A stretch of 64,000 nt of DNA, taken from assembly GCA_027858295.1 (NCBI GenBank), contig JAQICZ010000043.1, positions 23,699 to 87,698 of the forward strand, read 5' to 3'. Both the position numbers and the translations under genes were made by a program. Shown piece after piece: positions 1 through 64,000 of this stretch. The first letter of the stretch is position 1. The number at the start of each line of letters is the position of its first letter. This DNA comes from Nanobdellota archaeon. Lineage in GTDB: Archaea; Nanobdellota; Nanobdellia; Pacearchaeales; GW2011-AR1. The notes beneath the pieces are model-generated. The model was not told where the DNA came from and ran no database searches. It saw only the letters and a list, made by a program, of their open reading frames with translations.

Positions 1-293
1 CGTCTTGTTTTTCCTGAGCCTGAATATTCCCTAGTAAATACATTACATCTGCACCTCGAACAAGTGGAAACTCGTGGTAAATAATTAGAATCATATTTTG
101 TGGAACCAATATAATTTCCGCAATCTGCACAATACCATAATTGACGCTTATCCATACAGAATACCATCATCAGTATTCCAACCAAGGATAACAATGCACC
201 TATCTCAGAGCCGTCCATCATTATCACTATCCCAACTCCGAGCATAACTATACCCCCGAAGAATCTTCTTACATTAAAAACTTTTTCTACCAT
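1..293 (-). CDS. hypothetical small membrane protein with CxxC...CxxC zinc-ribbon-like tail (C-terminus off window)
   Basis: ATG at 293-291, open to position 1; hand translation MVEKVFNVRRFFGGIVMLGVGIVIMM...WYCADCGNYIGSTKYDSNYLPRVSTCSRCRC; absent from ORF track because there is no in-window stop. Confidence 0.4.
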   Translation of the reverse strand, partial: MVEKVFNVRRFFGGIVMLGVGIVIMMDGSEIGALLSLVGILMMVFCMDKRQLWYCADCGNYIGSTKYDSNYLPRVSTCSRCRCNVFTREYSGSGKTR

Positions 294-411
294 AATGAAT
301 TATTTTATTATTTTTATTAATCAAATAAAAAATATTCTCCTGACAATTTGGATCAAGAGGACATTTTGTTGAGAGCCTTCTTCTAAAGTCATTTGAAGTT
401 GTGTTTGATTA

Positions 412-846
412 TTATCTATAAATTTTATAATGGAATTCATCCCTTGCTAAACGATTCTCTAAATGAAAACCATTCTTCTGGCAAAAACTACAAGCTTTGC
501 TTGGGATACCTCTTCCACAAATAATCTTTATTGTCTTTTTTTCCCAAAGAGAAGCAATGCCAGCAACGCCTTCATTAATCCACCTGGTCTGCCTTATCAG
601 TTCAGGAAATTCATTTAGGACACTCACTCTTACACTAAAAGCCCCACTTACCTTAACTACACTAAGATCCTTTTGAGGAGACCCCTCATTATTTAGAGTT
701 ATCCCAATGTATGCTGTGCCGGGAGTATAGCCTTCAAGTACGATGACTCCATTTTCCTCCACCTCTATTGAAGTGATGCGCGACTGGGCTTCAGAAATTA
801 ATACGAAAGCCATTATTGATACGATAACGAAAATTAACTTTTTCAT
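412..846 (-). CDS. hypothetical secreted protein
   Basis: 144-aa ORF, ATG start, TAA stop; Sec-type signal peptide MKKLIFVIVSIMAFVLISEAQS; no family recognised. Confidence 0.6.
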   Translation of the reverse strand: MKKLIFVIVSIMAFVLISEAQSRITSIEVEENGVIVLEGYTPGTAYIGITLNNEGSPQKDLSVVKVSGAFSVRVSVLNEFPELIRQTRWINEGVAGIASLWEKKTIKIICGRGIPSKACSFCQKNGFHLENRLARDEFHYKIYR

Positions 847-866
847 AATTGTAAATTTTAAAATTA

Positions 867-1319
867 TTACTTGCCGCCATTTTTTGCACTTTCAATAGCA
901 GCTTTAAAACCTGAGCGAGGCAATTTGAATTTAAAACGTTCAAAAGAGCAATCAAACTCAGAATCTGAGATACCACTATGCAACATAGCAAATCTAAAAT
1001 TACCAGCACTATTAATTTTTATATAATACCCCCTCCCAATACAGCCCAAGTCAAATGACTTCTGTGGGTTATGAGCTTCAAAATCTATAGAACAAGGTTG
1101 CCTTCCAATCTTTAAACCTGGAAGAAGAATGCGAGCGTCCTCGGATACAGGATCGATTTCGAAAGTTATCTCCTGTCCCTTTTCAGATTTTACAGTTATA
1201 GTGGCACAATACCGATTGTCTTTAAAGACTGCTTTCCACTTGCCACTTCCAAGAGAGGAAGTGACTGTTAACGTTGCAAACAATGCAACTAAACTTAAGA
1301 CTAAAATTGATTTTTTCAT
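867..1319 (-). CDS. hypothetical secreted protein
   Basis: 150-aa ORF; signal peptide MKKSILVLSLVALFATLTVTSS, almost identical to that of 2658..3746. Confidence 0.6.
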   Translation of the reverse strand: MKKSILVLSLVALFATLTVTSSLGSGKWKAVFKDNRYCATITVKSEKGQEITFEIDPVSEDARILLPGLKIGRQPCSIDFEAHNPQKSFDLGCIGRGYYIKINSAGNFRFAMLHSGISDSEFDCSFERFKFKLPRSGFKAAIESAKNGGK

Positions 1320-1380
1320 AACGTTTTATTTTAAAACTAATAATTGTAATTTAATAATCCCGGATAATAACTAAAATGTA

Positions 1381-2595
1381 TTATTGTTTTCTATATATTT
1401 CAAACTTCTCACTTTTGGACAGAATATCTCTTTTTCCAGGATCTCTTAATATAACATTTATAGAATAGACTCCTGGCACTTTCTTTTCTGCAGGTAATCC
1501 GCCACTCAGGATATATTTACCGCTAGATGTTAACGGAAAATATTCGCTATGGACCTTCTTGCCTGTCATGTCATTTACTATATTTATAGCAACATGCAAC
1601 CTCTCTTTAGATGCTGCACGAATAACAGCCCCCCAGCAAATTTCTTCCTCTGCATAAAAACTTCTTTTAACGCCTGAAAAATCTGATAGAGTAGTTGCAT
1701 TGTTACCACGAACATTAAAAGAGAATATTAAAAAAATATTATCCTGCTCGGCATCTCTTGAGAAGACCAACTTAGTCCCTTTAGATACGGGCTTTCTATT
1801 ATTTTTAAAATCTGATTCTTTATTCTTACTAACGGACTTGCGCCAATAGCCATCTCCATAAGCTAAATATTCAAGAGAGTATTCTGAACCTATTTCTGAT
1901 AATACATCTCGAAAGTACATCCCAGCCCTAGGTGTAGAATATTTTTTCCTCTCCTCAGTTTTTTTCTCATTATAAAAATCACTTGAGGCTTTAGAATAAT
2001 CTAATTTTTGTAGGATAAAACCTTTGGACATGGCATCTAAAGCCTTCTTCTTCCCGACCTCTCGACCCGACCTTAATTCCTGCAGATAGTCTGATCCACC
2101 ATTACTCATGAATGATGAGAAACCTAAATTATCTGGATCAAAACCTTCCCTCCTAAACTCAAAAAAAGTATCCACCTGTTTTCTCTTCCAATCTAAAGAG
2201 TTTAAGAAAGCACTATTCCTAGAAATCAAAGATAAAATTTCACTCTTTTCCACAGCTACACTAATAGATATTCTGCCACCACATCTCCGACATCTACCGG
2301 AAGAACAAGATGGACAATCTACCCGAGTTTTTTTTATCTGTCTATTTATTAAACCAGTACCTTTACACCGACCACACTTTGGATATTCATCATACTTATT
2401 TTGCCTACCAGACCCCCTACAAAGTGGGCATGTTTGACCTACAAGTTGATCCTCCACTATAGTCCCAATACCATTACAATGCCCACAAATACCAGTATCG
2501 CAGAAATCGCAAGGAGCCATAGCAATGCCTTTCCCGTCCTGAGAATAAGCATTAATAGATAGAAAGACTACTATCGTTAAAATTAACTTTTTCAT
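1381..2595 (-). CDS. secreted protein with four DnaJ-type CxxCxGxG zinc-finger repeats
   Basis: 404 aa; signal peptide MKKLILTIVVFLSINAYSQ followed by CGHCNGIG, CPLCRGSG, CGRCKGTG, CRRCGG motifs; C-terminal half unassigned. Confidence 0.65.
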   Translation of the reverse strand: MKKLILTIVVFLSINAYSQDGKGIAMAPCDFCDTGICGHCNGIGTIVEDQLVGQTCPLCRGSGRQNKYDEYPKCGRCKGTGLINRQIKKTRVDCPSCSSGRCRRCGGRISISVAVEKSEILSLISRNSAFLNSLDWKRKQVDTFFEFRREGFDPDNLGFSSFMSNGGSDYLQELRSGREVGKKKALDAMSKGFILQKLDYSKASSDFYNEKKTEERKKYSTPRAGMYFRDVLSEIGSEYSLEYLAYGDGYWRKSVSKNKESDFKNNRKPVSKGTKLVFSRDAEQDNIFLIFSFNVRGNNATTLSDFSGVKRSFYAEEEICWGAVIRAASKERLHVAINIVNDMTGKKVHSEYFPLTSSGKYILSGGLPAEKKVPGVYSINVILRDPGKRDILSKSEKFEIYRKQ

Positions 2596-2657
2596 AACAC
2601 TTTATTTTTCAGATTAATTTAAAGAAGTAACTTAAAAATTAAGTTTTACTCTTGTTA

Positions 2658-3746
2658 TTAAAAACTTATAGTTAGTTGAGAAGACCTTACGTCCTGGTCT
2701 GCACCATTCCTATAATTAATATTTGTCCCTCTTACTCCCCTATAATTAGTTATAGAGTTCATTAAACCACGAATCCCCCCTTCTTCAATTTTAGCTTTAC
2801 AATTCAAGATTAGCTTGGTTTCTTCATAACCTATTTTACCACCTAAACAATCCTTTGTAACCATTGTGAACTCACCATTAAGCGATATCCTTTCTCCAGA
2901 CTTCCTCCCAGATAAAGATATATATGTACTTTCTTCTTTCTCATCACATAAATCGGTAAAAATAATTACGGGAATTTTTAAGGAAAAACTATTTCCTGAT
3001 TGGACTAACTTAACTTTCTTCCAAACATCCACCTCAATATAGTTGCCTAACTTTTTAGTACTTAATGAAAAACTATAATCTTCTCCGATATTGGAAAACC
3101 TATTTTGAGAGGAACTATTACTTTCACTTCTGACATTAGATGATGAGGACTGACTACTGGAATAACTACGCCTTCTAACTTCTGAGGGATGTCTATCGTA
3201 GTCTAAAGAAAATTTATAAACAAAAAGTCCAGGCCCGCCAGTTCCACCATAACCGCTGGACGAACTTTTTAAATATTCAAAATCACCATTGAGTATCTTT
3301 GGAAGAACTTCTCCGGGATCCATATTCTTAGGATTCATTAAATATCCTTGCCGTCTATACTCAGCATCGTCTGGTAACAAACCGAATTGATTTCTTTTTG
3401 ATTCTGAATAAAAGTCTGACTGACTTCCTAGTTGAGTATCCCACCCAGAGTAATTTTCTTTGTAAGCTTTAACGGTCATACCACTTTCGAAATATTTTAT
3501 TTCGTTAACAAGTATTACTGCTCTGCCATGATAATCTGTTTTGATTACTGCTACTTGGCTTCTTCCATCAAGCAACTCAATTATTACTCCTTCTAATGGA
3601 CGATTGTTATATTGATCCTCTACCTCGAAAACTAATGCCCAACTTGTTCCGTAATCAATTCTCCCCATAATACTATAATTACGTTGAGAGAATGCACTTG
3701 TTGCAAATAATGCAACCAAACTGAATAATACAATTGATTTTTTCAT
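2658..3746 (-). CDS. hypothetical secreted protein with Ser-rich linker
   Basis: 362 aa; signal peptide MKKSIVLFSLVALFATSAFSQ; low-complexity SYSSSQSSSSNVRSESNSSSQ segment. Confidence 0.6.
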   Translation of the reverse strand: MKKSIVLFSLVALFATSAFSQRNYSIMGRIDYGTSWALVFEVEDQYNNRPLEGVIIELLDGRSQVAVIKTDYHGRAVILVNEIKYFESGMTVKAYKENYSGWDTQLGSQSDFYSESKRNQFGLLPDDAEYRRQGYLMNPKNMDPGEVLPKILNGDFEYLKSSSSGYGGTGGPGLFVYKFSLDYDRHPSEVRRRSYSSSQSSSSNVRSESNSSSQNRFSNIGEDYSFSLSTKKLGNYIEVDVWKKVKLVQSGNSFSLKIPVIIFTDLCDEKEESTYISLSGRKSGERISLNGEFTMVTKDCLGGKIGYEETKLILNCKAKIEEGGIRGLMNSITNYRGVRGTNINYRNGADQDVRSSQLTISF

Positions 3747-3810
3747 AATGTTGAAATTTAAAGATTAAATTCAATCCTCTTTTTTATTTATTTTAAGTTC
3801 AATCACTATT

Positions 3811-4308
3811 CTACTTTTCGTTAAAGCATTTTCCATCATACACATAAACCTTCCTGGTTATACTAAAGTCATGTGGACTCATATATTTGACTATTAGCCT
3901 ACCCCCTTCTATTTTATAATTTGATCCAGGCCATAGAAATAATATATCCTCAACACCGTTCTCATTAACAAAGTCTATTGATTTGGTGCGCCATCTGCTT
4001 CCCACATCTAAAGCTACAATTTTAGATGGACCTGTATTGCCCAAACATATTGTCCACCAAGAGACCAGCACAAGTTTATCTCCGTCAACAGATAAATGAG
4101 TTAAATCGTATTCTATTGATGAAGACTTATCGAGCCCTCTCTCGCAATCATCCAGATGATTGGCATACATATACTTTGAGACTATTTTGGTTTCAATAGC
4201 CGATTTTTCACCCTCAGGTGCAAAATGGAATTTAAAACAATCCCATTTTAGGATTACAATTATCGCGATAGAGATTATCACGACTAATACTGTCATTAAC
4301 TTTTTCAT
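3811..4308 (-). CDS. hypothetical N-terminally anchored membrane protein
   Basis: 165 aa; single N-terminal TM helix LMTVLVVIISIAIIVIL; ATG start, TAG stop. Confidence 0.55.
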   Translation of the reverse strand: MKKLMTVLVVIISIAIIVILKWDCFKFHFAPEGEKSAIETKIVSKYMYANHLDDCERGLDKSSSIEYDLTHLSVDGDKLVLVSWWTICLGNTGPSKIVALDVGSRWRTKSIDFVNENGVEDILFLWPGSNYKIEGGRLIVKYMSPHDFSITRKVYVYDGKCFNEK

Positions 4309-4812
4309 AACTGTAAATTTAATTGATTAAAATTTGATAATTTGTTTTTATTATTGACAATATTGTTAACAATAAAAACTTAAAAAAATGTTCAGACTAA
4401 AATGGTAATATTGGAGAGCTATCTACATCTAATTTCTTTGTATCTGGATTAGAAATTAGCCCTGCTTTTCTAGATGTGTCTTTTCTAAAAAGTGATTTTA
4501 TATTAAAACCTCTGTTAAACAGTTTTCCAATGAGATATCCAAATGCTGCAATGAAAAGAATTGTGCCGAAGATGAATTTTATGGTTTCTATGTTGTATGA
4601 TTTTAGTGAAACATTATTGAATAATATAGAAATTATTATTTACAATGTTGTTAACAATGGATTTCTAAAAAAATGTAAGCTAAGCTAAGTTTACATAGAT
4701 TCGGATTCTCATATAAATCGCTAAAGTACGATTGTATCAGGGTATTTCACATTAAGTCTTAAGCGGCTTATTGTGATTTCAATTTTCTTCTTTTGCGAAA
4801 AAAATGAAGAAT

Positions 4813-4946
4813 AAAAAGGATTTGAGACAATCTTTTTTATTAATTAAGTTATTATAAAAATACCTTAGGCGAAATTGTTTTTTAATGTTGCCTTTATTTT
4901 TGAGAACTTTTAATCAATAAAACTAATAAATGCTCAAATCCTTTTT
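4813..4946. other. 14-bp perfect inverted repeat pair flanking 106 bp
   Basis: AAAAAGGATTTGAG at 4813-4826 and its exact reverse complement CTCAAATCCTTTTT at 4933-4946, inside the 786-bp gene-free spacer 4309-5094. Confidence 0.8.
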
Positions 4947-5094
4947 TTGTTTTAATTTAATGAAAGGGTTTTTATTTTTTACCCAATTACCTTCCCCTTG
5001 TTGGTGTCAAATTTCACTGACTAATTAGACTATTCAACATCATAATTTATGAATACATAATAAGCTACGTCTTCTAAAAAATAATAATTTCTCG

Positions 5095-5841
5095 TTAATA
5101 TAGCCCATAGTAAGCTGTAGAATTTGGCCAATATCCCCATCCATGATTCAGGGCTGATTCTTCTCTTGTTAGCCAACATTCGCCAGACTTATTCATTACA
5201 TAGATTTCTCCTGAGTCGGAAGTAATCATTAGCCCGGGAGATGTTTCTGCACGGAAGGTTATACATTGATTTTCTCCTGGCTTATAATGTTGTAAAAATT
5301 CCTCGTAATTGCTGATTAAATACCAACCGTCAAGGAAACAAGTTAATGGAAACTTCTTAATTACAGGAGCTAAATCGTCGGCACTCCATTCTAGTGGAAA
5401 AGGTTTGGCATGCAACTTTCTAATCTGATTGTTAAATAGAATGTCTGTTGTTTCAACGACTCCGTTCTTTGTATAAACTTGACCATGATTGTTTTTCAAA
5501 ACAGCACCTTCTTCTTTTGTTCTGCCGGAAAAAGTATTTCCGTCAACATTGTAACTAAGAACCGTCCCCTTAGGAATTTGTATCAATTCAAAATCACCAT
5601 CAACGGGACGGGTTTTGATGAGCTGATAGAAGGCCTCACAAAAGTCCGAAGAATACGGATAATAGTTCTTTTCAGAATCTGATTGTGCCAATTTTTCCAA
5701 AGCCTCGGCCTTTTCTTTGGCTGCCTCATCTTCGGCCAGACGGGCTTTCTTACTTTCAATTTGCCAAACCATTACTACTAATACTACTACGAGGGCGGCT
5801 GCAACTAACAACCACGTTCTCTTTTTTTGAATTGTCTTCAT
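5095..5841 (-). CDS. hypothetical N-terminally anchored protein
   Basis: Track ORF 5095..5928 extends through a hexamer repeat and a hairpin; internal ATG at 5841 gives MKTIQKKRTWLLVAAALVVVLVVMVW (TM anchor). Confidence 0.55.
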   Translation of the reverse strand: MKTIQKKRTWLLVAAALVVVLVVMVWQIESKKARLAEDEAAKEKAEALEKLAQSDSEKNYYPYSSDFCEAFYQLIKTRPVDGDFELIQIPKGTVLSYNVDGNTFSGRTKEEGAVLKNNHGQVYTKNGVVETTDILFNNQIRKLHAKPFPLEWSADDLAPVIKKFPLTCFLDGWYLISNYEEFLQHYKPGENQCITFRAETSPGLMITSDSGEIYVMNKSGECWLTREESALNHGWGYWPNSTAYYGLY

Positions 5842-5871
5842 AATTTTAATTTTAATTTTAACTTTAATCTT
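5842..5871. repeat. (AATTTT)-like hexamer tandem repeat, 5 units
   Basis: aatttt aatttt aatttt aacttt aatctt read directly, between the ATG at 5841 and the R1-a hairpin. Confidence 0.85.
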
Positions 5872-5874
5872 AAT

Positions 5875-5928
5875 TTGCCTCGCAGGGTCGGGACTATTTA
5901 TTAAATTATCCGTCGCGCTGCGAGGCAA
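5875..5928 (-). repeat. R1 junction element copy a (perfect 11-bp arms)
   Basis: TTGCCTCGCAG (5875-5885) and CTGCGAGGCAA (5918-5928) are exact reverse complements; AT-rich core ends in ATTATCCGTCGCG. Confidence 0.85.
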
Positions 5929-5948
5929 TTTTTAATTGAATATGATGG

Positions 5949-6764
5949 TTAAACTGCAATTGGACCCTTTATGTTCGGATGGGCAATATAATCTACCAAT
6001 TCAAAATCTTCAAATTTAAAGTCGAATATTGATTTGATAGATGGATTTATTTTCATCATTGGAAGTGGATATGGCTCTCTTGATAATTGCAAAGTCACTT
6101 GCTCGATATGATTTGAATAAATATGGGTATCACCTAAGGTGTGAACGAATTCACCTAATTCTAAATTACAAACTTGCGCCATCATCATTGTTAGTAGCGC
6201 ATATGAAGCAATATTGAATGGCACACCTAAAAAAGTATCGGCAGACCTCTGATAAAGCAGACATGAAAGTTTTCCATTTGCGACATAGAACTGGAAGAAT
6301 GCATGACAAGGTGGCAGATTCATATTCGGAATATCTGCAACATTCCAAGCACTTACAATTATTCTTCGCGAGTCGGGATTTACCTTAATTGTATTTACAG
6401 CCTCTTTTATTTGGTCTATACTCCCTCCTTGGTAATCTGGCCAGCTTCTCCACTGATAACCATAAATATGCCCAAGGTTTCCCTCTCTATCCGCCCATTC
6501 ATTCCAAATTCTTACTCCATTTTCTTGGAGATATTTAACATTTGTATCACCTGCCAAAAACCATAGCAGTTCATAGATTATTGATTTTAGGTGAAGCTTC
6601 TTTGTTGTTACCAATGGAAAACCTTCCCTTAGATCAAAGCGCATTTGGTAACCGAATACCGAAATTGTTCCGGTACCGGTTCTGTCTTCTTTTTGCACAC
6701 CGTTTTTTGAAACGTGCTTTAATAAATCTAGATATTGTCTCATTATGTTCGTTTTAATATTCAT
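5949..6764 (-). CDS. thyA: thymidylate synthase (ThyA type)
   Basis: Full-length ThyA motifs: [64 protein letters not shown]; real start may be the internal MRQYLDLL at 6743. Confidence 0.95.
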
Positions 6765-7052
6765 TTAATCTGTCTGCTCTATTTGATTAGGTTCTTTAAC
6801 CAATACAGCCTGCTCCTTTAATACCAAGCTATTTGCAAATGATTCCTGCTGTAGCGATAGGGTCCTGTTAGTAATCTCCTCAGAGTATTTTCGCAATTCA
6901 ATAAGGGATTTGTGAAGCTTCTTTTGTGCTTCGACTAAACTATTTTGGTTTTCCACTGTTGGATTCCGTTTGAACTGAGTGGTATAAACACTTGCTTCTA
7001 CTGCAAATTTTACAGTGGCTGATAGATGATTTGAATTATACAAGTTTTCCAT
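6765..7052 (-). CDS. hypothetical protein
   Basis: 95-aa ORF; its TAA stop (6765-6767) abuts the thyA ATG (6762-6764), suggesting co-transcription. Confidence 0.5.
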   Translation of the reverse strand: MENLYNSNHLSATVKFAVEASVYTTQFKRNPTVENQNSLVEAQKKLHKSLIELRKYSEEITNRTLSLQQESFANSLVLKEQAVLVKEPNQIEQTD

Positions 7053-7286
7053 TTTTCTTTTATTTCGTTTTTTGTGATTTTATTTTCAGGTGCCCCTTTA
7101 TTATTTCAAGGTCACAGGTTTCGTACACTGACTCTAAATAGTCGTAATCATTACAAGTGTCTATGGCTAAAAATATTTGCCACTCAACTTCCTCCTCTTC
7201 TGCTTTTTCGACTGCAGAATTATAATCTTCTATTAATTTATTAATTTATGAGGAAGGGTCGTGTTCCATTCCTTAAGTGCAGAAAA

Positions 7287-7607
7287 TCAGACATCAGGCA
7301 AACCACTTCTATTAGCTTTTAGGGGAACAAGAATGATTCTTCTCATATAAGTTTTAAGTTCTTGTTTTAGGTGTAATTCAAGCTTCTCAATCCCAAGGCC
7401 AGAAGATAAAGCAAACAAAGTGTATTTATCTTTTACCAGCATAAATTCGATAAGCCCCGTTAGGAATGAAAGAGCCAATTCTTTAGTTTGAATTATTGAC
7501 ATAGCATCTCCTATAAATCCTGGATATAATAAGCCAGAATTAACAATTGATTCTTTTGCCCCGTATAAACAAGTTTCGAAAGTCATTTGATTCTTCTTTG
7601 TCATCAT
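7287..7607 (-). CDS. hypothetical protein
   Basis: Track start 7610 is TTG; first ATG at 7607; TGA stop. Confidence 0.5.
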   Translation of the reverse strand: MMTKKNQMTFETCLYGAKESIVNSGLLYPGFIGDAMSIIQTKELALSFLTGLIEFMLVKDKYTLFALSSGLGIEKLELHLKQELKTYMRRIILVPLKANRSGLPDV

Positions 7608-7610
7608 CAA

Positions 7611-8210
7611 TTAACTTTTAGAATTTCTCATTTTGCTAATCCGGGAATCAAGCACTTTATTTAAGTGCCGAGTCACCAGAAAGTTGTTGTTTGCCAGGTA
7701 CCTCGCTTTCAATAAAGAAAGGGTATCTGCAGAATCTGCTGAAATAGTTATAATGCCGTATAAGGTTTCGTCTGAAATCTTCGACCAACTAATTCTCTTG
7801 TCAGTTAATACTAATGTAGCCATCTTGACATACCATCCGTCTCTTATGGCATCCTGATATATATCTCCTTCATTTGAGCCGTAGATACATTCGTATCCAA
7901 AGGTTAAATAATAAATGAATACCATGTTTCTCAAAATAGCATCGTCTTCTTGGAAGTTGAAAATTACCCTATGCACTGAATTTTCAGTTGACTCCAAGAG
8001 AACAAAATCTAAAAGATTTTCTCCTGCCAATTCAAAATTTGGTTTAACTTGGAAATCCAATAGTTTTCTTTGGAATTTCTCAACTATTTGCCGCAATCCA
8101 AAATTCGAAGGGAGTTCTACTTTTGAATTCATTTCATAAAATAGCAATCTCACTTCGTCATCTGTTGGAAATGGCATGAAGATATCTTTTTCTAATATTA
8201 ATATTTTCAT
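7611..8210 (-). CDS. hypothetical protein
   Basis: Track start 8219 is GTG; ATG at 8210 gives MKILILEKDIF; stop abuts the next gene. Confidence 0.5.
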   Translation of the reverse strand: MKILILEKDIFMPFPTDDEVRLLFYEMNSKVELPSNFGLRQIVEKFQRKLLDFQVKPNFELAGENLLDFVLLESTENSVHRVIFNFQEDDAILRNMVFIYYLTFGYECIYGSNEGDIYQDAIRDGWYVKMATLVLTDKRISWSKISDETLYGIITISADSADTLSLLKARYLANNNFLVTRHLNKVLDSRISKMRNSKS

Positions 8211-8366
8211 TTTTATCACTTTTAGGTTAAAATGTCTGTAGATTGGATGCCGAATTAGTTATGATAATAGAACCAGCCTTCGTAAACAAAGCTCTAAATA
8301 CCAGAGAATGTGATAGCTAAGAGCTTCATTTTACGAAGTCCAATCTAACGTGCGTATTAAATAATT

Positions 8367-8699
8367 CTACGTCAAAATTTTACAACCAGAAGTAGGATAT
8401 GTTTGATATGAATAGCCTGAGTCCTCGGCTATCAATTCACTAACAACTAACCCAATTTCCAACTGATACAAAGTTTGCGATGGAGCGGCAAGCTGCCCAG
8501 ATCCTTCTACTGGAATCCAAATCTCACAGTCTTTATACTTATCCCTTTGCTTTTCCGGCCAGTGTTCCAAAGCTAGTTCCATATTAAGGATTTTCATTAC
8601 TTTAGATTCTGGAGAAAGCTCATCTTTGAATTTTTCTGCAACGGCTTTAAGAAGAGAGCATATATTATACCCATTTTCTTTTGATGAATTTTTGTTCAT
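8367..8699 (-). CDS. hypothetical protein
   Basis: 110-aa ORF, ATG start, TAG stop. Confidence 0.5.
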   Translation of the reverse strand: MNKNSSKENGYNICSLLKAVAEKFKDELSPESKVMKILNMELALEHWPEKQRDKYKDCEIWIPVEGSGQLAAPSQTLYQLEIGLVVSELIAEDSGYSYQTYPTSGCKILT

Positions 8700-8737
8700 A
8701 ATCTTACTGGTTTTAATTTAAATAAATTACTTTTAAG

Positions 8738-8959
8738 TTAGAAAGGTAAATCATCCTTTTTATTTGAGAAAGATTCTTCTTTCTTTTTTGTAGTAGGAAA
8801 ATTTACTATTAGATCTGAATAATCGGTATCTATTTCCACTTCTGGGAGGTGGAATTCGGGATCGAAAAACTCTTGCTCTTGATTTTCGTTATCAAGGGCT
8901 ATTTGTCCTAAACCCAACAAAGGTTTCAGGTAATCCAGCTCATGATTGTTTAAATACAT
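8738..8959 (-). CDS. hypothetical small acidic protein
   Basis: 73-aa ORF, ATG start, TAA stop. Confidence 0.45.
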   Translation of the reverse strand: MYLNNHELDYLKPLLGLGQIALDNENQEQEFFDPEFHLPEVEIDTDYSDLIVNFPTTKKKEESFSNKKDDLPF

Positions 8960-8961
8960 AA

Positions 8962-9132
8962 TTAATCTTCAATTACTTCTGGATTATCTATTCTGTTGTC
9001 TGGGTGAAATTCATCCAAAACATCATTAAGACCTTCATCTACGGGACCATTGCCTACTGGAAAGCCACCGGGCACCCCAGATTCTAGTTCTTGAGCCTTA
9101 AACTCGGCGAAATTAAATTTTTCTTCTACCAT
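8962..9132 (-). CDS. hypothetical small acidic protein
   Basis: Hand-translated 56-aa ORF below the track size cutoff: MVEEKFNFAEFKAQELESGVPGGFPVGNGPVDEGLNDVLDEFHPDNRIDNPEVIED; stop 2 nt from the next ATG. Confidence 0.35.
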   Translation of the reverse strand: MVEEKFNFAEFKAQELESGVPGGFPVGNGPVDEGLNDVLDEFHPDNRIDNPEVIED

Positions 9133-9163
9133 TTGATTTTAAGTTTAATTTATTTTTAATTTG

Positions 9164-10306
9164 TTAAATTGGGGTGTCATTGTCATCCCAATAAGAATGC
9201 CTCCTCTTCTCAAAGGGATTCTCTGGTCGGATATCTTCGTCAATAAATTCTGGCACCGGCTCATCCTCAAGCAGATCCCTTTCTTCAAGAAGAGTATGAC
9301 AATTTTCATCATCAGTTATGAACTCGTCGTAAGGATTGAAACTTGCACCCCATTCTTCAACCGGAAGTTCTTCGGCCTGTTCTGCAGTAGACAATTCCAT
9401 TGATTTTTTTCGAGATATATCCAAGACTTCATTTCCTATTCCTTGATTTGAAAATCCATGAACTCTTTCAAAATAATTATCTGAAAAAGTGATTTGATCT
9501 TCTCCATATATAATAGAGATTATCTCATCACCGGCAAAGTCTCTATAGTTGACTTCTTGACCAATGGAGAAGGTTTTTTCGCAGTCTGTACAAAGGTTGC
9601 CTTTTTTGTCAGCTTGATGATAGCCTCTTTTATTGCAAGCAACACGATTGTCAAGACTCCTCTTGAATCTCATCATACTTTCATCAGTATAAATCCCAAT
9701 TGTTCCATCCGCGTTATAGCCTTTGCCGTCTCCAAAATATTTGAACACTGGCTGTAAAAGCGAGACATTAAAACCTTCCTTACCAGGATAATGATAAGGT
9801 CGACCTAAGGCGTAGAAATATCTGATTCCTATATCTGGAAAATCGATGCCGGCATAATCAGAGAAACCTTCTTTTTCCTCATCAATGTTAAACATCTTTT
9901 CAGAGACAAAAAACCATCCACTCAAAAAATTATCCACACTTAACAAGACCTCATAACCAGAAAACTCTAAAGTCTTCTTGACGTTAAAGCAAACATTCCT
10001 ATCTTCAGCTATAACCGCAATTATGCGGAAGTTATTAACAGATGATAGATAGATTGCTGTTCTAACATACATCCCGGCCCTTGTCGAATAATGAACCAAT
10101 GACTCAACTATGGAAGAGTCTTTTTCTGAAATAAATTCGCCTTTTTTATCTATCCATATTTCCGACAAGGAATTCTCGATATTATTAAGAATTGGTCTGG
10201 GATAATTATCTTCACACAATTTAGTTAATACTACTAACATAGCTTTTATTTTAGGTGTAACACCAACATTTATGGGAATTGTTAAAAAATAATTTAACAA
10301 ATCCAA
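9164..10306 (-). CDS. hypothetical protein with acidic C-terminal tail
   Basis: 380-aa ORF; track start is TTG 8 nt after the previous stop, first ATG at 10240; no family recognised. Confidence 0.55.
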   Translation of the reverse strand: MDLLNYFLTIPINVGVTPKIKAMLVVLTKLCEDNYPRPILNNIENSLSEIWIDKKGEFISEKDSSIVESLVHYSTRAGMYVRTAIYLSSVNNFRIIAVIAEDRNVCFNVKKTLEFSGYEVLLSVDNFLSGWFFVSEKMFNIDEEKEGFSDYAGIDFPDIGIRYFYALGRPYHYPGKEGFNVSLLQPVFKYFGDGKGYNADGTIGIYTDESMMRFKRSLDNRVACNKRGYHQADKKGNLCTDCEKTFSIGQEVNYRDFAGDEIISIIYGEDQITFSDNYFERVHGFSNQGIGNEVLDISRKKSMELSTAEQAEELPVEEWGASFNPYDEFITDDENCHTLLEERDLLEDEPVPEFIDEDIRPENPFEKRRHSYWDDNDTPI

Positions 10307-10314
10307 TTTGTATT

Positions 10315-10838
10315 TTATTGTTTTATTAAAAATTCTACCCGCCTAATACGGTTTGTTATGTCAACAATCTGGAAATCTGGTACATTGACTCCTGCTGCCA
10401 ACATCAAAGCCATAACTTCTTTCAATGACTTTTTCGTATGAATGAAGTATTCAATATTTGCACTAGAGAATATAACATTGAAACCCCATTTATTTGGAAG
10501 TATTCTATCTTGGAATAAAAGATCCAGGATCTCGCGATTAACTTTGGCGCTTTTTTCCAAAAAATTTCGTTGAATTCCAAGAGTGCGACTATGCATTTCG
10601 AACTCACTTCGGAGTTGACATTCGCAATAAAAATCCCAAGATTTTCATCACTTTTCAATTCAGAGGCTTTAATCAGATTGTCTGAATCTATTGCCCAAAA
10701 TTCATATAATTCATTATTATTAATAAATCAATAAACACCTTCTCTTTCTGAAAAACTGAAAAAGATTGTATCTGAACATAGTTCATTAAATAACTGAAGA
10801 AACTCTTGTTTGCTTGTTATAACATATTTATTTTCCAT
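10315..10838 (-). pseudogene. disrupted hypothetical gene (in-frame TGA plus frameshift)
   Basis: ATG at 10838 (MENKYVITSKQEFLQLFNELCSDTIFFSFSEREGVY), TGA at 10728-10730, same frame continues FINNNELYEFWAIDSDNLIK...; the protein-like C-terminal part (10315..10596) is in another frame. Confidence 0.5.
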
Positions 10839-10989
10839 GGGTTTTAATTTTTATTTGACTTTTTTAATTTAATTAATGACTCAGGAGAGGGGGGTTGCAG
10901 AATACTAGATCTGCACCCCACTCAAAAGGAACCTTCTCAGGAAGTCTGTTATTAATTCCAAACTTTTTGTTAGACTATTCCCTTTCTAA

Positions 10990-11412
10990 TTAAGATGGTG
11001 CTTTCTCAATAAAATAAATCTCGGCACCCTTCAGGTGTATTACAGAACTACCCCAATCCTCAAAATCAATTTTCATAATTAAGTCGGGACCTATTAACAA
11101 AGAAAATTTTAAAGATGAGAAAATTATTGGACGGGGGAAGGCTAGCAACTTGACCGTTACTTTCCCATCAATGTCTGTAAACATTGCAACATTTGCCGAC
11201 TCCAAAGCAATTTGACTGCCTCTAAAATCAGCTAAAATCAAACCTAAATTTTTTATGAAAATTGCAGTTGTGCAATCCTCATGAAGAATTCTGGAAATGT
11301 CCCTTATTCCAAGTTTATCATCTATAAATATTGATCCTAAATCTATTCCTTCTCCGAACTCATTTTTCTCGGAGGTCTTTTCTAAGAATTCTTTTAATAT
11401 TTCTTGTGACAT
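10990..11412 (-). CDS. hypothetical protein
   Basis: 140-aa ORF, ATG start, TAA stop. Confidence 0.5.
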   Translation of the reverse strand: MSQEILKEFLEKTSEKNEFGEGIDLGSIFIDDKLGIRDISRILHEDCTTAIFIKNLGLILADFRGSQIALESANVAMFTDIDGKVTVKLLAFPRPIIFSSLKFSLLIGPDLIMKIDFEDWGSSVIHLKGAEIYFIEKAPS

Positions 11413-11463
11413 GTCATTTCTCCTTTATACGATTTCACTTTTATTTATTTGGAAATTCCTCGG

Positions 11464-11715
11464 TTATAGATTTTTTCTACCCGATACTGTTAATGTATAA
11501 TATTGGGGGTCTTCAATGTGAACTTTTTTTTCTTTTCTAAAAACACCCTTTGACATAAGGCCTTTTACTTCTTCGAATCGGCCTAACTTCTTTATTTGCT
11601 GGGCACTCATCCTTTTTTCTTTGCCCATCTTTTTCAATAAGGCTACTTCTTTAACTGTTAAATATACTGTAAATCTACTCTCACTACTACTTCTTCTTGA
11701 TGCTTTTTTTGTCAT
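11464..11715 (-). CDS. hypothetical small basic protein
   Basis: 83 aa, K/R-rich; nucleic-acid binding is only a guess. Confidence 0.5.
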   Translation of the reverse strand: MTKKASRRSSSESRFTVYLTVKEVALLKKMGKEKRMSAQQIKKLGRFEEVKGLMSKGVFRKEKKVHIEDPQYYTLTVSGRKNL

Positions 11716-11761
11716 CTTTTTTAGTTTTATTAATTTGACTTAATTATTTATTTTAAAAAAG

Positions 11762-11800
11762 ACCACCCCCAGTCGATTAGTCGATTTTCTTGGGGGTGGT
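11762..11800 (-). terminator. intrinsic-terminator-like hairpin
   Basis: ACCACCCCC (11762-11770) and GGGGGTGGT (11792-11800) form a perfect 9-bp GC-rich stem; on the minus strand it is followed by CTTTTTT and lies 14 nt after the stop of 11814..12464; the loop holds a direct repeat agtcgatt agtcgatt. Confidence 0.55.
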
Positions 11801-11813
11801 GACTATTAATAGA

Positions 11814-12464
11814 TTATGAAGCTTCTGACTGCCTTAAAGCATAGAACTTGGGAAACCAATGACTTGGAAGCTCTGTTTTTGCAATGGAGATGGCAGATTC
11901 TAAATCTACAAGCTCAACAACATAACGCCAACCATTAGAACTTGCGGAAATAATACTTATCTCCTTAGTCCGAATGTATTTAATTGCCGTATATTTTTCC
12001 TTGAGTTCAATTATAGATTGAACCCAGGCATACATTGAGGCTTTTTGATTTTCTTTATTTGAACTAAATATGCAAATATAGCCGGTACTGTTTCGAATCT
12101 TTTTTATATCTGCATTTATTATTTTCAAGCCCTTCAGTGCCCTTGAAGATTTAAAATTATCACTCAAAGAAACTGGACTCTCGTTACCAATGTAAATCTC
12201 CTTTTTTTCAATATATTCTACAAGTTGTTCTCCGAGGGGGCACCTTACTTTCAATACTTTGTATAACACTGAGCCTTTTACATCTTCCGTCTCAAAAAGA
12301 TAGATTGTTTTTTGTTTTGAACTTTTTGCAATATTTATAATTAATCTTTTGGAAGTAATTTTCTTATAATTACTTCTTTCTTTTCTTTTGGAACCTTTTG
12401 GGGCTCTCGAATTCTTTGAATTTCTTTGGTTTCTTTTCATAAGTTTGTCTCTTTTGTAATTCAT
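11814..12464 (-). CDS. hypothetical protein with basic N-terminal tail
   Basis: 216 aa; N-terminus KRNQRNSKNSRAPKGSKRKERSNYKK; alternative ATG at 12440. Confidence 0.55.
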   Translation of the reverse strand: MNYKRDKLMKRNQRNSKNSRAPKGSKRKERSNYKKITSKRLIINIAKSSKQKTIYLFETEDVKGSVLYKVLKVRCPLGEQLVEYIEKKEIYIGNESPVSLSDNFKSSRALKGLKIINADIKKIRNSTGYICIFSSNKENQKASMYAWVQSIIELKEKYTAIKYIRTKEISIISASSNGWRYVVELVDLESAISIAKTELPSHWFPKFYALRQSEAS

Positions 12465-12637
12465 TTTTTAATTAATATAATATAATATTCCCCCAATGTT
12501 GACTAACTAAAAAGTTCAATTCATCAATGTTCATTCTATTCTTCATAAATGATTTTATTTTGAAACTAATAAAATCCAATGCAAGCAATAAACCTTATTA
12601 GTTTCTGATTGACTACTACTAATATCCGTTAATCAAA

Positions 12638-13455
12638 TTAAACCTTAACGAGAACCTCTGATTTGCTTAATCTAAACCTTAAAATCTGTGAGTATTGCGG
12701 TATTGAAAAAAACTCCTTACTAGTGGAAGAAGTTTCAAGGCAGAACCCACCAAAAAGGGATGATTCAACAAATGACACCAACAAACCCGTTCCATCAACT
12801 AATGGTTCACCACTTGATGTTATTGAATAGGTTTCACCCTTACCCTCTTTAATTAAAATGTTTTTTATTATTTCCCCCGAAGGCTTTTTTAAGGAACCTA
12901 TAAAAAATAGAACGTTTGAACGCCTTAAGCCCAATTCCTGAAAAATCGCCAATATAGGGGCCCTTCTATTCTCTACTCTTTTTACATTTCTTATTTTTGA
13001 AATGTTTATACTTTCAGAGGCCAAAACCTCGATAACTTCTTCTGAAACAATATTCTCTTTGATCATTCTTTTGTTTTTTAATGATTATACACTTGTCCTT
13101 TTTAATCTCATTCAAGACAGTTGCTAGAAACTGGTTATCTTCAATATCCTTATCATAGCCTTCCATCTCCTTAGGCAGTTTATCGTCTATAGAGACCTTC
13201 AACTTGCCAAGATGTTCTCCTCGAGTTGTCCAGGTCTTTGGATTGCTTTCTCCAAAGATTGCATTAACAAATCGGATTGCGTCTCTTGCGTGCTTGTTTG
13301 GGGTCTCTTGACCATCTTTGAATTTATCAAGTTCTTCAAATATTACTTGTGGTAATATTATGTCGTTTCCTTCAAAACCGTAAAGCGACATAGGGTCATG
13401 TAATAGAACATTTGTATCTAATACGAATGTCTTCTTCTTACTTTCTAGGGTTCAT
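12638..13455 (-). pseudogene. PhoH-type PIN-domain nuclease gene, frameshifted
   Basis: ATG 13455 gives MNPRK then TAA. One frame over reads KKKTFVLDTNVLLHDPMSLYGFEGNDIILPQVIFEELDKFK...ARDAIRF...DNQFLATVL (PIN signature). A single extra T (A at 13440 on the + strand) accounts for the shift. A second frame change lies near 13014-13066. Confidence 0.6.
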
Positions 13456-13484
13456 TTCTATTGGGCTTTAACTGTTAAAATATC

Positions 13485-13564
13485 TACTTTTATTCGCTAG
13501 ATAACTCCGTTACACTAAGGAGATTTGTTTTTTACTTTCATAATTTTTGGTTTTATGTTAATAA
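13485..13564 (-). repeat. R2 junction element copy a (micro-ORF MKVKNKSP)
   Basis: About 75 nt shared with 15107-15190. On the coding strand: stop codon, TTATTAACATAAAACCAAAAATT, then ATGAAAGTAAAAAACAAATCTCCTTAG. Confidence 0.75.
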
Positions 13565-14104
13565 TTAATTTGGAAATTTGTATAGAGAATCCATTCGTCT
13601 TTCCATTACTCCTTTGTAAGCAGAATTTATCCACTCTTCTATTTTTTTAATTTCAGATTTAGGTAATCCCTCAAAGATATAGATGCAATCCTTTTTTGAG
13701 AATGTTAATTCTAAATAATCGGAAGTTCCTAATTCTGAAACTTTTATTATAAAAAAATCTTCATCTTCATATATCTTTGATAGGTCTGCAGGATGTTGGA
13801 CTTTTCGTATTCCATTGAATTTTAACTCAACAAAGCCATTGTTCATTGTTATTAGAACATCTTCTTCGTTCTCTTTTGATAAGATTCCGTCTTGTGTTTT
13901 TTGTTTCCACTTTTTTAAGTTTCTAACAAACACAAAAACTGGCTCCTCCGTTATTGGCTTCACCATCTTTTTGAATGTCTCGAGCAACTCTTTCTTTTTA
14001 GGGTTGTCAAATTTTACAATTAAGTGATACCAAAGTAAATGTGCTCTTGCGATTGCCTCACGAATGTCTTTTGTAAAGACATTTCTAATAACTATTCTTT
14101 TCAT
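13565..14104 (-). CDS. hypothetical protein
   Basis: 179-aa ORF, ATG start, TAA stop. Confidence 0.55.
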   Translation of the reverse strand: MKRIVIRNVFTKDIREAIARAHLLWYHLIVKFDNPKKKELLETFKKMVKPITEEPVFVFVRNLKKWKQKTQDGILSKENEEDVLITMNNGFVELKFNGIRKVQHPADLSKIYEDEDFFIIKVSELGTSDYLELTFSKKDCIYIFEGLPKSEIKKIEEWINSAYKGVMERRMDSLYKFPN

Positions 14105-14157
14105 CTTTAGTCTTTTTAGTTTACTAATCTCCTATTATATGCAATGTACTCTTTTGG

Positions 14158-14208
14158 GTTTACGGTGATTTATTTTTCTCTTTCATTTTTTTGATTTTAT
14201 GTTAATAA
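14158..14208 (-). repeat. R2 junction element copy b (micro-ORF MKEKNKSP)
   Basis: Shares gattttatgttaataattaa and the ATGAAAGAGAAAAATAAATCACCGTAA micro-ORF with copy a; begins right after the stop at 14209-14211. Confidence 0.65.
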
Positions 14209-14673
14209 TTAAGGCTTATCTAATCCCAATATTGGAATAATACCTGGGCTCAAGCATTCAAAGCCTTGGAAGTCTAAATTAACCCAAAGGCTTTCAATTA
14301 TATGAATTGCATTTACTCCCATTTGCATTTTTGTTAACTCTCCGATGAATTCGAAAACATATTTTTCAACAGGGCCTATTACAAGGTCTTCGTCCTCTGG
14401 GTAACTTTTTACCCCAAGACACAGACTCGGGTTATGCCAATCTTTTACTCTTATACCCTCATAGATATCGGAATATTTGTATGCACCAAAACCGGAGATT
14501 AGTATAAAGTCAACGTTGAATTTTTCAGGGTTTCCCTTTGCTATAGATAGCTTGAATAAGTTAGGATTTAATTCCTCGGGGTCCTTGTAAGAGTCATCTC
14601 TTTTCTCAAGATTCTCTTTTGCGGATTTCTTCTTTACAAAGACTAATTGGATTTCGTTTTTACGCTATGCCAT
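14209..14673 (-). pseudogene. hypothetical gene with in-frame TAG at codon 3
   Basis: ATG GCA TAG CGT AAA AAC... (TAG at 14665-14667), then 151 open codons to TAA at 14209-14211 (...YPEDEDLVIGPVEKYVFEFIGEL...GLDKP); no in-frame ATG/GTG/TTG shortly after the TAG. Confidence 0.5.
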
Positions 14674-14715
14674 AAATTTATTGTATTAAAATTATTGGTT
14701 TTGAAACTTTGTTTA

Positions 14716-15081
14716 TTAGACCGTTATCAATAAATGAACTGTCATGATTATTAATAGAGTCATTGAAACAATCAGATGGATGAAGGACTTTGTGGAAAAA
14801 TGATGACTTCCTTCATAATCTTTTGACAGAATATCTTTTGCTATGCCTCCTTCACGATACCTTTGGAGATGACGTCTTAAGACTGGGACCAGCAGAAGAA
14901 TGAAATAAGCAATCATCCAATTTATTATCTTGACCAGATTAGCTTCAAATAGAAGATAACAGAACAATATTAAGATAATCAAATAGAACGTAACTACCCC
15001 ACTGAATGCATGAATTGATAGGACAAAATAGTTTTTGCTTCCCACTTTTGCTTTAGTTATAAACTTTTTACTTTTATTCAT
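14716..15081 (-). CDS. hypothetical multi-pass membrane protein
   Basis: 121 aa with 3 hydrophobic helices. Confidence 0.55.
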   Translation of the reverse strand: MNKSKKFITKAKVGSKNYFVLSIHAFSGVVTFYLIILILFCYLLFEANLVKIINWMIAYFILLLVPVLRRHLQRYREGGIAKDILSKDYEGSHHFSTKSFIHLIVSMTLLIIMTVHLLITV

Positions 15082-15106
15082 TTTGTTTTTGTTTTATGGT
15101 TAAATT

Positions 15107-15190
15107 AACTCCTTTTATTCGCTAAATAACTCAGTTACACTAAGGGGGTTTGTTTTTCACTTTCATTTTTTTTGGTTTTGGTTTTAATTT
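15107..15190 (-). repeat. R2 junction element copy c
   Basis: cttttattcgctaaataactcagttacactaagggggtttgtttttcactttcat matches 13485-13540 apart from a few substitutions and one indel; micro-ORF here reads MKVKNKPLSVTELFSE. Confidence 0.75.
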
Positions 15191-15208
15191 TAATATTTTT
15201 TTTAGAAA

Positions 15209-15263
15209 TTACCTCGCAAGCTCAGTATTGATAAGTTGAATTATCCACTGCGTTGGCGGGCAA
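15209..15263 (-). repeat. R1 junction element copy b
   Basis: TTACCTCGCAAGC ... TTGATAAGTTGAATTATCC ... GCGTTGGCGGGCAA; arms are imperfect inverted repeats. Confidence 0.7.
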
Positions 15264-15639
15264 ATATTAGTGGAGAGATCTGGAGCGTCAGGGCATTTAT
15301 CAAATATGTAAAAAATGTATTTTGCCGTCAGAAATATCACAAAGTCTCAACTATTAATTTATTGATTTTATATAGTCTTTTTCCCTTGCTCCTTGTGAGT
15401 CTTTACTTTTACGCCCTAATATCGGGTTTTTCAAGTTTTGATTAGTTTATGTAAATCCATAAGCCCTAAGTGTCAGAATTTATTTTGTAGGTCTTATTCG
15501 ATGTGCAAAATGTTTATTTTTCTGAGTTTTGTCTAAATGTGTATAGAAAAAATGCTCAGACATTATAAACATTATTGTCCTCAATTGGGATTTTTGTCGA
15601 CCTATAGGGCAATTTGGTGTTAATAATTACTGGGAGTGG

Positions 15640-15858
15640 CTCAGTTCTCCAGATAAAATTGAGTTAATCGTTCTGTATAGCCATTCGCCTTGGAATATGG
15701 CTAAGAACCATTTGCCTTGGCTTATGGGAAAACAAAGTAAACTTTGTTTAGCCGAAAATTTCAGACAGGTTAAATCGATCGGTAAACGATTTAACCTGTC
15801 TGAAATTTTGTATCTGGGTTGCATAAACTGTTCCTTTTTGAACAGAGTGGGAGAGGGT
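15640..15858. repeat. M-element copy 1 (about 220 bp, structured)
   Basis: Near-identical to 16659-16871. Contains two CCATTYGCCTTGGNNTATGG motifs (15681-15700, 15708-15727), a 23-bp perfect palindrome (15755-15809) and the hairpin CTGTTC-ctttTT-GAACAG. Confidence 0.85.
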
Positions 15859-15916
15859 ATGGTGGGGTTGGTTAACTTAGAGCTCAATCTTTTATTGAAG
15901 ACTTTAGGGACTGGAG

Positions 15917-16570
15917 CTACTTTTTTTGGCCGTGAGCAAAGGTTACTTTTACCCGAAGCGAGCCATCACTACTGACTGGAACACTAATACCAACCCAAAC
16001 CGAGTCATTACTATACAAATAAAGCCGAGCGAAATAAAAGTTATCTGTGCTAGCTGGTAAATTAAAACGCCATAAATAAAATGGTTTTTTTGTTAACCAT
16101 TTCATTAAATCATCTGGTTGTTTTTTCCCAGTTGAGGCGATTACAAACTGCTCCTTATTGATGTTTTTAACAAAACCATCTGGGCCAACTACTGAACAGG
16201 GTTTTTTCTGTTCCAAGGGCAGTCCATAATCGTGGACAACTTCCCCTTCTACTTTTCCTGCAAAGTAATTAGTTCCGGTATTGAATCTTATGAATTCCTT
16301 TTCGAAAAGATTTCTTAAATGGTTTGCAATTTTAATTGAAACTGGGTCTTTTTCATTTGCCATTAAGGCTTCGATTAAGCAGAATAATTCGATCAGATTC
16401 ATTGTTTTTTGGCCTGATTTTTCTAGCTCTTTTGAATGCTTGATAAAGTCTTTGTCATTCATTGCGGGCTCGGGATCTTTGAAAAGTTTTAAGTTGGCAA
16501 CTTTTTCGGATATTAGCAAATTGTTTATTTGCCAATATTCTTCTTTTGATTCGAAAGTTATTTTTTGCAT
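15917..16570 (-). CDS. hypothetical protein
   Basis: 217-aa ORF, ATG start, TAG stop; flanked on both sides by M-element copies. Confidence 0.55.
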   Translation of the reverse strand: MQKITFESKEEYWQINNLLISEKVANLKLFKDPEPAMNDKDFIKHSKELEKSGQKTMNLIELFCLIEALMANEKDPVSIKIANHLRNLFEKEFIRFNTGTNYFAGKVEGEVVHDYGLPLEQKKPCSVVGPDGFVKNINKEQFVIASTGKKQPDDLMKWLTKKPFYLWRFNLPASTDNFYFARLYLYSNDSVWVGISVPVSSDGSLRVKVTFAHGQKK

Positions 16571-16658
16571 TGGTTATTATTTTTTTGTTCTTTAGTTAAT
16601 ACTTGTTTGAAATTGATGAGTATCAATTCCCTCTAGGATGACCTCATTGAGATGACAC

Positions 16659-16871
16659 CTCAGTTCTCCAGACAAAATTGAGTTAGTCCTTCTGTATAGC
16701 CATTCGCCTTGGAATATGGCTAAGAACCATTTGCCTTGGCTTATGGGAAAGCAAAGTAAACTTTGTTTAGCCGAAAATTTCAGACAGGTTAAATCTACTG
16801 GTAAACGATTTAACGAAATTTTGTATCTGGGTTGCATAAACTGTTCCTTTTTGAACAGAGTGGGAGAGGGT
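16659..16871. repeat. M-element copy 2
   Basis: Same orientation as copy 1; differs by fewer than 10 substitutions and a 6-nt deletion (ctgtct) that breaks the long palindrome. Confidence 0.85.
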
Positions 16872-16878
16872 GTGTTTG

Positions 16879-17556
16879 TTATAGAAAAATTTGTCTGAGC
16901 TCTACGGGAAGCATGCCTGCGACGCCTATGCCAAGAAATCCTGTCCTTCCGTTTGTGCACCACTTGCCTGGACACCTGAAGATATAATCCATTCTAAACG
17001 GCCAGGGCCATCCACCTCTTTCTACTGAATCAACATCTTGAGTGGCGTTGAATTCTGTAAAACCTAGGTAGTCCGGCTTTTCTCCTGTTTGTGTTCTGTA
17101 ACGAAAATACATAATAAAGTATTCAATAGGCAACATAGTTCGGAGGCCTTCTCTAGAAGCAAATCCTTCTCTGTAAATACAAGTTCTACTGTTTATCTCA
17201 TATTTCCTCCATATTATGGGCTGTGGGTCTTGGCCCCCTGAGTGGCGAAATACATAATCCTTGTCTGGTCTTTTTTCGAAATATATGGTTTTCTTTTGAG
17301 CAATTTCTTTCCACCTTGGAAGAAATTCTCCGCTGTTAAAAGTTCTTGCATATGTCTCGAGAATTGATAGTAAGGTTACTCCTTTTGGAATGTACTCTAG
17401 AACATTTACATTTTCGTTGCTTTCTGGAATTCGCATATTGAGCCACCTTATTGTGATGCCGAAATACTTCTCCCAAAATTGCGAAATCATCACTTTTTGT
17501 TCTTCTAAGCCTGCTGTTCTGTAAGCAGTTACTTTTTTTGATTCTTCTTTTTCCAT
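16879..17556 (-). CDS. hypothetical protein
   Basis: 225-aa ORF, ATG start, TAA stop 8 nt from M-element copy 2. Confidence 0.55.
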   Translation of the reverse strand: MEKEESKKVTAYRTAGLEEQKVMISQFWEKYFGITIRWLNMRIPESNENVNVLEYIPKGVTLLSILETYARTFNSGEFLPRWKEIAQKKTIYFEKRPDKDYVFRHSGGQDPQPIIWRKYEINSRTCIYREGFASREGLRTMLPIEYFIMYFRYRTQTGEKPDYLGFTEFNATQDVDSVERGGWPWPFRMDYIFRCPGKWCTNGRTGFLGIGVAGMLPVELRQIFL

Positions 17557-17597
17557 CTTATTTTAATTATTTGTTTTTGATTAATACTTTGTTTTTA

Positions 17598-17654
17598 TTG
17601 CTTGCCGCGAACCGTTGACGGTTGACTGTCTACAGCTTACGGTTGACGGTTGGC
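17598..17654 (-). repeat. R3 junction element copy a (TTGACGG heptamers)
   Basis: attgcttgccgcgaaccgttgacggttgactgtctacagcttacggttgacggttggc, about 42 nt upstream of the ATG at 17556; contains the palindrome AACCGT-TG-ACGGTT. Confidence 0.85.
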
Positions 17655-17745
17655 GGGAAAGTGTTGGGTGCTGCTTTTGGGGCTAACATAAATGTGCCTA
17701 CCAGTAGTTTAGAACTAACTGGCAGGACTTAGAGATTGTGGGGAG

Positions 17746-19098
17746 TTAGTTTTCCAATACTTCTCTTCCTTCTTCTGCGGCAACCACTTGGAGTTGTTTC
17801 AAGATTGCTTTCTCGGCTTCCGGGAAGTCTCCTTTTTTGTTCTGATAATACATATACATCAGATTATCATAAGTTAATCTTCCGATCTTAATTATTTGTA
17901 GCTGGAAGGTTTCTATTTTTGTTTTGAAATACAATTCGAACAACTCATTATTGGGTACAGCATGTTCTAAAGTTGGATCTTCTGAAAGATATTTATTCCA
18001 AATATATCTATGGTCAAACTGCTTAGCAATAGCAAAGCGATCCTCCATTTCATTTGTGTGGTGATTAAAAACTTTTATTTTTAAATCAACAAGACAATAT
18101 GTATCAAGATTCTCCATTTTCGCTCTGATGTCGCGAAGTTCCGAATGGGAAAGAGAGTCTAGATATACAGAAATAACAGTTTCCCCCGTATACCCCGAAG
18201 AGAAGAAGTGGTTATAGACTTCATTATTCTTTGATGCAATTACAAAATCCAACCTCTGAGATGGTGGCATAAATGATAAATGTGAGTATAAATCATCTTC
18301 CACATTCTGCCACAAGCTACCTTCATTGATGAGAACTAATTCCATCATTTGCTCCGGGGATAAACTGTAATTTTTAACAAGGAAGCCTCCAAGCCCATAA
18401 TGATTTTTCCTTTTACATAAACTGTAAATTTCTCTTAGTGGAATTCGTCTTCTTTTAATTAATTCATTTAGAACTATATAATCACCGTCCTTTTTGAAAT
18501 CAAGGCCGTTTTTAATTATCCTTAACTGTTTCAAGTTAAGGGTACCATGTTTCACAAGAAGGCCATTGCGGGCTACAGACTCTTTTTCCTTCAGGTATTT
18601 TTCAATCTCCTTGAAGGATAATGAAGATATGTGCCCTGCAACTTTTGATTCGAGTGTAGACCATAACCAGCTCGACTCTAGGCAAAGATTAAACGCATCC
18701 TTTGAATCCTTAATTTCAAGATAAGGTAAAATAAAGGGTGTGAGCATTTGAGACTTTTTCAAAATAAACCTAAGTACTTCCTGAGTGATTCCCACTTCGT
18801 GATTTTTGATTATCCATTCACCCAAAACCTTTGTCATCTCAGAACTTGTGTCTTCACACCACAACGCTAAATGGGATATATTAATACCCAATTCTTTTGC
18901 AGCGAACAACTTATACTCTATTAAATCAGAAGCCTCAACACATTCCATTGAGAATATGTAGTCTTCTGTTTTTAGGGCCTCCTTTACGAAAGGAAATATC
19001 TCTTCAAAGAAATCTTTTTCCTTCAATTCCATTGCTAAAATTAAAAGCTCCTTTGGAGTTTTATTTCCAGCTGCTAAAATTACTGATAATTCTTCCAT
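17746..19098 (-). CDS. hypothetical protein
   Basis: 450-aa ORF, ATG start, TAA stop; no family recognised. Confidence 0.6.
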   Translation of the reverse strand: MEELSVILAAGNKTPKELLILAMELKEKDFFEEIFPFVKEALKTEDYIFSMECVEASDLIEYKLFAAKELGINISHLALWCEDTSSEMTKVLGEWIIKNHEVGITQEVLRFILKKSQMLTPFILPYLEIKDSKDAFNLCLESSWLWSTLESKVAGHISSLSFKEIEKYLKEKESVARNGLLVKHGTLNLKQLRIIKNGLDFKKDGDYIVLNELIKRRRIPLREIYSLCKRKNHYGLGGFLVKNYSLSPEQMMELVLINEGSLWQNVEDDLYSHLSFMPPSQRLDFVIASKNNEVYNHFFSSGYTGETVISVYLDSLSHSELRDIRAKMENLDTYCLVDLKIKVFNHHTNEMEDRFAIAKQFDHRYIWNKYLSEDPTLEHAVPNNELFELYFKTKIETFQLQIIKIGRLTYDNLMYMYYQNKKGDFPEAEKAILKQLQVVAAEEGREVLEN

Positions 19099-19143
19099 TT
19101 GTTTATTCTTTAAATTAATAATTGTGTTTTATTTTTATTTTGA

Positions 19144-19201
19144 ATTGCTTGCCGCGAACCGTTGACGGTTGGCTGTCTACAGCTTACGGTTGACGGTTGG
19201 C
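19144..19201 (-). repeat. R3 junction element copy b
   Basis: All but one position identical to copy a; about 46 nt upstream of the ATG at 19098. Confidence 0.85.
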
Positions 19202-19417
19202 TGTCGGTCTCTTGTGAAAAGCTGAATTTCCCTTAAAACTCTCCGACTCCAGGACAGATGAGTTTTATCCATGACGATTCTTTTTTTATGGTTTTTTACT
19301 TGAGCGAAGACGGGAAATATTGTCTCGCCTTTCGCTCGATTACTTGTTTTGATTCATTATCTCTAGCTGTGCTGGTAGATAATGATTGAAACTTCGGATA
19401 CAAATATCAGCTAATTG

Positions 19418-20155
19418 CTATTTACTCACAGAATCTTTTAGTTCAAGAAGTAAGATTCCTGAATGCTCATCAATCTCGATAGTAATCTTTCCCATTGGTT
19501 GAACCATGAGTACAATTACCATAATATTCGTTGAGCATACAATTATTTCCAAAAATTCCAGGGTAAGTTCTTCCCCTTTTTCAAAAAGTAAGGTAGAATA
19601 ACCATCTGAGCTCTTTAGTACGAGGGATGATTTTTTTGTATATTTAACCCCTCCGAGAACATAATCTACCTTTACTGGGTCAAAGATTCCCAACAATTTA
19701 TTTTTTGATTCTGGGAATTTTAACAATTCGAAATCAATCCCGTGGTCAATTACCAGACTCCTTAAGTCTTTCATCCATGAGATATCTTCCTTTACCATTC
19801 GGTGGCCGTCTGGTAGAAGATTGTTGGTAATGGCAATCATGCCTCCAAATGATGCATCTTCTGGACATATCCATAATGATTTCATTAAATACTGAACTAT
19901 AACGAACAAAGCATCCAGTGTCAGGTTCATTCTTTTTAAGCCCGTTTTAGTTGGTGTTACATCAATCACAGAGCTTTCATTTGTTGTTATTATTATAACA
20001 AATGATTCCGCTACTTCATCTTTCTTTTTGAAATAGATTCTGGACTCCATTCTCCCCACATTGTATTCGTAGGATGGAATGTTTAAGCTCACTTCTGTTT
20101 CCACATTATTAATGATTGTAATAACTTTTGGAAATATTGATTTTACATTTTTCAT
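19418..20155 (-). CDS. hypothetical protein
   Basis: 245-aa ORF, ATG start, TAG stop. Confidence 0.55.
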   Translation of the reverse strand: MKNVKSIFPKVITIINNVETEVSLNIPSYEYNVGRMESRIYFKKKDEVAESFVIIITTNESSVIDVTPTKTGLKRMNLTLDALFVIVQYLMKSLWICPEDASFGGMIAITNNLLPDGHRMVKEDISWMKDLRSLVIDHGIDFELLKFPESKNKLLGIFDPVKVDYVLGGVKYTKKSSLVLKSSDGYSTLLFEKGEELTLEFLEIIVCSTNIMVIVLMVQPMGKITIEIDEHSGILLLELKDSVSK

Positions 20156-20201
20156 AATAGAATCTCCTTTTAATTTTAATTTATGTTTGTTGTATTTTAC
20201 C

Positions 20202-20251
20202 CAGCTGCCAGCTAGCGGATTGCTAAGTATATTATCCGCTGCGCTGGCGAG
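20202..20251 (-). repeat. R1 junction element copy c
   Basis: CAGCTGCCAGC ... TATATTATCCGCTGCG ... GCTGGCGAG, about 47 nt upstream of the ATG at 20155. Confidence 0.65.
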
Positions 20252-20309
20252 ACATGTAAAGTGCTTCTTTTTACAGAGAAGTTTATAGTATTATTGTTTA
20301 TTAGAAAAA

Positions 20310-20792
20310 CTATTCTTCTTTTTCAGGGAAGAGTATTTCTATTACTTTTTCTTTCTCTTCCTCTTCCATATTAGAGGTAGCAGAAGTTAGGAGTTTGAAA
20401 GATTTTCTTTCCGATAATATCTCAAAGAAATCTCCCTTATCAACCTTTTCGACCACGGGTTCAAATGATAATGTTTCTTCTTTGAAAATAATTGGCGCGG
20501 TGATTTTTTTACCATCCGTTATAACTGAAATTTTCAAATTATCACTCATCCCGGCATGTTCTGTTCCAGAACGATACCAACCGAAGAAGTTATCGTCTTT
20601 TATTCTCTTTTCAAGAATATCCAATATTCGCCCGTAAACTAAATTATATGGTGAGCTTTCAGCGATACTACCAGTACTTCTTCCACCTACGCGATAATAC
20701 TTGGCCTCTTTGTCTAATAAGCCACTAAACTCTTCTGCGTTTGCAAGTAAATATATTACTGCAATTTTTAATGATTCTTTTTTATTTGCCAT
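20310..20792 (-). CDS. hypothetical protein
   Basis: 160-aa ORF, ATG start, TAG stop, acidic C-terminus. Confidence 0.55.
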   Translation of the reverse strand: MANKKESLKIAVIYLLANAEEFSGLLDKEAKYYRVGGRSTGSIAESSPYNLVYGRILDILEKRIKDDNFFGWYRSGTEHAGMSDNLKISVITDGKKITAPIIFKEETLSFEPVVEKVDKGDFFEILSERKSFKLLTSATSNMEEEEKEKVIEILFPEKEE

Positions 20793-20839
20793 TGTTTTAA
20801 AATTTAAGTATTGTTTATTTAAATTATTTTTTTGTTAAC

Positions 20840-20895
20840 TTCCCTCGCAAACTCGTGGATTTGATAAATTTTATTATTCGCTGCGCTGCGGGCAA
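20840..20895 (-). repeat. R1 junction element copy d
   Basis: TTCCCTCGCAA ... TTGATAAATTTTATTATTCGCTGCG ... CTGCGGGCAA, then AGCTACT; about 48 nt upstream of the ATG at 20792. Confidence 0.7.
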
Positions 20896-21024
20896 AGATT
20901 ATAGCTACTTTTTATGGGAGTCCTGAGATTCTCTTTGTGGACACTGTGATTACTACTGTCTTAGGATCTCTTTTGTAAAGGTTTGACAGTTCATCTGATT
21001 TTAAATAAAATATAATAGTTCCTC

Positions 21025-21732
21025 CTATAATTCATTTAATTTTTCTATTATTATTTGATACATTTCCTCCTCTAACTCTTCTCGTTTTTCAATTGGGAGA
21101 GAAGACTCCAGGTTTGATAGGATACTTTTAAACTTTTTGTTATATTTTAACATAGATAAAAGGAAACTACCTTTTTGTGTATACAAGGTTATATGCCCGT
21201 CATAATAAGAGTCTATTGTAAAATATAATATTCCTAAACTTTCCAGGACTTCTAGAGAATCTTCTTCTTTTGAAAAGAAACAACCTTTAGACCTATTCTT
21301 CATAAAATCATCTATCAATCTTGCAAGCGACTTCTTTATTTCGAATTCAGAATACCTTGCTTTCTTAATCTGAATAGAGTATATTATTCTGAAGATTGAA
21401 AAAGTGCTTATTGAACAAACTATTAATATTATCGGCATTTCTTCCCAGATGTCAAAAATGCATAATAAAATTAATTGCGAGAACATGGTTGCGCTTAAAA
21501 ATACCAGGAATGATAGTCTAGCCTTTTCCTTATTATAAGCCGCATCTATTTTTTCCGGGTCAAACTCCATCGTGTAAACAAAAAATCCCATGAGCAAAAG
21601 CAAATAGGATATTTTATCTACCAATTCTAACAAATTTCCAATCAATATTAATTCAGAGTAAGAGATTGTAAATAATGACAATAACGATATTATTATTCCA
21701 GTTATTCTTGTTTTTTTTGAATTGTTTTTCAT
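21025..21732 (-). CDS. hypothetical multi-pass membrane protein with soluble C-terminal domain
   Basis: 235 aa; 4-5 hydrophobic helices in the first 130 aa. Confidence 0.55.
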   Translation of the reverse strand: MKNNSKKTRITGIIISLLSLFTISYSELILIGNLLELVDKISYLLLLMGFFVYTMEFDPEKIDAAYNKEKARLSFLVFLSATMFSQLILLCIFDIWEEMPIILIVCSISTFSIFRIIYSIQIKKARYSEFEIKKSLARLIDDFMKNRSKGCFFSKEEDSLEVLESLGILYFTIDSYYDGHITLYTQKGSFLLSMLKYNKKFKSILSNLESSLPIEKREELEEEMYQIIIEKLNEL

Positions 21733-21825
21733 TTTGTTTAGTTTTAAAATTAGTTATTTGACTTTTTCTTTTACTTTCCCTCGCATGGCTTAGCCGTTCA
21801 TATTTTCATAACAAGGCTCATTAAT

Positions 21826-22131
21826 CTAATCAAAGATTGCCCTCGAAGGAATAGGAGCGGATTCAAGTCCTAAAGATTGAAGATCTGTTATTTCTCCTGG
21901 AGCACACCAAAGATGGCCAGGAGTAAAGACATCGGATTCGCCCTTATATCTAAAAAAGGCATGCAGATATCTTGGATAGGCAGCTATTCGCCCGGCACCA
22001 ACAAGGATTATTATTCTCCCGTTGTAAATGAGTGCATCTCTAGGCCTTGCTGAAAACATTGAGCAAGCTTCGACTGAAGTATCAATTTCAATCGAGGCAT
22101 TGCCTCCTTTTCTTATGAAATTTTTCTTCAT
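21826..22131 (-). CDS. hypothetical protein
   Basis: 101-aa ORF, ATG start, TAG stop. Confidence 0.5.
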   Translation of the reverse strand: MKKNFIRKGGNASIEIDTSVEACSMFSARPRDALIYNGRIIILVGAGRIAAYPRYLHAFFRYKGESDVFTPGHLWCAPGEITDLQSLGLESAPIPSRAIFD

Positions 22132-22159
22132 GATATTTAATTTTTAGTTATTGACAAAT

Positions 22160-22972
22160 TCAATCTGAGGGATCTAACCAATAGGTGTCACCTATCAACC
22201 ACTCATTTAAAATAAGCTTTTGATAAACCGTAAAATTATTCACAGTCTCCTCACCAACCCTTGAGGCCATTGCTTCGATAAGACTATCCCTCATTGCCCT
22301 TACTGCGAGTCTTTTCTCGTTGGTCCAGTTAATAGAAATAACCTTTTTCAACTGAAAAATTAATTGTTTCCATTCCTTAGCCGTAAAACCGTTGTCTCTC
22401 TCTCTGTGGACTATCTCCTCGACCATCTTACCTTGAGGATAGGTTGCCTTCTCTGGAGCCAGGGCTTCCACTAATTGAAAAAAGTCAGCTCTTTTTAGAT
22501 AATCTTCAACATTGCTATTAAGATTCTCCATTTCATAATCTGCTAAATTATTAGGAATAAACATTTCAGAAAAATCAATCACTTCGCAATCTCCAGATAA
22601 CTTATTATTTAGACCCCCCAAGAAGATAGAACGCTCTTTTTGGGAGGTACACCAGACTGCAGAACATAGGGATTTTGGGGACATACTCTCCTTATCAAAA
22701 TCTAGAGCATCACCCCTTTTTCTAATAGTAGACTTCCTCCAGGGAAACTTTTTCATCAGGGATCCAAGTTGCTGATGATTTTTAGCCTTCATTATTATTG
22801 ACTTTGTCTCATAGTTATCTATCACAATTAAAACTATTGCAGGAGTTACGAACACTCTGTAAACACCTGCATTCTCAGCTATCAATGATATACCTAGAAA
22901 TGATACAATAAGAGCTAAAAAAACTATTAATACTTTTAGTTTAAATCTTTTTATTTCCTTAACTAAATTCAT
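22160..22972 (-). CDS. hypothetical membrane-anchored protein
   Basis: Track start 23050 is TTG and overlaps the upstream gene; ATG at 22972 gives MNLVKEIKRFKLKVLIVFLALIVSFLGISLI (TM). Confidence 0.5.
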   Translation of the reverse strand: MNLVKEIKRFKLKVLIVFLALIVSFLGISLIAENAGVYRVFVTPAIVLIVIDNYETKSIIMKAKNHQQLGSLMKKFPWRKSTIRKRGDALDFDKESMSPKSLCSAVWCTSQKERSIFLGGLNNKLSGDCEVIDFSEMFIPNNLADYEMENLNSNVEDYLKRADFFQLVEALAPEKATYPQGKMVEEIVHRERDNGFTAKEWKQLIFQLKKVISINWTNEKRLAVRAMRDSLIEAMASRVGEETVNNFTVYQKLILNEWLIGDTYWLDPSD

Positions 22973-23042
22973 AACCTTATTTTTATTTTTGTTTATTTCT
23001 ACTGTGAGTAACTGGTTTAATGCCGCTCTGTCTCTTTTTCCG

Positions 23043-23204
23043 TTATACAAGGAGGCTGTTAATTGTGCCCAAATCTTCTTTGCAATCTTTATTTGTAGAA
23101 CAAGCCCTTAGCTCTGAACTGCTCATTTTCCGGTAATTTCTACGATGATTTTGATTTGAACCTTCGCCACCAGACTTTTTGTTGTTATTGTTTCTTTTTG
23201 ACAT
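23043..23204 (-). CDS. hypothetical small polar/basic protein
   Basis: Track start is TTG; ATG at 23204 gives MSKRNNNNKKSGGEGSNQNHRRNY..., similar in composition to the QGGNG N-terminal family. Confidence 0.4.
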   Translation of the reverse strand: MSKRNNNNKKSGGEGSNQNHRRNYRKMSSSELRACSTNKDCKEDLGTINSLLV

Positions 23205-23231
23205 CTTACTCGGTATTTGTTTATTTTGCTT

Positions 23232-23589
23232 TTCTCCCAATTTTGACCAAAAATACAATTATTTCTAAATCTCAACATAACTTACATAACCTGAAAAAAT
23301 TGTTCGCTCCGCTCATATAAATTTTGAATTATCGCCGGTGGCAGATGCAAATAGTGTAAATTATTTTTTCAAAATTGATGCTATTTTCTGTTTGAAATAT
23401 AATATTTGCCTCTATACAAAAATGCCGCAGATTTTTTGGCACGACATATACCCAGAGCGAATGTCATAAGGAGTCGATAATTAAAGTGTCTTTATTCTGA
23501 GCTGTAGCGAAGGTCTTTTTTATCTTTAATGAGCTAATGTTGCTAAATATCAATGAATTAAACTTTTGAGTTAGTCAAAATTGGGAGAA
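23232..23589. other. segment flanked by 16-bp perfect inverted repeats (candidate invertible switch or MITE)
   Basis: TTCTCCCAATTTTGAC at 23232-23247 and its exact reverse complement GTCAAAATTGGGAGAA at 23574-23589 (19 of 20 if extended); the enclosed 326 bp contains R1 copy f. Confidence 0.8.
23303..23349 (-). repeat. R1 junction element copy f
   Basis: TTCGCTCCGCTCA ... TTTTGAATTATCGCC ... GGTGGCAGATGCA; same orientation as the other island copies. Confidence 0.65.
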
Positions 23590-23767
23590 GAGCCTTTATT
23601 TTATTTTTAGATAAAAGTATGAAAATGTGAATTATTTTATACTAAAATGCAAACCTACTTTGAATATGTTCTTTACTATCTCAAGGATTTTTGCTGTCTT
23701 GGGATAACCTTTTAACATATTTCATCCCTCTGATAAAAGAGTGGTGGATATTGCGAATATGACAATT

Positions 23768-24604
23768 TTAGTCTTCAAGTATTAATTCTCCTACTCTTTT
23801 AGACAAGGCATCTTTTGTCAATGAATCTGGACAAAATTTAAAACTTGTTTTGAGCGTATCCATGTCTGAAATAAAAGATGTAACATTAGTAATGACCTCA
23901 CTTAAAAATTCATCAAAAGCATCAAAGCTTTTCTTTTTTGGATGTAAGGAATCTAAATGCCTTATTGCTTTCATCATAATATCTTCTGATTTGATTATTC
24001 TAACCTCAAGAGTTTTAGCGGCAAAATCTGAATCTAAATAATAGTAGGTAAAAAGCATAGGGTAACTTCCGTTCAATATTCTTTTTTCTGCTCTTAATTG
24101 TGAAGAGCCTGAAAGGATTTCATAGATAACAACTAGGGTTGTCAAATCTAATTCCAAAATATCATTATTTATTTCGTCTTCGAGACTAGAAGCTTCTCGA
24201 CTGAGCGGTTTTGATAAATTTAATGCAAAGACTTTTTCCCTTATTGTTTCAGGAGCCCTTTCCCCTTCTACTACCTCTTCAAAATTTACTCTCCAGTTTT
24301 TAACATACTTAAGATGTCTACTATTAAAAGAACTGTAAAGTGTTTTGAAAGCAAATAATCTTTCACGGGAGCCCTTTGCCTCTTTGAGTCTTTTGTAAAG
24401 AAGTGCCCGAGCTATTCTTGCAGAATTTACTCTTGATATTGTGAAAAGCAATAATATTTCAACCACTAATGCAAGTATGAAATAAAAAATCGTTCCTTGT
24501 TCTAATACATTAAAAAGACCCCAAATGCTACAGGTAACCAACGCCGAGACTGCAATCCACAAAAGGATTGACCACAACCAGGTGGATTTTGGTATTTTTT
24601 TCAT
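23768..24604 (-). CDS. hypothetical membrane protein (two N-terminal TM helices)
   Basis: 278-aa ORF, ATG start, TAA stop. Confidence 0.55.
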   Translation of the reverse strand: MKKIPKSTWLWSILLWIAVSALVTCSIWGLFNVLEQGTIFYFILALVVEILLLFTISRVNSARIARALLYKRLKEAKGSRERLFAFKTLYSSFNSRHLKYVKNWRVNFEEVVEGERAPETIREKVFALNLSKPLSREASSLEDEINNDILELDLTTLVVIYEILSGSSQLRAEKRILNGSYPMLFTYYYLDSDFAAKTLEVRIIKSEDIMMKAIRHLDSLHPKKKSFDAFDEFLSEVITNVTSFISDMDTLKTSFKFCPDSLTKDALSKRVGELILED

Positions 24605-24606
24605 AT

Positions 24607-24855
24607 TTATTGTTTTATTAATTTTAGAAATGATTCTATCATTTCCTTACTTTCATTAATATATGTATCACTTGGCTTCTTGGTGGGCCAATACAATGGA
24701 TAGCCGCCAACATTATAGCCGAAGTTTTTATCCTCCTCTAAGAAAGGAGTTGAATAAAGAGCTTCCACAGGATGAAAATTCCATTCCATCTCGCTCAACC
24801 TTGTCAGATTTTCTAAGAAAATACAGGCGTCGATTGCCTTTATTTCTTTTAACAT
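24607..24855 (-). CDS. hypothetical protein (possibly 5'-truncated)
   Basis: 82-aa ORF; the frame stays open for about 47 protein-like codons upstream of the first ATG with no start codon. Confidence 0.45.
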   Translation of the reverse strand: MLKEIKAIDACIFLENLTRLSEMEWNFHPVEALYSTPFLEEDKNFGYNVGGYPLYWPTKKPSDTYINESKEMIESFLKLIKQ

Positions 24856-25154
24856 TTTACAATAAGAATCTGCTGATTTATCTCCAAATGATTGCTTTAT
24901 TCCGCGATAAACTGCCTCTAAAATTTCAGAATTAATGTCATAATAAAGTACATTTCTTCTTCTTGAATAATCAAAAGCATTTGTTGATAAGCCAGTATTT
25001 CTTATTATTTATAATAAGCTTTTTTTGTTTTTTATTATTCGATTTTTTTGTTTTTAGAATTTTAAAATCAAGAGCCACAAATTTGTAAGGCATATTTGGG
25101 CTCCTGATTTTGTTAATTAAGTACTATATTTCGTTACTCGCTGAAAAGATGCTT

Positions 25155-25973
25155 TTATCTCGGCAAGTGTTTGAATAGTGCTATGCTCGTACGCCAATCT
25201 TTTTTATTGCCTCGATAGAAATAATCTGCTGTATTCCCTCCATGCCCACAGTCGTAATTTTTGATGTCCATCAAAAAGGAGATATCCGAATGATTAACCA
25301 CTACACGGAAGGAGTTTTCATCTATTGAAAAATAAGAATCTCCGCTTTCATTATTCTTGGCGATGACCATAATTGAAGGAGAATTGTCATTTAAACTGAG
25401 ATTTAATAAAAGATTTGAATCTCCTAAAAATTCACCTTCTTTTAGGCGTAATATCGTCAACCCCATCTCTTTATTTATTGTTAAGATGTTTGAAGAGCCG
25501 TCAGACAGGGAAGCATCAATTGAAATATCCAAATCAAATAACAGCTTTTCATAGCTAGTGTTTACCATATTTCCGTAAAAATACATTAACTTAAGCCCCT
25601 TTTTCTTTCCTGCTTTTGTGAGCTTTCGTATTCTTTTTTTCGAGCTTACCACAAGGGAGTCCCCTGGTGCAACTTTTAGTTCATCATTCAAATTCCAAAT
25701 GACTTCCTGATTCACAACCTCTGTGAAATAGAATTTTTTAAATCCGGAAACAAAGTCATAGTTTTCCATCACATAGTCTGAACCCGAAGACTTAAGATTT
25801 AATCCAAAACCTCTTTGAACTTTCATCGTGAATTGCTCAGATCTTCTGAATCCGGTTTCTATAATCTCCACTCTCAAAGTGTCTGAATAACAGAATACTA
25901 ACCTGTTATCTTGAGCATTCGCTTTTACAACTAAAAGCATTGCTATTGATAATACTAATAATATCTTTTTCAT
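25155..25973 (-). CDS. hypothetical secreted protein, tandem paralog 1
   Basis: ATG at 25973 gives signal peptide MKKILLVLSIAMLLVVKANAQ; mature N-terminus aligns with 26057..26905 (LVFCYSDTLRVEII vs ATLCLKDTIRMTVL). Confidence 0.6.
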   Translation of the reverse strand: MKKILLVLSIAMLLVVKANAQDNRLVFCYSDTLRVEIIETGFRRSEQFTMKVQRGFGLNLKSSGSDYVMENYDFVSGFKKFYFTEVVNQEVIWNLNDELKVAPGDSLVVSSKKRIRKLTKAGKKKGLKLMYFYGNMVNTSYEKLLFDLDISIDASLSDGSSNILTINKEMGLTILRLKEGEFLGDSNLLLNLSLNDNSPSIMVIAKNNESGDSYFSIDENSFRVVVNHSDISFLMDIKNYDCGHGGNTADYFYRGNKKDWRTSIALFKHLPR

Positions 25974-26008
25974 TTTTCTATGTATTATTTGTTTTAACAT
26001 TAATTTAC

Positions 26009-26045
26009 AAGGTAGCATATTCTCAAACTGGAAATATGCTACCTT
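26009..26045. promoter_or_regulatory. 12-bp perfect palindrome between tandem paralogs
   Basis: AAGGTAGCATAT (26009-26020) and ATATGCTACCTT (26034-26045) separated by 13 nt; ATATGCTAC recurs at 26052-26060 across the upstream stop codon. Confidence 0.6.
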
Positions 26046-26056
26046 AGAACAATATG

Positions 26057-26905
26057 CTACTTGAGCTTTAATTCTTCAGTAACTGATTTTAATTGGCAGT
26101 TCTCAAAACTCACAATTGCCTGGGACTGGTACTTTGTGCTTAGACTCTGAAACTTTTTAAGAGAAACTCTACCTAACCAACCATGAGAGGAATTTTTTAT
26201 AAATATATTGAAACCATTTCCTTCAATTCTCATAAAATGGAATGTCTTTTCTTTTAGTTGAAAATATGATTTCTTTTGATCAATCATGTCTCCTCCATTA
26301 AAAAAGAAACTACCTTCTTCTAGCCAAAAATTTAGATTTAGTGGCCCGCTGTTAAAAGACTTATTTTCAAGAGAAAAGCCAACTAGGACATTTTTATGTT
26401 CATTTGGATGATAATCCTTTTGGTGCTCCTCATCGGTTAAAGCTGATTGGATGTCGGCATCTAAGTTTACAAATACCTCCTCATAACTTTCCTTAAACAT
26501 TCCTATTTTTTCTTCATAGAAGCCTATTAATTTGGCTTCTGAATTGGAATCCATATTTACTTTTGTTATTGACTCAAGAGCACATCCTTTTGGCAACCAG
26601 GCACTTAACTCACTCAAGCTTTCCCTGGACAATACAAAAACCTCACCACTGGTACTGATTTTTATCAGCGACAATTTATCCTTCTTATTCAGAATAGTAA
26701 AAACTTCTGAAACCTTTCCATTTGAATTGATATCAAGTCCGGTTCCAACTTCAATTGTAAAATTTTCCAAAAGATCCCCCCTTACATCAGAGTGTAATAC
26801 TGTCATTCGGATTGTGTCTTTCAGGCATAAGGTTGCTTTATTATTATTCTGTGCAGCTGCTGATAAACCAATCAACATTACTGCGATTAAAAATAAGTTT
26901 TTCAT
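26057..26905 (-). CDS. hypothetical secreted protein, tandem paralog 2
   Basis: 282 aa; signal peptide MKNLFLIAVMLIGLSAAAQ. Confidence 0.6.
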   Translation of the reverse strand: MKNLFLIAVMLIGLSAAAQNNNKATLCLKDTIRMTVLHSDVRGDLLENFTIEVGTGLDINSNGKVSEVFTILNKKDKLSLIKISTSGEVFVLSRESLSELSAWLPKGCALESITKVNMDSNSEAKLIGFYEEKIGMFKESYEEVFVNLDADIQSALTDEEHQKDYHPNEHKNVLVGFSLENKSFNSGPLNLNFWLEEGSFFFNGGDMIDQKKSYFQLKEKTFHFMRIEGNGFNIFIKNSSHGWLGRVSLKKFQSLSTKYQSQAIVSFENCQLKSVTEELKLK

Positions 26906-27069
26906 CTTTTCTTTTTTTAATTATTATTATTATTTTAGAAATTTTATTTTGTCAACCGCAAACGACCAAGTAATAAAATATTTTGGTCGCTTTTGGTTGA
27001 CAATTAATTATTAATTTATTCCTACCCATCTTTTAGAATCTGTACAAAGGGGTTCCTTTTTCGATGGAT

Positions 27070-27516
27070 TTAAGCTGGTGAAAAGAAAAACTCCCCGTTC
27101 TGCAGGATATGCTCGAAAGACACCCCGTCTTTCATCTCTACCACCAACATCTCATGTAAATCCTCTTGCAAAAATGTCCCTAAAACTTTTGTATCGGCAA
27201 GAAACAAGCCAGAAACACAAGCCCTACCATTCCACCCTTGTTCTATGGATTCTATTTTTTTATGAAAAGCTCCTGACGATGGAAGTACTTGACCCACAGA
27301 ATCTAAAAAGCGCTTCAGGTCTTTTGTGGCAATAATTGACACAGGAACCTCTTCTCCAAGCAGGTCTTCAATAGAATCATAACCTGCGCCGAACAGTTCT
27401 AAAAAATCTACGGAGACTATTCCATCACTGTCTGGCACGATATAGAATTTCATTCCTTTTGTTACTCGGTGAATATGGTTATAACCTAAATTTACTAAAT
27501 GATTTTTACTTCTCAT
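27070..27516 (-). CDS. hypothetical protein
   Basis: 148 aa; C-terminal VSGLFLADTKVLGTF...LVVEM resembles VSGYFIGTGKIFGTY...LLVKM of 28357..28800. Confidence 0.5.
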   Translation of the reverse strand: MRSKNHLVNLGYNHIHRVTKGMKFYIVPDSDGIVSVDFLELFGAGYDSIEDLLGEEVPVSIIATKDLKRFLDSVGQVLPSSGAFHKKIESIEQGWNGRACVSGLFLADTKVLGTFLQEDLHEMLVVEMKDGVSFEHILQNGEFFFSPA

Positions 27517-27586
27517 AATGATTTGTTTTAAAAAGATTATTTTATCAATAATAAACTACTAACTGCTATGACGGGTTTACAACTTT

Positions 27587-28204
27587 TTATTGATGCTTGT
27601 TGTTGCTTCCAACCCTTTTTGTTTTTTCACCATCAATTAAAGGCTCTTCAACTGTGCAGGCACAGATGTGGCTAAGGCCTGGCTTTAATTCTGGCGAATC
27701 GGTATTGTATTCACAGCATTGGTCAAAAATAGACTGCTCAAAATTATCAAGAGGCTCACCTTCCAAAACAGCTTCTATAATTACGGCATCCATCAATAAA
27801 TCTGTGGCAGTTATTGCTGGTTCTTCTGGAAGCGGTGAGTTTTCCACCATTCCTTTCAGATACATTACCAATGAACAGAACCTATCCTTACAAGAACAGT
27901 TGTCGTAGTGAACTAAAAAACGTTGAGCATAAGCTTCTGAAATAACTTGCTCTAACTTTTCATCTTCTTTTTTTAATTCACTTTTTTTAGCCCTTTTCAT
28001 TTTTGCCAAATCGTAATCAGCATCTTCTCCAAAAATTACTCCAATGAAACCTTTACTTAAAAGGTCAATGCCTTCTCGATATGACTTCCAGGCCTGTTTT
28101 GCTTCTTCTTCTTTTACTAGGTTACCTACTTCTTTTGGCCACTCTGAAAATCCAACGATTTCAACTCCTTCGAGAACTGAATAATCAACTTTTGATTTTT
28201 TCAT
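27587..28204 (-). CDS. hypothetical Cys-containing protein
   Basis: 205-aa ORF, ATG start, TAA stop. Confidence 0.5.
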   Translation of the reverse strand: MKKSKVDYSVLEGVEIVGFSEWPKEVGNLVKEEEAKQAWKSYREGIDLLSKGFIGVIFGEDADYDLAKMKRAKKSELKKEDEKLEQVISEAYAQRFLVHYDNCSCKDRFCSLVMYLKGMVENSPLPEEPAITATDLLMDAVIIEAVLEGEPLDNFEQSIFDQCCEYNTDSPELKPGLSHICACTVEEPLIDGEKTKRVGSNNKHQ

Positions 28205-28356
28205 TTTGTTAAAATTTAAGTAAATTACAATTAATTTTATTTAAACTACCTCAATCACTTAAAGACCCATATACGTAATTCTCACCCGTAAATCTGATTA
28301 CGTGTTTTGGCTTTGAGCTATTTTTATTATTCATTATAAAACTCCTTCTTTAATAA

Positions 28357-28800
28357 TTAAATTATTTCTTTTACATAAACGTGACCTTTTTTGTCGACAA
28401 ATTCAAAGAAAATAATCCTCCCCATTTTTACAAGCAAGTATTCATTTCCTTTTGTTTTGTAGGTCCCGAATATTTTTCCTGTGCCAATAAAGTATCCTGA
28501 GACCATGTAACGCTTCTCTACATTTGCCTCTAGATTTGTAACAATATTGGGAGTACAATCTCTTCTGGTCAAAGTGCCTTCTATTGAAGAATCAAAATTT
28601 TCCCTTGTTGCTGCATTGAAAAATGAGATTGGAGTTGGGATTTCCATGATTAGGCGATCAAAAGAATACCTTTTTAACTCGAACATTTTTTCCAAGACTT
28701 CCTCTGACATCATTTCAAATTCTGGAACAATACGGAGAGTTGGCCTTTCCAACTTTGAGGTCATTGAATTTTTTGAGATTTTTTTAAAATTGTGTTTCAT
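28357..28800 (-). CDS. hypothetical protein (distant paralog of 27070..27516)
   Basis: 147-aa ORF, ATG start, TAA stop. Confidence 0.5.
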   Translation of the reverse strand: MKHNFKKISKNSMTSKLERPTLRIVPEFEMMSEEVLEKMFELKRYSFDRLIMEIPTPISFFNAATRENFDSSIEGTLTRRDCTPNIVTNLEANVEKRYMVSGYFIGTGKIFGTYKTKGNEYLLVKMGRIIFFEFVDKKGHVYVKEII

Positions 28801-28872
28801 AAACGATTTTTAATAACATTGTAAAAAGCCTTGCTTGAAGAATCTCCAAACAAGACTTTGATTAATTACTGC

Positions 28873-29421
28873 CTAGGGATTGACAATTGCAGGTCTGCAG
28901 AACACGATGAGCTGATTTGTAGGGGTAAAGATTCTGCCTAAGCGCAGCCTTCCCGAAATCCTTGCAGAACCACGAACACTTGTAAAGTACCCTGCGAATT
29001 CTAGGTTTCTCAAAATTATTGAGATCTTTAATATTTCCTCTGGACTAAGATAGCCTATGATTAAATGATCTTGATGGATACTTGGCCAAGATGTGCCAAG
29101 AGACCTTGAATAGCTAACATAAGCCTGCAAAATTCTTAAATTGATATCATCACCGATAGGCATCCTATTGGGATCAATCTTAGAGGGTGGCTGCTGATTT
29201 TTGGTTAACCTTGCAACTATTCGTGCCTCTTCTAGTCTTTGATTCTTTCTCGATTTTACTATCAAATTAATACCTACTTCTATTGAGAATAATCCCAATA
29301 TAATAAGTACAAAGAAAACCGCGGATACACTTGAAGCGTTCACGCCAGATGCGATTAGCAGGATTCCCACTAAAAAGAGTCCTATACTCTTAAACCATAA
29401 AACAAAATTACTTCTATCCAT
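28873..29421 (-). CDS. hypothetical membrane protein
   Basis: 182 aa; two N-terminal TM helices. Confidence 0.5.
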   Translation of the reverse strand: MDRSNFVLWFKSIGLFLVGILLIASGVNASSVSAVFFVLIILGLFSIEVGINLIVKSRKNQRLEEARIVARLTKNQQPPSKIDPNRMPIGDDINLRILQAYVSYSRSLGTSWPSIHQDHLIIGYLSPEEILKISIILRNLEFAGYFTSVRGSARISGRLRLGRIFTPTNQLIVFCRPAIVNP

Positions 29422-29459
29422 TTTTTCTATTTTTAGAGTTTTGAAAATTATTTTTTGAA

Positions 29460-29795
29460 TTAAAAATTCTTAGATATCCAACTGGATGTCTTTGGAAAGT
29501 TTTCTTTAAAGTTCTGCTTTCGAGACAGACGCTTCAGGTATATGATGATTTTAATAGATACAGGAATCACCATTAACCAAAGAATAGAAAGGATTAGGGC
29601 TGATACACTTTCCGTATTTATTATGTTCCCCTTGAACATATTTCTTGGCTCAGGTAAATTCCCCGTCTGCCAAAAAATTATCACAATAATTCCCCTCTGA
29701 GCTGCCGCTATAATAGAGAAAGCCCCATAGTAAAGGAATATCTTTATCAAAAACCTTCCAATCTTTTTTAGAAATTCTTTGAGTTTTTCTATCAT
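29460..29795 (-). CDS. hypothetical membrane protein
   Basis: 111 aa; 2-3 TM helices. Confidence 0.5.
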   Translation of the reverse strand: MIEKLKEFLKKIGRFLIKIFLYYGAFSIIAAAQRGIIVIIFWQTGNLPEPRNMFKGNIINTESVSALILSILWLMVIPVSIKIIIYLKRLSRKQNFKENFPKTSSWISKNF

Positions 29796-29881
29796 ACACT
29801 TTACTGTTTTTATTTTTTAGAATAAATATAATGCAAGGCCTCTTGCTTGACTTTATTTTTACTCTCCTACGAGCTGATTAT

Positions 29882-30670
29882 CTAATCAAAAGGAACTAAT
29901 GTCTCTGCTGTTTTTTTGAAAATAGAAATTGCTTTATCCAGCAAAGCTTCCTGCACTACTGTCCTTTTTTTAACAAAGATTGCTTCGTTTAGAAGGAGTC
30001 GGATTTCGGTATTATCATTCTCACCAACAAAGGCCTCTCCAAATTCATAACCAGCTCTAGATAGGGACATCGTTACCATATCTGTTTCTGGTGCATCAAT
30101 AAATTGAAGCAGGCCCAACTCTTTCAAAAAGATTGCGGTGGGATATTGAGATTCTGTCTTTTTCATTATTTTCATATAGGGATAACCAGTCATTATCAAA
30201 GAGTTTTTATAATCTTTGTAGATTTCAATAAGAATCAAAAGGTGCCTGGAAAGGTGTTCTCTTTCTTCTTTTGAATCAAAGGTATCTGCAAATTTTTTGG
30301 CATCTTCATCTAAGGGTTGATTCCATTCGTCTGCCCTTCCTGGATTGTTTATACACCACATACTTTTTGCTAGAGTATCTAGTTCATTCAAATGCTCTCC
30401 CTTTTCTGTAAAAGTAATTTTCTGCTGTAACACTTTAAAATAAAGGTCAAGTGGTGAGCTGTTCAAAAGAATACTCTCGGATATCGGGATTGCTTTTTCA
30501 AGAACCTTAAATTTTTTATATGAACCAAGGATCTTAATGTACCCATTTTTTTTCAGAGACTTAAAATTTAAAGCATTCAACTTACCCTCTGCTTCTGTAA
30601 AGGTATTCACACCTTCTGCCTCCTTTATAATCAAATTAAAGAGACACACTATTGCCTCAGCAGCTTCCAA
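29882..30670 (-). CDS. hypothetical protein
   Basis: 262-aa ORF; track start is TTG and there is no nearby ATG, so the start is uncertain. Confidence 0.45.
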   Translation of the reverse strand: MEAAEAIVCLFNLIIKEAEGVNTFTEAEGKLNALNFKSLKKNGYIKILGSYKKFKVLEKAIPISESILLNSSPLDLYFKVLQQKITFTEKGEHLNELDTLAKSMWCINNPGRADEWNQPLDEDAKKFADTFDSKEEREHLSRHLLILIEIYKDYKNSLIMTGYPYMKIMKKTESQYPTAIFLKELGLLQFIDAPETDMVTMSLSRAGYEFGEAFVGENDNTEIRLLLNEAIFVKKRTVVQEALLDKAISIFKKTAETLVPFD

Positions 30671-30774
30671 TTTTTATGAATTTTTTGGAATTTTTTTTAG
30701 AAAGTTATTACTACAATTGTCAAAACATCAAGGAGAAACTTCCTGATGCTTTGACTCTAAAATATTAGAATATA

Positions 30775-31407
30775 CTATGAAGCTACTCTTTTTAGTCCTG
30801 GAAATTCTATTCTTCTTTTTACATAACATTCTATTGGGTCTGTTTTGGACAAAAGGGAATCTTTGAAATCCTCTTGAAGCATTCTAACTCCCACATAGCA
30901 TAGTGATTTTATACCAAGAGCATTCATTTTTGGATTTATTGCAACATCTACCAGCATTTCTTTTTTTGGAGATATTACTCTTTTATGTACGACATAGAAG
31001 AGTGATTTAATCAATGCATTGTCAACGACTGCATAACCTTGATATATATTCACCCACTTATGGTCGGCCATATATGATTCTAAAAATTTATACGCCCTTT
31101 CTTCTGAAATAATTATTTCCCTTTCAAGTTTAGAAACAACATCCTTCTTTGGCCATAGAGACTTGTTATGCAATGGCACAAAAACAGATCCTTCATGCTG
31201 GATAAAGAAATGAGCATCTAAAGAATAATGGGTTCTATCTATCCATCTATTTGCTGCTTCAATTTTATCCCACTCTTCATCCATTAAAGATTCCATTGTT
31301 TTTATAAAAAGCTCGCCCTTTGATCCTTGGATGTATTGATCAAGAGTTGCCTCTTTTTCCACTCGACCCTCGACCGTATCGGGTTTTAGTATTATAGAAT
31401 TTTCCAT
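30775..31407 (-). CDS. hypothetical protein
   Basis: 210-aa ORF, ATG start. Confidence 0.5.
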   Translation of the reverse strand: MENSIILKPDTVEGRVEKEATLDQYIQGSKGELFIKTMESLMDEEWDKIEAANRWIDRTHYSLDAHFFIQHEGSVFVPLHNKSLWPKKDVVSKLEREIIISEERAYKFLESYMADHKWVNIYQGYAVVDNALIKSLFYVVHKRVISPKKEMLVDVAINPKMNALGIKSLCYVGVRMLQEDFKDSLLSKTDPIECYVKRRIEFPGLKRVAS

Positions 31408-31420
31408 CTTTACTATTATT

Positions 31421-31825
31421 TTAATTATTCAACTTTAACCAACCTGACTGTTCAATCATTGGCATCCACACCTTTTCTTCTCTCTGTTTTGGTGTGAATT
31501 CCTGGTATGCGGTTGCAACATGGTCATGGCTCTCGAAGAACCTGACTTGGATGTATGGATTGTTTCTCTCCAAGTTTATGCCGTAATCTACTTGACAACC
31601 GGTATTGTGAAATTCGGTTGTTGCAAAATCAAATTTAATATTTGATAGGCTAAACTCTGCGGTATCGTTGATGGCGGCCATTTCAACATAACCTAAATTA
31701 CCACCTTTCATCTCGCGGATATCTTTAAACTTATCGCTGCCAATAGTCAGGCCAACTAAGAAAGATATCACTCCTGTGATTAATACTGTGATTAATACTG
31801 TGATTAATATTTGATTTGTTTTCAT
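31421..31825 (-). CDS. hypothetical N-terminally anchored protein (TM helix encoded by a 12-nt tandem repeat)
   Basis: 134 aa; ILITVLITVLITGV encoded by three tgtgattaatac units at 31775-31810. Confidence 0.55.
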   Translation of the reverse strand: MKTNQILITVLITVLITGVISFLVGLTIGSDKFKDIREMKGGNLGYVEMAAINDTAEFSLSNIKFDFATTEFHNTGCQVDYGINLERNNPYIQVRFFESHDHVATAYQEFTPKQREEKVWMPMIEQSGWLKLNN

Positions 31826-31847
31826 CTTTTGTTTTTTTGTCCATTAT

Positions 31848-32459
31848 TTACTTTTTATTCTGCTCTTTTTCAAGGAGAGCTACGAATTCTAAGTATTCTG
31901 AATCTTTTTCAAGATTAGTAAAATCTGCTTCAAAGGTAGCACCCTCATAGTTGCAAGAGAAGGTAGCCCAATCATCACCAGTTGCAGCATCGATGTTCGT
32001 TTTTCCTTCTTTTGTTAAATACGACTGAATCAAAATCTTTGCTGCTATAGTAGAATTATTTGCTTCACTCTGGGCGGCAGAGATTGCTCTTGTGTCTTCC
32101 TCTGTTAAAGGGCCAACAATTTTACATTTTCTTATTGAATCTTTGCTTTTGAACTTGTACCTTTCGGTTGTAAGTAGAGTAAATTCATCTGACGCCTTAT
32201 TGTAGTCTGTTGAATATACTAAAACACCTTCATAATACAGGGACCATTGTTGCCTATTCAGTGAAGTTGTTTCAATAACTTCTGCCGGGTACTCTTCATA
32301 AGCTATGTAGACAATATCTACAAAGTCATCACAATAATGATACTCTGTTTTTACCTCTGAGTTAACAACTTTTTTTTGGATTTTTTTCGCTGAATCCTGA
32401 GCGCTAACTGTTAGTGCTGAAAGGATTGCTACTGTTACTAATAAAATAAGATTTTTCAT
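31848..32459 (-). CDS. hypothetical secreted protein
   Basis: 203 aa; signal peptide MKNLILLVTVAILSALTVSAQ. Confidence 0.6.
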   Translation of the reverse strand: MKNLILLVTVAILSALTVSAQDSAKKIQKKVVNSEVKTEYHYCDDFVDIVYIAYEEYPAEVIETTSLNRQQWSLYYEGVLVYSTDYNKASDEFTLLTTERYKFKSKDSIRKCKIVGPLTEEDTRAISAAQSEANNSTIAAKILIQSYLTKEGKTNIDAATGDDWATFSCNYEGATFEADFTNLEKDSEYLEFVALLEKEQNKK

Positions 32460-32565
32460 AATGTTTTTTTTAGAAAAATCAGCAGATGAGCAATTAATTT
32501 AGTTAACCTAAGACAGTTGCTTGTCTGCTGACTTTTTTATTATTAATATTGATTTGTTTATTTAA

Positions 32566-32946
32566 CTAAGCTGCGAAAGATGGCAATTTCCACATTTTGT
32601 ACTCTTTAATTGGCTCTCCATGAATCGATGCCAAAATCCCTCCTAGCAAAAATGCCTTTTGAAACTCAAATTCTCCGTTGGGTGCTTTGAACCAGCATTC
32701 TTCTTCAATCTTGAAAATCATTTTTTTTCCAGCTATTGACTTTAATACTAAACCGGATGGGTATACTGTGCAACCAGCAAATTCGGTGCTTTCATTTGGA
32801 TCGGTTAGCTCTAAACCGTTTAATTGAACTTTCAGATTACCACCTTTGTTTGTGTAAATTTTCAAACCCACTTCTTTGTCTTCGAAACGAACTTTTCTTC
32901 CTTTTACTTCTATCTCAGTTACCATGTTTACATTTAAATTTTTCAT
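32566..32946 (-). CDS. hypothetical protein
   Basis: 126-aa ORF, ATG start. Confidence 0.5.
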   Translation of the reverse strand: MKNLNVNMVTEIEVKGRKVRFEDKEVGLKIYTNKGGNLKVQLNGLELTDPNESTEFAGCTVYPSGLVLKSIAGKKMIFKIEEECWFKAPNGEFEFQKAFLLGGILASIHGEPIKEYKMWKLPSFAA

Positions 32947-33000
32947 CTTGTTTTGTTTTAGAAATTTAATTAATTTGATTATACAAAATACTTCTTTTGT

Positions 33001-33516
33001 TTATTTTTTATTTGCTCCGATAAACCCTTCGGAAACATGATAAGTTATTCCATTACAAACAACCTTTGAGTCAAACCCAGAACCTATACTCAGAACTTCG
33101 TAACCCTTTGCCCTGAATGAGACACAAGCGGAGTCCAAGTTTTCTTTAGATATTTTTCTTGCGTTGTCGTATTTTGATATAGATAAGGCTCCTCTGTGAT
33201 CGAAGACGGTTTTTGCGTTTGCTGAATCTGACCTTACAATCTCAACCATATAAGATAGGGTTATATATCCGGCTGGGGAACATTCTAGATTAACCTCTGG
33301 CCAGCTATACTCTGCTGGATAAAGACGTTTTAATTCGTCACCAACTTTTGCCGAGAAAACGTTTGCAACTTTATGCAAATTATCTCCATTATTGTTTTTG
33401 GCTGTTCTTGATACACTTACCGTTGTTAGCACTTGGGCATCTTCTGTAAATACTTGGGCACTTACAGTGAAGATTAAAGCCAAGATTATAACTGATGTTA
33501 ATATTAATTTTTTCAT
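33001..33516 (-). CDS. hypothetical secreted protein
   Basis: 171 aa; signal peptide MKKLILTSVIILALIFTVSAQ. Confidence 0.6.
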   Translation of the reverse strand: MKKLILTSVIILALIFTVSAQVFTEDAQVLTTVSVSRTAKNNNGDNLHKVANVFSAKVGDELKRLYPAEYSWPEVNLECSPAGYITLSYMVEIVRSDSANAKTVFDHRGALSISKYDNARKISKENLDSACVSFRAKGYEVLSIGSGFDSKVVCNGITYHVSEGFIGANKK

Positions 33517-33544
33517 AATCTGTTTTTATTATTATTAATTTTTG

Positions 33545-33626
33545 TTCGCCGTCCGCTCAAGGATTGATAGGTTTAGTTATCGCTCCGGGCGGGGGTGAAT
33601 ATTGTGCTACTGTTTAAAATAGATTG
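33545..33626 (-). repeat. R1 junction element copy g (with TATA-like box)
   Basis: TTCGCCGTCCGCTCAAGGATTGATAGGTTTAGTTATCGCTCCGGGCGGGGGTGAA, then GTGCTACTGTTTAAAATAGATTG; 29 nt from the ATG at 33516. Confidence 0.85.
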
Positions 33627-33722
33627 AAGATTATTATTTATTAATATTAAATTTTTTATGATTTATTTTTTTAGAAATTTACCACTTGTTTTAACTCCTA
33701 GTGGGAAGGAGTTAATAGATAT

Positions 33723-34370
33723 TCAAAAATTAAACACATGCTTTTCGTTTAGTTCTGATATTAATTCATCAATAGCCAAATCTATCCTCAAAGATAGCTC
33801 AAAATATGCATTTTTCTTTTCTGTTTTTATACCTTCGAATACTGATTTAAAGGAAGTCATCATATACAATCTCTGTGTTGTCAATTTGACTCCTCCAGAA
33901 ATGGCTTCTTCAAAACCCTCAAGGTGTTTATTTATTTTACCTTGATACTTTGGCATTCCGAGGGCGGCATACCCAACCTCTTTCCGAATATTCGTCAAAT
34001 ACGCCTCGAAATTATTCGTGAGGGTTTTTTTAATCCAATATCTTGAGGACATTTTAAAATTAAGGTTTTGATTAATTACTAACCCCCAACTACTTGTGGA
34101 GCAGGTTGCAGAGTTCTTACCCCACTTCTTTACGACCCTGCAGTTCCCTGAGGAGACATACACTCCTGGGACAGATAACTGTCTTGAATGTTCTTCTGGA
34201 AAGACCACTAAGCCCTGAGTGCTATCGGCAGGAATAATCTGGTGCCACTTGTTTATTTTGAAGATTGGACCCTTTTCTTTAACTCGTATATAAATCCTAC
34301 CTATTGATTCCTGTATGTCATCTGCAAAATGCAGTATGTTATTTTTTGACTCAATTGTTGTTGCATTCAT
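33723..34370 (-). CDS. hypothetical protein
   Basis: 215-aa ORF, ATG start. Confidence 0.55.
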   Translation of the reverse strand: MNATTIESKNNILHFADDIQESIGRIYIRVKEKGPIFKINKWHQIIPADSTQGLVVFPEEHSRQLSVPGVYVSSGNCRVVKKWGKNSATCSTSSWGLVINQNLNFKMSSRYWIKKTLTNNFEAYLTNIRKEVGYAALGMPKYQGKINKHLEGFEEAISGGVKLTTQRLYMMTSFKSVFEGIKTEKKNAYFELSLRIDLAIDELISELNEKHVFNF

Positions 34371-34424
34371 AATATTAATTTTTTAATTTGTTTTAGAAAT
34401 TATTGTTGTTATCTATAAAATTAC

Positions 34425-34506
34425 TTCTCCCCCCGCTTGAGAATAATAACGTAATGTTATCCCTCAAAGTGCGGGAAAATATTGAGCTACTGTTTTATAA
34501 AGATTG
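34425..34506 (-). repeat. R1 junction element copy h
   Basis: TTCTCCCCCCGCTTGAG...GTTATCCCTCAAAGTGCGGGAAAATATTGAGCTACTGTTTTATAAAGATTG; ends 1 nt before the upstream stop codon (34508-34510). Confidence 0.75.
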
Positions 34507-34507
34507 A

Positions 34508-34873
34508 TTAATGTTTAACTCCACTCTGCCATGCCTTGTATTCTTGATTTCTCTGGTTTTCTTCAGCGCCCCTTTGAAATTGCGCTGTTTGTTCTATAAC
34601 CCACTCTGCATCTTCATATAATTCACTTGGGTATTTTGGACGGTCGGTGAAATATATAGATAATTCATCTTGGGTCATTTCAGCTAAGAATTCTTCGAAT
34701 TCTTGAACTTCCGTCTCGTATTCCTCTTGTAAATTTAGAAAATATTCTGATTGTTTATCTATTGGTTTCTTTCTTAACTCGAAGTCTAGATCAATGTGAC
34801 CTATTATTACTACTCCATTTGCTGAACCGTTTCCACCTTGTGTACTTTGGTTTGAATTATTTGAAATCTTCAT
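34508..34873 (-). CDS. QGGNG-N-terminus family protein 1
   Basis: 121 aa; MKISNNSNQSTQGGNGSANGVVIIGHIDLDFE...; N-terminal module shared with 36462, 38746 and 39128. Confidence 0.6.
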   Translation of the reverse strand: MKISNNSNQSTQGGNGSANGVVIIGHIDLDFELRKKPIDKQSEYFLNLQEEYETEVQEFEEFLAEMTQDELSIYFTDRPKYPSELYEDAEWVIEQTAQFQRGAEENQRNQEYKAWQSGVKH

Positions 34874-35042
34874 AACGTTTATTTTTACTTATGTTAAAAA
34901 ACCAACCCTCCTCAAAAATTAATAAGTTAGGCTGATGAATAGATCTTATTATTAGTTCATATAAATGCCGAAATAAAAATTTATTCCTTTTTTCATAACA
35001 TTTAAACTTTAGTTGATTTTTGAACTTTCTTTACTTAATTAC

Positions 35043-35112
35043 TTCGCCGTCCGCTCAAGAATTGACAGGTTTAGTTATCGCTCCGGTGCGTGCAGGTTTT
35101 GATTACTTCACC
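35043..35112 (-). repeat. R1 junction element copy i
   Basis: TTCGCCGTCCGCTCAAGAATTGACAGGTTTAGTTATCGCTCCGGTGCGTGCAGGTTTTGATTACT. Confidence 0.85.
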
Positions 35113-35187
35113 TAATTTATTGCTTGCGCAGCCTCTTGAGTAATTTAAAGAACGCTGAGGATTTGAGTTATTTTATGTTATTTCTAA

Positions 35188-35577
35188 TTAAAGATATTGG
35201 AGTTGTTTAAAGAGTTCCTCAACTTCCATTATTTCATCATCTTCAAACATTAGGGGCCATTCTTTACGAAGGTTATCGCCGGTTTTTAATTTGCCGTCTT
35301 TTCCTGTGAATTCCCAGGTGTGCCTTACAATAAAAAGGGCGTCCTTAATCATGACCTTTGCCATTAGGTGTCCTTTATTCTTAAACAATCCTTTTTCCTG
35401 TAATTCTTTAACAAAGAATAAGAAATCGACTTCTGCTAGAACAAATTGAGAAACATCGCGGTTTTTGAACATATTATTCAATCCTTCAATGTAGTTTTCA
35501 GCAATTGTTACCAGCTCTTTCATTTTGTCAGTACCACTTCTTTGTACTAATTCTTTAAGTTGTTGAATTTTGTTCAT
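35188..35577 (-). CDS. hypothetical protein
   Basis: 129-aa ORF, ATG start. Confidence 0.5.
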   Translation of the reverse strand: MNKIQQLKELVQRSGTDKMKELVTIAENYIEGLNNMFKNRDVSQFVLAEVDFLFFVKELQEKGLFKNKGHLMAKVMIKDALFIVRHTWEFTGKDGKLKTGDNLRKEWPLMFEDDEIMEVEELFKQLQYL

Positions 35578-35610
35578 GCTGTCCTTTTTTTATAATTAAT
35601 ACTTATTAGC

Positions 35611-35687
35611 TTCTAAGAGAAATTGATAGCTTTAGTTATCGCTTCTGGGCGGGGGGTGAAGATTGTGCTACTATTTTAAATAGATTG
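35611..35687 (-). repeat. R1 junction element copy j (left arm degenerate)
   Basis: AATTGATAGCTTTAGTTATCGCTTCTGGGCGGGGGGTGAAGATTGTGCTACTATTTTAAATAGATTG. Confidence 0.8.
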
Positions 35688-35707
35688 AATACTATTATTT
35701 ATTAATT

Positions 35708-36322
35708 CTAATAATAGTCTAATAATACTTCCTCAATTCTCATTGACAACTTTTTTGCTTCTTCGGACATATAAATCCTTTTGTTTTTTGATAGCAATAA
35801 TTTACTTATTAAATCTATTCCCTTTCTGGTTCCGAGTACCCCTTCTTCATGTGATTGGTATGAACTATACTCCCCTTCTGGTGTTCTATTAAAAAATGTG
35901 CCTTCTCTATTTAGATACACCCTCACACTACTTTCAGAACGACCTGAAGCCTTAATAACTTTATTCTCCGAATAAAGAATGTCTACCGATTGGTCATCTT
36001 TGTATAAATACAACTCCTGCAGAATTAATTCATCTTTAATTTGTCTCCTGAAGACCAGGTGATCTTTATCATTGATATAAACCTCCCAGTATTCTTCGGG
36101 TCTATTAAGATTATTCAGCTGCTGTTCAAAAAAATTGTTTTCTTTTTTGAGACTACTAATTGTCTCTTTGGTTCTCGAATTAATTGAAGTATTTTCCAAC
36201 TCCAATCTTTTCACTGTTGTTTTATATTCACTTACCTGCTTTTCTAATGAAGCAAGTTTTTCTTTATTGCAACTGGTGAGAGTTACTAATAAGATTGCTA
36301 TGGTTACTAATATTGTTTTCAT
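35708..36322 (-). CDS. putative lipoprotein with coiled-coil region
   Basis: 204 aa; MKTILVTIAILLVTLTSC (lipobox-like LTSC). Confidence 0.55.
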   Translation of the reverse strand: MKTILVTIAILLVTLTSCNKEKLASLEKQVSEYKTTVKRLELENTSINSRTKETISSLKKENNFFEQQLNNLNRPEEYWEVYINDKDHLVFRRQIKDELILQELYLYKDDQSVDILYSENKVIKASGRSESSVRVYLNREGTFFNRTPEGEYSSYQSHEEGVLGTRKGIDLISKLLLSKNKRIYMSEEAKKLSMRIEEVLLDYY

Positions 36323-36371
36323 CTTTTTTAATTTTGTGCATTATAATTATTTAGTTAACTTTAAAACATTG

Positions 36372-36450
36372 TTAGCCGTCCGCTCAAAAATTGATAGGTT
36401 TAGTTATCGCTCCGGGCGGGGGTGAAGATTGGATTGCTGCTTGTAAATAT
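36372..36450 (-). repeat. R1 junction element copy k
   Basis: TTAGCCGTCCGCTCAAAAATTGATAGGTTTAGTTATCGCTCCGGGCGGGGGTGAAGATTGG. Confidence 0.85.
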
Positions 36451-36461
36451 TTAAGTGTTGG

Positions 36462-36776
36462 TTAAAATATTAGGTGAAATAATCCAAAATTCATTAGTAC
36501 TGAATAGAGTAAATAAATTAGGATTTGTATTAAATTTATTTTTTTACATTGCAGACAGATGAACAATCCGACTAGAAGGATATTGAAGATTACTCCTATT
36601 AACGGGACCACCCAAGATTCCCAACCATAATCCATTTGACTAACTGATTCTGCTCCCATTGCAAGTACAGAGATTAACATCATTGCCGCAAAAGCTTCCC
36701 AACTTATTTTATGGGCCTTGCTTTTAGAACCATTTCCACCTTGTGGGTTTTGGTTTGTTGTTGAATTTTTGTTCAT
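36462..36776 (-). CDS. QGGNG-N-terminus family protein 2 (membrane)
   Basis: 104 aa; MNKNSTTNQNPQGGNGSKSK followed by hydrophobic helices. Confidence 0.55.
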   Translation of the reverse strand: MNKNSTTNQNPQGGNGSKSKAHKISWEAFAAMMLISVLAMGAESVSQMDYGWESWVVPLIGVIFNILLVGLFICLQCKKINLIQILIYLLYSVLMNFGLFHLIF

Positions 36777-36806
36777 TTTGTTTTATTTTATTATTATCAA
36801 TTTTTC

Positions 36807-36872
36807 TTCGCCGTCCGTTCATAATTGATAGGTTTAGTTATCGCTCGCTGTGCGTGCAGGTTTTGATTACTG
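36807..36872 (-). repeat. R1 junction element copy l
   Basis: TTCGCCGTCCGTTCATAATTGATAGGTTTAGTTATCGCTCGCTGTGCGTGCAGGTTTTGATTACT; 31 nt from the ATG at 36776. Confidence 0.85.
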
Positions 36873-37220
36873 GTTTACAGGTAAAGACTCTTTTCTCTTA
36901 TCTTCTTTGTTCCATTCTATCCAGTTTTTGATATTGATTCCGAAAATTAGAATTGAGAACATTATTATAACATATGATTCCATCATATATCCCATACCTA
37001 GATTGGCGATTATGCCGATACCATAAAAAACAAATGCTACTTTCTTCTTTTTTTTCAAAAGTATTTGTGTGGATAAAATAAAGAATATACTTACAAAGTC
37101 TAGAAAGTGGAATTGGGAAATTTTTTCTTTATGAATCCCTGGAAGAATTTCGAGATAAGCTAAAATGAGTGCAAATGCTACAAAGAGCGTACTTAAGATT
37201 ATTGCTTTTTTCATAATCAT
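36867..37220 (-). CDS. hypothetical multi-pass membrane protein
   Basis: 117 aa; 3-4 TM helices. Confidence 0.55.
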   Translation of the reverse strand: MIMKKAIILSTLFVAFALILAYLEILPGIHKEKISQFHFLDFVSIFFILSTQILLKKKKKVAFVFYGIGIIANLGMGYMMESYVIIMFSILIFGINIKNWIEWNKEDKRKESLPVNQ

Positions 37221-37262
37221 AAATTTTAGAAATTGTTATTATATTATTAACTGTAAAAATAC

Positions 37263-38672
37263 TTATTTATTTATTACATAGGGGCTATTAAGAGCTGTTA
37301 ATTCCCACTGAACTGCATATGGTGTCCATCTTCCAAGGTGAGGATTTTCTGGATGAACTATGCCTGGAGTTTCAGTAACCCTCATTAATTGAGGAATCAC
37401 TTCTTTTGAAATCATCATTGTATTGATTGAAGTATAGAATTTGTAAACTCCATCCTGAGGACCGAAATCCAATACACTTTCAATTTGATGAAGGTTAGGA
37501 TGCGTTTCTTCCACTTTTGGGAAGATCTGTTCATCCTCTGAAAAAAGCACATGAATAAACGCTTCATCTTCTGTGTGTACAAACTCGGTTTGACGTTCTT
37601 TCAGGGTGCTATTTTCTATTTGCGTTTTTAATTCACGTTCTGGTATAACGTGGTAAACAGCACCATCACTTGAATAGATACAGAGAACTTTTGGAATTGC
37701 ATTTTCCCCTAATAATACATTCTCTGCATCAACATCATCTTCGAAGGAGTCCATACTAGAATCATTCAAACAATTGAGGATTATTGGATAAGACTTTACT
37801 GGCATACTTTTCTTATAATACCAATCTTCGTCTCTACTGACATCCTTATCCTTTCTTTTTCCTTTCTTGTTTGATTTAATACTGGCCTCTTTTGATTTTA
37901 ACTCCCTTATCCTCTTTTTGATTACAGGAATTTCTCTCTCCATATATTTATTATGGTAGTGGATGAAATCACCTGCGCGTTCTATGCAATAGAGTAAACG
38001 TTCTATTTCTTTACCGACTTCTTCATCATTAAGAAATTCACTAGATAATTCTTTCAACTTTGATAAATCATTAAGCCTCCAGTTAAATTCTATTAGACTA
38101 GACCTTTCTCTTTTTGCAACCTTTTGCATTCCAAGAATTCTTGTTTCCAATTCCAGAAGTTCCTCCTTAACCCTTGTTTGTTCGGGAGATACAATTCCCT
38201 CTGATTTCAAAACAAATCGGCCCCACCTTTGTTGCGGATTACGAAAGAAGTGATTATACCTTTCTCTATTCTTTCTCATTGAACCTCTTTTATTTAACCG
38301 AGAGATTGCTTCTGCTGAGGGGTTGCCTAAATTAATATTTGTTTCGGTTAATACTCCATCTATTCGTCTCCTGTCGCCTACTTGATATCCATAGGAGAAT
38401 TTTGAATCGGAAACGTTAGCATGTCCTAACATCAATTGTTCCAAAAAATCGTCTTCTTTAAACATTACTTCAGATATATACTCTTCGACTTCATCTTTTA
38501 TCTCTAACCACAATTCATTTAATTGTTTTTTCTTCTCAATTTGTGCAACTTTCTTTTTGACTTCTTCATCTGTGCAATCTGGTCCGAATTCTAATTCCTC
38601 GTATGACTGACGGATATCGTCACTGAATGGAGCTGTGAATTGATTCTTTAGTTGATTCATTATATTATTCAT
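37263..38672 (-). CDS. hypothetical protein
   Basis: 469-aa ORF, ATG start; charged coiled-coil-like middle; no family recognised. Confidence 0.6.
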   Translation of the reverse strand: MNNIMNQLKNQFTAPFSDDIRQSYEELEFGPDCTDEEVKKKVAQIEKKKQLNELWLEIKDEVEEYISEVMFKEDDFLEQLMLGHANVSDSKFSYGYQVGDRRRIDGVLTETNINLGNPSAEAISRLNKRGSMRKNRERYNHFFRNPQQRWGRFVLKSEGIVSPEQTRVKEELLELETRILGMQKVAKRERSSLIEFNWRLNDLSKLKELSSEFLNDEEVGKEIERLLYCIERAGDFIHYHNKYMEREIPVIKKRIRELKSKEASIKSNKKGKRKDKDVSRDEDWYYKKSMPVKSYPIILNCLNDSSMDSFEDDVDAENVLLGENAIPKVLCIYSSDGAVYHVIPERELKTQIENSTLKERQTEFVHTEDEAFIHVLFSEDEQIFPKVEETHPNLHQIESVLDFGPQDGVYKFYTSINTMMISKEVIPQLMRVTETPGIVHPENPHLGRWTPYAVQWELTALNSPYVINK

Positions 38673-38745
38673 TTTTTGTTTTTTAGAAATTTACTTTTGC
38701 TTACTGATTTTCCTATTTTGCTTTTATTAAATAAAAGCACAGGAA

Positions 38746-39003
38746 TTAATTTAAATAACCTTTTGGGACACCAAAATAATAAGTGCTAATTTCGTCTTGG
38801 TCCATTTCAAAGAAGAGCTCGTCAAAGGCTTCCTATTGCTCTTTATATTCTTCCTGGAAACTAATTATTCCCTTTATTGTTTTGTCAATTTCCTTAATTG
38901 GTTGTTTTATTAATTCTAAATCAATAAACCCGATTACTTTTACTGGGGGCAACAAACCATTTCCACCTTGTGTACTTTGGTCTTGATTTGAATTTTTGTT
39001 CAT
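38746..39003 (-). pseudogene. QGGNG-N-terminus family member with in-frame TAG
   Basis: MNKNSNQDQSTQGGNGLLPPVKVIGFIDLELIKQ...SFQEEYKEQ, TAG at 38833-38835, then EAFDELFFEMDQDEISTYYFGVPKGYLN. Aligns with QEEYETEVQEFEEFLAEMTQDELSIYF of 34508..34873, with the TAG opposite Gln. Confidence 0.6.
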
Positions 39004-39040
39004 GTTGTTTATGTTATTGTTAATTTATTTAGAATTTTCC

Positions 39041-39107
39041 TTCGCCGTCCGCTCAGGACTGATAAGTTATGTTATCCCTCGCGGTGCGTGCAGAAATTGA
39101 GCTACTT
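39041..39107 (-). repeat. R1 junction element copy m
   Basis: TTCGCCGTCCGCTCAGGACTGATAAGTTATGTTATCCCTCGCGGTGCGTGCAGAAATTGAGCTACT; 38 nt from the ATG at 39003. Confidence 0.85.
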
Positions 39108-39127
39108 AGTTATTGACAACCTTTTTG

Positions 39128-39634
39128 CTATAATTCCCAAGATTCAAGGCCGGTCGCTTCCTCCATGGTATTATAATAATTGGTGTCTACTTCTGCCTTC
39201 TTCCAGTCAAGCAAAAAAGATTCCATATCTGTTTTCTTTTCTTGCAAGAAGAGTTTCAGTGCTTCAATTGGCAAATCTTCCAGATTATTTTTCCAAATCC
39301 AGCCGTGTCTTAAAAATTTACTTTTACCCTTTGCACCATTTATTGTAAAATAGCTGTCCTTTATCCTGCCGAGCCAATGAGTTGAGATGTATATCTTTTC
39401 GTCATCTTCTGAGATGGTCATAACTTTGTCTTTGAATACTTCGGTATATTTGGAATGATCAATTGGCTGCCTGTTATTATAGAAGTCGGCGGTCTTTTCT
39501 TTTAGGATTGGGTGAAGTTCTTCTGACTTTTTGCTTGTTGAATCTAGGTCGATTTTGCCTATTACTTTTACTTTTTTGACTCCATTTTGATTCGCTCTAT
39601 TAATAGAGGTTGAATTTTGATTTGATTTTTTCAT
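39128..39634 (-). CDS. QGGNG-N-terminus family protein 3
   Basis: 168 aa; MKKSNQNSTSINRANQNGVKKVKVIGKIDLDSTSKK... Confidence 0.55.
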   Translation of the reverse strand: MKKSNQNSTSINRANQNGVKKVKVIGKIDLDSTSKKSEELHPILKEKTADFYNNRQPIDHSKYTEVFKDKVMTISEDDEKIYISTHWLGRIKDSYFTINGAKGKSKFLRHGWIWKNNLEDLPIEALKLFLQEKKTDMESFLLDWKKAEVDTNYYNTMEEATGLESWEL

Positions 39635-40202
39635 CCCTTATTGATTTTTTAGAAATTATTACTTATTGTATGTTATTTCAATTATTTCTCATAGATAAAA
39701 CAGAATAAGATAGTTGCAACTAAGTTGTTTTTTGATGAAATACCTTGTGTTTCGTTTTTTTCTTTGGTTATTTCGGGTATTTCAGTGTTGTTTTACTGAA
39801 ATGTCCTTAACCGAAGTTGGAAACTGGGGGTATTTTATCTAAAAATCTTGGTCGATTTTTGGATGTTCAGATGTCTTTAGGTTATTTTTGTCAATAAAGT
39901 AAAGGTTGTTTTATCTGAGGTGTATATTTATGAGTGTGAATGGGATATGCAAACCGTAAACCGTTAACGGCTGACCGGAAGTAAGGGCCAATTGTAGCAA
40001 AAAAATGATTTGTTTTCTTTGCCTGGAATATTTTTAGTTTTTGTGACTATTTAAATTTTGTTGTTTGTTGTACTTTTTTAGTGACACTTTTTGGGTTTAT
40101 TTTTGCGTGTTGGGATCATTAATGAATTAGTTGTTGGTTGTTGGTTGTTAGTTTGGGTTAAGGAACCTAAAAACTAAAGACTAACTACTAAGGACTGACT
40201 AG

Positions 40203-42734
40203 CTACGCTAATCGTATGTACTTCTTCCAGCCCTTGTCTGACTTTACTTCTTCAACTTTGATCAAATTCTTCTCTAGTAGCTTGTTTTTTATCACGTTTC
40301 CTTTTCTGGCTGATAATCCCACAATATCGTATAATGCTACTGTTGCATTTTTATGAGCGGGGTTTTCTTTTAGGAATTTTAATAGTTTCAATTCTTCTTC
40401 TGAAATTTTTAGGGGACTGTTGACGGTTGACGGTTGACAGTTGACCGACAAGGCCGGGCTTGTTTTTGAAACTGACGTTTGATTTTTCATTTCTGGGTTA
40501 CTTGCCACAGGTTCTTCTCTTTTTTCCTCAACAATAGGTCTTTCAGGTATTTCGGACTGTTGACTGTTGATGGTAGGGGTAGATTCTAAATTTGGTGAAA
40601 GAGTCGATAGCTCCCCCAGATTAGTTGGGGCAATCAGTTGATCAGTATTAACAGGAGTTGGTATTTTTATTTCATTGACAGTTGAAGTCTGGGGTTTGAG
40701 AGTTGGGGTAATAATCTTTTCAACACTAGCAGATACTGATTCCTTTATTTTCTTACTTGATTTAAATTGTTGCTCAAAGGCGTGGTTTATTGCTTTCATT
40801 ATATCTGTCGTTGTATAATATTCTTCGTGTAGTCCTTCTTCTAATAACGACTCTATTTGATTTAGCTTCATTCCTTCATTCATCTTTTCGCAGGCAAAGT
40901 AGTATAACACTTCTTGAGCTGGAGTCAAAGAGGGAGTCTCACTAACTACTGGGAAAGAGGGTAGCATTTCTGATGTCGGACTTTTGACATCAGAGCTTGA
41001 GGCCTGAAGCTGGAGGTCTGAAGCTTTGGGTAAGGGATGTTCTGATTGTTCGATACTGCTAATTTCGGGGTTTTCCGGGTCTGTCTCTGTGGATAGCGAT
41101 TCTTCGATTTGTCGATTGTTCGATTGTTCAGAGAAGGGAAGTGTGTAGGTAAAGGACTCTGCCGATTCGATTGGCGGCTGTTCGATTGTCCGATTGTCCG
41201 ATGAGTTTACAGGATTAACTACGTCTTCTACTGATGAGACTACTTCTGAAATTGGGTGGTGATCTTTATCACCTGTTAAGGCGACCATTGGCCTATCCTC
41301 TGGTTCTCTAGTAAATTTTATTTCTTCAATAAATTCTGGGTCTTCCTTTTCCCCTCTGAAACCTTCAACTAAACATTGAGCTCTTACTCTAATATCGTCA
41401 TCTGTAATTTTGCCTTCCCTTAAATCTGTATAAGGAACGCTTACTAAGAAGGGTGTTGTATGCCTTTCTGATAGTTTTATTATTGCCTTCCCTATTGGGA
41501 GTTGTGAAAAACTTTCTTTTGTTTCTCTCATTTGCATTAATGACGAAATTGCTTCAATATCTTGAGGTAACTGCTGCTGGAAGGCTATATGACATGCAGA
41601 GTTTCCAACTACTGTATCTGAAAGTTTTGAGATATGCTGATCTAAACAAATTAATCCTGTTCCATATTCTCTCATCTCTCTATAAATCATATCTGTTACT
41701 GATTCTGCCATAAAGTTTGTAGTTTTTTTCAAGAAAACATTATGAGCCTCGTCTACTAGAATTGCGTGATTGAATCCTGCATCAATTGCATTTGGATTTG
41801 CTTTTTTTAATCTATAAATGTAAGTTAGAACATATTCACAGAAGAATTTCTTTTCAATTGTTGATAGGGAATTTAATTCCAAAACCACTCTCTTATCGAA
41901 GAGGTCTTCAATTGACATTCCTCTTTTTCCATCATAGTTTACAAATTGACCAAAGCTACCGAAGGTTAAGACTGAGGCGATTCTTAATGCTGATTCATAC
42001 CAACCAGTCTCTCTACCTTTTGCTTCTCTACCTTTTGCTTCAAGCATTCTTTTTACGTGTTGCCAATTTGGATAGTGAGTTGCACCTTTGTAAATTCCCC
42101 AAGCCTCGTAAATTTCGTCTAGCGTTTCTAAAAGAATTTTATGAACACCGAAGGACGCTGAGAAACTTTCAGTTAATAAATCACATAATGTATTAATCCA
42201 TTCTTTTGGGTTTACACCTTTTGGTGGTCTGTTAATATTTACTTTGAATAAATTTGAAACCTTGTCATTTCCGACTGTGAAGGTCATTAAGTTTTTGTCG
42301 AGTGAAGTTAATGGTCTAAAACTTGATTTCCAATCGAAGACCAGAAATGGTTTATCTTTTTTTATGAATTCTTTTAGAATATTGATTGCGAATGTTGTTT
42401 TACCTGAACCACTCATACCACTAACACAAACATGTCTTGGCCAATCTTTTTCTCTTAAACCAAAACCATACAAATCCTTGTCTGCGTAGCTTACTTTCGC
42501 TAAAGGGTATTCACCGTCTACAGTTCCTTCTTTAGGTGGCGCCAAAAGAACTTGTTTGTCTAATAATTTGTTCAAATGTTTTTGGTATAAACTAGAAAGG
42601 ATTTGGTGAATCTCATTTTTTTCTTCTAAAGTTGAAGCCACAGAATATCTGAAATATAATTCATCAATTTTTTTACCAAATAATGGTTTTAGCCCAGCCG
42701 CTAATTCTTCTACACTTGTTGCTCTGTACATCAT
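40203..42734 (-). CDS. HerA/FtsK-superfamily (DUF87-like) ATPase with long disordered linker and C-terminal wHTH-like domain
   Basis: 843 aa. Walker A GMSGSGKT (aa 106-113, nt 42396-42419), Walker B AILVDEAH, LICLDQ motif. About 300 aa of S/T/P/E/Q-rich low complexity. C-terminus LKFLKENPAHKNATVALYDIVGLSARKGNVIKNKLLEKNLIKV. ATG overlaps the upstream TGA (ATGA). Confidence 0.75.
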   Translation of the reverse strand: MMYRATSVEELAAGLKPLFGKKIDELYFRYSVASTLEEKNEIHQILSSLYQKHLNKLLDKQVLLAPPKEGTVDGEYPLAKVSYADKDLYGFGLREKDWPRHVCVSGMSGSGKTTFAINILKEFIKKDKPFLVFDWKSSFRPLTSLDKNLMTFTVGNDKVSNLFKVNINRPPKGVNPKEWINTLCDLLTESFSASFGVHKILLETLDEIYEAWGIYKGATHYPNWQHVKRMLEAKGREAKGRETGWYESALRIASVLTFGSFGQFVNYDGKRGMSIEDLFDKRVVLELNSLSTIEKKFFCEYVLTYIYRLKKANPNAIDAGFNHAILVDEAHNVFLKKTTNFMAESVTDMIYREMREYGTGLICLDQHISKLSDTVVGNSACHIAFQQQLPQDIEAISSLMQMRETKESFSQLPIGKAIIKLSERHTTPFLVSVPYTDLREGKITDDDIRVRAQCLVEGFRGEKEDPEFIEEIKFTREPEDRPMVALTGDKDHHPISEVVSSVEDVVNPVNSSDNRTIEQPPIESAESFTYTLPFSEQSNNRQIEESLSTETDPENPEISSIEQSEHPLPKASDLQLQASSSDVKSPTSEMLPSFPVVSETPSLTPAQEVLYYFACEKMNEGMKLNQIESLLEEGLHEEYYTTTDIMKAINHAFEQQFKSSKKIKESVSASVEKIITPTLKPQTSTVNEIKIPTPVNTDQLIAPTNLGELSTLSPNLESTPTINSQQSEIPERPIVEEKREEPVASNPEMKNQTSVSKTSPALSVNCQPSTVNSPLKISEEELKLLKFLKENPAHKNATVALYDIVGLSARKGNVIKNKLLEKNLIKVEEVKSDKGWKKYIRLA
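40419..40449. repeat. four tandem TTGACGG-type heptamers inside the ATPase gene
   Basis: TTGACGG TTGACGG TTGACAG TTGACCG read directly; the same heptamer builds the R3 elements. Confidence 0.8.
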
Positions 42735-43207
42735 TTTAATTGTTGTGCCTCCGATTCTAGAATTTTTTGAAGTTTAGAGGGAATAAAGTATTTCACTTCA
42801 CCTTTAAATCCGGAATAATTATCATAGGTATTATGCAATTCATCGATATCAATATCTGCCTCGATAACTTTATTCCCACCATTTCTACTTATTGCTTTAG
42901 TACAATTTTCATCTGCTATAATTGCAGAATGGTAGGGGGTTCCATCAGAATAAGCCCATACAACGATATACCCCCTTGAAGGTGCGCATACTTCAACTAA
43001 GCTATTTAAGATCTTTGCGGCATCCCAGGGATGAAGATTTGTATCTTTGGATATCTCCCCTACTCCATTAAAAGTACCACCAAGGCAATTACAACCTAAA
43101 TTCTCTTTTGCAAGTTCTATTTTTCCCTCTATAAAATCATAAAATCTTTCTTTCTCTTGTAACTCTTTCAAGGCTGAGAAATAATGGATGGACTTTTCTA
43201 CATTCAT
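42731..43207 (-). CDS. hypothetical protein (possible papain-like/NlpC-P60-like fold, speculative)
   Basis: Track start is GTG; ATG at 43207 lies 1 nt after the upstream stop; Cys (GCNCLGG) and a later His (GTPYHSAII) are spaced as in Cys-His hydrolases, but this rests on motif resemblance only. Confidence 0.5.
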   Translation of the reverse strand: MNVEKSIHYFSALKELQEKERFYDFIEGKIELAKENLGCNCLGGTFNGVGEISKDTNLHPWDAAKILNSLVEVCAPSRGYIVVWAYSDGTPYHSAIIADENCTKAISRNGGNKVIEADIDIDELHNTYDNYSGFKGEVKYFIPSKLQKILESEAQQLK

Positions 43208-43208
43208 T

Positions 43209-43664
43209 TTAATTTTCCTCCAAGAAGCCACCTAGAATATTCATTCTTGATTCTTTTTCTTGAAGTTCTCTTTCGTAAATTCTTCTTTCCTTCTTCAAGT
43301 TTGCAATATCTTTCCAACAGTCGATTCTTTCTTTTAGTTGTGATTCTACGATAGTTACCTTCTTTCCTCGAAGATCATTCTTCTCTCTCATAATTTCTCT
43401 TTGATCTGCTAAGGGAATTCTATCATTTTCTAGAATAAACTTATTTATCTCCGATTTTAACAACTCTCCGTCTTCGAAAAATTGCTTGCTCATTTGCTCT
43501 CTACTAATAATTAAAGTATTAATTTCTGAAATTGACATCTTAAGTGACTCAATCTTCTCTTGTCCAATTTCTGAGATTGCGTCAAGAGAGGGAGTTTCAC
43601 CTATTTCTAGCTTTTCCGGAGCTAATATATCTTTTTTCATTTGCGAAAAATCATTGAATTCCAT
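43209..43664 (-). CDS. hypothetical coiled-coil protein
   Basis: 151 aa, highly charged heptad-like sequence; first gene of the three-gene ATPase module. Confidence 0.55.
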   Translation of the reverse strand: MEFNDFSQMKKDILAPEKLEIGETPSLDAISEIGQEKIESLKMSISEINTLIISREQMSKQFFEDGELLKSEINKFILENDRIPLADQREIMREKNDLRGKKVTIVESQLKERIDCWKDIANLKKERRIYERELQEKESRMNILGGFLEEN

Positions 43665-43834
43665 ATATTTATCACTTGTTAGTAGTTTATAAAACTTTCT
43701 GCCGTGTTGTCACTGGGAAGTGTATTATTTTGAGGATTACTGAGATGAAATAGGGGGAAAGAAGAAAGAAAGAGCAACGCACCCGCTGCGTTTTGGACAC
43801 GCAAGCGCAGTCCAAACTTGCTCTGCTAAGGCAT

Positions 43835-44052
43835 CTAAATTAGAGCATCATCGCTTCGCGATTTGAGTTTGGTTCATAGTAACAGAGTTAGAGATAATAA
43901 ACGGGACAATTGGGATTTATTTTACAAGCTAGGTACGCAGCGGATAATATTATGCTTTCTTATGGGTGGGATTTTCTATCAGCTTCAGCCTCCAAATAAA
44001 AAGCTGAGAGGAATTGCCCTGGGTGGGGATCACTGACCGAAGGGAAGGTCTG
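43835..44052. repeat. tRNA-proximal tandem repeat unit A1
   Basis: Shares with A2: ATCGCTTCGCGATTT, ACAATTGGG, CGCAGCGGATAATATTATG, TTATGGGTGGG, ATCAGC, GGAATTGCC(C/T)TGGGTGGG(G/A)ATCACTGACCGAA(G/A)GGAAGGT. Confidence 0.8.
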
Positions 44053-44116
44053 TTTTGGATGGACAAGGGTAGGGGAAATAAAAAAATAGAAAAACCAATA
44101 CAAAGGCCGAAGGCAG

Positions 44117-44414
44117 CTAAATTAATGTGTAATCGCTTCGCGATTTTGGGTCGGGTTCGTGAAAGCAGATATTGGGAATTACAACAGAACAATTGGGGTT
44201 CATTCAACAATCTAGGCTCGCAGCGCAGCGGATAATATTATGTGTTTATGGGTGGGCTTTTCAATCAGCGTCAGAAAAAGAAGTGAGCTAGACCATTTGC
44301 CTGTAAATATGGGTGCCAAAATTTCAGACAAGTTAAAACCCTTGGTAAAGTTTTAACGAAATTTTGTCTGTGGAATTGCCTTGGGTGGGAATCACTGACC
44401 GAAAGGAAGGTATG
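44117..44414. repeat. tRNA-proximal tandem repeat unit A2 (carries an M-type insertion)
   Basis: Same blocks as A1 plus an insert of about 90 nt (44285-44372) holding a CCATTTGCCTGTAAATATGG motif and the hairpin GTTAAAAC/GTTTTAAC. Confidence 0.8.
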
Positions 44415-44456
44415 TTTGAAGAGATAAAACTGCAAAAATGGGGTTGTAAGAAAATA

Positions 44457-44539
44457 TGCAGGTGACAGGGTTTGAACCTGCGTAGACATAAGTCAATGGA
44501 TTTTGAGTCCATCCCGTTTGACCACTCCGGCACACCTGC
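44457..44539 (-). tRNA. tRNA-Leu (anticodon CAA)
   Basis: Hand-folded cloverleaf: acceptor GCAGGTG/CACCTGC plus discriminator A; anticodon stem ATGGA/TCCAT with loop CTCAAAA; long variable arm; T arm GCAGG-TTCAAAC-CCTGT; no encoded CCA. Confidence 0.9.
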
Positions 44540-44634
44540 ATATATTATTACTACAACATATTTCGTTTTTAATAATTTCCATTAGGTCCAATTGTTACCT
44601 TAATTATTATAGAGTTTCTTTAGCTATGATTACT

Positions 44635-44761
44635 GTCAAATTTTTGCTAAGATTCTGCTCTACCACACCCTGGTGGAATTCCATTCGCTTTGGAATATGG
44701 GAAAGCAAAAATTCTTGGGATTTTTTACTTAAAGGGATGTGGCTTCAATTTGAAGACATGT
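44635..44761. repeat. B-element copy 1
   Basis: gtcaaatttttgctaagattctgctctaccacaccctggtggaattCCATTCGCTTTGGAATATGGgaaagcaaaaattcttggga...gaagacatgt; 189 nt upstream of the L18e ATG. Confidence 0.85.
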
Positions 44762-44949
44762 AAGAATAGCCAAAAAACTCTCAAAGCCACTATTTGAGAT
44801 GTATTCCCGAATTTGTAATAATTGGGAGAATGACGCCCAACCAAAAAAATGTCTACCCAAACTTTTATAAACTAAAAAAAATTCAAGTTGATATCCGCAA
44901 GTCACAGGCGTTAGCGGGAAGTTATACTTCTCGTTAGGAAAATACAAAA

Positions 44950-45315
44950 ATGATTAAATCAAAAACAAAAATTGAATTACAATTAGAAAAGAAGACTAAT
45001 CCAGTTTTGGTTCAGACTGTAGTTTCTGCAAAAAAGAACCCAGCTTGGATTGAAGTTGCTGCTTTATTGACTTCCCCAGGAAGCCAAAGAAAAGGTGTGA
45101 ACTTGTCTGATATTGAAAGGACGGAAGGAGAAGTTATTGTTGTTTGCGGTAAGGTTTTAAGCCAAGGCGAAATTACTAAGAAAGTAAGAGTTGTTGCATT
45201 AAGATTTTCTGAGAACGCAAAGAAGAAACTTAAAGAAGCTGGATGTGAAATGATAACTATTATGGAAGAGATTAAGAATAACAAAGATGCAAAAGGAGTA
45301 GTAATATTAAAATGA
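44950..45315 (+). CDS. rpl18e: 50S ribosomal protein L18e
   Basis: KTNP.L, W..VA..L..P, VNLS.IER, VVV.GKVL..GE, V.AL.FS..AKKK...AG match archaeal L18e. Confidence 0.9.
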   Translation: MIKSKTKIELQLEKKTNPVLVQTVVSAKKNPAWIEVAALLTSPGSQRKGVNLSDIERTEGEVIVVCGKVLSQGEITKKVRVVALRFSENAKKKLKEAGCEMITIMEEIKNNKDAKGVVILK

Positions 45316-45710
45316 TTTTTATTGATGGAAAAGGTGTTGTACTAGGAAGACTTGCAAATTTTGTTGCAAAGCAAGCACTTAAAGGAGAAGAAGTTAAAAT
45401 ATTAAATGCAGATAAAGTTATCATCACTGGGAATCCAAAAACTACTGAAAGAGAATTTTTAGAAAAAAGATCAAGATTTGGGCATTCACAGAAAGGTCCA
45501 AAACATCACGCTACAAGTGAAAAGATTGTAAAAAGGTCGATTCGAGGAATGCTTCCAGATCATCGTGAAAGTAGAGGAAGAGAAGCTTTCAAGAGAATTA
45601 TGTGTTACAGCGGTATCCCGACTGAATTTCAAGAAGTTGAAATGATTGTTATGCCAACACCAAAAAAAATTAAATATTCAGAAGTTAAAAACTTCACAAA
45701 ATTAAAGTAA
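45312..45710 (+). CDS. rpl13: 50S ribosomal protein L13
   Basis: IDGKGVVLGRLA..VAKQAL.GE.V...NA....ITG, archaeal-length L13; ATGA overlap with L18e. Confidence 0.9.
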   Translation: MIFIDGKGVVLGRLANFVAKQALKGEEVKILNADKVIITGNPKTTEREFLEKRSRFGHSQKGPKHHATSEKIVKRSIRGMLPDHRESRGREAFKRIMCYSGIPTEFQEVEMIVMPTPKKIKYSEVKNFTKLK

Positions 45711-45711
45711 A

Positions 45712-46134
45712 ATGGTAGGAATTGAAACTAGATATAAAAAAGTGTATGCTTCTGGTAAAAGGAAGTCAGCTATCGCTAGAGCGGTTGTGCAAAATGGCAA
45801 TGGAAATGTTACATTCAACCAAAGAGCAATATTAACATTACCGATGTTTGAAAAGTTAAAACTTGAAGAGCCTATAAGAATTGCAGAAGTTGTTTTAGGA
45901 AAAATTGATTTTGATGCTACTGTTACTGTAAAAGGTGGCGGAACTCAATGCCAAATTGATGCAGGAAGATTAGCTATTGCTAAGGCACTGATTACTTATA
46001 CTCAATCTGATGAATTAAGAGAAGCCTTCTTGACTTACGACAGAAATTTACTTGTTGCTGACGACAGAAGGAAAGAGGCTTATAAACCAGGTGATTCTAA
46101 GGCGAGAGCTTCCAGACAAACATCATACCGTTAA
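45712..46134 (+). CDS. rps9: 30S ribosomal protein S9
   Basis: SGKRKSAIARA, GGG..GQ.DA.RLAIA.AL, C-terminal RQTSYR; starts 2 nt after the L13 stop. Confidence 0.9.
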   Translation: MVGIETRYKKVYASGKRKSAIARAVVQNGNGNVTFNQRAILTLPMFEKLKLEEPIRIAEVVLGKIDFDATVTVKGGGTQCQIDAGRLAIAKALITYTQSDELREAFLTYDRNLLVADDRRKEAYKPGDSKARASRQTSYR

Positions 46135-46335
46135 TTTTGGATTTTGTTTCTTTTTGGTTTATACTTCGTTAAATGAATTCTTATGTACAGGAAGTACACG
46201 GCGAATTTATTTGCCTCGTCTAAACGCAAAAATAAATCAAAATTGTTTTAGATTGAGGAAATAATTTTATTAGAAATATTATTGATTTGATTAAACTATA
46301 GAGTTAATGCTAAGAATTGTACAGGATGGATATTA

Positions 46336-46902
46336 TTAATTTTTATTGTTATGTGCCTTTGGATTGATTTTTCTTCGTCTTAGCATTTTTTCTAGTTTAT
46401 CTTGAACGTGGTTGAATAATGTTGAAGAGACTAGGTGATTATGCTTGCCCTCATGGACTTCACCATCAAATTTTATTTTCCCAATATATGTGAAATTCAT
46501 TAAAATCTTCTTTAATCCATTGAGTGAAATCCCGTATTTTTTTGAAAGTTGGTTAAGGCTTGTCTCTGTGGCTAAAAAATCTTCATAGATTGTTTCTACC
46601 ATTTCTGAATTTTGAGCTGGAAATAACTTACCCTTTCTTATTTCATAACCAAATGGGGCTCTTGACATAACCTTTCCTTCTTTTGCCTTTTCTACCATAC
46701 CTCTCTTTTGCTTTACCCCTCCGAGATTCCCTTGTTTTCTATAAGTTTGAAGATCTCTCCAGTTAGTTTTTTCTTCTACATATATATTAAATAATTCTTT
46801 TTTGTCTGGCGCAAAATAAGAACAAAATTCACAGAGTCTTCTTTCGTGAAAAATTTTGTTTTTTGCGGATTTGTATTCACATTTATAGCATTCTGACATC
46901 AT
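46336..46902 (-). CDS. Recombinase-domain (PF07508-like) protein with N-terminal zinc ribbon, lacking a resolvase catalytic domain
   Basis: CYKCEY...CEFCSYF, then APFGYEIRKGKL.P...E...V..IYEDF....SL.QL.KKYGIS..GLKKIL.N..YIG; ATG at 46902 is 1 nt after the xer stop (the track start 46923 overlaps xer). Confidence 0.55.
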   Translation of the reverse strand: MMSECYKCEYKSAKNKIFHERRLCEFCSYFAPDKKELFNIYVEEKTNWRDLQTYRKQGNLGGVKQKRGMVEKAKEGKVMSRAPFGYEIRKGKLFPAQNSEMVETIYEDFLATETSLNQLSKKYGISLNGLKKILMNFTYIGKIKFDGEVHEGKHNHLVSSTLFNHVQDKLEKMLRRRKINPKAHNNKN

Positions 46903-46903
46903 A

Positions 46904-47743
46904 CTACCTACCCATTGCGACATCTAATGGCGACTTTATTTTTTTTAATTCTTCTGGAGAAACATGTGTGTAAATTTGTGTTGTTGACAAGTCTGCATGT
47001 CCGAGCAGCTCCTGAATTTTTCTTATATCAACTTCATTCTCTAGCAAGTGAGTCGCGAAAGAATGCCTTAGGGTATGTGTGTGAACTTCCTTTTTTATGC
47101 CTGCCTTGACACCTGCATTCTTTACAACCTTCTGAACATTTCTGTCAGACATTTGTTTTCCATTCCTACCAGAAAACATATAAGTTTCTCCAAACTCTTT
47201 TTGAATCTCTGAATATCTTTTCAATTTTGAAATTAAAAATAATGGAATATTGAAAATTCTATCCTTCTTACCCTTTCCTTGCCTTACATGCCCTATTTTA
47301 TCATCAAAATCTAACTCATTAATTTTTAAATTTGTTATTTCTGATACCCTCATCCCAGTTGCATAGACTAAAGATATCATCATTCTTGATTTTTTATTAT
47401 TTAGAGCCTCTAGCAACGCGAAGATCTCGGCCTTCGTCAAAACAACGGGCAATCTTTTTTCTCTTTTCGGTCTTCTAATATGTGCTGTTGGATCCACTTT
47501 AGTAATACTTGTGTAAGCATATTTTACTGCAGATAAAAACATAATAATTGAGATTGCAGAACGTTCACTCAAATTATCTGCTATGTATAATTTAACATCG
47601 TCCTCGGTAATCTGTTCTGGTTCTTTATTTATATAATCAAGAAGCTGAGAGTTTAATCTTATGTAATTCTTTAAAGTGTGAGCTGAGTTCTTCGCAATTT
47701 TTAGTTCGATTTCAAGTTTTTTTAAGAATTCCTGTTTGTTCAT
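46904..47743 (-). CDS. xerA: XerA/XerC/XerD-family tyrosine recombinase
   Basis: 279 aa; ATGMRVSE (Arg), HTLRHSFATHLL (HxxR), LGHADLSTTQIYTHV (His/Tyr); length typical of archaeal XerA. Confidence 0.85.
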   Translation of the reverse strand: MNKQEFLKKLEIELKIAKNSAHTLKNYIRLNSQLLDYINKEPEQITEDDVKLYIADNLSERSAISIIMFLSAVKYAYTSITKVDPTAHIRRPKREKRLPVVLTKAEIFALLEALNNKKSRMMISLVYATGMRVSEITNLKINELDFDDKIGHVRQGKGKKDRIFNIPLFLISKLKRYSEIQKEFGETYMFSGRNGKQMSDRNVQKVVKNAGVKAGIKKEVHTHTLRHSFATHLLENEVDIRKIQELLGHADLSTTQIYTHVSPEELKKIKSPLDVAMGR

Positions 47744-48402
47744 TTAACATGAATTCCGTAATGCGCGAGTTGCTCCTTTATTTTTCTATTATCAGTAAAC
47801 AGTATTGTTTTCATACCCAACTTGTGCGCAGGTATTATATTCCATTCTTGATTGTCTATAAACAATGCCTCGTGTGGTTTTACACCCATTTTTTCCAAAA
47901 TCATTTTGTAAATTCTGATATCTGGTTTTCTCATACCAACATCACAAGATATAATCTTGTTTTCAAATATTTTGAAATCTTTTTCTGTAATTAAAGCTTC
48001 TTTTGAGATATGCCACTGATCTGAAAGGATTCCTATGTCATAACCTTGTTTTTTTAATTGACTTGCAACATTAAACAACCATTTATTTTTAGTATAAATT
48101 TTTCTATAGCTATCAATATATAATTTTTTTAATTTTTCTTTTGGATAATTTAGATTTAAGGAAAGTATACCCAGGAGTGTTTGTTCTGAGAGTTGCCCTT
48201 CGATAGACTTCGCATAAGCTGTATCAATTGAATCTAAATATTGGTCTAAAGATATTTTTAATTTATCTGCAATTCTTTGATGAACCCCTGAGGTATGGAT
48301 GGTTCTTGGATTTATTCTTTGCCGACCACCTAGTTGAAGGACTCCTCCGATATCAAAAATTACTGCCTTAATTGCTCCCTCAGGAACATCACTCTTTTTC
48401 AT
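47740..48402 (-). CDS. HAD-superfamily hydrolase (subfamily IA-like)
   Basis: AVIFDIGGVL motif I; ILSDQ and C-terminal FIDN motifs; ATG at 48402 preferred over the extended track start; TGA overlaps the xer ATG. Confidence 0.75.
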   Translation of the reverse strand: MKKSDVPEGAIKAVIFDIGGVLQLGGRQRINPRTIHTSGVHQRIADKLKISLDQYLDSIDTAYAKSIEGQLSEQTLLGILSLNLNYPKEKLKKLYIDSYRKIYTKNKWLFNVASQLKKQGYDIGILSDQWHISKEALITEKDFKIFENKIISCDVGMRKPDIRIYKMILEKMGVKPHEALFIDNQEWNIIPAHKLGMKTILFTDNRKIKEQLAHYGIHVK

Positions 48403-48655
48403 ATATCTGATTATGCGAACTTCTTTAAATAAGTTTCTTATTGTATATACCTCCAAAAAACAGCCACACAGCCAAGAACACAAAACCTAAGAAATAAAGA
48501 TTATAATTGCAATGTATTGGACGATTTTTGGGAATATTCTTCAGGAGAGACCAAAAGGCTGAATAAATTTGATTATTCAAAAACTAGCAGTCATTTTCGT
48601 GAAAAATCTTATAAACCGATAATTCGATAATATATTATTCCCTTTTTTTAGTTAG

Positions 48656-48662
48656 AAGGAGG
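48656..48662 (+). promoter_or_regulatory. Shine-Dalgarno-like AAGGAGG
   Basis: 10 nt upstream of the ATG at 48673. Confidence 0.5.
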
Positions 48663-48672
48663 TTTGAAGAAT

Positions 48673-48927
48673 ATGAGTAAAAAATTGTTTGTTGGAAATT
48701 TACCTTTTAGTATGAGAGGAAAAGAATTAAGAGATTTATTTTCGGAATTCGGTGAAATTGAAGATGCTACTGTCATTTTAGACAAAATGAATAGAAACAG
48801 ATCTAAAGGTTTTGGATTTATTGAGTTTGTTAATGATGAAGATGGAGATAAAGCTATCGCGGCTATGAATGAGAAAGAGATTGAGGGGAGACCCTTAACT
48901 GTTAACGAAGCTAAGCCAAGAGAATAG
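48673..48927 (+). CDS. RRM-type RNA-binding protein
   Basis: RNP-2 LFVGNL and RNP-1 KGFGFIEF; 84 aa; ATG preferred over the TTG at 48664. Confidence 0.85.
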   Translation: MSKKLFVGNLPFSMRGKELRDLFSEFGEIEDATVILDKMNRNRSKGFGFIEFVNDEDGDKAIAAMNEKEIEGRPLTVNEAKPRE

Positions 48928-49042
48928 GAGAGTTTTTAATCGTTAGTTTTTAGTTATGAGAAAAACTGAGACTAAGACAAAAACTTTTCAAATTTTTATT
49001 TTTTTTAATTAGATTAATATACTATACCTTCTCTTTAATACT

Positions 49043-49873
49043 ATGTTAAAGAGGGTTACAGTCGAAAGACTTAAACGTGAGGGATTTTCACTTGTTCTTT
49101 CTGGAGGGGCTGCACTAGGTGTCTCACATATTGGCGTCCTTGAATGGATTAATAAAAACAACCTTATCCCAGATGAAATTGTTGGCACTTCGATAGGTGC
49201 ATTTGTTGGTGCACTTAGAGCCATTGGAAAATCGCCTGAAAATATCCTTGAAATTTTTGAAGAACTGGAGGGTGTTGATCTGTTTAAAATGAAATATATT
49301 CATGGACATCTAGAATTTCAAAAAGTTAGCGACCTTCTTATAAAAATATTCAAAAAGAAAAAAATGAAAGATGTTCTGGTAGACCTTAAGATTGTTGCAA
49401 CTAGTGTTAAAACAGGCGAAGCCAAACTTTTCACGGGAGAGGATAATGCTCTTATTGCCGATGTTGTTAGGGCTTCTATCTCTATCCCTGGGGTTCTTCG
49501 GTTTAAAAAAATCAAAGGAGAAGAATATATGGATGGGGGCATTGCTTCTAACCTTCCAGTTGAATTTGCCAACCCCAGAAATGTGAAAATCGCATCAAAC
49601 GCGGTTAACCACTCTATGATAATAAAATACAAAAAACACGATGGATTTTTTTCTTCGTTTAAAGATAGATTTTCAGCGATTGAAGGAGCCATGCATTACC
49701 TACTTCGAAATCAAACATATTCGAAGACGCCTTACATTAAAAAACTCGTACTGATAGAACCCAATCTTCATAAATTTAAAATTTATAACTTAGAGAATTA
49801 TCATGAAATGCTTGACGTAGGATACGAAACCGCTAAAAAAAAGATATACTCTTTTAAAAAGTTCAAAGAGTAA
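49043..49873 (+). CDS. patatin-like phospholipase
   Basis: LSGGAALG oxyanion motif, GTSIGA (GxSxG nucleophile), DGG (catalytic Asp). Confidence 0.85.
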   Translation: MLKRVTVERLKREGFSLVLSGGAALGVSHIGVLEWINKNNLIPDEIVGTSIGAFVGALRAIGKSPENILEIFEELEGVDLFKMKYIHGHLEFQKVSDLLIKIFKKKKMKDVLVDLKIVATSVKTGEAKLFTGEDNALIADVVRASISIPGVLRFKKIKGEEYMDGGIASNLPVEFANPRNVKIASNAVNHSMIIKYKKHDGFFSSFKDRFSAIEGAMHYLLRNQTYSKTPYIKKLVLIEPNLHKFKIYNLENYHEMLDVGYETAKKKIYSFKKFKE

Positions 49874-49881
49874 ATGATTAT

Positions 49882-50019
49882 TTATTTATTTATTTTCAGT
49901 TCCCTTTGATTAAGATAAATCAGGACGACAGCCCCAATTATGAATAGCCAATCTACGAGGTAAGTTAGTGCCAAAAATCCTAAGGCAAGTAATGAATAAA
50001 TAACTACTTTTAGTTTCAT
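49882..50019 (-). CDS. hypothetical small membrane protein
   Basis: Hand-translated 45 aa: MKLKVVIYSLLALGFLALTYLVDWLFIIGAVVLIYLNQRELKINK; below the track cutoff. Confidence 0.35.
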   Translation of the reverse strand: MKLKVVIYSLLALGFLALTYLVDWLFIIGAVVLIYLNQRELKINK

Positions 50020-50121
50020 AAAAATAACAAACAACTATTGTTTTTATGCTTATTGACTCCCCTCGATAAACACGTATTCTTGATGTCACAAGCCCTTAAA
50101 AACCAAAAATTGTTTTTTTGC

Positions 50122-50463
50122 ATGGGCAGAGAGGAAAAAATCCAATTGATTGCAGGATTTCTTTTTATTATATTGATCTTGCTTGGGATTGTTTTAGCCC
50201 TTCAGATAAAAACTACAAAAACAACTCAAATTGACATTTCTAAAAATTTGAATTTTGCGTCTGCAAATGTAATAGAAGATTATATGGACAAAGAATTTGC
50301 GTCTAACAATATTAAAGAAGATAGTTATGTTAAAAACAAAATCATTCCTAAAGAGTATTCCTCCTGGGGAAAACATACAAAGTCCATAACATTAGGGCTT
50401 TATTCTGACAACTATGAAGTTAATGTCAAATTTTTGCTAAGATTCTGCTCTGCCACACCCTAG
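50122..50463 (+). CDS. hypothetical N-terminally anchored protein
   Basis: ATG at 50122 gives MGREEKIQLIAGFLFIILILLGIVLALQ; the last 13 codons run into B-element copy 2, so the 3' end is doubtful. Confidence 0.4.
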   Translation: MGREEKIQLIAGFLFIILILLGIVLALQIKTTKTTQIDISKNLNFASANVIEDYMDKEFASNNIKEDSYVKNKIIPKEYSSWGKHTKSITLGLYSDNYEVNVKFLLRFCSATP

Positions 50464-50756
50464 TGGAATTCCATTCGCTTTGGAATATGGGAAAACGAAA
50501 TTCTCAGGCAGATAAAATAATTGGAAAATATTTTATTGGAGAATTTGTTTAAAGGGTGTGGCCTGACGAGCGGAATCTTCGAGACGCAAAAATCATCCAC
50601 TCCCTCTATTTGCGGAAATGGTCGCCCTTCGGGTGCCATAAAACCGAAGGAAGGTATCCACACCCTAGTGGTTTTCCATTCGCTTTGGTGTATGGGAAAG
50701 CAAAAATTCTTGGGAATTTTTACTTAAAGGGATGTGGCTTCGATTTGAAGACATGT
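50425..50756. repeat. B-element copy 2 (with internal duplication/insert)
   Basis: 50425-50497 matches 44635-44707 and 50659-50756 matches 44664-44761; about 160 nt of related modules lie between; two CCATTCGCTTTGG(AA/TG)TATGG motifs (50471-50490, 50676-50695). Confidence 0.85.
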
Positions 50757-50946
50757 GAAAAATCTAGAAGGAGGAAGATATTATATCGTGGAGTATACCT
50801 TTTATGATTATTTTGGAAACAAAAGAGTCTATGAAATTAAAAAATATGTTTTTGGATATGAAGAAGAAATGTTTAAATTTAGAGACATTTCTAAAGGCAT
50901 GACATATTACGATACTTGGAAATATAAAATCCTTCCACAAAAATGA
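50755..50946 (+). CDS. hypothetical small protein
   Basis: GTG starts at 50755 or 50788 (AAGGAGG at 50768-50774); TGA overlaps the ATG of the LysE-type gene; start uncertain. Confidence 0.35.
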   Translation: MKNLEGGRYYIVEYTFYDYFGNKRVYEIKKYVFGYEEEMFKFRDISKGMTYYDTWKYKILPQK

Positions 50947-51566
50947 TAGATTTATTATTGAAGGGATTCATCATTGGACTTATTGTTGCAGCTCCTATTG
51001 GTGTGCCCGCGGTTCTTTGCATTAGAAGAAGCCTATTAAGAAAGGACTTGTCTGGATTGATGACTGGATTTGGTGCTGCATCTACCGACTTTTCTTATGC
51101 TATTATTGCTGGATTTGGAATAAGTATAATCTCTGACTCTATTTTAACAAATGAATTTTATTTCCAGTTATTCGGGGGGATTCTCCTGACATTCTTAGGA
51201 ATTCGGGGCTGGACATTAAAAAAAGGCTTTCATATAAAGAAAGAAAGAAAAAATTTGCCCTACTGGAAAGATTTTGCATCTGGATTTGTGGTCACAATAA
51301 TAAATCCAATTACTCTATTGGCTTTCTTTATTGGATATTCATTTATCGAAACCAGTGAAATTATTGGTAACCCTCATGCTTCAATTGTATTGGTTCTTGG
51401 ATCTTTAATAGGATCCATAGTTGTGTGGAGTGGTTTAAATTTTGCTATTAAATCTCATCAAAAAAAATTGAAGAAAAGTTTTATGTCAAAAATAAACAAA
51501 ATATCTGGAACCGCGATTATTCTTTTTGGTATGTTTTTATTATTGGAAGCTATTGCTCTTTTCTGA
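50943..51566 (+). CDS. LysE/RhtB-type amino-acid exporter
   Basis: 207 aa, about 6 TM helices, N-terminal GFIIGLIVAAPIGVPAVLCI typical of the family. Confidence 0.65.
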   Translation: MIDLLLKGFIIGLIVAAPIGVPAVLCIRRSLLRKDLSGLMTGFGAASTDFSYAIIAGFGISIISDSILTNEFYFQLFGGILLTFLGIRGWTLKKGFHIKKERKNLPYWKDFASGFVVTIINPITLLAFFIGYSFIETSEIIGNPHASIVLVLGSLIGSIVVWSGLNFAIKSHQKKLKKSFMSKINKISGTAIILFGMFLLLEAIALF

Positions 51567-51642
51567 ATTTAATTGCACCCGTGATTGTTTACATTTAATA
51601 TATATAGTGAAATTATAAAAAGAATTTAAGATTCAATTGTAT

Positions 51643-51903
51643 ATGAAACTTGGAAAAGTATTGCAATATGAGACATATATTATACTTGGATTACTGATGG
51701 TAGCTGGAACTATTGGTAAACTTATTTTTAATTTGCCTATCGACTCTGATTGGTTTTGGTTTATTGCTGGTACTGGGCTGGTACTTGAGGGGTTTATTGA
51801 TTTAATAAAACAAAGGCAATTTAGTAAGAAATACAAGGTTGTTTCTAAGAAAGAATTTGAATCTATGTGGAATGATCTAAAAGCTGCCGATAAAAAGAAG
51901 TAA
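51643..51903 (+). CDS. hypothetical small membrane protein
   Basis: ATG at 51643 (track start is TTG); two TM helices. Confidence 0.45.
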   Translation: MKLGKVLQYETYIILGLLMVAGTIGKLIFNLPIDSDWFWFIAGTGLVLEGFIDLIKQRQFSKKYKVVSKKEFESMWNDLKAADKKK

Positions 51904-51930
51904 TATAAATAAGATATTATTTATATTTAT

Positions 51931-52692
51931 ATGAAAAAGGTTGTATTGTTTTTAATCTTATTTTGTATTCCTTTGGTATTCGCTGGTAGCTTTGAGTATC
52001 AAATCATAGATAACAAGGTGCTTACATATATTATAATTGAAGGTACGGGGGCTATGGTGATAGATTTACCAACTGATTTCACTGCGCTAGATGTCTCAAC
52101 TAACTATTTCATGGAAAATAGATTCCTGGGAATTGTTTCAAAAGATGAAATTGAAATAAAATATATAACAAAGTCTCTAATTGAAAAAACAGGAAATGAG
52201 TTCTTTTTTATCTCAAAGAATGATTTGCATGTCGGGCAATCTGCCAAAGTTCTTCTTCCAGAGGGGGCCGTTTTAATGGATAAATATATAACATTCCCTA
52301 AAGACTATAACATTGAAACAAATGGTAAAAATATTATTTTGAGCTGGGAGGAATTGACTGAAAAAGAGATTCTTGTTGCATATAAAATCCCAACTCAGGT
52401 TAATTGGATTTTATACATAGTAACATTCATTTTCCTTTGTGCTTCCGCCTATTTTTATTATTCAAAGATTCAGTCTATTAAAAAATCAAAAACTAAAAAT
52501 TTATATGGAGAGGAAAAAGATATAATGAAATTTTTGATTGAAAAAAAAGAATGCTGGACAAAAGAAATAGTAAAAGAGTTGGGTATTTCTAAAGTCAAAT
52601 TGAGTAGAAGACTCCGAGATTTAGAAGAAAAGGGACTCATAACTAGAGAACCACATGGGAATGAGAACCGGATCAAACTAAAAATAGTATAA
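51931..52692 (+). CDS. membrane-associated protein with C-terminal wHTH (MarR/ArsR-like)
   Basis: Signal/TM at the N-terminus, a second TM (WILYIVTFIFLCASAYFYY), then EKDIMKFLIEKKECWTKEIVKELGISKVKLSRRLRDLEEKGLITRE. Confidence 0.6.
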   Translation: MKKVVLFLILFCIPLVFAGSFEYQIIDNKVLTYIIIEGTGAMVIDLPTDFTALDVSTNYFMENRFLGIVSKDEIEIKYITKSLIEKTGNEFFFISKNDLHVGQSAKVLLPEGAVLMDKYITFPKDYNIETNGKNIILSWEELTEKEILVAYKIPTQVNWILYIVTFIFLCASAYFYYSKIQSIKKSKTKNLYGEEKDIMKFLIEKKECWTKEIVKELGISKVKLSRRLRDLEEKGLITREPHGNENRIKLKIV

Positions 52693-52896
52693 TTTGGTTG
52701 TTTCATCTTGTTTCAGGAATTAACTATAAAGAATTAATGACTTGGTCTTTCATGGAAAGTAAATGGATTGAAACTAAGATTAGCAAGATGATGCCAATAA
52801 TAGCTATTGGACTACATCTAGTTCTGGTTTTACATTTACTTATTTGATAAGATGAAAAATACAAATCGAATATTATTAAAAAGGGGGAATATAAAA

Positions 52897-53910
52897 ATGA
52901 AAAAAATAGGAACATTATTTATAATGGCATTTTTAATGCTAAGCATGGTTTCTTTTGTTGTTGCTGAAGACAACGAAACAACAGTTCAACCTACTGAATT
53001 TGAGGATGCAGGAATTACTCCTGGAAACATTTTCTATGGATTTGATAAAGCAATGGATAATATTAGAGTAAGCTTTACTTTTAACAAAGAAAGAAAAGCT
53101 GAAAGGTCACTTGCTATTGCTGAAGAAAGATTAGCTGAAGCTGAGAAACTTACAGAAAGAGGCCAGCTTGAAAGAGCTGACAGATCAAGAGCTCAATATG
53201 AGAAATTTTTGAGTAGAGCTGAAAAATCTATCGAAGAAATGGAAACTAACGGAAATTTGAATAAATCTGAACAGAGTATTAGATCTATCGCAAGAATCCA
53301 AGACAAGTTTGAAGATCATCAATCAAAGATTTCTGAAAGAAAAACAAACTTCTTAGAAAATCATGCAGAAAACATGACTGAAGAAGAGTTGATTAAGCTT
53401 GATGAGTTATTTGAGAAGTTTGAAGTAAAGTCTGAAGAACTTATAGATAAGACTTTAAAAAAAAGAGACAATATTGAGACTAAGTACAAGGTTCAAGCTG
53501 AATTATCTGACGACGAACTTGAAAATCTTTTAGAAGAAATTGATTCTGAAGAAGGACTTAAAGAAGCGCGTGAGATGAGAAAAGCTAAAGATGAACAGAG
53601 ATTTGTAAGAGAAGTTGAAGTTCGTGAAAGAAACCTTGAAAGAATGAAAGTTCGTCTTAATGCTGAAAACTTAACTGAAGATGAAAAAACTTTGATTGAA
53701 GCACGAATTTTAAAAGAAGAGGAAAGATTTGAAGATTTCGAAATCCAAAAATCTGAACTCCAACTTAAAATGGATGAAAAAGTTAAAGAAATTCAAGAAA
53801 GCTCTGAGGAAGATGCTGAAAAACTAATAGCAGAACTTGGAGAAATCCAAGGAGAGATTAGAGAAGAAGCGGGAGAACGAAGAGGAGAAGTTGAGGCAAG
53901 AAGAGAATAA
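52897..53910 (+). CDS. secreted coiled-coil protein (N-terminal region DUF5667-like, low confidence)
   Basis: ATG at 52897 gives MKKIGTLFIMAFLMLSMVSFVVAED; GITPGNIFYGFDKAMDNI followed by long E/K/R-rich coiled coil. Confidence 0.6.
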   Translation: MKKIGTLFIMAFLMLSMVSFVVAEDNETTVQPTEFEDAGITPGNIFYGFDKAMDNIRVSFTFNKERKAERSLAIAEERLAEAEKLTERGQLERADRSRAQYEKFLSRAEKSIEEMETNGNLNKSEQSIRSIARIQDKFEDHQSKISERKTNFLENHAENMTEEELIKLDELFEKFEVKSEELIDKTLKKRDNIETKYKVQAELSDDELENLLEEIDSEEGLKEAREMRKAKDEQRFVREVEVRERNLERMKVRLNAENLTEDEKTLIEARILKEEERFEDFEIQKSELQLKMDEKVKEIQESSEEDAEKLIAELGEIQGEIREEAGERRGEVEARRE

Positions 53911-54047
53911 TTCAGAAAAAAGCTTAAAGAAGAAAATGTAGATTTAAAAGATGATAATGGCAATAGAACTGAAAAGAATTTAGCATAATTTGTCTAAAAG
54001 AAGCAAGGAGGGATTTTTTTATTTTACTTTCCCTTATCTTTTTTATT

Positions 54048-54235
54048 GTCAAATTTTTGCTGAAATTTGTACTCCCTTGGGAAATCGTACAAATTTATTA
54101 ACGCAAAAGTCATCCACTCGCACAATATATATTCACAGAATAGGGTTAGCCCTGTTGAATGCCATTCGCTATAGAATATGGAAGAACAAATTCTTTTTTG
54201 AGAATTTGTCCAGGGAAGCAAAAATTCATAGACAA
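54048..54235. repeat. B-element copy 3 (divergent)
   Basis: gtcaaatttttgctgaaatt..., gcaaaagtcatccactcgc (compare 50588-50606), CCATTCGCTATAGAATATGG at 54162-54181; ends 50 nt before the pentapeptide gene. Confidence 0.7.
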
Positions 54236-54284
54236 ATGATAAGGATTTGACAATGAACTTTCATTTTGAAATATTTATAATAGG

Positions 54285-54869
54285 ATGAGTGTTAGTTATT
54301 ATATGTTTGAAGAAACAAACAATGAAAAGACCTATGAAAAATTAGTTAAGGCCGACTTGTCAAATAAGGAGTTTGATAAATGTATTTTTGAGAAATGTGA
54401 CTTCACTGGATCAAATTTTGTCAATGCTAAATTTGATGACTGTCTATTCAAAGAATGTAACTTCTCATTAGCAAAAATTAACAATACTAAGTTTATGGAT
54501 GTAAAATTTGAAGGATGTAAAATTGTAGGGCTTAATTTCTCAAATGCTAATCAGTTTTTGATTGAATTTGAATTTGAGGCATGCAACATAAAACATTGTG
54601 ATTTCGGGGAAATTAACATTCAAAAGACTAAATTTACAAATTGTTTGATTGAAAGTTGTGATTTTATACATACCAACCTAAAGAATACTAGCTTTAGAAA
54701 GAGTGAGTTTGTTGATGTGAATTTCCAAGAATGTAACTTAACAGAGGCCAATTTCAAGGGTGCTGAAGGATACATACTGAATCCTGCAGGAAATACTGTT
54801 CTTGGTGCCAAGTTTGACTACCCTGGGGTTTTGGGGCTTGTTAGGTACTTTGGTGTAAAGGTAGAGTAG
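54285..54869 (+). CDS. pentapeptide-repeat protein
   Basis: Continuous A(D/N)LXX-type repeats: CDFTGSNFVNAKFDDCLFKECNFSLAKINNTKFMDVKFEGCKIVGLNFSNAN... Confidence 0.8.
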   Translation: MSVSYYMFEETNNEKTYEKLVKADLSNKEFDKCIFEKCDFTGSNFVNAKFDDCLFKECNFSLAKINNTKFMDVKFEGCKIVGLNFSNANQFLIEFEFEACNIKHCDFGEINIQKTKFTNCLIESCDFIHTNLKNTSFRKSEFVDVNFQECNLTEANFKGAEGYILNPAGNTVLGAKFDYPGVLGLVRYFGVKVE

Positions 54870-54974
54870 AATTGTGCCAACTGCAAACCGCATTTTACTT
54901 GAAAAACTGTTACGAATTAATTTATAAGGCGTGATTTCTTTAAATTTGCAAGTAAATATTCAGGAGGAAAAAGA

Positions 54975-55328
54975 ATGAGTAAAAAATTGTTTATAGGAAA
55001 TTTGGATTTTAAGACAGCTGATAAGGATTTAGAAGATATGTTTTCAGGATATGGAGATATTAATGATTGTGTTATAATTAAGGATCGAGAAACTGGCAGA
55101 TCAAAGGGCTTTGGATTTGTAACTTTTGATGATGATGAAGCGGCTGAGAAAGCGGTTGAGGGATTGAACGAGAAGGAAGTTAGAGGTCGTAAACTTACTG
55201 TTAATATTGCTAAGGAGAGAGAAGAATCGACTCCCAGATTTAATAATAATCCAAGGTTTGAGAGAAGAGAATCTGAACCAGAAGATGAGTATTCGAAATA
55301 TTTTACTACTACGCTTATGAGAGATTAG
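54975..55328 (+). CDS. RRM-type RNA-binding protein with acidic/basic tail
   Basis: LFIGNL (RNP-2), KGFGFVTF (RNP-1); AGGAGG at 54962-54967; the first 8 residues are nearly identical to the 48673 paralog. Confidence 0.85.
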   Translation: MSKKLFIGNLDFKTADKDLEDMFSGYGDINDCVIIKDRETGRSKGFGFVTFDDDEAAEKAVEGLNEKEVRGRKLTVNIAKEREESTPRFNNNPRFERRESEPEDEYSKYFTTTLMRD

Positions 55329-55771
55329 GGGGAATGCCGACTGCTAACAGCAAACGGCTGACCGCTTTATTATTTTTATTTTTTTATTAATATTTTTTTG
55401 TTTGGGCCAATTGGGCTTGTTGAAGAATTTGAGGAGGCCGGGAGGCTTTTTTGGACTGGTGAGAATGCGTTGAATTTTATGTTTCTTGATGGCTGTTTGG
55501 CTTTTCGGGGTGATGATTTGGTGAGTTTTTGATAGTCTAGTTTTTGGGGCAAGGGTTTGGTGAAGTTGCTTACGCACCCGCTGCACTTCGCCCGCCTTCG
55601 GGCAGGGCGAGTTTGCTCTGCTTGGACAGTTAAGGTACAAATACGGGGGCAGAGGTCGTTTGTTGGAGGTTGGTGGTGGGGTTGCTTGTGATTGTTTTTG
55701 TAGAATGCGTTAACTTTGGTTTGTTTTGTAGTAAAGAATTATTAGCTATAATTACTCTGTTTAATCGAGCA

Positions 55772-55829
55772 ATTTATGCACGCACTGCGAGGGATAATTT
55801 AATTTGTTTTAATCTCTGAGCTTGCGAAG
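55772..55829 (+). repeat. R1 element copy n (inverted orientation, outside the island)
   Basis: The reverse complement reads CTTCGCAAGCTCAGAGATTAAAACAAATTAAATTATCCCTCGCAGTGCGTGCATAAAT and aligns with copy m. Confidence 0.75.
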
Positions 55830-55918
55830 AGTTTGTTCTCAACAATCTTAAGGACATGGAAAAGTAGTTATTGAGAATTCTAAAAATCAGGTTCATTAAA
55901 TGAATATTTATTTTGTTT

Positions 55919-57859
55919 TTATTCTAATCTTGCCTGCAACTTTTTCACCTTATTCCTTAGCATTATTGCTGTTTCGAAGTCTAGTTTATCTGCAGCATCT
56001 TCCATTTCTTTTTGAGCTTCGATTATTAAGTTTGGTATGTCAGACTTTGGTATGTGTTTTGTGTCTATAAGTTCTACTACTTTTTCTTTGATTGGTTTTA
56101 CAATTGTTTTTGGTTTTATATTATGGGCCTTATTGTAAGCCATTTGTATTTTTCTTCTTCTTTTGGTTTCATTGATCGCTCTTTTTATTGAGTCGGTCAT
56201 GACATCTGCATACATTATTACTCTGGCGTCTTTGTTTCTGGCTGCTCTTCCGATTGTTTGGATTAGGGACTTATCGTTTCTTAAAAAGCCTTCTTTGTCT
56301 GCATCTAATATTCCAACTAATCCAACTTCTGGGATGTCGATTCCTTCTCTTAATAGGTTAATCCCTACTAGGACATCAAATGTTCCGAGACGGAGTTCGC
56401 GAATGATTTCTGTTCGTTCTAATGTTTCGACTTCTGAATGTAGGTATCTTGTTTTTATTTTTTGTTCGCCTAGGTATTCAGTAAGTTCTTCTGCTAATTT
56501 TTTTGTTAGAGTTGTTAGCAAGACTCTTTGCCCCTTTTTCACTGCTTTTTCTATTTCTTTTTTTATGTCAATCACTTGTGTTCCTAGTGGTCGAACTTCT
56601 ACCTCTGGATCTATTAAACCTGTTGGACGAATTATTTGTTCGACTATTTGTTTTGACTCTCTCTTCTCGTAGTCCCCAGGGGTTGCTGATACAAATATTG
56701 TATTTTGTCTTTTTAGATATTCTTCAAATTCTTCAAATTTTAATGGCCTATTATCATAAGCTGAATCTAGCCTGAAACCATATTCTATTAGATTTGCTTT
56801 TCTTGCCCTGTCACCTTTATACATTCCATGAACTTGTGGTATTGTTTGATGACTTTCATCTATTACCATTAAGAAATCTTTTGGAAAATAATCTAGAAGA
56901 CAATATGGTTTTTCTCCAGCTTTTCTTTTGTCGAAATGTCTCGAGTAGTTTTCTATTCCTTTACAATAGCCAGTTTCTTTAATCATCTCTAAATCATGCA
57001 ATGTTCTTTGTTTTAATCTATGAGCTTCAAACATTTCGTGTTGTGGCAAATCATTCTCTAGCTGATATTCTATTGAATTCAGAGCTTCCTCTATTTCTTC
57101 TTCTGGAACCATGAAGTGCTTTGCAGGATATACTGTAAAATGTTCCCAGTCCTGGATTTTTTCTCCTGTGATTTTGTCAATCTCTATTATTCGTTCTATC
57201 TCATCGCCAAACATTTCAATTCGAATTATATTATTTATATCTGACGGGATAAGATCCACTATGTCCCCCTTTACTCTAAATCTTCCTGGCTGCAATTCTA
57301 TATCATTTCTTTCATACCTGGAACCTATTAATCTTGAGATAATTTCGTTTCTCTTTATTTTTTGTCCAGCATCTAATCCAAATCTAAACCCCATATAATT
57401 TTCTGGGTTTCCTAAACCATAGATGCAAGAAACTGAAGCTACTATGATTGTATCTCTTCTTGACAATACTGCGGCGGTTGCTGCCAAACGCATTTGGTCT
57501 AGTTTTGGGTTTACAGCTGAATCCTTTTCGATATATTGGTCTGTTGTTGGTATATAAGATTCTGGCTGATAATAATCATAATAAGAAACAAAATATTCCA
57601 CTTTGTTTTCTGGGAAGAGTTCCTTTAATTCTTCATAAAGCTGGGCTGCTAATGTTTTATTGTGAGCCATTACCAAAGTTGGTCGCTGAGTCCTCTCTAT
57701 AACATTTGCTATAGTAAAAGTTTTACCCGATCCAGTTACACCCAAGAGTGTTTGCATTTTTTTATTATTGTTAATTCCATCTACTAACTTATTGATTGCC
57801 TCTGGCTGATCTCCAAATGGTTTGAATTTAGATTTTAGTTCGAATTTTTTGGTTCCCAT
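55919..57859 (-). CDS. uvrB: excinuclease ABC subunit B
   Basis: 646 aa; GVTGSGKTFT Walker A, DESH box, helicase motifs, C-terminal UVR domain (LDFETAIMLRNKVKKL). Confidence 0.95.
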   Translation of the reverse strand: MGTKKFELKSKFKPFGDQPEAINKLVDGINNNKKMQTLLGVTGSGKTFTIANVIERTQRPTLVMAHNKTLAAQLYEELKELFPENKVEYFVSYYDYYQPESYIPTTDQYIEKDSAVNPKLDQMRLAATAAVLSRRDTIIVASVSCIYGLGNPENYMGFRFGLDAGQKIKRNEIISRLIGSRYERNDIELQPGRFRVKGDIVDLIPSDINNIIRIEMFGDEIERIIEIDKITGEKIQDWEHFTVYPAKHFMVPEEEIEEALNSIEYQLENDLPQHEMFEAHRLKQRTLHDLEMIKETGYCKGIENYSRHFDKRKAGEKPYCLLDYFPKDFLMVIDESHQTIPQVHGMYKGDRARKANLIEYGFRLDSAYDNRPLKFEEFEEYLKRQNTIFVSATPGDYEKRESKQIVEQIIRPTGLIDPEVEVRPLGTQVIDIKKEIEKAVKKGQRVLLTTLTKKLAEELTEYLGEQKIKTRYLHSEVETLERTEIIRELRLGTFDVLVGINLLREGIDIPEVGLVGILDADKEGFLRNDKSLIQTIGRAARNKDARVIMYADVMTDSIKRAINETKRRRKIQMAYNKAHNIKPKTIVKPIKEKVVELIDTKHIPKSDIPNLIIEAQKEMEDAADKLDFETAIMLRNKVKKLQARLE

Positions 57860-57932
57860 AAATTGGGGAAGAGAATCAGGATTATAAGATTTTTGGGTGA
57901 AGCACTAATGATATAAAGTACTGCTTGTAATT

Positions 57933-58379
57933 ATGAGTATGAAATTGAAAAAAGGACAAACAATTGAGATTGAAAGGGAGAACTTTACTATTACTGAGAT
58001 AGCTAAACATTATCACGAGGAAGGAGAAACGATAAAGACATATTATAGTTATTCTCTATCTTCTGAAAATCCTGATGTAACGCACGCGGAAATAGATGAC
58101 TACCATTCTGGAAATTTTATTTTTCATATTACAAAGAAAGTTAAATCTAATATTGAGAATCTAGACATTCATATTGGGAATAACAAATATTTAATTGCTA
58201 AGGAAAAAGACGAGATATTCATTGACCCACTAAACGGAGATTTGCAAGATGCTAAATGCTATGAAGTTGTTGGTTGCAAAACTGGAATGGTTCCTTCTGA
58301 ACTTCATATATTGCCTGATGGAACTGAAATATTTTATCTTACTATGAAATTAAAAAAAGAGGATCTCAAATGGAATTAG
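57933..58379 (+). CDS. hypothetical protein
   Basis: 148-aa ORF; overlaps the next gene by 10 nt. Confidence 0.5.
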   Translation: MSMKLKKGQTIEIERENFTITEIAKHYHEEGETIKTYYSYSLSSENPDVTHAEIDDYHSGNFIFHITKKVKSNIENLDIHIGNNKYLIAKEKDEIFIDPLNGDLQDAKCYEVVGCKTGMVPSELHILPDGTEIFYLTMKLKKEDLKWN

Positions 58380-58849
58380 AAGAAGGAGGTAAAATTGAAC
58401 TTTTTGGAGATTATTTTATTGTTGGAGAAGTTGGCGAGGGGTTAATTGATTTGCGAACTAGAGACCCGACTATTTTTGAGGCATATATTGAACTTCGGAA
58501 TAAAGGACCTATATTAAAAACGGTTCGAGAAATTGATTGTGTAATTAAACATCGTGGGCTCAGATATAATGATAAGATTTACCAAGTGATTCGAAATTAT
58601 TACACGGAAGCTTATAGAGATGGGAGATGGGAAAGGTTTAGGGTTTATGAAATCCATCGAATTGAGGAAGGGCAATTCAATCCAAAGAACCCTCGGAAAG
58701 TTATTCACGGTAGAGATAAAAAATTTATTTTATTTGACCATCAAAAACTTAAAGATGAGGATGTCATTATGAATCCTGTCGAGACCTTTGATGAAAAAGT
58801 TAATCCTATTTCAAAGAGATTCCATCTCAAATTTAAAGAGCAGCCCTGA
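58370..58849 (+). CDS. hypothetical protein
   Basis: 159-aa ORF; N-terminus (EEGGKIELFGDYFIVGEV) resembles that of 57933 (KKGQTIEIERENFTITEI). Confidence 0.5.
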   Translation: MELEEGGKIELFGDYFIVGEVGEGLIDLRTRDPTIFEAYIELRNKGPILKTVREIDCVIKHRGLRYNDKIYQVIRNYYTEAYRDGRWERFRVYEIHRIEEGQFNPKNPRKVIHGRDKKFILFDHQKLKDEDVIMNPVETFDEKVNPISKRFHLKFKEQP

Positions 58850-58956
58850 GCCGAGTTATTGGTAAAGAATCTAATTTAAAAAAAGTAAAGGGGATAAATC
58901 CCCTTGTTTATTATAAAAAAATAAAAATAATTTTTGCTTAAGATCTAAATACTAAA

Positions 58957-59214
58957 TTAGTATTTAGGGTTCTTTGAAGCTTTAAACTGGAATACAGTCT
59001 TAGCAGGAATCTTAATCTTTTCACCAGTTGATGGGTTTACACCCTTTCTAGCTTTTCGCTTTATGTACTTAAAAGTACCGAATCCTACTAGTTGTACTGG
59101 TTCTTTCTTAGATTTTGAAGCAGCTTTCATAAAAGCTTCGAGAGCTTTACCTGCTTGAATCTTTGAAAGATCAGCTTCCTTTGCTATTGCTTCAATAAGT
59201 TGAGCTTTGTTCAT
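58957..59214 (-). CDS. HU/IHF-family DNA-binding protein
   Basis: MNKAQLIEAIA...GFGTF...RKARKGVNPSTGEKIKIPAK.V..FK is the classic bacterial HU signature. Confidence 0.9.
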   Translation of the reverse strand: MNKAQLIEAIAKEADLSKIQAGKALEAFMKAASKSKKEPVQLVGFGTFKYIKRKARKGVNPSTGEKIKIPAKTVFQFKASKNPKY

Positions 59215-59346
59215 TTTTTTATCACCCCTCCTTTTTACCGATCCTATCGTAGCATCAAAAAGTTCTCGGACTTTAAAAGCATTTGTTTTTTGTTTGATTT
59301 AATGGGCCTTCAGAAGATTTATTAATGCTATTTGGCTATTGATTCC

Positions 59347-59520
59347 ATGGCAAAGGCGGGGGAAATAATTGGATTGATATTGATTATAATTGCTGGAATT
59401 TTTATATTTCCAGACCAAGTTCTGACGATAGTGAAAAATAAGTTTTTTATGATGATTGGTGCCATTATTTTACTTGCTATTATTTTTCTTATTTGGTTAA
59501 GGCTTAGAACTAAATATTAA
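59347..59520 (+). CDS. hypothetical small membrane protein
   Basis: ATG at 59347 (track start is TTG); two TM helices. Confidence 0.4.
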   Translation: MAKAGEIIGLILIIIAGIFIFPDQVLTIVKNKFFMMIGAIILLAIIFLIWLRLRTKY

Positions 59521-59621
59521 TTGAAAGCCTCAGTCAACAATCAGGTGAAAGAGTCGATAACTCCCCAGATTATAAGAATTTATACAATAAACCATAAAAA
59601 GGCTTTTGCCTTACCCCAAGT

Positions 59622-60422
59622 ATGAAAGAGCTTGTCGTTCCCATAAAAATAAAAAAAACTATCAATAGAAAAGTAGAGAGAGTTGAAAGTATCAGCAAAA
59701 TACAAACAATCATTAAGTGGACATTTATAACATCCTTGATTTCTATTATATTACTTATGACATTACACGCTCAAAAAAGCATATTTGTAAGCATAGATAC
59801 CGTTATCATTATTTTATCTTTTATTGGACTAGCAATAGTCACGACACTTATGTTAAAAGAATCACTATCACTAAAAGAAACAATTATTATGCGCCTTGAC
59901 AACCTAAGAAAAATAACAAAACACAAAAGTACAATTGAGATAAAAAAGGAATTAATAAATACCGCCAAGATTATTCAATCATCATATAAAATCTCTGAAA
60001 TTAAGAATGGGGGATTTATTCAAATCTGCAACATCCAAGCATTCACAACCGAGCTAATAAAAAGCCTTAAGATCTATTCTAAAAAGGAACTTTTGGAAGA
60101 GAAGAACAAACTATTAATATTTCTAAACAGATCATTAGCAACAGTTACCAATGAGGATTTTGGAAGAAAAGAAAAACCAAAAAAGGCAAAGAATAACCTA
60201 AATAAAATAATCTCTATAATAGACTCGAAAAAAGGACATCTTTCTTTAATTTTTATAATATCTATTATGATTACCATACTTGCATATAATATAGAGTTGC
60301 TTGAAAAGAATCAAACTTTCCTTGGATTTTTAGGATGTGCCACCCTATTATATACTACTTATGCCATAGCTTCAAATCCTGATAAAATTAGACTCTTTCT
60401 TAAAAAGAATCAATCAAAATAA
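59622..60422 (+). CDS. hypothetical membrane protein
   Basis: 266 aa; TM helices at both ends; 13-nt convergent overlap with uvrC. Confidence 0.5.
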   Translation: MKELVVPIKIKKTINRKVERVESISKIQTIIKWTFITSLISIILLMTLHAQKSIFVSIDTVIIILSFIGLAIVTTLMLKESLSLKETIIMRLDNLRKITKHKSTIEIKKELINTAKIIQSSYKISEIKNGGFIQICNIQAFTTELIKSLKIYSKKELLEEKNKLLIFLNRSLATVTNEDFGRKEKPKKAKNNLNKIISIIDSKKGHLSLIFIISIMITILAYNIELLEKNQTFLGFLGCATLLYTTYAIASNPDKIRLFLKKNQSK

Positions 60423-61984
60423 GACTTACTTCTTCTTTCTCTTTGAAACTTTACCGCGAATCTATGGGCTTCATCTCTTATTGCTTGCAATAGCAATCTC
60501 GCTTTATTCTTTGGAGGCATCCTTAGTGGGATTTCTGCGCCGGGAATATAGACTTCTTCGAACTTCTTTGCTAGAGATATTATTGGAATTTTCACATTAA
60601 TTTCTTTTAATGATTTTATTGAGGAATTTAGTTGCCCAAGTCCACCATCAATCACAATTAAATCGGGAAATAGCTCGTTATCTTTTTTCAACCTAGCATA
60701 TCTTCTTTGAACTACTTCATTCATTGCTCTAAAATCGTCGTTCCCTTGAAATGATTTTATCTTGAACTTCCTGTAATTTGATTTGTCTGGTTTTCCGTTT
60801 CTGAACTGAACCATAGATGCAACCACTTCAGTCCCGCCTAAATGGGAAATATCAAAACACTCTATCACCCTTGGTAGAGTCGGAATATTTATTTGTTTTT
60901 GTAATTCTTTTATTTTTTCGAAATTACCAAAAAAACTAAGTTCAATATTTTTAGCTACAAGGATTAACAAATCTTTTAGTTCCCCCTTTTGAGGAATTGT
61001 TATTTTCACTTTCGCATTTTTCTTGTGTTCTAAATACTCTTTTACTGAATCATCTACTTTCCCTGGAAGAATCAAATCTTTTGGTATATCATTCTCTGAA
61101 TAAAACTGAATTAAAAACTCCTCTAAAAAATTCCCCTTATAATCGAAAGTAAACTCTTGTTTATTTAGTAGCGTTCCTTTGTAGATATTAAAAACTATCA
61201 AATAAACCACTTCGTCTTTTATTTTGTAATTTATAATATCTTCATCATGTTTTTTTTGCCTTTCTACATTTTGTTTTTCTCGTAGGTATTCGACTGCTTT
61301 CGACTGCTCCCTTAAAGAGAGGGCCTTTTCGTAATCCATTTCTTTGGATGATGCCTTCATCTTTTCTTTAAGTTCTTTCAATAATTCTTTGTCCCTACCC
61401 TCCAGCACTTGGCTTACCTTTTCAATATCTACCATATAATCCTTCCTTGATATTGCTTTAACACAAGGGCCAGAACAAATGCCTATCTCATATCTCAGAC
61501 ACTTCTTTTTTGGAAGAGTTTTACATGTTCTTAGTTTAAATGTTTTATTTATAATCTGAATTACCTGAGTCCTGGATTCTCCAGAGATAAATGGACCAAA
61601 CAGTTTTCCAACATTTTGTTTATTTTTTATTATATCACTTCTTGCAGTAATTAGTCTAGGATAGGTTTCATTCGTCAACTCAATAAAAGCATATGACTTA
61701 GAATCCTTAAGATCAATATTATATTTTGGCTTGTGTTTTTTTATCAATGAGTCCTCCAAGAGAAGAGCCTCTACTTCTGAATTAGTAATAATAAAATCAA
61801 AATCGGCTATATGGGAAACTAAGGCCTTTGTCTTTTCACTATCGTGGTTTTTTGAGAAATAGGAAGTTACTCTTTTCTTTAGATTTTTTGCCTTACCAAT
61901 ATAAATTATCTTCCCAACTGAGTTTTTGTATATATAACAGCCCGGGGACTCTGGTATCTCCTTAAGATTTAATGGATATTTCAT
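60410..61984 (-). CDS. uvrC: excinuclease ABC subunit C (short form lacking the C-terminal HhH2)
   Basis: GIY-YIG N-terminus (PGCYIYKN...IYIGKAKNLKKRV..YF), UVR-like region, C-terminal RDEAHRFA motif; the protein ends 18 aa after it. Confidence 0.9.
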   Translation of the reverse strand: MKYPLNLKEIPESPGCYIYKNSVGKIIYIGKAKNLKKRVTSYFSKNHDSEKTKALVSHIADFDFIITNSEVEALLLEDSLIKKHKPKYNIDLKDSKSYAFIELTNETYPRLITARSDIIKNKQNVGKLFGPFISGESRTQVIQIINKTFKLRTCKTLPKKKCLRYEIGICSGPCVKAISRKDYMVDIEKVSQVLEGRDKELLKELKEKMKASSKEMDYEKALSLREQSKAVEYLREKQNVERQKKHDEDIINYKIKDEVVYLIVFNIYKGTLLNKQEFTFDYKGNFLEEFLIQFYSENDIPKDLILPGKVDDSVKEYLEHKKNAKVKITIPQKGELKDLLILVAKNIELSFFGNFEKIKELQKQINIPTLPRVIECFDISHLGGTEVVASMVQFRNGKPDKSNYRKFKIKSFQGNDDFRAMNEVVQRRYARLKKDNELFPDLIVIDGGLGQLNSSIKSLKEINVKIPIISLAKKFEEVYIPGAEIPLRMPPKNKARLLLQAIRDEAHRFAVKFQRERRSKSYFD

Positions 61985-62108
61985 TTTTTATAACATATGC
62001 AATCACTTATTACTTATTACATAAAATATAGAACGATTCACATATTATAATAATTGCCTCTTTGGGATAGTGATACCTTTTTTTAAAGGACTGCTTCCTA
62101 AATAAAAA

Positions 62109-62414
62109 ATGAATAAAATATATATTGAAAGTGGTCCAGAAATAGCAGAAAAGGATATTCCTGGAGAAGGCAAATATTTTGAGATTATATGGAAATTAAA
62201 TGAGACTCCACAAGAAACTTGGAACCAAGAATTTGACAAGCTAATTAAAAACCACTTAGAAATAGAAAATGATTTGTTTGGACCATATAAACCAAAGATT
62301 ATGTTTACTGATTTAGTATTAACAGTTACAGATAAATCTTTGATAGAATACCAAAAAAATTATTTTTTAGAGGAATTTATTGATAATATTAATAATAAAT
62401 TTAAATTATTATAA
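62109..62414 (+). CDS. hypothetical protein
   Basis: 101-aa ORF, ATG start. Confidence 0.45.
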   Translation: MNKIYIESGPEIAEKDIPGEGKYFEIIWKLNETPQETWNQEFDKLIKNHLEIENDLFGPYKPKIMFTDLVLTVTDKSLIEYQKNYFLEEFIDNINNKFKLL

Positions 62415-63296
62415 TGTTGCCTTTAATGACCTAATAGCAACTTCTAGTTGCTTAGAATCTGGTTCTTTTGTTGTCAATCTCTGCATCCACATTCCAGGAG
62501 CAGTTATTGCTTTGAAGAAAATATTATTTTCATTTTTACCTGATAATCTAAGAACTTCATAAGAAACCCCCATAACTAAAGGTAGTAATAAAATTCTTAG
62601 GCCAAGGTTCTGCCAGAATGTTGTACTATTGAAAGGAATTACTGTATAGATTAAAATACTAATCATGAGAGCTCCAAAAATAAAGGCAGTCCCACATCTT
62701 GGATGATACCTTGAAAATTTTCTTGCATTTTTTACTGTCAATTTTTCTTTTGCTTCGTTACACCTAACAACTTTATGTTCTGCACCATGGTATTCGAAAA
62801 CTCTTTTTGTGTCTTTTGCTAGAGAAATTAAATAAATATACAAGATCATAATTAAAATTTTAATAACCCCGTCTACTACGTTTGGCCAAATGTTTGAGTT
62901 TGATAGAAAGTCTATTTTTGATACAAAAAACTTTGTAATTAATAATGGCAAGAATTTAAACAAAAGTAGAGCGAAAGCCACTGACAAAAACATAAACCCA
63001 ACCATACCCCATCCTTCTATTTTTTCCTCTTCTTCTTCAATAGCTATACTTGTAGAATATGTCATGGCCCGAATTCCAATTATCATCATATACATTAACT
63101 TGAAAAATCCTCTAATTAATGGTGTTTTGAAAATTACAGACTTCGGTGACCGAATTGTTCCCTTTTTTACCACAATTTTTCCTTTTGGGTTTCTAACTGC
63201 GATTGCTTGCTTATTTCCATTAAGCATCATTACTCCCTCCATAACTGCTTGTCCACCGATTATTTCCTCTGTGGGCAATGCTTTTTCCTTCTTCAT
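62409..63296 (-). CDS. DUF1385-family membrane protein
   Basis: IGGQAVMEGVMM and EYHGAEHK motifs plus 4-5 TM helices. Confidence 0.8.
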   Translation of the reverse strand: MKKEKALPTEEIIGGQAVMEGVMMLNGNKQAIAVRNPKGKIVVKKGTIRSPKSVIFKTPLIRGFFKLMYMMIIGIRAMTYSTSIAIEEEEEKIEGWGMVGFMFLSVAFALLLFKFLPLLITKFFVSKIDFLSNSNIWPNVVDGVIKILIMILYIYLISLAKDTKRVFEYHGAEHKVVRCNEAKEKLTVKNARKFSRYHPRCGTAFIFGALMISILIYTVIPFNSTTFWQNLGLRILLLPLVMGVSYEVLRLSGKNENNIFFKAITAPGMWMQRLTTKEPDSKQLEVAIRSLKATL

Positions 63297-63392
63297 TTAA
63301 CTCTTAGTGAATTTCAGTTTAAAAAAGTAGAGAATTGCTATTTCCTGACGATTGTTACAACATTATATAAATAACAATTTATTCTATTTGAT

Positions 63393-63827
63393 ATGAAAAA
63401 GATCTTTGGAATATTATTTATTTTTGTTTTGGGAATTAGTTTTATTAGTGCAATTGATTTTGATACAAACTCTGTTAGCTGTTCTGTACTAGAACTAGGA
63501 AAATCTCAAGTTATAGGTTATGAGATTCCATCTCAAGTCCCCTACAAAAATGAAATATTCAATCTTTATATCTCAGAAGAAATCTTTGGGAGTATTATCA
63601 TTAAAAAAGGTATTTTAACTGATTTTTCTTGTGAAATTAATAATAACCAAACGTATGATGTTTATATAAAAAACTATGAAGTTTTTGCCCGGTTTACAGG
63701 AGAAGGTGATATTGTTGAAATCCTAAATACTGCTATTGCGAATAAAGATATTGAAATCAAAGGCAAGGGGATGGGTAAAAAATTGAAATGGTTTTTTAGT
63801 AGAATTGGATTAAAGTGGTTTGGATAG
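63393..63827 (+). CDS. hypothetical secreted protein
   Basis: 144 aa; signal peptide MKKIFGILFIFVLGISFISA. Confidence 0.55.
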   Translation: MKKIFGILFIFVLGISFISAIDFDTNSVSCSVLELGKSQVIGYEIPSQVPYKNEIFNLYISEEIFGSIIIKKGILTDFSCEINNNQTYDVYIKNYEVFARFTGEGDIVEILNTAIANKDIEIKGKGMGKKLKWFFSRIGLKWFG

Positions 63828-64000
63828 TTATTCAAAACAATCACTAAATAAGTTATTAATTAATTCTTCCTTATTCTCTTCAAAGATTCTATGTCCAAAA
63901 ACTCTCAACAGAACGTCTTTAATATCCTTAGTTTCTAATTGGCCTCGCTTTTCGAATAAGGCATTTGCCTTTGCTGCAAGTATTAAATGAACTGATGTCC
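63828..64000 (-). CDS. C-terminal fragment of an unidentified protein (N-terminus off window)
   Basis: Hand translation ...TSVHLILAAKANALFEKRGQLETKDIKDVLLRVFGHRIFEENKEELINNLFSDCFE, TAA at 63828-63830; resembles an AAA+ lid/helical tail, but that is a guess. Confidence 0.4.
   Translation of the reverse strand, partial: TSVHLILAAKANALFEKRGQLETKDIKDVLLRVFGHRIFEENKEELINNLFSDCFE

Follow-up and report, generated by a model that had tools for sequence, protein, structure and literature searches.

About 46 kb of same-strand, mostly unique genes at a recurrent chromosomal position beside a conserved DNA-motor-like ATPase in a Pacearchaeota-type archaeon

A long run of genes that are read from one strand, mostly lack recognizable relatives and end close to a tRNA-Leu(CAA) gene raises the question of whether it is an integrated mobile element, as an earlier note on this DNA had supposed, or a part of the chromosome proper. 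The window analysed here is the whole stretch of 64,000 nucleotides. Over positions 1-43,700, 78% of the sequence lies in minus-strand open reading frames (ORFs) of 80 aa or more and 13% in plus-strand ones, each of the latter being overlapped by a longer minus-strand ORF, whereas the right flank (44.9-64 kb) shows minus- and plus-strand coverage of 58% and 41%; the one-strand array seen before is thus real. Once nested ORFs were dropped, about 57 minus-strand genes were left in this region, 54 of which lie downstream of an ATPase gene and make up the hypervariable array (1-39634, minus strand), nearly all of them ORFans. These genes have a median length of 166 aa, a median spacer of 98 nt and a coding density of 78%, with gene calls, like the signal-peptide and transmembrane (TM) calls below, made by crude heuristics of our own. 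The abutting or overlapping pairs 6764/6765, 7610/7611 and 42731-42734 were reproduced, as was 43207/43209 if the ATG start called in locus L001 is used. The left end had been expected outside the window, and another assembly of the same population places it there: the array continues for about 2.1 kb past the left edge with two further genes (100 and 216 aa) and ends opposite rpoD, convergent with its 3' end. The whole run therefore comprises about 60 same-strand, mostly unique genes over about 46 kb in a Pacearchaeota-type (DPANN) archaeon, an affiliation borne out by the archaeal L18e-L13-S9 operon and by relatives labelled Pacearchaeota, Woesearchaeota or Nanoarchaeota. An assembly artefact is ruled out by further contigs, from one Logan run and two JGI samples, whose identity to the window is 99.6-100%; no variation within the population was seen among these assemblies.

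Next to the array lies a gene for a soluble, 843-aa P-loop ATPase of the HerA clade in the FtsK-HerA superfamily (40203-42734, minus strand), with the Walker A motif GMSGSGKTT and the Walker B motif LVDEAHN. Its RecA-like P-loop core has the HerA-type fold common to HerA, VirB4, DndH and CedB-CedD; the best structural matches are HerA (4d2i), DndH-C (7es4) and VirB4 (4ag5), with target-normalised TM-scores of up to 0.75, and its sequence also matches HerA in the PDB. Beyond the core, a tail made of two disordered variable linkers, a small helical domain in the middle and a winged-helix domain at the C-terminus sets it apart from all these proteins, and it lacks the HerA barrel and NurA partner, any TM segment and a match to the VirB4 N-domain. 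Its scores are far below every equivalog cut-off, including those of CedD, CedB and VirB4 (59, 30 and 15 bits against 600-700 bits). It forms a distinct family confined to Nanoarchaeota-like DPANN, found in 199 species-level genomes, of which 80 loci were examined. In 74 of about 80 related loci, a gene for a 151-aa coiled-coil protein with no family match lies upstream of the ATPase gene (here 43209-43664, minus strand), while the 166-aa gene between the two (42731-43231, minus strand) is sporadic, with homologues in only five other loci. Over the same locus pairs, the ATPases are on average 61% identical, compared with 58-66% for L18e, L13 and S9, and the divergences of the ATPase and the ribosomal proteins correlate (r ~0.5). 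The ATPase and coiled-coil genes are core genes, conserved to about the same degree as the ribosomal proteins beside them. In all probability the ATPase acts as a hexameric DNA translocase in some housekeeping process, and its link to the array may be purely positional.

The surroundings of this gene pair recur across related genomes. The tRNA-Leu(CAA) gene (44456-44540, minus strand) does stand beside the array end, its 3' end 791 bp from the last gene of the run, and occupies the same place in about 30 related loci; L18e, L13, S9 and the tyrosine recombinase XerA are present in about 35. The tRNA-Leu gene is a native member of the rpoD/L18e cluster, and it and the two genes next to it, for the coiled-coil protein and the ATPase, have been inherited vertically as neighbours in dozens of species. 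The tRNA gene is inverted here relative to most related loci and flanked by a 31-nt inverted repeat; in most relatives it points the opposite way, so that its 5' side faces the array. On its other side, rpl18e-rpl13-rps9 (44950-46134, plus strand) form the conserved right flank and the downstream half of a split archaeal cluster, followed by a conserved neighbour encoding a Zn-ribbon/'Recombinase'-domain protein (46336-46923, minus strand) and the overlapping xerA gene (46904-47743, minus strand). The convergent rpoD-S11-S4-S13 genes lie 2.1-9.8 kb downstream of the ATPase gene in 16 loci; in this genome the distance is about 44 kb. Since the far end of the array faces these genes, the block splits the canonical archaeal junction between rpoD and L18e, with one to three genes between ATPase and rpoD in some species and about 56 here. 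In a second context, with L35Ae-L10e-methyltransferase upstream, an array follows the ATPase in some species and is absent in others, so that the hot spot may go with either the ATPase or the locus. The island occupies the same spot in dozens of related species, beside the conserved DNA-motor-like ATPase.

In contrast to its position, the content of the array turns over rapidly. BLAST found no relatives of the window's array proteins in the loci of 80 other species, and phmmer gave weak relatives for one protein, all in other arrays. Among 5.8 billion clusters and 1.84 billion representatives, a 469-aa array protein had no relative and a 450-aa one a single marginal relative. Loci whose ATPases are 75-85% identical have 8-11% of their array families in common, compared with about 80% of their flank families. 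These comparisons cover the first 10 kb of other species' arrays and so would miss genes shared deeper in them. In two loci with 88% identical ATPases (L056 and L064), three collinear families are common, with unrelated genes of differing number between them. The earlier suggestion of a hypervariable accessory island is thereby upheld. Synteny holds for its position and anchor genes, while the cargo is neither conserved nor housekeeping. The composition of the array is native and indistinguishable from that of the flank (tetranucleotide r = 0.99; codon usage r = 0.96; the same GC1>GC2>GC3 periodicity).

Pfam matches in the run are limited to thyA (5949-6764, minus strand), PIN_4 (13014-13391) and DUF87/HerA in the ATPase, in agreement with the three genes recognized by eye. 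The thyA product is the 264-aa bacterial form, matching bacterial models at 1e-145 and the methanogen-type model at 9e-14, and thyA is the sole known gene of the array that is clearly functional. The PhoH2-like PIN gene (12638-13391, minus strand), the one checked among the at least four broken genes counted before, is decayed, as had been proposed: its N-terminal catalytic motif LDTNVLL is in frame, right after a stop and ahead of the first available start codon, and the next ORF runs into the gene in a different frame.

What the arrays do share is an enrichment in membrane and secreted proteins. A hydrophobicity heuristic flagged TM-like segments, 15 of them N-terminal, in 19 of the 50 window array proteins of at least 80 aa, in line with the at least 12 signal-peptide or TM-anchor products counted before. 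In other species, a hydrophobic segment stands at the N-terminus of 61% of 398 array proteins but of only 14% of proteins from the upstream flank, and the rare Pfam matches are PKD, LysM, CBM96, disaggregatase repeat, OMP_b-brl and TonB_C. Four predicted secreted proteins are clustered at 412-3746 (minus strand), three with signal peptides ending in ...AQ/SQ, and further signal peptides of this style are predicted at 25155-26018, 26057-26905, 31848-32459 and 33001-33516 (minus strand). Many array proteins thus carry predicted Bacteroidota-like export signals, their ...[AS]Q ends resembling the 'Q-rule' signal peptides of Bacteroidetes (PMC5837995, PMC10653852), although the host here is an archaeon, the cleavage sites are predicted by eye and regular expression only, and no Bacteroidota homologues of these proteins are detectable. 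In many others, a predicted lipobox Cys precedes a stretch rich in K/E/D, and a predicted lipobox protein lies at 35708-36322 (minus strand).

Several features point to local duplication. Two adjacent pairs are diverged paralogues with 26% identity each (25155-26018/26057-26905 and 27070-27516/28357-28800, minus strand). An intergenic element of 75-110 nt, R1, occurs seven times between 33542 and 39100 on the minus strand (33542-33650, 34422-34530, 35027-35113, 35620-35711, 36369-36442, 36791-36866 and 39025-39100), 30-60 nt 5' of start codons. Three or four of the genes 3' of R1 share the N-terminus MNKNSxxNQxxQGGNG, and repeated DNA spans the signal-peptide-coding 5' ends of array genes.

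We consider it likely that this part of the chromosome is a hypervariable ('flexible') gene island, seated at a hot spot whose place is fixed among Pacearchaeota-like Nanoarchaeota. An ancestor of the lineage gained the reverse-oriented pair of coiled-coil and HerA-type ATPase genes, the latter with its winged-helix tail, between rpoD and tRNA-Leu/rpl18e, and the pair has since become core. The stretch from the ATPase stop codon to the convergent rpoD operon is the variable compartment, in which one or a few genes at a time are gained, lost or replaced. Most of its cargo consists of small proteins of the membrane, lipobox or signal-peptide kind for which no relatives can be detected, along with occasional useful pick-ups such as the thyA of bacterial type and remnants in decay such as PIN. 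Growth may draw partly on a wider gene pool and partly on local duplication of gene units that bring an upstream module with them and then diverge very fast; the uniform orientation, shared 5' modules and native composition would follow from such duplication. With only two clear paralogue pairs, duplication cannot explain most array genes, for which extreme divergence, within-lineage transfer and de novo birth are each candidate sources. We infer that the array may serve as a rapidly diversifying repertoire for the cell envelope or for interaction with a partner, under diversifying selection as in the surface-protein islands of other streamlined microbes.

FtsK-HerA-family ATPases are carried by many archaeal viruses and plasmids, and the block could be read as a provirus, integrative plasmid or integrative and conjugative element (ICE) inserted at tRNA-Leu(CAA), with the ATPase as packaging or transfer motor and the orphans as cargo. 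Like tRNA-targeting integrative elements, it joins a long one-strand run of short accessory ORFans to a tRNA gene, with such an ATPase at one end; weak matches link the ATPase to VirB4/TraC/CedB-D models and to a PHROG annotated 'terminase large subunit' (5e-14), and thyA is frequent in viruses. We regard this origin as very unlikely, and recent integration is largely refuted: both the ATPase gene and its partner occur singly and in synteny, have diverged at the pace of ribosomal proteins in dozens of species and persist where the array shrinks to one to three genes; no relative of the ATPase was found among the 2.9 million viral contigs of IMG/VR; the cargo includes no integrase, capsid or relaxase; no direct repeat of the tRNA 3' half was found in the window or at the far boundary; and the tRNA orientation varies among relatives and the composition is native. 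XerA was rejected as an element integrase, being a conserved housekeeping neighbour that passes the XerA equivalog cut-off. In a distant ancestor, however, a mobile element may well have brought the coiled-coil/ATPase pair to the rpoD-L18e junction in the first place. A conserved envelope machine for DNA transfer (T4SS- or Ced-like) or secretion, with the ATPase as motor and fast-evolving small membrane parts, would fit the fold of the ATPase, its weak matches to CedD and CedB, and the small membrane proteins that dominate the arrays co-oriented with it; in Sulfolobales, such ATPases act with small membrane and pilin proteins (PMC11868833). We judge it very improbable: the ATPase lacks TM segments and stays far under the cut-offs of those systems; gene number ranges from one to three up to about 56 and differs, like gene order, even where the ATPases of relatives are 88% identical; in some lineages no array accompanies the ATPase; and the many cargo proteins with predicted Sec-type signal peptides would not need a dedicated motor.

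A recombinase platform resembling an integron or Xer/dif modules, in which a XerA-type recombinase shuffles single-gene cassettes at intergenic sites, would account for turnover gene by gene. Integrons with cassettes enriched in signal peptides have been reported in Nanoarchaeota (Ghaly et al. 2022, PMC9668308), and the array likewise has tandem, same-orientation, mostly orphan short ORFs, intergenic R1 elements in direct orientation and, 3.2 kb away in conserved synteny, a tyrosine recombinase scoring 198 bits on the integron-integrase model. However, this score falls below the cut-off of 265 bits, whereas the XerA cut-off is passed (228 against 220 bits); the protein, at 279 aa, is shorter than the integron-integrase models (~315-337 positions), and three ribosomal genes, the tRNA and two core genes separate it from the array. 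A search across the array for the R''/R' core pair of attC sites (RYYYAAC...GTTRRRY) found none, and R1 is species-specific, is present at only 7 of about 53 array junctions and has no conserved hairpin. Such a platform is thus highly improbable.

Read as a chromosomal flexible island, the block most resembles HVR2 of SAR11 and the flexible islands of other streamlined microbes. HVR2 lies between the 23S and 5S rRNA genes at a conserved position bounded by structural RNA genes (PMC3448164; PMC2217521). Both hold about 50 or more genes splitting a universally conserved operon, are rich in membrane proteins of unknown function and hypotheticals, require no mobility genes and differ in content, in SAR11 among all but the closest strains and here as shown between species. 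Different from HVR2, the interrupted unit here is the archaeal rpoD and tRNA-Leu-L18e cluster, and the island is strictly single-stranded, abuts a conserved ATPase/coiled-coil pair, carries almost wholly ORFan rather than glycosyltransferase-rich cargo and varies about 20-fold in size between species. A further analogy may be drawn with the vsp/vpma/vsa loci of Mycoplasma, likewise in a reduced-genome, host-dependent organism, with clustered exported or lipobox genes, a conserved upstream and signal-peptide 5' module ahead of divergent bodies, and a Xer-like recombinase gene beside the locus. Those loci vary through site-specific inversion among a handful of paralogues, whereas here no inversion sites were seen, and the genes all point the same way, greatly outnumber those of such loci and are for the most part not paralogues.

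The 791-bp distance at the tRNA end corresponds to a non-coding gap (43665-44455), whose counterpart in L003, the closest relative, measures no more than about 170 bp. Tandem repeats had been thought to fill it; TRF reported no tandem array, but two diverged copies of a unit of about 165-290 nt are present (43828-43988/44110-44274 and 44010-44055/44372-44417). Within the array, a 222-bp direct repeat with 94% identity (15640-15861/16659-16874) makes the ORF pair 15627-15887/16592-16975 more probably a repeated non-coding sequence than genes. It holds a perfect palindrome with a 23-bp stem (15755-15809), and a decayed copy of this hairpin element lies in the gap.

In the first 43,700 nt of the window, ORFs of 80 aa or more occupy 78% of the minus strand versus 13% of the plus strand, and the plus-strand ORFs are all nested in or overlap longer minus-strand ORFs; in the right-hand 19 kb, the coverage is mixed (58%/41%). 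Once nested ORFs were dropped, ~57 minus-strand genes remained, which bears out the single-strand array described in the earlier note, and the abutting or overlapping gene pairs quoted there are present in the sequence. The 54 genes downstream of a HerA-type ATPase gene (40203-42734, minus strand) have a median product length of 166 aa and a median spacing of 98 nt, at a coding density of 78%. GC content at the three codon positions is 0.43/0.32/0.31 in the array versus 0.43/0.31/0.26 in the flank, a resemblance indicating that the array ORFs behave as genuine coding DNA. Four other contigs of the same population, found in two JGI samples and a Logan run, match the window at 99.6-100% identity, and this agreement indicates that the locus is not mis-assembled. 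As had been supposed, the array ends to the left beyond the window: another assembly from the same population adds two more same-strand genes, after which rpoD-S11-S4-S13-DUF655-Rpb4-L21e and then rpoN follow, with the rpoD block convergent to the array. The block measures 46 kb in this genome, the array itself ~42 kb and the distance from the ATPase gene to rpoD ~44 kb, a large share for a genome of such small size. Among 55 species, the same-strand zone behind the ATPase gene spans between 0 and 10 kb or more, that of the window being the largest seen. On the other side, tRNA-Leu(CAA) was placed alike by ARAGORN and Rfam at 44456-44540 (minus strand), 791 bp from the last array gene, and is flanked by a 31-nt inverted repeat (44434-44563; 81% complementary) that extends well past the acceptor stem. 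Of the tandem repeats said to fill this gap, two diverged copies of a repeat unit are present, but TRF detects no tandem array.

Pfam searches of all array products gave only three matches, thyA (5949-6764), PIN_4 (13014-13391) and DUF87/HerA (40203-42734), in agreement with the claim that nothing else is recognisable. PHROGs, NCBIfam and PADLOC returned weaker matches, mostly to the same three genes, and no function for the other array proteins; Pfam matches to 'Serglycin' were discarded as spurious, arising from the GS linkers in concatenated queries. Searched against PDB sequences, 25 concatenated array proteins matched nothing at E ≤ 0.1, and the single-sequence AlphaFold model of the secreted protein encoded at 2658-3746 had a pLDDT of 37, too low for structure search. 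The thyA gene is of the bacterial 264-aa type (1e-145 with bacterial models versus 9e-14 with the methanogen-type model; >400 bits against bacterial ThyA chains). As had been noted, the PIN gene has decayed: its catalytic LDTNVLL motif is in frame yet follows a stop codon and precedes the earliest start codon that could be used. The right flank carries the archaeal housekeeping genes rpl18e-rpl13-rps9, a 279-aa tyrosine recombinase that passes the NCBI XerA equivalog cut-off (recomb_XerA_Arch, 228 versus 220 bits), and genes for HAD and RRM proteins, a patatin, LysE, UvrB, UvrC, HU and DUF1385. Two of these encode RRM_1 RNA-binding proteins and one encodes a bacterial-type HU (Bac_DNA_binding) (48664-48927, 54975-55328 and 58957-59214); they adjoin UvrB and UvrC and have a bacterial-type look within the core flank.

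Relatives of the ATPase number in the hundreds, are labelled Pacearchaeota, Nanoarchaeota or Woesearchaeota, and are ~70% identical across the N-terminal 470 residues. When a single genome of each GTDB species was scanned, they were found in 199 stretches, and 80 loci were examined with 10-kb flanks; these were picked via the ATPase and hence all bear it, genomes without it being outside the sample. When locus families were built by crude ORF calling and clustering, the ATPase family had 80 members in 80/80 loci, and cc151, the gene of a 151-aa coiled-coil protein (43209-43664, minus strand, in the window), lay immediately upstream in 74. S9, L13, L18e, XerA, a 184-aa 'Recombinase'-domain protein and HAD each occurred in ~26-38 loci, tRNA-Leu(CAA) lay between L18e and cc151 in ~30, and the rpoD block was situated 2.1-9.8 kb downstream of the ATPase gene in 16 other species. 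These recurrent flanks and the convergent rpoD block give the locus architecture XerA ... S9-L13-L18e <- tRNA-Leu / cc151 -> ATPase -> array -> / <- rpoD-S11-S4-S13. The canonical archaeal cluster runs S13-S4-S11-rpoD-L18e-L13-S9-rpoN. Here it is split by a reverse-oriented insert, of which the first two genes are conserved and the remainder is variable, and this chromosomal position is conserved across the clade in many species loci. The tRNA gene is mostly co-oriented with L18e in relatives and opposite in the window, suggesting an inversion event.

Some loci depart from this layout in detail. At 8000-8836 of one Pacearchaeota locus (L004), a gene for a LAGLIDADG homing endonuclease adjoins or overlaps tRNA-Leu(CAA) on its 3' side. 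A second clade of ~14 loci (L056, L062, L064 and others) has the cc151-ATPase pair in a different housekeeping context, in which the likeness of the upstream genes to L35Ae, L10e and a methyltransferase was judged by eye; a long same-strand array follows the ATPase gene in some of these loci and is absent from others. In the window, a 166-aa gene (42731-43231) shared with only 5 other species lies between the two anchor genes cc151 and the ATPase gene, and unrelated families (f50, f331) fill this slot elsewhere, so that the cc151/ATPase junction, too, is a minor insertion site.

Averaged over one set of 406 locus pairs, identity reaches 61% in the ATPase, 53% in cc151, 58-66% in L18e/L13/S9 and 67% in XerA, and ATPase divergence correlates with ribosomal-protein divergence (r ~0.5). 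The array proteins of the window, by comparison, lack BLAST relatives at E < 1e-5 in all the other loci examined, and phmmer found weak relatives for only one of them (5095-5928), sited in the arrays of other species. A 469-aa array protein retrieved only itself among 5.8 billion clusters, and a 450-aa one gave a single marginal match (E = 1.5e-6, 20% identity) in an exhaustive scan of 1.84 billion representatives. Turnover in the array is faster than in the flanks: between loci with ATPases 75-85% identical, 8-11% of array families are shared versus ~80% of upstream-flank families, and at 55-70% ATPase identity the values are 1-4% versus 33-40%. In L056 and L064, whose ATPases are 88% identical, DNA similarity ends ~300 bp past the ATPase gene, and the two arrays have only three families in common, which are collinear and interleaved with unrelated genes of differing number. 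This pattern points to insertion, deletion and replacement at the level of genes, and not merely to fast substitution. The anchor genes are thus core and the cargo is hypervariable.

The ATPase is a soluble protein whose Walker A (GMSGSGKT) and Walker B (VDEAHN) motifs are invariant in 20 homologues, and it matches Pfam DUF87 at 3e-11. AlphaFold, run with 20 homologues, predicted a confident ATPase core, a helical middle domain, disordered linkers at residues 476-601 and 661-774, and a C-terminal H-H-H-beta-beta winged helix with a pLDDT of ~90. The best Foldseek matches were HerA (4d2i), HerA-NurA, the C-domain of DndH (target-normalised TM-score 0.75) and VirB4 (0.7), with a probability of 1.0 to the HerA, DndH and VirB4 structures; HerA was the only PDB sequence match. 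With its Walker motifs and HerA-type RecA-like fold, the protein belongs to the FtsK-HerA superfamily of P-loop ATPases. Assignment to HerA (HerA-NurA), VirB4 or CedB/CedD was considered and rejected, as the scores fall far below every equivalog cut-off (CedD 59/600 bits, CedB 30/700, HerA 24/800, VirB4 15/643), and Pfam and NCBIfam recognised no NurA, CedA or VirB6-like neighbour. CedB and CedD are defined by a TM segment and an N-domain (PMC11868833), both of which the ATPase lacks. We infer that it is a hexameric DNA translocase forming a distinct family in Nanoarchaeota-like DPANN. By analogy, a motor that leads through linkers to a winged helix at the terminus, and that is encoded a few kb from XerA, is reminiscent of FtsK, which these archaea, to our knowledge, lack. 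A highly conserved, uncharacterised ATPase family with an FtsK-like layout of motor and C-terminal winged helix is thereby defined.

The earlier note had offered two readings, a mobile element integrated at the 3' end of tRNA-Leu(CAA) or a hypervariable accessory island. The 26-nt 3' half of the tRNA, searched with up to 3 mismatches, matches only the tRNA itself in the window and is absent from the contig that covers the far (rpoD) boundary, so that the direct repeat expected of an integrated element has no second copy at either place. No recombinase domain was detected in the ~57 array proteins (Pfam, PHROGs, NCBIfam), and the nearby tyrosine recombinase is XerA, which lies outside the block in conserved synteny. 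Hallmarks of viruses or conjugation (capsid, portal, relaxase, VirB4/VirD4 at the family level) are lacking in the cargo, the only matches being weak, superfamily-level ATPase ones, and no relatives of the ATPase were found in 2.9 million IMG/VR contigs. The composition is native, with GC at 0.32-0.37 throughout the window and array and flank correlating at r = 0.99 in tetranucleotides and at r = 0.96 in codon usage. Among the 80 ATPase-selected loci there is no empty site; the ATPase and cc151 are kept in all, including two minimal loci (L037, L038) in which the cargo is reduced to 1-3 genes. Together with the unfixed orientation of the tRNA, these data leave a recent integration unsupported, and the tRNA-integrated element is set aside in favour of the hypervariable island, which agrees with the fixed position, the rapid turnover and an envelope-biased cargo. 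The cc151-ATPase pair may have entered the rpoD/L18e junction by an insertion long ago, which would agree with everything seen. These results caution against labelling such blocks proviruses or tRNA-integrated islands.

Tandem, same-orientation short ORFs are also typical of archaeal integrons, in which attC hairpins lie between the ORFs and an IntI with a specific extra domain is adjacent (PMC9668308). The window has a recombinase 3.2 kb from the array, with six genes between (three ribosomal-protein genes, the tRNA gene and two core genes), and it matches the integron integrase model TIGR02249 in two stretches; the score of 198 bits is under the cut-off of 265, and by model score the protein is XerA. 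Neither strand of the array contains an attC core pair (RYYYAAC...GTTRRRY, 47-157 nt apart), and the integron reading was rejected. The only recurrent spacer element of the array is R1, a 75-110 nt intergenic element with seven copies at 33.5-39.1 kb, each 30-60 nt upstream of a start codon; it has no conserved hairpin and no consensus RNA or ssDNA structure, and the spacer repeats of other species are unrelated to it. R1 was also rejected as a dif-like XerA site, as it has a dyad of only 4 bp and is species-specific. The diverging genes and the turn in GC skew in the 43.7-44.5 kb gap led us to consider a replication origin there, an idea that was dropped, since the closest relative has a gap of just ~170 bp, orc1/cdc6 is not nearby and the skew tracks gene orientation.

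How the island fills up is partly visible in its repeats. Two adjacent gene pairs (25155/26057 and 27070/28357) are paralogues at 26% identity, three or four genes share an N-terminal MNKNSxxNQxxQGGNG together with an upstream R1 module, and the DNA repeat families D4, D5, D8 and D9 span the upstream regions and signal-peptide-coding 5' ends of several secreted-protein genes. The array may thus grow in part by local duplication followed by divergence, a process that would naturally preserve orientation and composition and would account for only a minority of the genes. The bacterial-type thyA and the PIN fragment indicate that acquisition and decay also occur. For the remaining ORFans, extreme divergence, within-lineage transfer and de novo birth are candidate origins.

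Among known kinds of locus, the one in the window comes closest to the positionally conserved hypervariable regions that streamlined genomes carry, best exemplified by SAR11 HVR2, in which ~50 genes, many of them for unknown membrane proteins, lie between the 23S and 5S rRNA genes (PMC3448164). Like such regions, the window locus combines a conserved position, turnover above that of its flanks and an envelope bias. Unlike HVR2, it has its genes strictly on one strand, and almost all of them are ORFans; it also interrupts a ribosomal-protein/RNA-polymerase cluster and lies directly beside a dedicated ATPase/coiled-coil pair that is conserved. The locus shows that streamlined archaea, like SAR11, keep an 'open' genome compartment. 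In literature searches, neither the locus nor the ATPase family was found described for DPANN.

The envelope bias was assessed by heuristic prediction, with a simple hydropathy rule applied to array proteins of at least 80 aa. A TM-like segment was called in 69% of 398 array proteins of other species, and an N-terminal one in 61%, versus 19% and 14% in the upstream flanks; the longer array of the window gave 38% and 30%. Among 150 random array-zone proteins of other species, the few Pfam matches were mostly to extracellular or envelope modules (PKD x3, LysM x2, CBM96 x2, disaggregatase repeat x2, OMP_b-brl x2, TonB_C, Lcl_C, DUF5018, Band_7 and a WecG glycosyltransferase). NCBIfam matches of 150 array-zone proteins of other species were dominated by a few housekeeping genes (GatE, PEP synthase), which sit past the true island end, indicating that the same-strand-zone definition overshoots in some loci. 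DPANN archaea, with their tiny genomes, probably live attached to other cells, and their genes for partner contact are largely unknown. The lineage-specific exported and membrane proteins of Pacearchaeota-like genomes are here concentrated in one fixed, easily found compartment, behind a conserved HerA-like ATPase within the rpoD/L18e cluster, which gives comparative and expression work on host interaction a concrete starting point.

The export signals themselves are biased. By regex-based calls, a signal peptide ending in [AS]Q occurs in 40/448 array versus 3/1,082 non-array proteins, in 29/363 versus 2/487 families (p = 2e-9) and, among signal-peptide-like families only, in 29/97 versus 2/39 (p = 0.001); seven proteins of the window have a predicted ...AQ/SQ ending. 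A lipobox Cys followed by K/E/D-rich residues, called in the same way, is found in 23/363 array families versus 5/487 (p = 2e-5). A Gln at position +1 after signal-peptidase-I cleavage has been described as Bacteroidetes-specific (PMC5837995, PMC10653852). It is conceivable, if rather improbable, that the island is a lineage-wide, quickly renewed arsenal of exported proteins that are directed against Bacteroidota-type diderm bacteria or were copied from them. In favour of such an arsenal, array proteins from dozens of species, unlike the exported proteins elsewhere in the loci, carry the +1 Gln or the lipobox, whose Cys precedes acidic or lysine-rich stretches; the few recognisable domains (LysM, murein-transglycosylase-like, TonB_C, OMP beta-barrel, DUF5018 and PKD) are related to peptidoglycan or the outer membrane; and thyA is bacterial-type. 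In that case, the partners of these Pacearchaeota would be bacteria and not archaea, and the HerA-type translocase and neighbouring XerA might help to acquire or maintain the repertoire. The Bacteroidota-like export signals are in any case an unexplained lead on partners or gene donors.

Several smaller features were recorded in and around the array. XerA overlaps by 20 nt the gene of a conserved 184-195 aa protein (the pair spanning 46336-47743, minus strand) with an N-terminal Zn-ribbon and a PF07508 'Recombinase' DNA-binding domain and without a serine-recombinase catalytic domain. The pair is kept in ~35 species loci, and the PF07508 protein may be a XerA accessory factor; a small indel polymorphism (46656-46688) distinguishes the window from another contig of the same population (L001). 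A 94-99 bp repeat of 91-93% identity occurs in the tRNA/L18e spacer (44624-44761) and, 6 kb away, at 50412-50756; the ORFs called at the latter place (50556-50807) look spurious, and the repeat could represent a small RNA missing from the annotation or a miniature mobile element. Rfam recognises no family in the tRNA-side gap or in the 14-17.7 kb repeat region, including a perfect palindrome with a 23-bp stem (15755-15809; -31.7 kcal/mol, z = -8.9) that sits within a 222-bp repeat (15640-15861 / 16659-16874) and has decayed copies at 16774-16830 and 44318-44373, in which part of one arm is lost. Runs of GACGGTT-like heptads lie in array spacers at 17611-17640 and 19158-19215, within a 93-nt repeat (17562-17654 / 19109-19201), and in the variable-linker coding region of the ATPase gene (40415-40445). 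Upstream of the array genes of two compared loci (L028, L029), Shine-Dalgarno-like GGAGG(ACAAAA) motifs are repeated, a motif lacking from the A-rich upstream regions of the window array, in which TTCTAAAA is found within 60 nt upstream of 11/57 array genes versus 0/24 flank genes.

Follow-up and report, generated by a model that had tools for sequence, protein, structure and literature searches.

R1, a portable GC-armed palindromic DNA module on the 5' side of genes in a small DPANN-type archaeon

R1 is a real, lineage-specific and portable DNA module: an imperfect palindrome of 50 bases with GC arms and an AT centre, present in about 16 copies that are always intergenic and in nearly every case lie shortly ahead of a start codon. 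The copies were characterized in a 64,000-nt stretch of DNA (the window), and the analysis of their position and orientation covered ~76 kb of the genome. The host is a small DPANN-type archaeon, because the homologues of a DUF87 ATPase encoded in the window were named Pacearchaeota, Nanoarchaeota, and related DPANN groups. Our preferred reading, which we hold tentatively, is that R1 is a portable module at gene 5' ends recognized by a putative protein.

Copies and anatomy of the R1 family

An nhmmer profile built from 12 copies matched 39040, 33544, 35042, 36372, 15210, 20841, 55830-55770(-), 36806, 34424, 5876, 20203, and 23302 with E-values within 1.7e-16 to 1.6e-6. It also matched a half copy at 44248-44207(-) (E 1e-5), a truncated copy at 35620-35664 (E 0.002), and, weakly, 43936-43952 (E 1.3). 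All full copies of the original prediction were present at their coordinates and recovered by the profile; the half-copy proposed at 21775 is a mere arm fragment that the profile missed. The profile also recovered an extra diverged copy that lies just beyond the window, in the rpoN-GH3 spacer (L029:20625-20692). Scanning three public collections for the pattern yielded chance matches only, and a comparison with Rfam gave no match, even at E < 5.

The R1-bearing array comprises ~44 kb of co-directional orphan genes, from a HerA/FtsK-like ATPase to rpoD/ribosomal-protein genes. Its in-window part (5842..39634, minus strand) is hypervariable, consists mostly of orphan ORFs, and contains 12 R1 copies; the array continues beyond the left window edge as far as rpoD. 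The conserved DUF87 ATPase (HerA/FtsK/VirB4 superfamily; 40203..42734, minus strand) is the upstream array boundary in every relative examined. The youngest and densest copies adjoin this ATPase/promoter end, and older, sparser ones lie farther off. Between 33.5 and 39.1 kb, R1 delimits each of seven single-gene units in a row.

Every copy is built as an inverted doublet, the unit being ~30 nt long. In gene orientation, the well-conserved left half reads CAATATTT/GCCCGC-AGCGCAGCG-GATAAT (also written CAATATTT-GCCCGCAGCGCAGCG-GATAAT), and the right half repeats it in inverted and looser form, with 3-4 bases more. Pairwise identity averages 0.60 among left halves and 0.41 among right halves. The inner ends of the halves form a 16-bp dyad, GATAA-N6-TTATC, clamped by the GC-rich arms, with half-sites one helical turn apart. 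As judged from sequence, this spacing is the geometry of a putative operator for a dimeric DNA-binding protein. Of the 13 full or truncated copies, 11 have a GC-to-GC length of 49-54 bp. All 16 copies have the left GATAA, and about eight of them the full GATAA-N6-(T/C)TATC dyad. In about half of the copies the right half-site is degenerate, which counts against the preferred reading, as a strict dimer operator would be intolerant of it.

All 12 array copies lie on the minus strand. Copy c5875 (5877..5926) spans 50 bp, has perfect 11-bp outer arms (MFE z about -5), and lies 17 nt past the thyA stop and 33-35 nt ahead of the ATG of o5095-5841, a conserved gene at the far end of the island. Copy c15209 (15212..15261) has a full GATAA-TTCAAC-TTATC dyad; downstream of it, an 8-codon mini-ORF leader precedes o14716. 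The hairpin of c20202 (20200..20253) is strong and its right half-site degenerate; c20840 (20842..20893) reads AATAA-TAAAAT-TTATC with GTAGC upstream; and c23303 (23305..23348) is diverged, only 44 bp long, and weakly folding. The repeated module of the class-A copy c33545 (33547..33596) reaches upstream to about 33650 and includes a TATTTTAAAC box and GTAGC. A second class-A copy, c36372 (36375..36423), is 94% identical to it across 63 nt between unrelated flanks, and a truncated one, c35611 (35619..35657), retains the 5' arm and core without the 3' arm. Copy c34425 (34427..34475) has its own arm pair and a TTTATAAA box 26 nt upstream of the arm. The class-B copy c35043 (35045..35093) has the 3' arm and core in common with class A and a different 5' arm. 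In class-B c36807 (36809..36857), the AGTAAT of the element is the source of the stop codon of o36867, and class-B c39041 (39043..39091; GATAA-CATAAC-TTATC) is the copy closest to the ATPase end; homology between these two extends into the N-terminus of the following gene.

On the plus strand, a diverged, inverted copy (55778..55829) is located in the core genome, in a 590-nt spacer on which the RRM-protein gene and uvrB converge. Left-half singlets at 44216..44242 (GCTCGCAGCGCAGCGGATAAT) and 43932..43954 lie in units 1 and 2, respectively, of a ~290-nt tandem duplication adjoining tRNA-Leu. A sister hairpin family, R2, has two minus-strand copies, at 17604..17657 (45 nt ahead of an ATG) and 19151..19201; its outer arms are R1-like (CCCGCCAACCG... 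/ ...GGTTCGCGGCAAGCAAT) and its centre consists of ACGGTTGAC repeats.

Placement beside genes and distribution among relatives

The uniform orientation proposed for the island copies holds for 12 of 12, with those at 55772, 44216, and 43926 inverted, and the predicted short gap to the next ATG is 24-56 nt in 10 of the 12. R1 is co-oriented with the gene at all of about eight independent sites. A start right after the preceding stop codon was seen for some copies but is not a general rule (gap 0-408 nt). Where a spacer also has a terminator-like hairpin of its own, the downstream gene is closer to R1 or R2 than to that hairpin. The flanking genes, said to be unrelated, are so only in part: the genes behind the class-B copies at 35043, 36807, and 39041 have an N-terminal MNKNS..QGGNG motif in common, so those flanks are not wholly unrelated. 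R1 flanks assort independently on either side of a shared core, where homology blocks switch; the class A/B switch point is 4-11 nt outside the left arm.

In about 10 of 13 copies, the GC arm is preceded by a TATA-like box that begins 22-31 nt upstream of it, and in all copies a pyrimidine-purine step marks where the arm starts. The box fits the suggested order of TATA box, hairpin, A-rich spacer, and ATG, but the spacers are so AT-rich that one can be assigned just as well 26-30 nt ahead of the ATG, past the hairpin. The promoter assignment therefore stays putative.

That R1 is mobile or portable and tied to gene 5' sides was borne out by its fixed orientation, its short distance to the ATG, and its absence from orthologous positions in relatives. 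No R1 was found in the syntenic arrays of relatives, where the same locus holds only 3 to >10 kb of unrelated genes. With R1, the rpoN-GH3 spacer measures 234 nt here; in L028, where R1 is missing from it, it measures 22 nt. The o5095 orthologue in L028 is also without R1, as are orthologues/homologues of o5095 and o33723 elsewhere. Sister assemblies with 99.99% identity have no rearrangement at R1.

Such a distribution could also be that of a selfish, non-autonomous element without host function (either a minimal MITE or, as in REPINs, an inverted doublet accompanied by singlets) moved by a transposase encoded elsewhere, which we consider somewhat unlikely. The place and polarity of R1 would then stem from insertion preference or from purifying selection in very short spacers, and strand-specific single-strand transposition could give the orientation bias. 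The inverted-doublet architecture with singlets at 44216 and 43926, the near-identical copies between unrelated genes, and the lineage restriction with absence from the orthologous spacers of relatives are consistent with this, and arms that pair well in some copies and are decayed in diverged ones are expected for ageing insertions. However, no transposase (Y1/HUH or other) was found among about 70 ORFs scanned, R1 has no recognizable target-site duplication, and its best-conserved part is the inner end and centre rather than the termini. A GTAGC motif 9-11 nt from the hairpin in five copies recalls the cleavage sites of IS200/IS605 and REP-associated (RAYT) transposases, but it stands apart from the hairpin and is missing in most copies, and surveyed GTAG-tagged REPs were seen in bacterial phyla only (PMC3733652, PMC3116915).

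Like REP/REPIN elements with RAYT (PMC3733652, PMC3116915), R1 is a GC-rich palindromic intergenic repeat that occurs as inverted doublets and singlets between unidirectional or convergent ORFs, in some copies close to GTAG(C). It differs from them in the distance and rarity of this motif, in that a single half is not palindromic and no RAYT was seen, and in following the start of the downstream gene rather than the 3' end of the upstream gene. Like the Correia/NEMIS elements of Neisseria, R1 is a short imperfect palindrome scattered over spacers and in many cases immediately ahead of a gene; it has an AT-rich, protein-site-like centre between inverted arms, can form transcript hairpins, and varies in presence between related genomes. 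Correia/NEMIS elements are MITEs of 100-155 bp with promoters and a central protein-binding site, whereas R1 is half as large (about 50-75 bp), has no visible TA target duplication or defined terminal inverted repeats, keeps strictly to one orientation relative to genes, has at most a putative outward promoter, and resides in an archaeal host.

Arm pairing and resemblance to recombination sites

The 11/11 complementarity reported for 5875-5885 versus 5918-5928 is correct. Bulged inverted arms were thought to be common to all copies, yet only about 5 of 14 have strongly complementary arms (MFE z < -2.5 in c5875, c20202, c33545, c34425, and c15209), and the rest do not surpass shuffles. Cognate halves resemble each other no more than non-cognate ones do (0.387 versus 0.369, permutation p = 0.14), and their arms pair only slightly better (-14.8 versus -12.8 kcal/mol, p about 0.01). 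R1 sequence is conserved more than pairing, and the idea of a structured 5' leader is weakened because the hairpin is poorly kept across copies. The better-folding strand varies between copies: c34425 folds better on the minus strand, and class-A R1 and R2 fold far better on the plus (antisense/template) strand (-29.0 versus -15.5 kcal/mol for c33545 and -39 versus -23 kcal/mol for R2). This plus-strand folding hints at a single-strand role; as an observation, it counts against protein recognition.

We judge it unlikely that R1 acts as RNA, whether as an mRNA 5'-end hairpin, an intercistronic stabilizing/processing hairpin, or a small antisense RNA off the plus strand. Five copies do have hairpins far stabler than shuffles, but the other nine of 14 do not and the favoured strand is inconsistent. 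Between arm families, pairing is kept through paired single-base insertions, from TTGCC/GGCAA to TTCGCC/GGTGAA and from TCGC/GCGA to TCCGC/GCGGG, and G·U-type pairs strengthen the class-A and R2 hairpins on one strand; covariation of cognate arms is nevertheless weak or absent, and RNAalifold on the R1 copies found no consensus structure. Unique hairpins in most other array spacers of >= 70 nt would suit an RNA role, as would the TATA-like box and the pyrimidine-purine arm start. Against it, the transcription start predicted at the canonical spacing of archaeal promoters falls several nt inside the 5' arm, most copies have no U-tract past the hairpin on either strand, and R1 has no Rfam similarity.

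Quite improbable is a site-specific recombination site at cassette junctions (Xer/attC-like). In this scheme, XerA would use the GATAA-N6-TTATC core with 11-bp arms in a dif-like manner, as in the Xer-dependent modules IMEX and pdif, or an integron-like enzyme would use the folded palindrome, and the orphan-gene array would be built by successive insertions at the ATPase-proximal end. An integron attC site, suggested by the bulged palindromes, is ruled out by the missing R''/R' (RYYYAAC/GTTRRRY) boxes at the ends of every copy, with bulges at non-conserved positions, no conserved extrahelical bases, and no IntI. Integrase-less attC arrays (CALINs) are reported in DPANN archaea (PMC9668308), and the R1 array resembles them in its co-directional short, mostly orphan ORFs parted by imperfect palindromes that are alike within the genome, and in the similar outer arms and different centres of R1 and R2. 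The integron-like layout of single-gene units, orphan ORFs, and young copies near the promoter is real but circumstantial. The array is hypervariable across relatives, but the variable arrays of relatives have no junction repeat.

The R1 core follows the dif grammar, with 11-bp imperfect inverted arms ending in ATAA and TTAT around 6 bp. The c15209 core, GCAGTGGATAA-TTCAAC-TTATCAATACT, can be set against P. abyssi dif, ATTGGATATAA-TCGGCC-TTATATCTAAA, and flanking inverted repeats are noted for archaeal dif sites (PMC2958812). The sole nearby tyrosine recombinase is a housekeeping-type XerA equivalog 7 kb away (46904..47743, minus strand), context only, and equally present and syntenic in relatives without R1. 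Unlike dif, R1 has many copies rather than one, its right arm is degenerate in half of them, and R2 has no core. The independent flanks around a common core would suit recombination, but the class A/B exchange points lie outside the 6-bp spacer, older copies differ in spacer sequence, and the sister assemblies are collinear at R1. Xer binding and recombination at R1 are putative.

Putative action and spread of R1

In the preferred reading of a protein-recognized module, R1 would act on the 5' side of genes, most likely via sequence-specific recognition of double-stranded DNA by a protein rather than through a conserved hairpin. A factor on the dyad and arms may cover the promoter or transcript start or lie immediately upstream of it, and the potential to form a hairpin would merely follow from the build as an inverted doublet. 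R1 may thereby bring or gate the transcription start of the gene behind it. Comparison shows that duplication or recombination spread the module recently inside the hypervariable orphan-gene array and, at a more ancient stage, into at least two spacers of the core genome.

Copies of R1 and their genomic setting

R1 is an imperfect palindrome of about 50 bp with GC-rich arms and an AT-rich center, and repeat grouping, direct sequence reading and an nhmmer profile agree that its copies exist where the original prediction placed them. In a repeat search of the window, the copies at 33.5–39.1 kb fall into families of 60–100% identity: class A (33545, 36372, and the truncated 35611), class B (35043, 36807, and 39041), which has the same core and a different 5′ arm, and the copy at 34425, which has its own arm pair. 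The diverged copies at 5875, 15209, 20202, 20840, and 23303 and the inverted copy at 55772 were seen by direct reading. The nhmmer profile, built from 12 copies, recovered exactly the listed full copies in the 64 kb (E values of 1.7e-16 to 1.6e-6); it added a half copy at 44207–44248 and a truncated copy at 35620–35664, and otherwise nothing notable. The 11/11 arm match claimed for the copy at 5875 (5875–5885 vs 5918–5928) is correct. Singlets of the left half lie at 44216 and 43926, within a 290-nt tandem duplication adjoining tRNA-Leu, and an extra diverged copy lies beyond the window in the spacer between rpoN and a GH3 gene (sister contig L029).

The window encodes uvrB, uvrC, HU, thyA, an HTH protein (51931–52692), and a DUF87 ATPase of 843 aa (40203–42734) with hundreds of homologs at ~70% identity, of which the named ones come from a Pacearchaeota, Nanoarchaeota, Nanobdellota, or Diapherotrites archaeon. 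L18e is among the ribosomal genes neighboring the ATPase. Because the ATPase homologs and L18e are archaeal/DPANN, we assign the host to the DPANN archaea. On the same grounds we discarded a bacterial host (CPR or Bacteroidetes), to which UvrABC and HU had initially pointed. Four relatives (contigs L027, L028, L032, and L033) have in common the order HAD, XerA, a small "Recombinase"-domain protein, S9/L13/L18e, tRNA-Leu, a 152-aa protein, and the ATPase, which is 72–79% identical. After the ATPase, each of the four has a run of small co-directional ORFs; in this part, what they have in common with the window is limited to the ATPase, the 152-aa protein, and one gene at the far end (5095–5841; 38% identity to a protein of L028). 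The array is 3 kb long in L028, where it ends at rpoD, and ~44 kb in the window lineage, with the same rpoD block just past the left edge. Almost all array ORFs lacked a match in Pfam scans. One of them, queried against 5.8 billion proteins, gave no homolog, and another has a single relative (32%), located in a tight operon without R1. Since the synteny is fixed while the array contents differ and are orphan, 12 R1 copies occupy a hypervariable orphan-gene array at a conserved locus.

Further features of the locus were noted. ThyA, a bacterial-type thymidylate synthase (5949–6764, minus strand; Pfam E = 4e-127), lies within the orphan-gene array, and an R1 copy is located 17 nt past its stop codon. 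A non-coding stretch of 360–570 nt is present directly downstream of the ATPase in all five lineages (window 39635–40202; L027:12077–12441; L028:12020–12381; L032:10266–10709; L033:12287–12812). It holds repeated GAAATACC...GGTATTTC hairpins and may be a conserved ncRNA or a regulatory region heading the variable array. The tRNA-Leu(CAA) is inverted in the window (43760–44540) compared to the four relatives. Three of these (L028:9219–9412; L032:7476–7590; L033:8375–8605) contain partial duplicates of its 5′ end, reading GACCACTCCGGCACAC[C/T]TGCAT or only part of this sequence, that resemble scars of integration; in their place, the window has the ~290-nt tandem duplication, with one R1 left half per unit. 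Tandem repeats of ~200 nt occupy this position in L033. The L18e-L13-S9 operon is preceded by a conserved leader (window ~44870–44945; L027:9170–9260; L028:9119–9205; L032:7380–7470; L033:7987–8075) with a canonical TTTTATAAAC box and a palindrome whose changes compensate each other (L027 has GAATAAATTTATTC and the window GAAGTATAACTTC), making it a candidate autoregulatory r-protein leader. The R1 left half resembles part of this leader (CCCGCTAACGC...CGCAGGATAAC), and because the similarity is below the nhmmer detection threshold, we treat their kinship as unproven. A repeat of ~140–340 nt, 91–94% identical, occurs in two spacers (44630–44766 vs 50420–50761), and the contig of a sister assembly ends within it, at window position 50705.

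Anatomy and placement of R1

Alignment of all copies, anchored on the invariant TTAT(C), revealed that R1 is an inverted doublet. Read along the genes (minus strand), the left half is CAATATTT/GCCCGC-AGCGCAGCG-GATAA(T/C), and the right half, after reverse complementation, is AAATT-CCTCGCAAGCTCAGGA-tt-GATAAG. The mean pairwise identity is 0.60 among left halves vs 0.41 among right halves. The right half always carries 3–4 extra bases, and the element is therefore polar. The inner ends form a GATAA-N6-(T/C)TATC dyad, complete in ~8 of 16 copies. Measured between the outer ends of its two GC arms, R1 is 49–54 bp long in 11 of 13 copies, the exceptions being those at 23303 (44 bp) and 35611 (truncated, 39 bp). 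An upstream flanking module, consisting of a TATTTTAAAC/TTTATAAAAC box and GTAGC, is common to the copies at 33545, 34425, and 35611, and a downstream stretch, AAAATT-nATAAT, to those at 33545, 36807, and 39041. The half-sites resemble those of a Fur box (TGATAAT/ATTATCA), but the spacing is ~4 bp too long for this analogy.

All R1 copies are intergenic. In the array, the element ends 24–56 nt before the ATG in 10 of 12 cases, with a mini-ORF intervening in the other two, and the distance from the upstream stop codon varies from 0 to 408 nt. Three spacers (33517–33722, 17557–17745, and 19099–19417) contain two hairpins, a unique terminator-like one after the stop codon and R1 or its sister element R2 nearer the next gene. 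Polarity relative to the gene is identical at all ~8 independent sites; the copy at 55772, between convergent genes, is co-oriented with the upstream RRM gene. By its placement and polarity, R1 therefore behaves like a feature belonging to gene 5′ sides. A leader-peptide or coding role was discarded on inspection, as the reading frames vary between copies. An 8-codon mini-ORF with a conserved leader downstream is present in three minus-strand copies (13392–13564, ~14105–14200, and 15082–15200) encoding MKVKNKPP, MKVKNKSP, and MKEKNKSP, each followed by a stop codon; they precede the ORFs at 14716, 13014 (a PIN-domain protein, Pfam E = 3.8e-9), and 13565.

A TATA-like box begins 22–31 nt upstream of the R1 arm in most copies, and equally good boxes can be placed 26–30 nt before the ATG. 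Because such boxes fit at several places, R1 may contain the promoter, lie just upstream of it, or cover the transcript start. Window-wide, the peak of TATA-like words is just 16–20 nt before ATGs, and the R1 spacers are too AT-rich for this motif to be informative about promoter placement. Across the whole window, the motif TT[CT]TAAAA(AA) peaks 16–20 nt upstream of the annotated ATGs of minus-strand genes, too near for a canonical archaeal TATA box with either leadered or leaderless mRNA. The peak reflects either many mis-called start codons or a translation-context or other signal.

R2 is a sister hairpin family (17604–17657 and 19151–19201) with R1-like outer arms and a center of ACGGTTGAC-type heptad repeats, and it folds far better on the plus strand (-39 vs -23 kcal/mol). 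Weaker R2-type sequences are located at 39928–39977, 55315–55364, and 40416–40445 in the window, and related sequence was also noted at L033:17198–17526 and 17896–18078. ACGGTT-type repeats are also found in a relative's spacers and within the ATPase ORF.

Competing readings of R1

We tentatively favor R1 as a portable, protein-recognized DNA module at gene 5′ ends, a reading that we hold at somewhat short of even odds. It is suggested by the 16-bp dyad with half-sites one helical turn apart, the strong conservation of the ~30-nt left half, the fixed overall length, and the fixed polarity with start codons near. Portability is apparent from several comparisons. The rpoN-GH3 spacer is 234 nt long with R1 here vs 22 nt in L028, and the L028 ortholog of the gene at 5095 has no R1 upstream. 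R1 was not found in the arrays of the four relatives, which have no junction repeats of any kind except in L033, with its own unrelated spacer repeats. The copies at 33545 and 36372 are 94% identical over 63 nt, and their flanks are unrelated. The copy at 33545 has its downstream side in common with 36807 and its upstream side with 35611, and the flanks therefore assort independently about a common core. The three class B copies travel with a small paralogous N-terminus. Near-identical copies are densely grouped where the array is nearest the ATPase, and those farther away are sparser and more diverged. Searches of IMG/VR, GTDB genomes, and JGI metagenomes with the class A/B core pattern (AYTGAYARSTTWWGTTATCSCT or a 19-mer) returned single armless chance matches only, in unrelated taxa.

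That R1 is a purely selfish MITE- or REPIN-like element is a less likely, though serious, alternative. Presence/absence polymorphism at orthologous sites, as in MITEs, is seen, and in alignment the left halves and the reverse complements of the right halves form two related types, giving the inverted doublets and singlets of a REPIN. REP/REPIN elements are defined by GTAG (or CGTC) directly at one end of a 20–40 nt palindrome (PMC3733652). GTAG does not directly adjoin the end of any R1 copy; GTAGC occurs 9–11 nt from the arm, only in the copies at 33545, 34425, 35611, 39041, and 20840. Neither Y1_Tnp, the domain expected of a RAYT (an IS200/IS605-type Y1 transposase), nor any other transposase was matched among the ~70 window ORFs in Pfam scans (~76 kb of the genome was available overall). 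The arms are inverted repeats, and no consistent target-site duplication surrounds any copy, a test weakened by the AT-rich flanks. R1 is thus not demonstrably a REP or a MITE.

An RNA hairpin or antisense RNA seems improbable. Single copies fold into long imperfect hairpins, significantly more stable than shuffled sequences in only five of 14 (5875, 20202, 33545, 34425, and 15209); with the other nine no more stable than shuffles by MFE folding, arm complementarity is not upheld across copies. The stronger-folding strand is the plus strand for class A (-29.0 vs -15.5 kcal/mol) and the minus strand for the copy at 34425. With the arms lying out of register in a MAFFT alignment of the copies, RNAalifold yielded no consensus structure. 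Pairing is slightly better between cognate than between non-cognate arms (p ~0.01), and cognate halves are no more alike than non-cognate ones in an alignment-based test (p = 0.14). Between families, some changes in the arms seem to compensate for each other (for example, TTGCC/GGCAA vs TTCGCC/GGTGAA). Taken together, the copies keep their sequence better than their pairing. In our reading, R1 can form a hairpin mainly because it is built as an inverted doublet, and any selection for pairing is weak. Rfam at the gathering threshold matched only the tRNA-Leu, with nothing over R1 at E < 5, and no C/D-box, K-turn, or bulge-helix-bulge was visible by eye, so known RNA families were set aside. An intrinsic terminator of the usual form was also discarded: the 3′ arm is followed by 2–5 A and then a short T-run (T2–T6), the hairpin not leading directly into it, and other array spacers do carry a hairpin with T5–6. 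The portable promoter and structured leader originally proposed for R1 holds in its portability, given the relatives' spacers without R1, and in its 5′ linkage; the promoter is not secured by a TATA-like box that can be placed before or after R1, and the structured leader is weakened by the poorly kept pairing.

A recombination site is more doubtful still. With the oligonucleotide of Pyrococcus abyssi dif as the reference (ATTGGATATAA-TCGGCC-TTATATCTAAA, PMC2958812) and a core defined as two imperfect inverted 11-bp arms around a 6-bp spacer, the R1 core has the 11-6-11 grammar of Xer/dif: the arms match at 6–7 of 11 positions in the copies at 15209, in class A, and at 39041, and the spacer is 6 bp in eight copies. 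The core at 15209 reads GCAGTGGATAA-TTCAAC-TTATCAATACT. Archaeal dif sites have also been reported to be flanked by inverted repeats (PMC2958812). The layout resembles an integron, with seven consecutive single-gene units bounded by R1 (33.5–39.1 kb) among tandem short co-directional ORFs, beside XerA and the HerA/FtsK-like ATPase. However, the right arms are degenerate, the homology switch points among copies lie outside the arms and not within the spacer, R2 lacks the core, and the relatives' arrays are equally variable without any such site. Strain breakpoints inside R1, expected of a cassette boundary, did not materialize: the sister assemblies and a Logan contig are 99.99–100% identical, the sole indel lies within an ORF, and where contigs end inside R1, this results only from its being repeated. 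The Logan contig (L037, independent run SRR22875240) is 2850 nt long, 100% identical to window 33570–36419, and starts and ends within two class A copies with identical terminal sequence. Such ends are expected of a repeat-induced assembly break; the contig alone equally fits an excised circle.

The only recombinase in view (46904–47743, minus strand) is a 279-aa protein that scores 228 bits against the XerA equivalog model NF040815, above its cut-off of 220, and is below the integron-integrase cut-offs. Downstream, a 177–195 aa protein (46336–46923 in the window) always overlaps or adjoins XerA, and the same pair is present in all four relatives. It matches the Pfam "Recombinase" domain (PF07508) at 23.4 bits in the window, faintly or weakly in L027, L032, and L033, and not in L028. 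Within this group of DPANN archaea, it might represent a conserved XerA accessory protein. The window ATPase (minus strand; HerA/FtsK/VirB4 superfamily) has weak NCBIfam matches to the DNA-translocating ATPases CedD/CedB, a long S/P/T/E-rich linker, and a C-terminal tail resembling a winged helix. It is 80–190 aa longer than in the four relatives (672–761 aa), and most listed homologs have ~630–740 aa. The conserved synteny prompts the idea that the ATPase might serve as an FtsK-like partner of XerA. At a correspondingly low probability, R1 and R2 would be junction sites of a non-integron archaeal cassette platform, with dif-like cores clamped by GC inverted repeats and recombined by XerA, the ATPase and the small "Recombinase"-domain protein possibly helping, and the hypervariable array would grow by single orphan genes, added in succession at its end nearest the ATPase.

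Membership of R1 in the attC sites, also suggested originally, is rejected: no copy has an R″ (RYYYAAC)/R′ (GTTRRRY) pair within 15 nt of each palindrome end on either strand (a single internal chance match occurs at 15209), bulges in the MFE folds of 14 copies lie at differing places, with none at 5875 and no extrahelical bases at conserved positions, no IntI was found in the window, and XerA is also present in relatives lacking R1. R1 may still work in an attC-like or dif-like mode.

Implications for DPANN genomes

We place R1, found here in a DPANN archaeon, among the short dispersed intergenic palindromic repeats. Despite their tiny genomes, DPANN archaea maintain large blocks of fast-turnover orphan genes, many encoding secreted proteins or lipoproteins. 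An orientation-locked, portable 50-bp module before a dozen orphan genes, absent at the relatives' locus, offers a handle on how such genes are controlled in expression or acquired. Should XerA prove to recombine R1, Archaea would have a new cassette system. Should R1 instead be a MITE or a promoter/operator module, it would rank, as far as the literature searched shows, among the early examples of this type of repeat family from DPANN archaea. R1 would also be useful as a marker, both to type strains and to explain breaks in assemblies.

Follow-up and report, generated by a model that had tools for sequence, protein, structure and literature searches.

Correia elements (CREE), repeats of Neisseria, are transposon-like MITEs that carry promoters; these bacterial elements measure 100–160 bp, duplicate a TA, are present by the hundreds and have shown promoter activity. 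Prokaryotic MITEs span 50–800 bp, with terminal inverted repeats (TIRs) of at least 10–15 bp and target-site duplications (TSDs) of 2–10 bp, and a woesearchaeal genome stands among the most MITE-dense archaeal genomes, with 105 per Mb (PMC11602168). Inverted repeats also bound invertible promoters such as fimS of E. coli and the invertons of Bacteroides, for which four features are expected: an inverted-repeat pair around a segment of about 100–800 bp, a promoter that faces a gene in one orientation only, both orientations within the population, and a dedicated, usually adjacent, site-specific recombinase. Archaeal invertons exist and have barely been studied, with 12 reported in 42 genomes (10.1101/2023.03.11.532203).

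We analysed an inverted-repeat pair within a 64-kb stretch of archaeal DNA (hereafter the window), for which an initial annotation had preferred a recombinase-driven invertible promoter and had kept a MITE as the alternative. The preferred proposal finds no support in the symmetric R1 modules of the interior, the lack of a dedicated recombinase, the parental junctions of the assembled contigs and the outcome of a graph simulation. The alternative fits better as regards the TIRs, the size, the lack of a credible ORF, the candidate TSD and the contig ends, on evidence that is indirect and comes without a second full copy. Altogether, we read the two arms as the terminal inverted repeats of a 363–367-bp non-coding, MITE-like unit that occurs in several contexts, an interpretation to which we attach about half of our belief.

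Host and island

By sequence, the host is recognisable as a DPANN archaeon, Woesearchaeota/Nanoarchaeota-like: its UvrB is 72–74% identical to homologues from Nanoarchaeota/Woesearchaeota MAGs, and the flanking contigs encode archaeal RNA polymerase subunits and L21e. Because the window is archaeal and not bacterial, reasoning based on sigma-70 or on Bacteroides cases does not carry over to it; note that a scan for sigma-70 promoters and terminators gave chance-level results.

Window positions 1–44400, together with about 2.5 kb further left, form a ~47-kb island made almost entirely of minus-strand ORFans, which abuts a tRNA-Leu(CAA) gene (44456–44540). The island encodes a VirB4/CedB/CedD/HerA-like ATPase of 843 aa (40203–42734), a thymidylate synthase (5949–6764), a PIN-domain protein (13014–13391) and paralogous secreted proteins at 1–4 kb; no integrase was seen within its ~47 kb. 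It may be an integrated element for conjugation or DNA transfer, or else a provirus. At the island boundary, a 46-nt direct repeat (44010–44055 and 44372–44417, 91%), which could be an att-like or processing sequence, lies just upstream of the tRNA-Leu gene, and a 31-nt imperfect inverted repeat (44434–44464 and 44533–44563, 81%) brackets that gene.

Other repeats were recorded along the window. A short repeat family with the core CCACACCCTRGTGG..TTCCATTCGCTTTGG..TATGGGAAA and copies 91–94% identical is present at 44630–44766, 50420–50500 and 50658–50761, and also at about 54114–54152. The sister strain of JGI 3300051639 shows indel differences in this region, and the JGI 3300051640 assembly breaks at the same family (50.49–50.70 kb), one contig ending at 50488 and the next starting near 50705. 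In addition, G+C-rich, ACCGTTGACGGTTGAC-like heptamer runs (CGGTTGA repeats) stand in AT-rich intergenic DNA at 17611–17640, 19158–19215, 39928–39977, 40416–40445 and 55315–55364, two of them inside 93-nt repeats (17562–17654 and 19109–19201).

Inverted repeats and unit boundaries

The 16-mer TTCTCCCAATTTTGAC lies at 23232..23247 on the plus strand (left arm, the proposed left TIR) and its exact reverse complement at 23574..23589 (right arm, minus strand, the proposed right TIR), with 326 nt in between. When GCT[T/C] is added, the arms match at 19 of 20 positions, and imperfect arms of 23 nt (91%) can be traced at 23228–23250 and 23571–23593. The pair is placed inside a 563-nt spacer, between the minus-strand ORF 23768..24604 on one side and the ORFs 23043..23204 and 22160..22972 on the other. 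On the perfect 16-bp repeats, the 326-bp interior, the 19 of 20 matches and the 563-bp spacer, the initial annotation agrees exactly with the sequence, and a pair identical at 16 of 16 positions around 326 nt has the dimensions expected of an inverton.

For perfect inverted repeats with arms of 16 nt or more and a spacer of 30–1000 nt, 64 kb should contain 0.05 by chance according to shuffles in 500-nt blocks and 0.12 according to a Markov-1 model; taken by itself, the 16-mer pair is only marginally unusual, with roughly 1–2 per Mb arising by chance. The 16-mer has no further exact copy in the 64-kb window. Beyond the arms, both unit ends align over ~70 nt with one 6-nt indel, and this alignment, the third copy at 12488–12528 and the mirror-oriented, diverged R1 modules (both described below) together identify the inverted repeat as a product of homology rather than chance. 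The window has only one other perfect inverted repeat of 16 nt or more, the 22-nt GATTTAACCTGTCTGAAATTTT (15788–15809 and 16774–16795), which sits in a direct repeat of ~220 nt (15640–15861 versus 16659–16874, 96–98% identity, 1019 nt apart).

The whole unit bounded by the repeats (23228..23594, no strand assigned) measures 363–367 nt, reads 5' GCTT-TTCTCCCAATTTTGAC ... GTCAAAATTGGGAGAA-GAGCC 3', and is non-coding and two-fold symmetric. Contig ends and simulation (see below) place its boundaries at 23232 on the left, with a mismatch at 23231, and at 23594 on the right. The right boundary, 5 nt outside the inverted repeat, coincides with the end defined by the candidate TSD; the left boundary falls 4 nt inside the TSD-defined end, an offset that would be explained if other copies have C, not T, at 23231, as the right end has here.

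The initial annotation had seen TTATTTT near both outer flanks and had judged it not strictly adjacent. With the unit taken to run from 23228 (GCTT...) to 23594 (...GAGCC), the 8-nt direct repeat TTTATTTT abuts the unit on both sides (plus strand, 23220..23227 and 23595..23602), the right copy beginning where contig-end arithmetic puts the right edge of the unit, and it is taken as a candidate target-site duplication. Direct repeats of 8 nt or longer in flanks of 20 nt are found at 0.75% of random positions and at 2.7% of equally AT-rich ones, and TTTATTTT is an AT-only, low-complexity sequence in AT-rich DNA (p~0.03).

No ORF longer than 43 aa lies wholly within the unit, and none of the assemblies on record has the 43-aa interior ORF among its called genes. 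With TIRs longer than 10–15 bp and a length of 363–367 bp that holds no transposase gene, the unit falls within the description of MITEs given above. As RNA, the 391 nt that include the arms fold at z = -5; the interior without the arms shows no excess folding over shuffled sequence (z -0.7 and -0.2), so that the strong score is wholly due to the arms. Rfam searches, at the gathering threshold over the whole window and by E-value over 22900–23900, returned only the tRNA-Leu and chance-level snoRNA/DUF805b matches.

R1 modules and the third arm copy

R1 is an upstream repeat of the island, with six canonical copies on the plus strand (33541–33601, 34421–34480, 35039–35097, 36369–36427, 36803–36861 and 39037–39096; nhmmer E 1e-14 to 3e-19) and a partial copy at 35621–35660. 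The canonical copies measure 60–85 nt, share one orientation and lie mostly 26–50 nt upstream of the starts of minus-strand ORFs, within the 33–39 kb block that adjoins the VirB4/CedB-like ATPase gene. The core of the repeat is TTCGCCGTCCGCTCA-N-TGATAGGTTTAGTTATCGCTC, the family has no match in Rfam, and it has the look of a common operator or upstream promoter element in a mobile island of an archaeon.

The initial annotation had located R1 copy f inside the bracketed segment, facing the downstream genes, and this is borne out: the copy (23300..23379, plus strand) is diverged, scores 20.5 against canonical R1 in gapped local alignment compared with 11.2 +/- 1.4 for shuffles (0/300), and its TTCGC end points left to the minus-strand ORFs 23043..23204 and 22160..22972. 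What had been overlooked is a second R1-like module in mirror orientation (23470..23512, minus strand), which faces right to the 3' end of 23768..24604 and scores 15.0 against 10.4 +/- 1.3 (0/300), the wrong strand being not significant. Both relatives are significant in the outward orientation only, and both fit a three-block pattern that had 0 occurrences in 300 simulations; neither is reached by nhmmer with a profile built from the six canonical copies. By their alignment, copy f and the mirror copy are diverged members of the R1 upstream repeat, resembling the six canonical copies at 33.5–39.1 kb in sequence and in orientation to the gene, with the right copy mirrored.

Each module is located 55–62 nt from its own arm, giving the order arm, ~60 nt, outward R1, centre, outward R1, ~60 nt, arm. 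A Smith-Waterman alignment of one whole interior half with the other did not reach significance (136/1000 shuffles), the detectable homology between them comprising only the R1 blocks and the ends. The promoter-like modules thus do not face a gene in one orientation only: they point outward on both sides, and because of this a flip of the segment would exchange like for like, with no ON/OFF switch.

The third arm copy is a solo one, TTCCCCCAATGTTGACTAACTAAAAAGTTCAATTCATCAAT, which includes ~25 nt of adjoining sequence (12488..12528, plus strand) and has neither a partner arm nor R1. It matches the right end of the unit at 30 of 33 positions (blastn E 7e-6; 0 expected in shuffles), its similarity ends at the outer edge of the 16-mer, and it stands 23 nt upstream of the ATG of the minus-strand ORF 11814..12464. 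The left arm of the unit likewise precedes a basic ORF of 53 aa (23043..23204, minus strand), which starts 27 nt outside the arm and is not a called gene in the collection; its N-terminus resembles residues 8–41 of ORF 11814..12464 (BLASTP E 2e-4, a weak match in a low-complexity basic region).

The larger neighbours are ORFans. The downstream one (22160..22972, minus strand) has 270 aa, or 296 aa when read from a TTG at 23050, a form that is not on record; its sole match in 5.8e9 clusters is itself. The upstream one (23768..24604, minus strand) has 278 aa and ends, at its stop codon, 178 nt from the right arm. For both flanking proteins, no homologue was found among the 5.8 billion protein clusters.

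Small ORFs at 12472–12588 (-), 23123–23278 (-) and 23537–23569 (+) cross the arm copies in the same frame, with peptides ..VSQHWGN.., ..GQNWEKS.. and ..VSQNWEKS... Two of them begin with ATGTTG 24–25 nt after an R1 module, the right-hand one having an in-frame TGA. They are either fortuitous or what remains of the 5' end of a small gene; since the C-termini are unlike one another and a stop codon interrupts the frame in the right copy, the idea that the arm is coding was set aside.

Recombinases and transposases

The tyrosine recombinase and the Recombinase-domain protein that the initial annotation had noted at 46.3–47.7 kb turn out to be of unequal standing. The first (46904–47743) scores 228 bits against a cut-off of 220 for the NCBIfam XerA equivalog and has core genes as neighbours (rplM/rpsI, a HAD hydrolase, an RRM protein and a patatin). 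From this gene context and score it is identified as the housekeeping dif recombinase, archaeal XerA, and its gene is 23 kb away from the unit. The second (46336–46923, 195 aa) is a weak, partial hit to the serine-recombinase 'Recombinase' domain that has no match to a catalytic domain, and its ORF overlaps the XerA gene by 20 nt. The sister strain of JGI 3300051639 has two ORFs in its place, of 106 and 71 aa, and the gene is probably in decay.

When 49 island ORFs were scanned against Pfam, neither a recombinase nor a transposase was found, and the ~84 kb of this genome that are covered by the window and its flanking contigs hold no transposase or parent IS. The dedicated, usually adjacent recombinase expected of an inverton is thus missing among these 49 ORFs, XerA being in a core context.

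Further copies and assembly breaks

The initial annotation had proposed a search for other copies of the repeat or of the whole unit, and this succeeded in part: the solo, diverged arm copy at 12488–12528 was found, and no second full unit, either in the 64 kb of the window or in the ~20 kb by which flanking contigs extend it (~84 kb). A degenerate pattern of the four junctions had no match in GTDB genomes, JGI metagenome contigs or IMG/VR, and it missed known positive contigs too, so that the collections as scanned must be without the samples that hold this organism. In these same collections, which lack this organism's samples, R1 and end-consensus patterns also gave no match. A blastn search against plasmids and phages gave no copy either.

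Exact-protein look-ups returned contigs of the same organism, 99.8–100% identical, from four other assemblies, and all of the contigs that reach the spacer stop in or next to the unit. In JGI 3300051640, a 46.8-kb contig starts at 23286 and a 27-kb contig ends at 23516, this break being the sole one in the 74 kb spanned by the two contigs that abut there; in JGI 3300051639, a 10-kb contig ends at 23541. In Logan SRR22875240 (k=31), the inner ends of the left-flank and right-flank contigs are at 23261 and 23565, and in Logan SRR22875241 the right-flank contig has its inner end at 23609, 20 nt outside the right arm. Five contigs from three other assemblies cross an arm, and all five carry the parental junction (flipped junction, 0/5). 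The two orientations expected of an inverton population are therefore not seen on the five assembled contigs, which leaves room for flipping at low frequency.

We simulated node-centric de Bruijn unitigs and read the ends of the flank unitigs under each scenario. With both orientations present, the ends fall at 23247 and 23574 at any k; with one flipped junction at k=31, they fall at (23261, 23574) or (23247, 23560). A second copy of 23232..23594 in unrelated flanks gives (23261, 23565) at k=31 and (23285, 23541) at K=55. The second-copy scenario at k=31 thus equals the Logan pair exactly, and at K=55, a value assumed for the JGI assemblies, its prediction of 23285 and 23541 compares with 23286 and 23541 observed; the JGI contig end at 23516 is explained only by adding one SNP between the copies. 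None of the inversion scenarios yields the observed (23261, 23565), and for the Logan sample the two ends also conflict logically with inversion: a left contig that halts at 23261 would call for a junction that, if present, would have halted the right contig at 23574. Circle-junction and tandem forms and a presence/absence polymorphism of the unit were also worked through by hand, and their predicted contig ends differ from those observed. The assemblies would thus break at the unit because 23232–23594 has another context, with different flanks on both sides, and not because it flips. As regards the several copies in different flanks that mark a MITE, the contig ends match a second context, and one solo end is present at 12488–12528.

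Discussion

In the reading that we prefer, a MITE-like unit would have inserted in the AT-rich spacer 16–24 nt upstream of the 53-aa and 270-aa ORFs, each of its halves consisting of a terminal repeat of 16–20 nt, ~55–62 nt of diverged sequence and an outward-facing R1 copy. In the source communities, the unit would exist in at least one further sequence context (another insertion or another variant of the element), which would account for the short-read assemblies breaking within it. The candidate 8-bp TSD and this second context suggest that the unit is mobile. Once in place, its left R1 module may supply promoter or regulatory sequence to the 53-aa and 270-aa ORFs, a role that is plausible given that canonical R1 copies lie 26–50 nt upstream of ORF starts, and its right module may read antisense into the 278-aa gene, whose 3' end it faces.

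Several observations weigh against a MITE-like unit. Its interior consists of the island's own R1 repeats, which a local inverted duplication would explain too; neither a second full copy nor a transposase or parent IS was seen in ~84 kb; and the candidate TSD is AT-only in AT-rich DNA (p~0.03). The main rival, to which we give distinctly less weight, is a static, diverged inverted duplication at a single locus. Under it, back-to-back promoter or leader modules of R1 type would form a bidirectional regulatory region, the 16-mer would be kept as a protein-binding or core-promoter element, and the second context would be this module in a related island variant, at a mosaic junction, and no transposed copy. 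Both halves are indeed outward-facing relatives of R1, and elsewhere in the island canonical copies precede minus-strand ORFs by 26–50 nt; the solo copy and the left arm are each 23–27 nt upstream of an ATG, with products that share a basic N-terminus; ATGTTG follows R1 by 24–25 nt in both halves, in the same frame through the 16-mer; and no transposase was found in ~84 kb. However, the second module would have no plus-strand gene to serve on the right, where there are only ORFs of 22–26 aa, and the homology of all three copies ends at most 5 nt from the outer edge of the 16-mer, like the terminus of an element. The flanking 8-nt direct repeat TTTATTTT and a second context with different flanks on both sides also count against it.

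The inversion of the segment, in which a recombinase crossover within the 16-bp arms would flip 23248–23573 and swap the R1 module facing the 53-aa and 270-aa ORFs, appears unlikely. Its geometry is that of known invertons (arms of 16–23 nt, a promoter-like interior of 326 nt), the arms are identical and the rest of the halves diverged, a pattern that gene conversion, or selection acting on the recombination sites, would produce, the assemblies break at the locus, and a few archaeal cases have been reported (12 in 42 genomes; 10.1101/2023.03.11.532203). Against this, the 5/5 junction-bearing contigs from three assemblies are parental, simulated flips never give (23261, 23565), the symmetric interior allows no OFF state, and the candidates for a recombinase come down to XerA, 23 kb off in a core context, and a partial hit. 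The symmetry is accommodated in a variant that we regard as quite unlikely, a promoter-exchange cassette in which XerA, or an enzyme not seen here, would work in trans on the 16-bp arms and so change which of two different R1-type promoters serves the downstream ORFan operon, the opposite one giving a transcript antisense to the upstream gene; it would be the first inverton in DPANN archaea. Very improbable, finally, is a chance inverted repeat or a long-range RNA stem with no role at the DNA level. The expectation of 0.05–0.12 such 16-mer repeats per window and the fold of the 391-nt RNA with its arms (z = -5) speak for it, but chance is excluded by the third copy and the 70-nt end homology, the interior without the arms folds like shuffles and has no significant Rfam match, and the assembly breaks would be left unexplained.

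If the MITE-like reading is true, the unit adds one more short interspersed repeat to a lineage already reported as MITE-rich and, with its two outward-facing copies of the island's R1, could disseminate regulatory sequence across a mobile island of an archaeon. The unit also fragments the metagenome assemblies of this organism. For inverton calling based on inverted repeats, the locus calls for caution, in that repeat geometry plus a recombinase somewhere in the window is insufficient; note that contig-end arithmetic could separate a repeat from a flip without reads.

Comparison with known systems

With the invertible promoters (fimS of E. coli, the Bacteroides invertons and those described with PhaseFinder and PhaVa), the unit shares arms of 16–23 bp around a few hundred base pairs of promoter-like DNA directly upstream of genes. 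Unlike them, it shows no flipped junction in the assemblies, and inversion cannot reproduce the contig ends; moreover, its symmetric interior has no OFF orientation, and no invertase is adjacent, with only the housekeeping XerA present.

The Correia elements provide a parallel in that they too are small, TIR-bounded repeats inserted just upstream of genes, with promoter-like sequence that can read out into the neighbours. They differ in that the host here is archaeal and in that the promoter activity of the unit is deduced solely from its similarity to R1.

Compared with prokaryotic MITEs as a whole, the unit departs in two respects: a second full-length copy and a parent IS were not observed in ~84 kb, and its interior is built of two mirror copies of the island's R1 in place of recognisable IS ends. 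In its other features it is like them, being short and non-coding, set in an AT-rich intergenic site, bounded by TIRs of 16–20 bp and a candidate 8-bp TSD, accompanied by no transposase in ~84 kb, and breaking short-read assemblies (three of them) in the way that repeats do.
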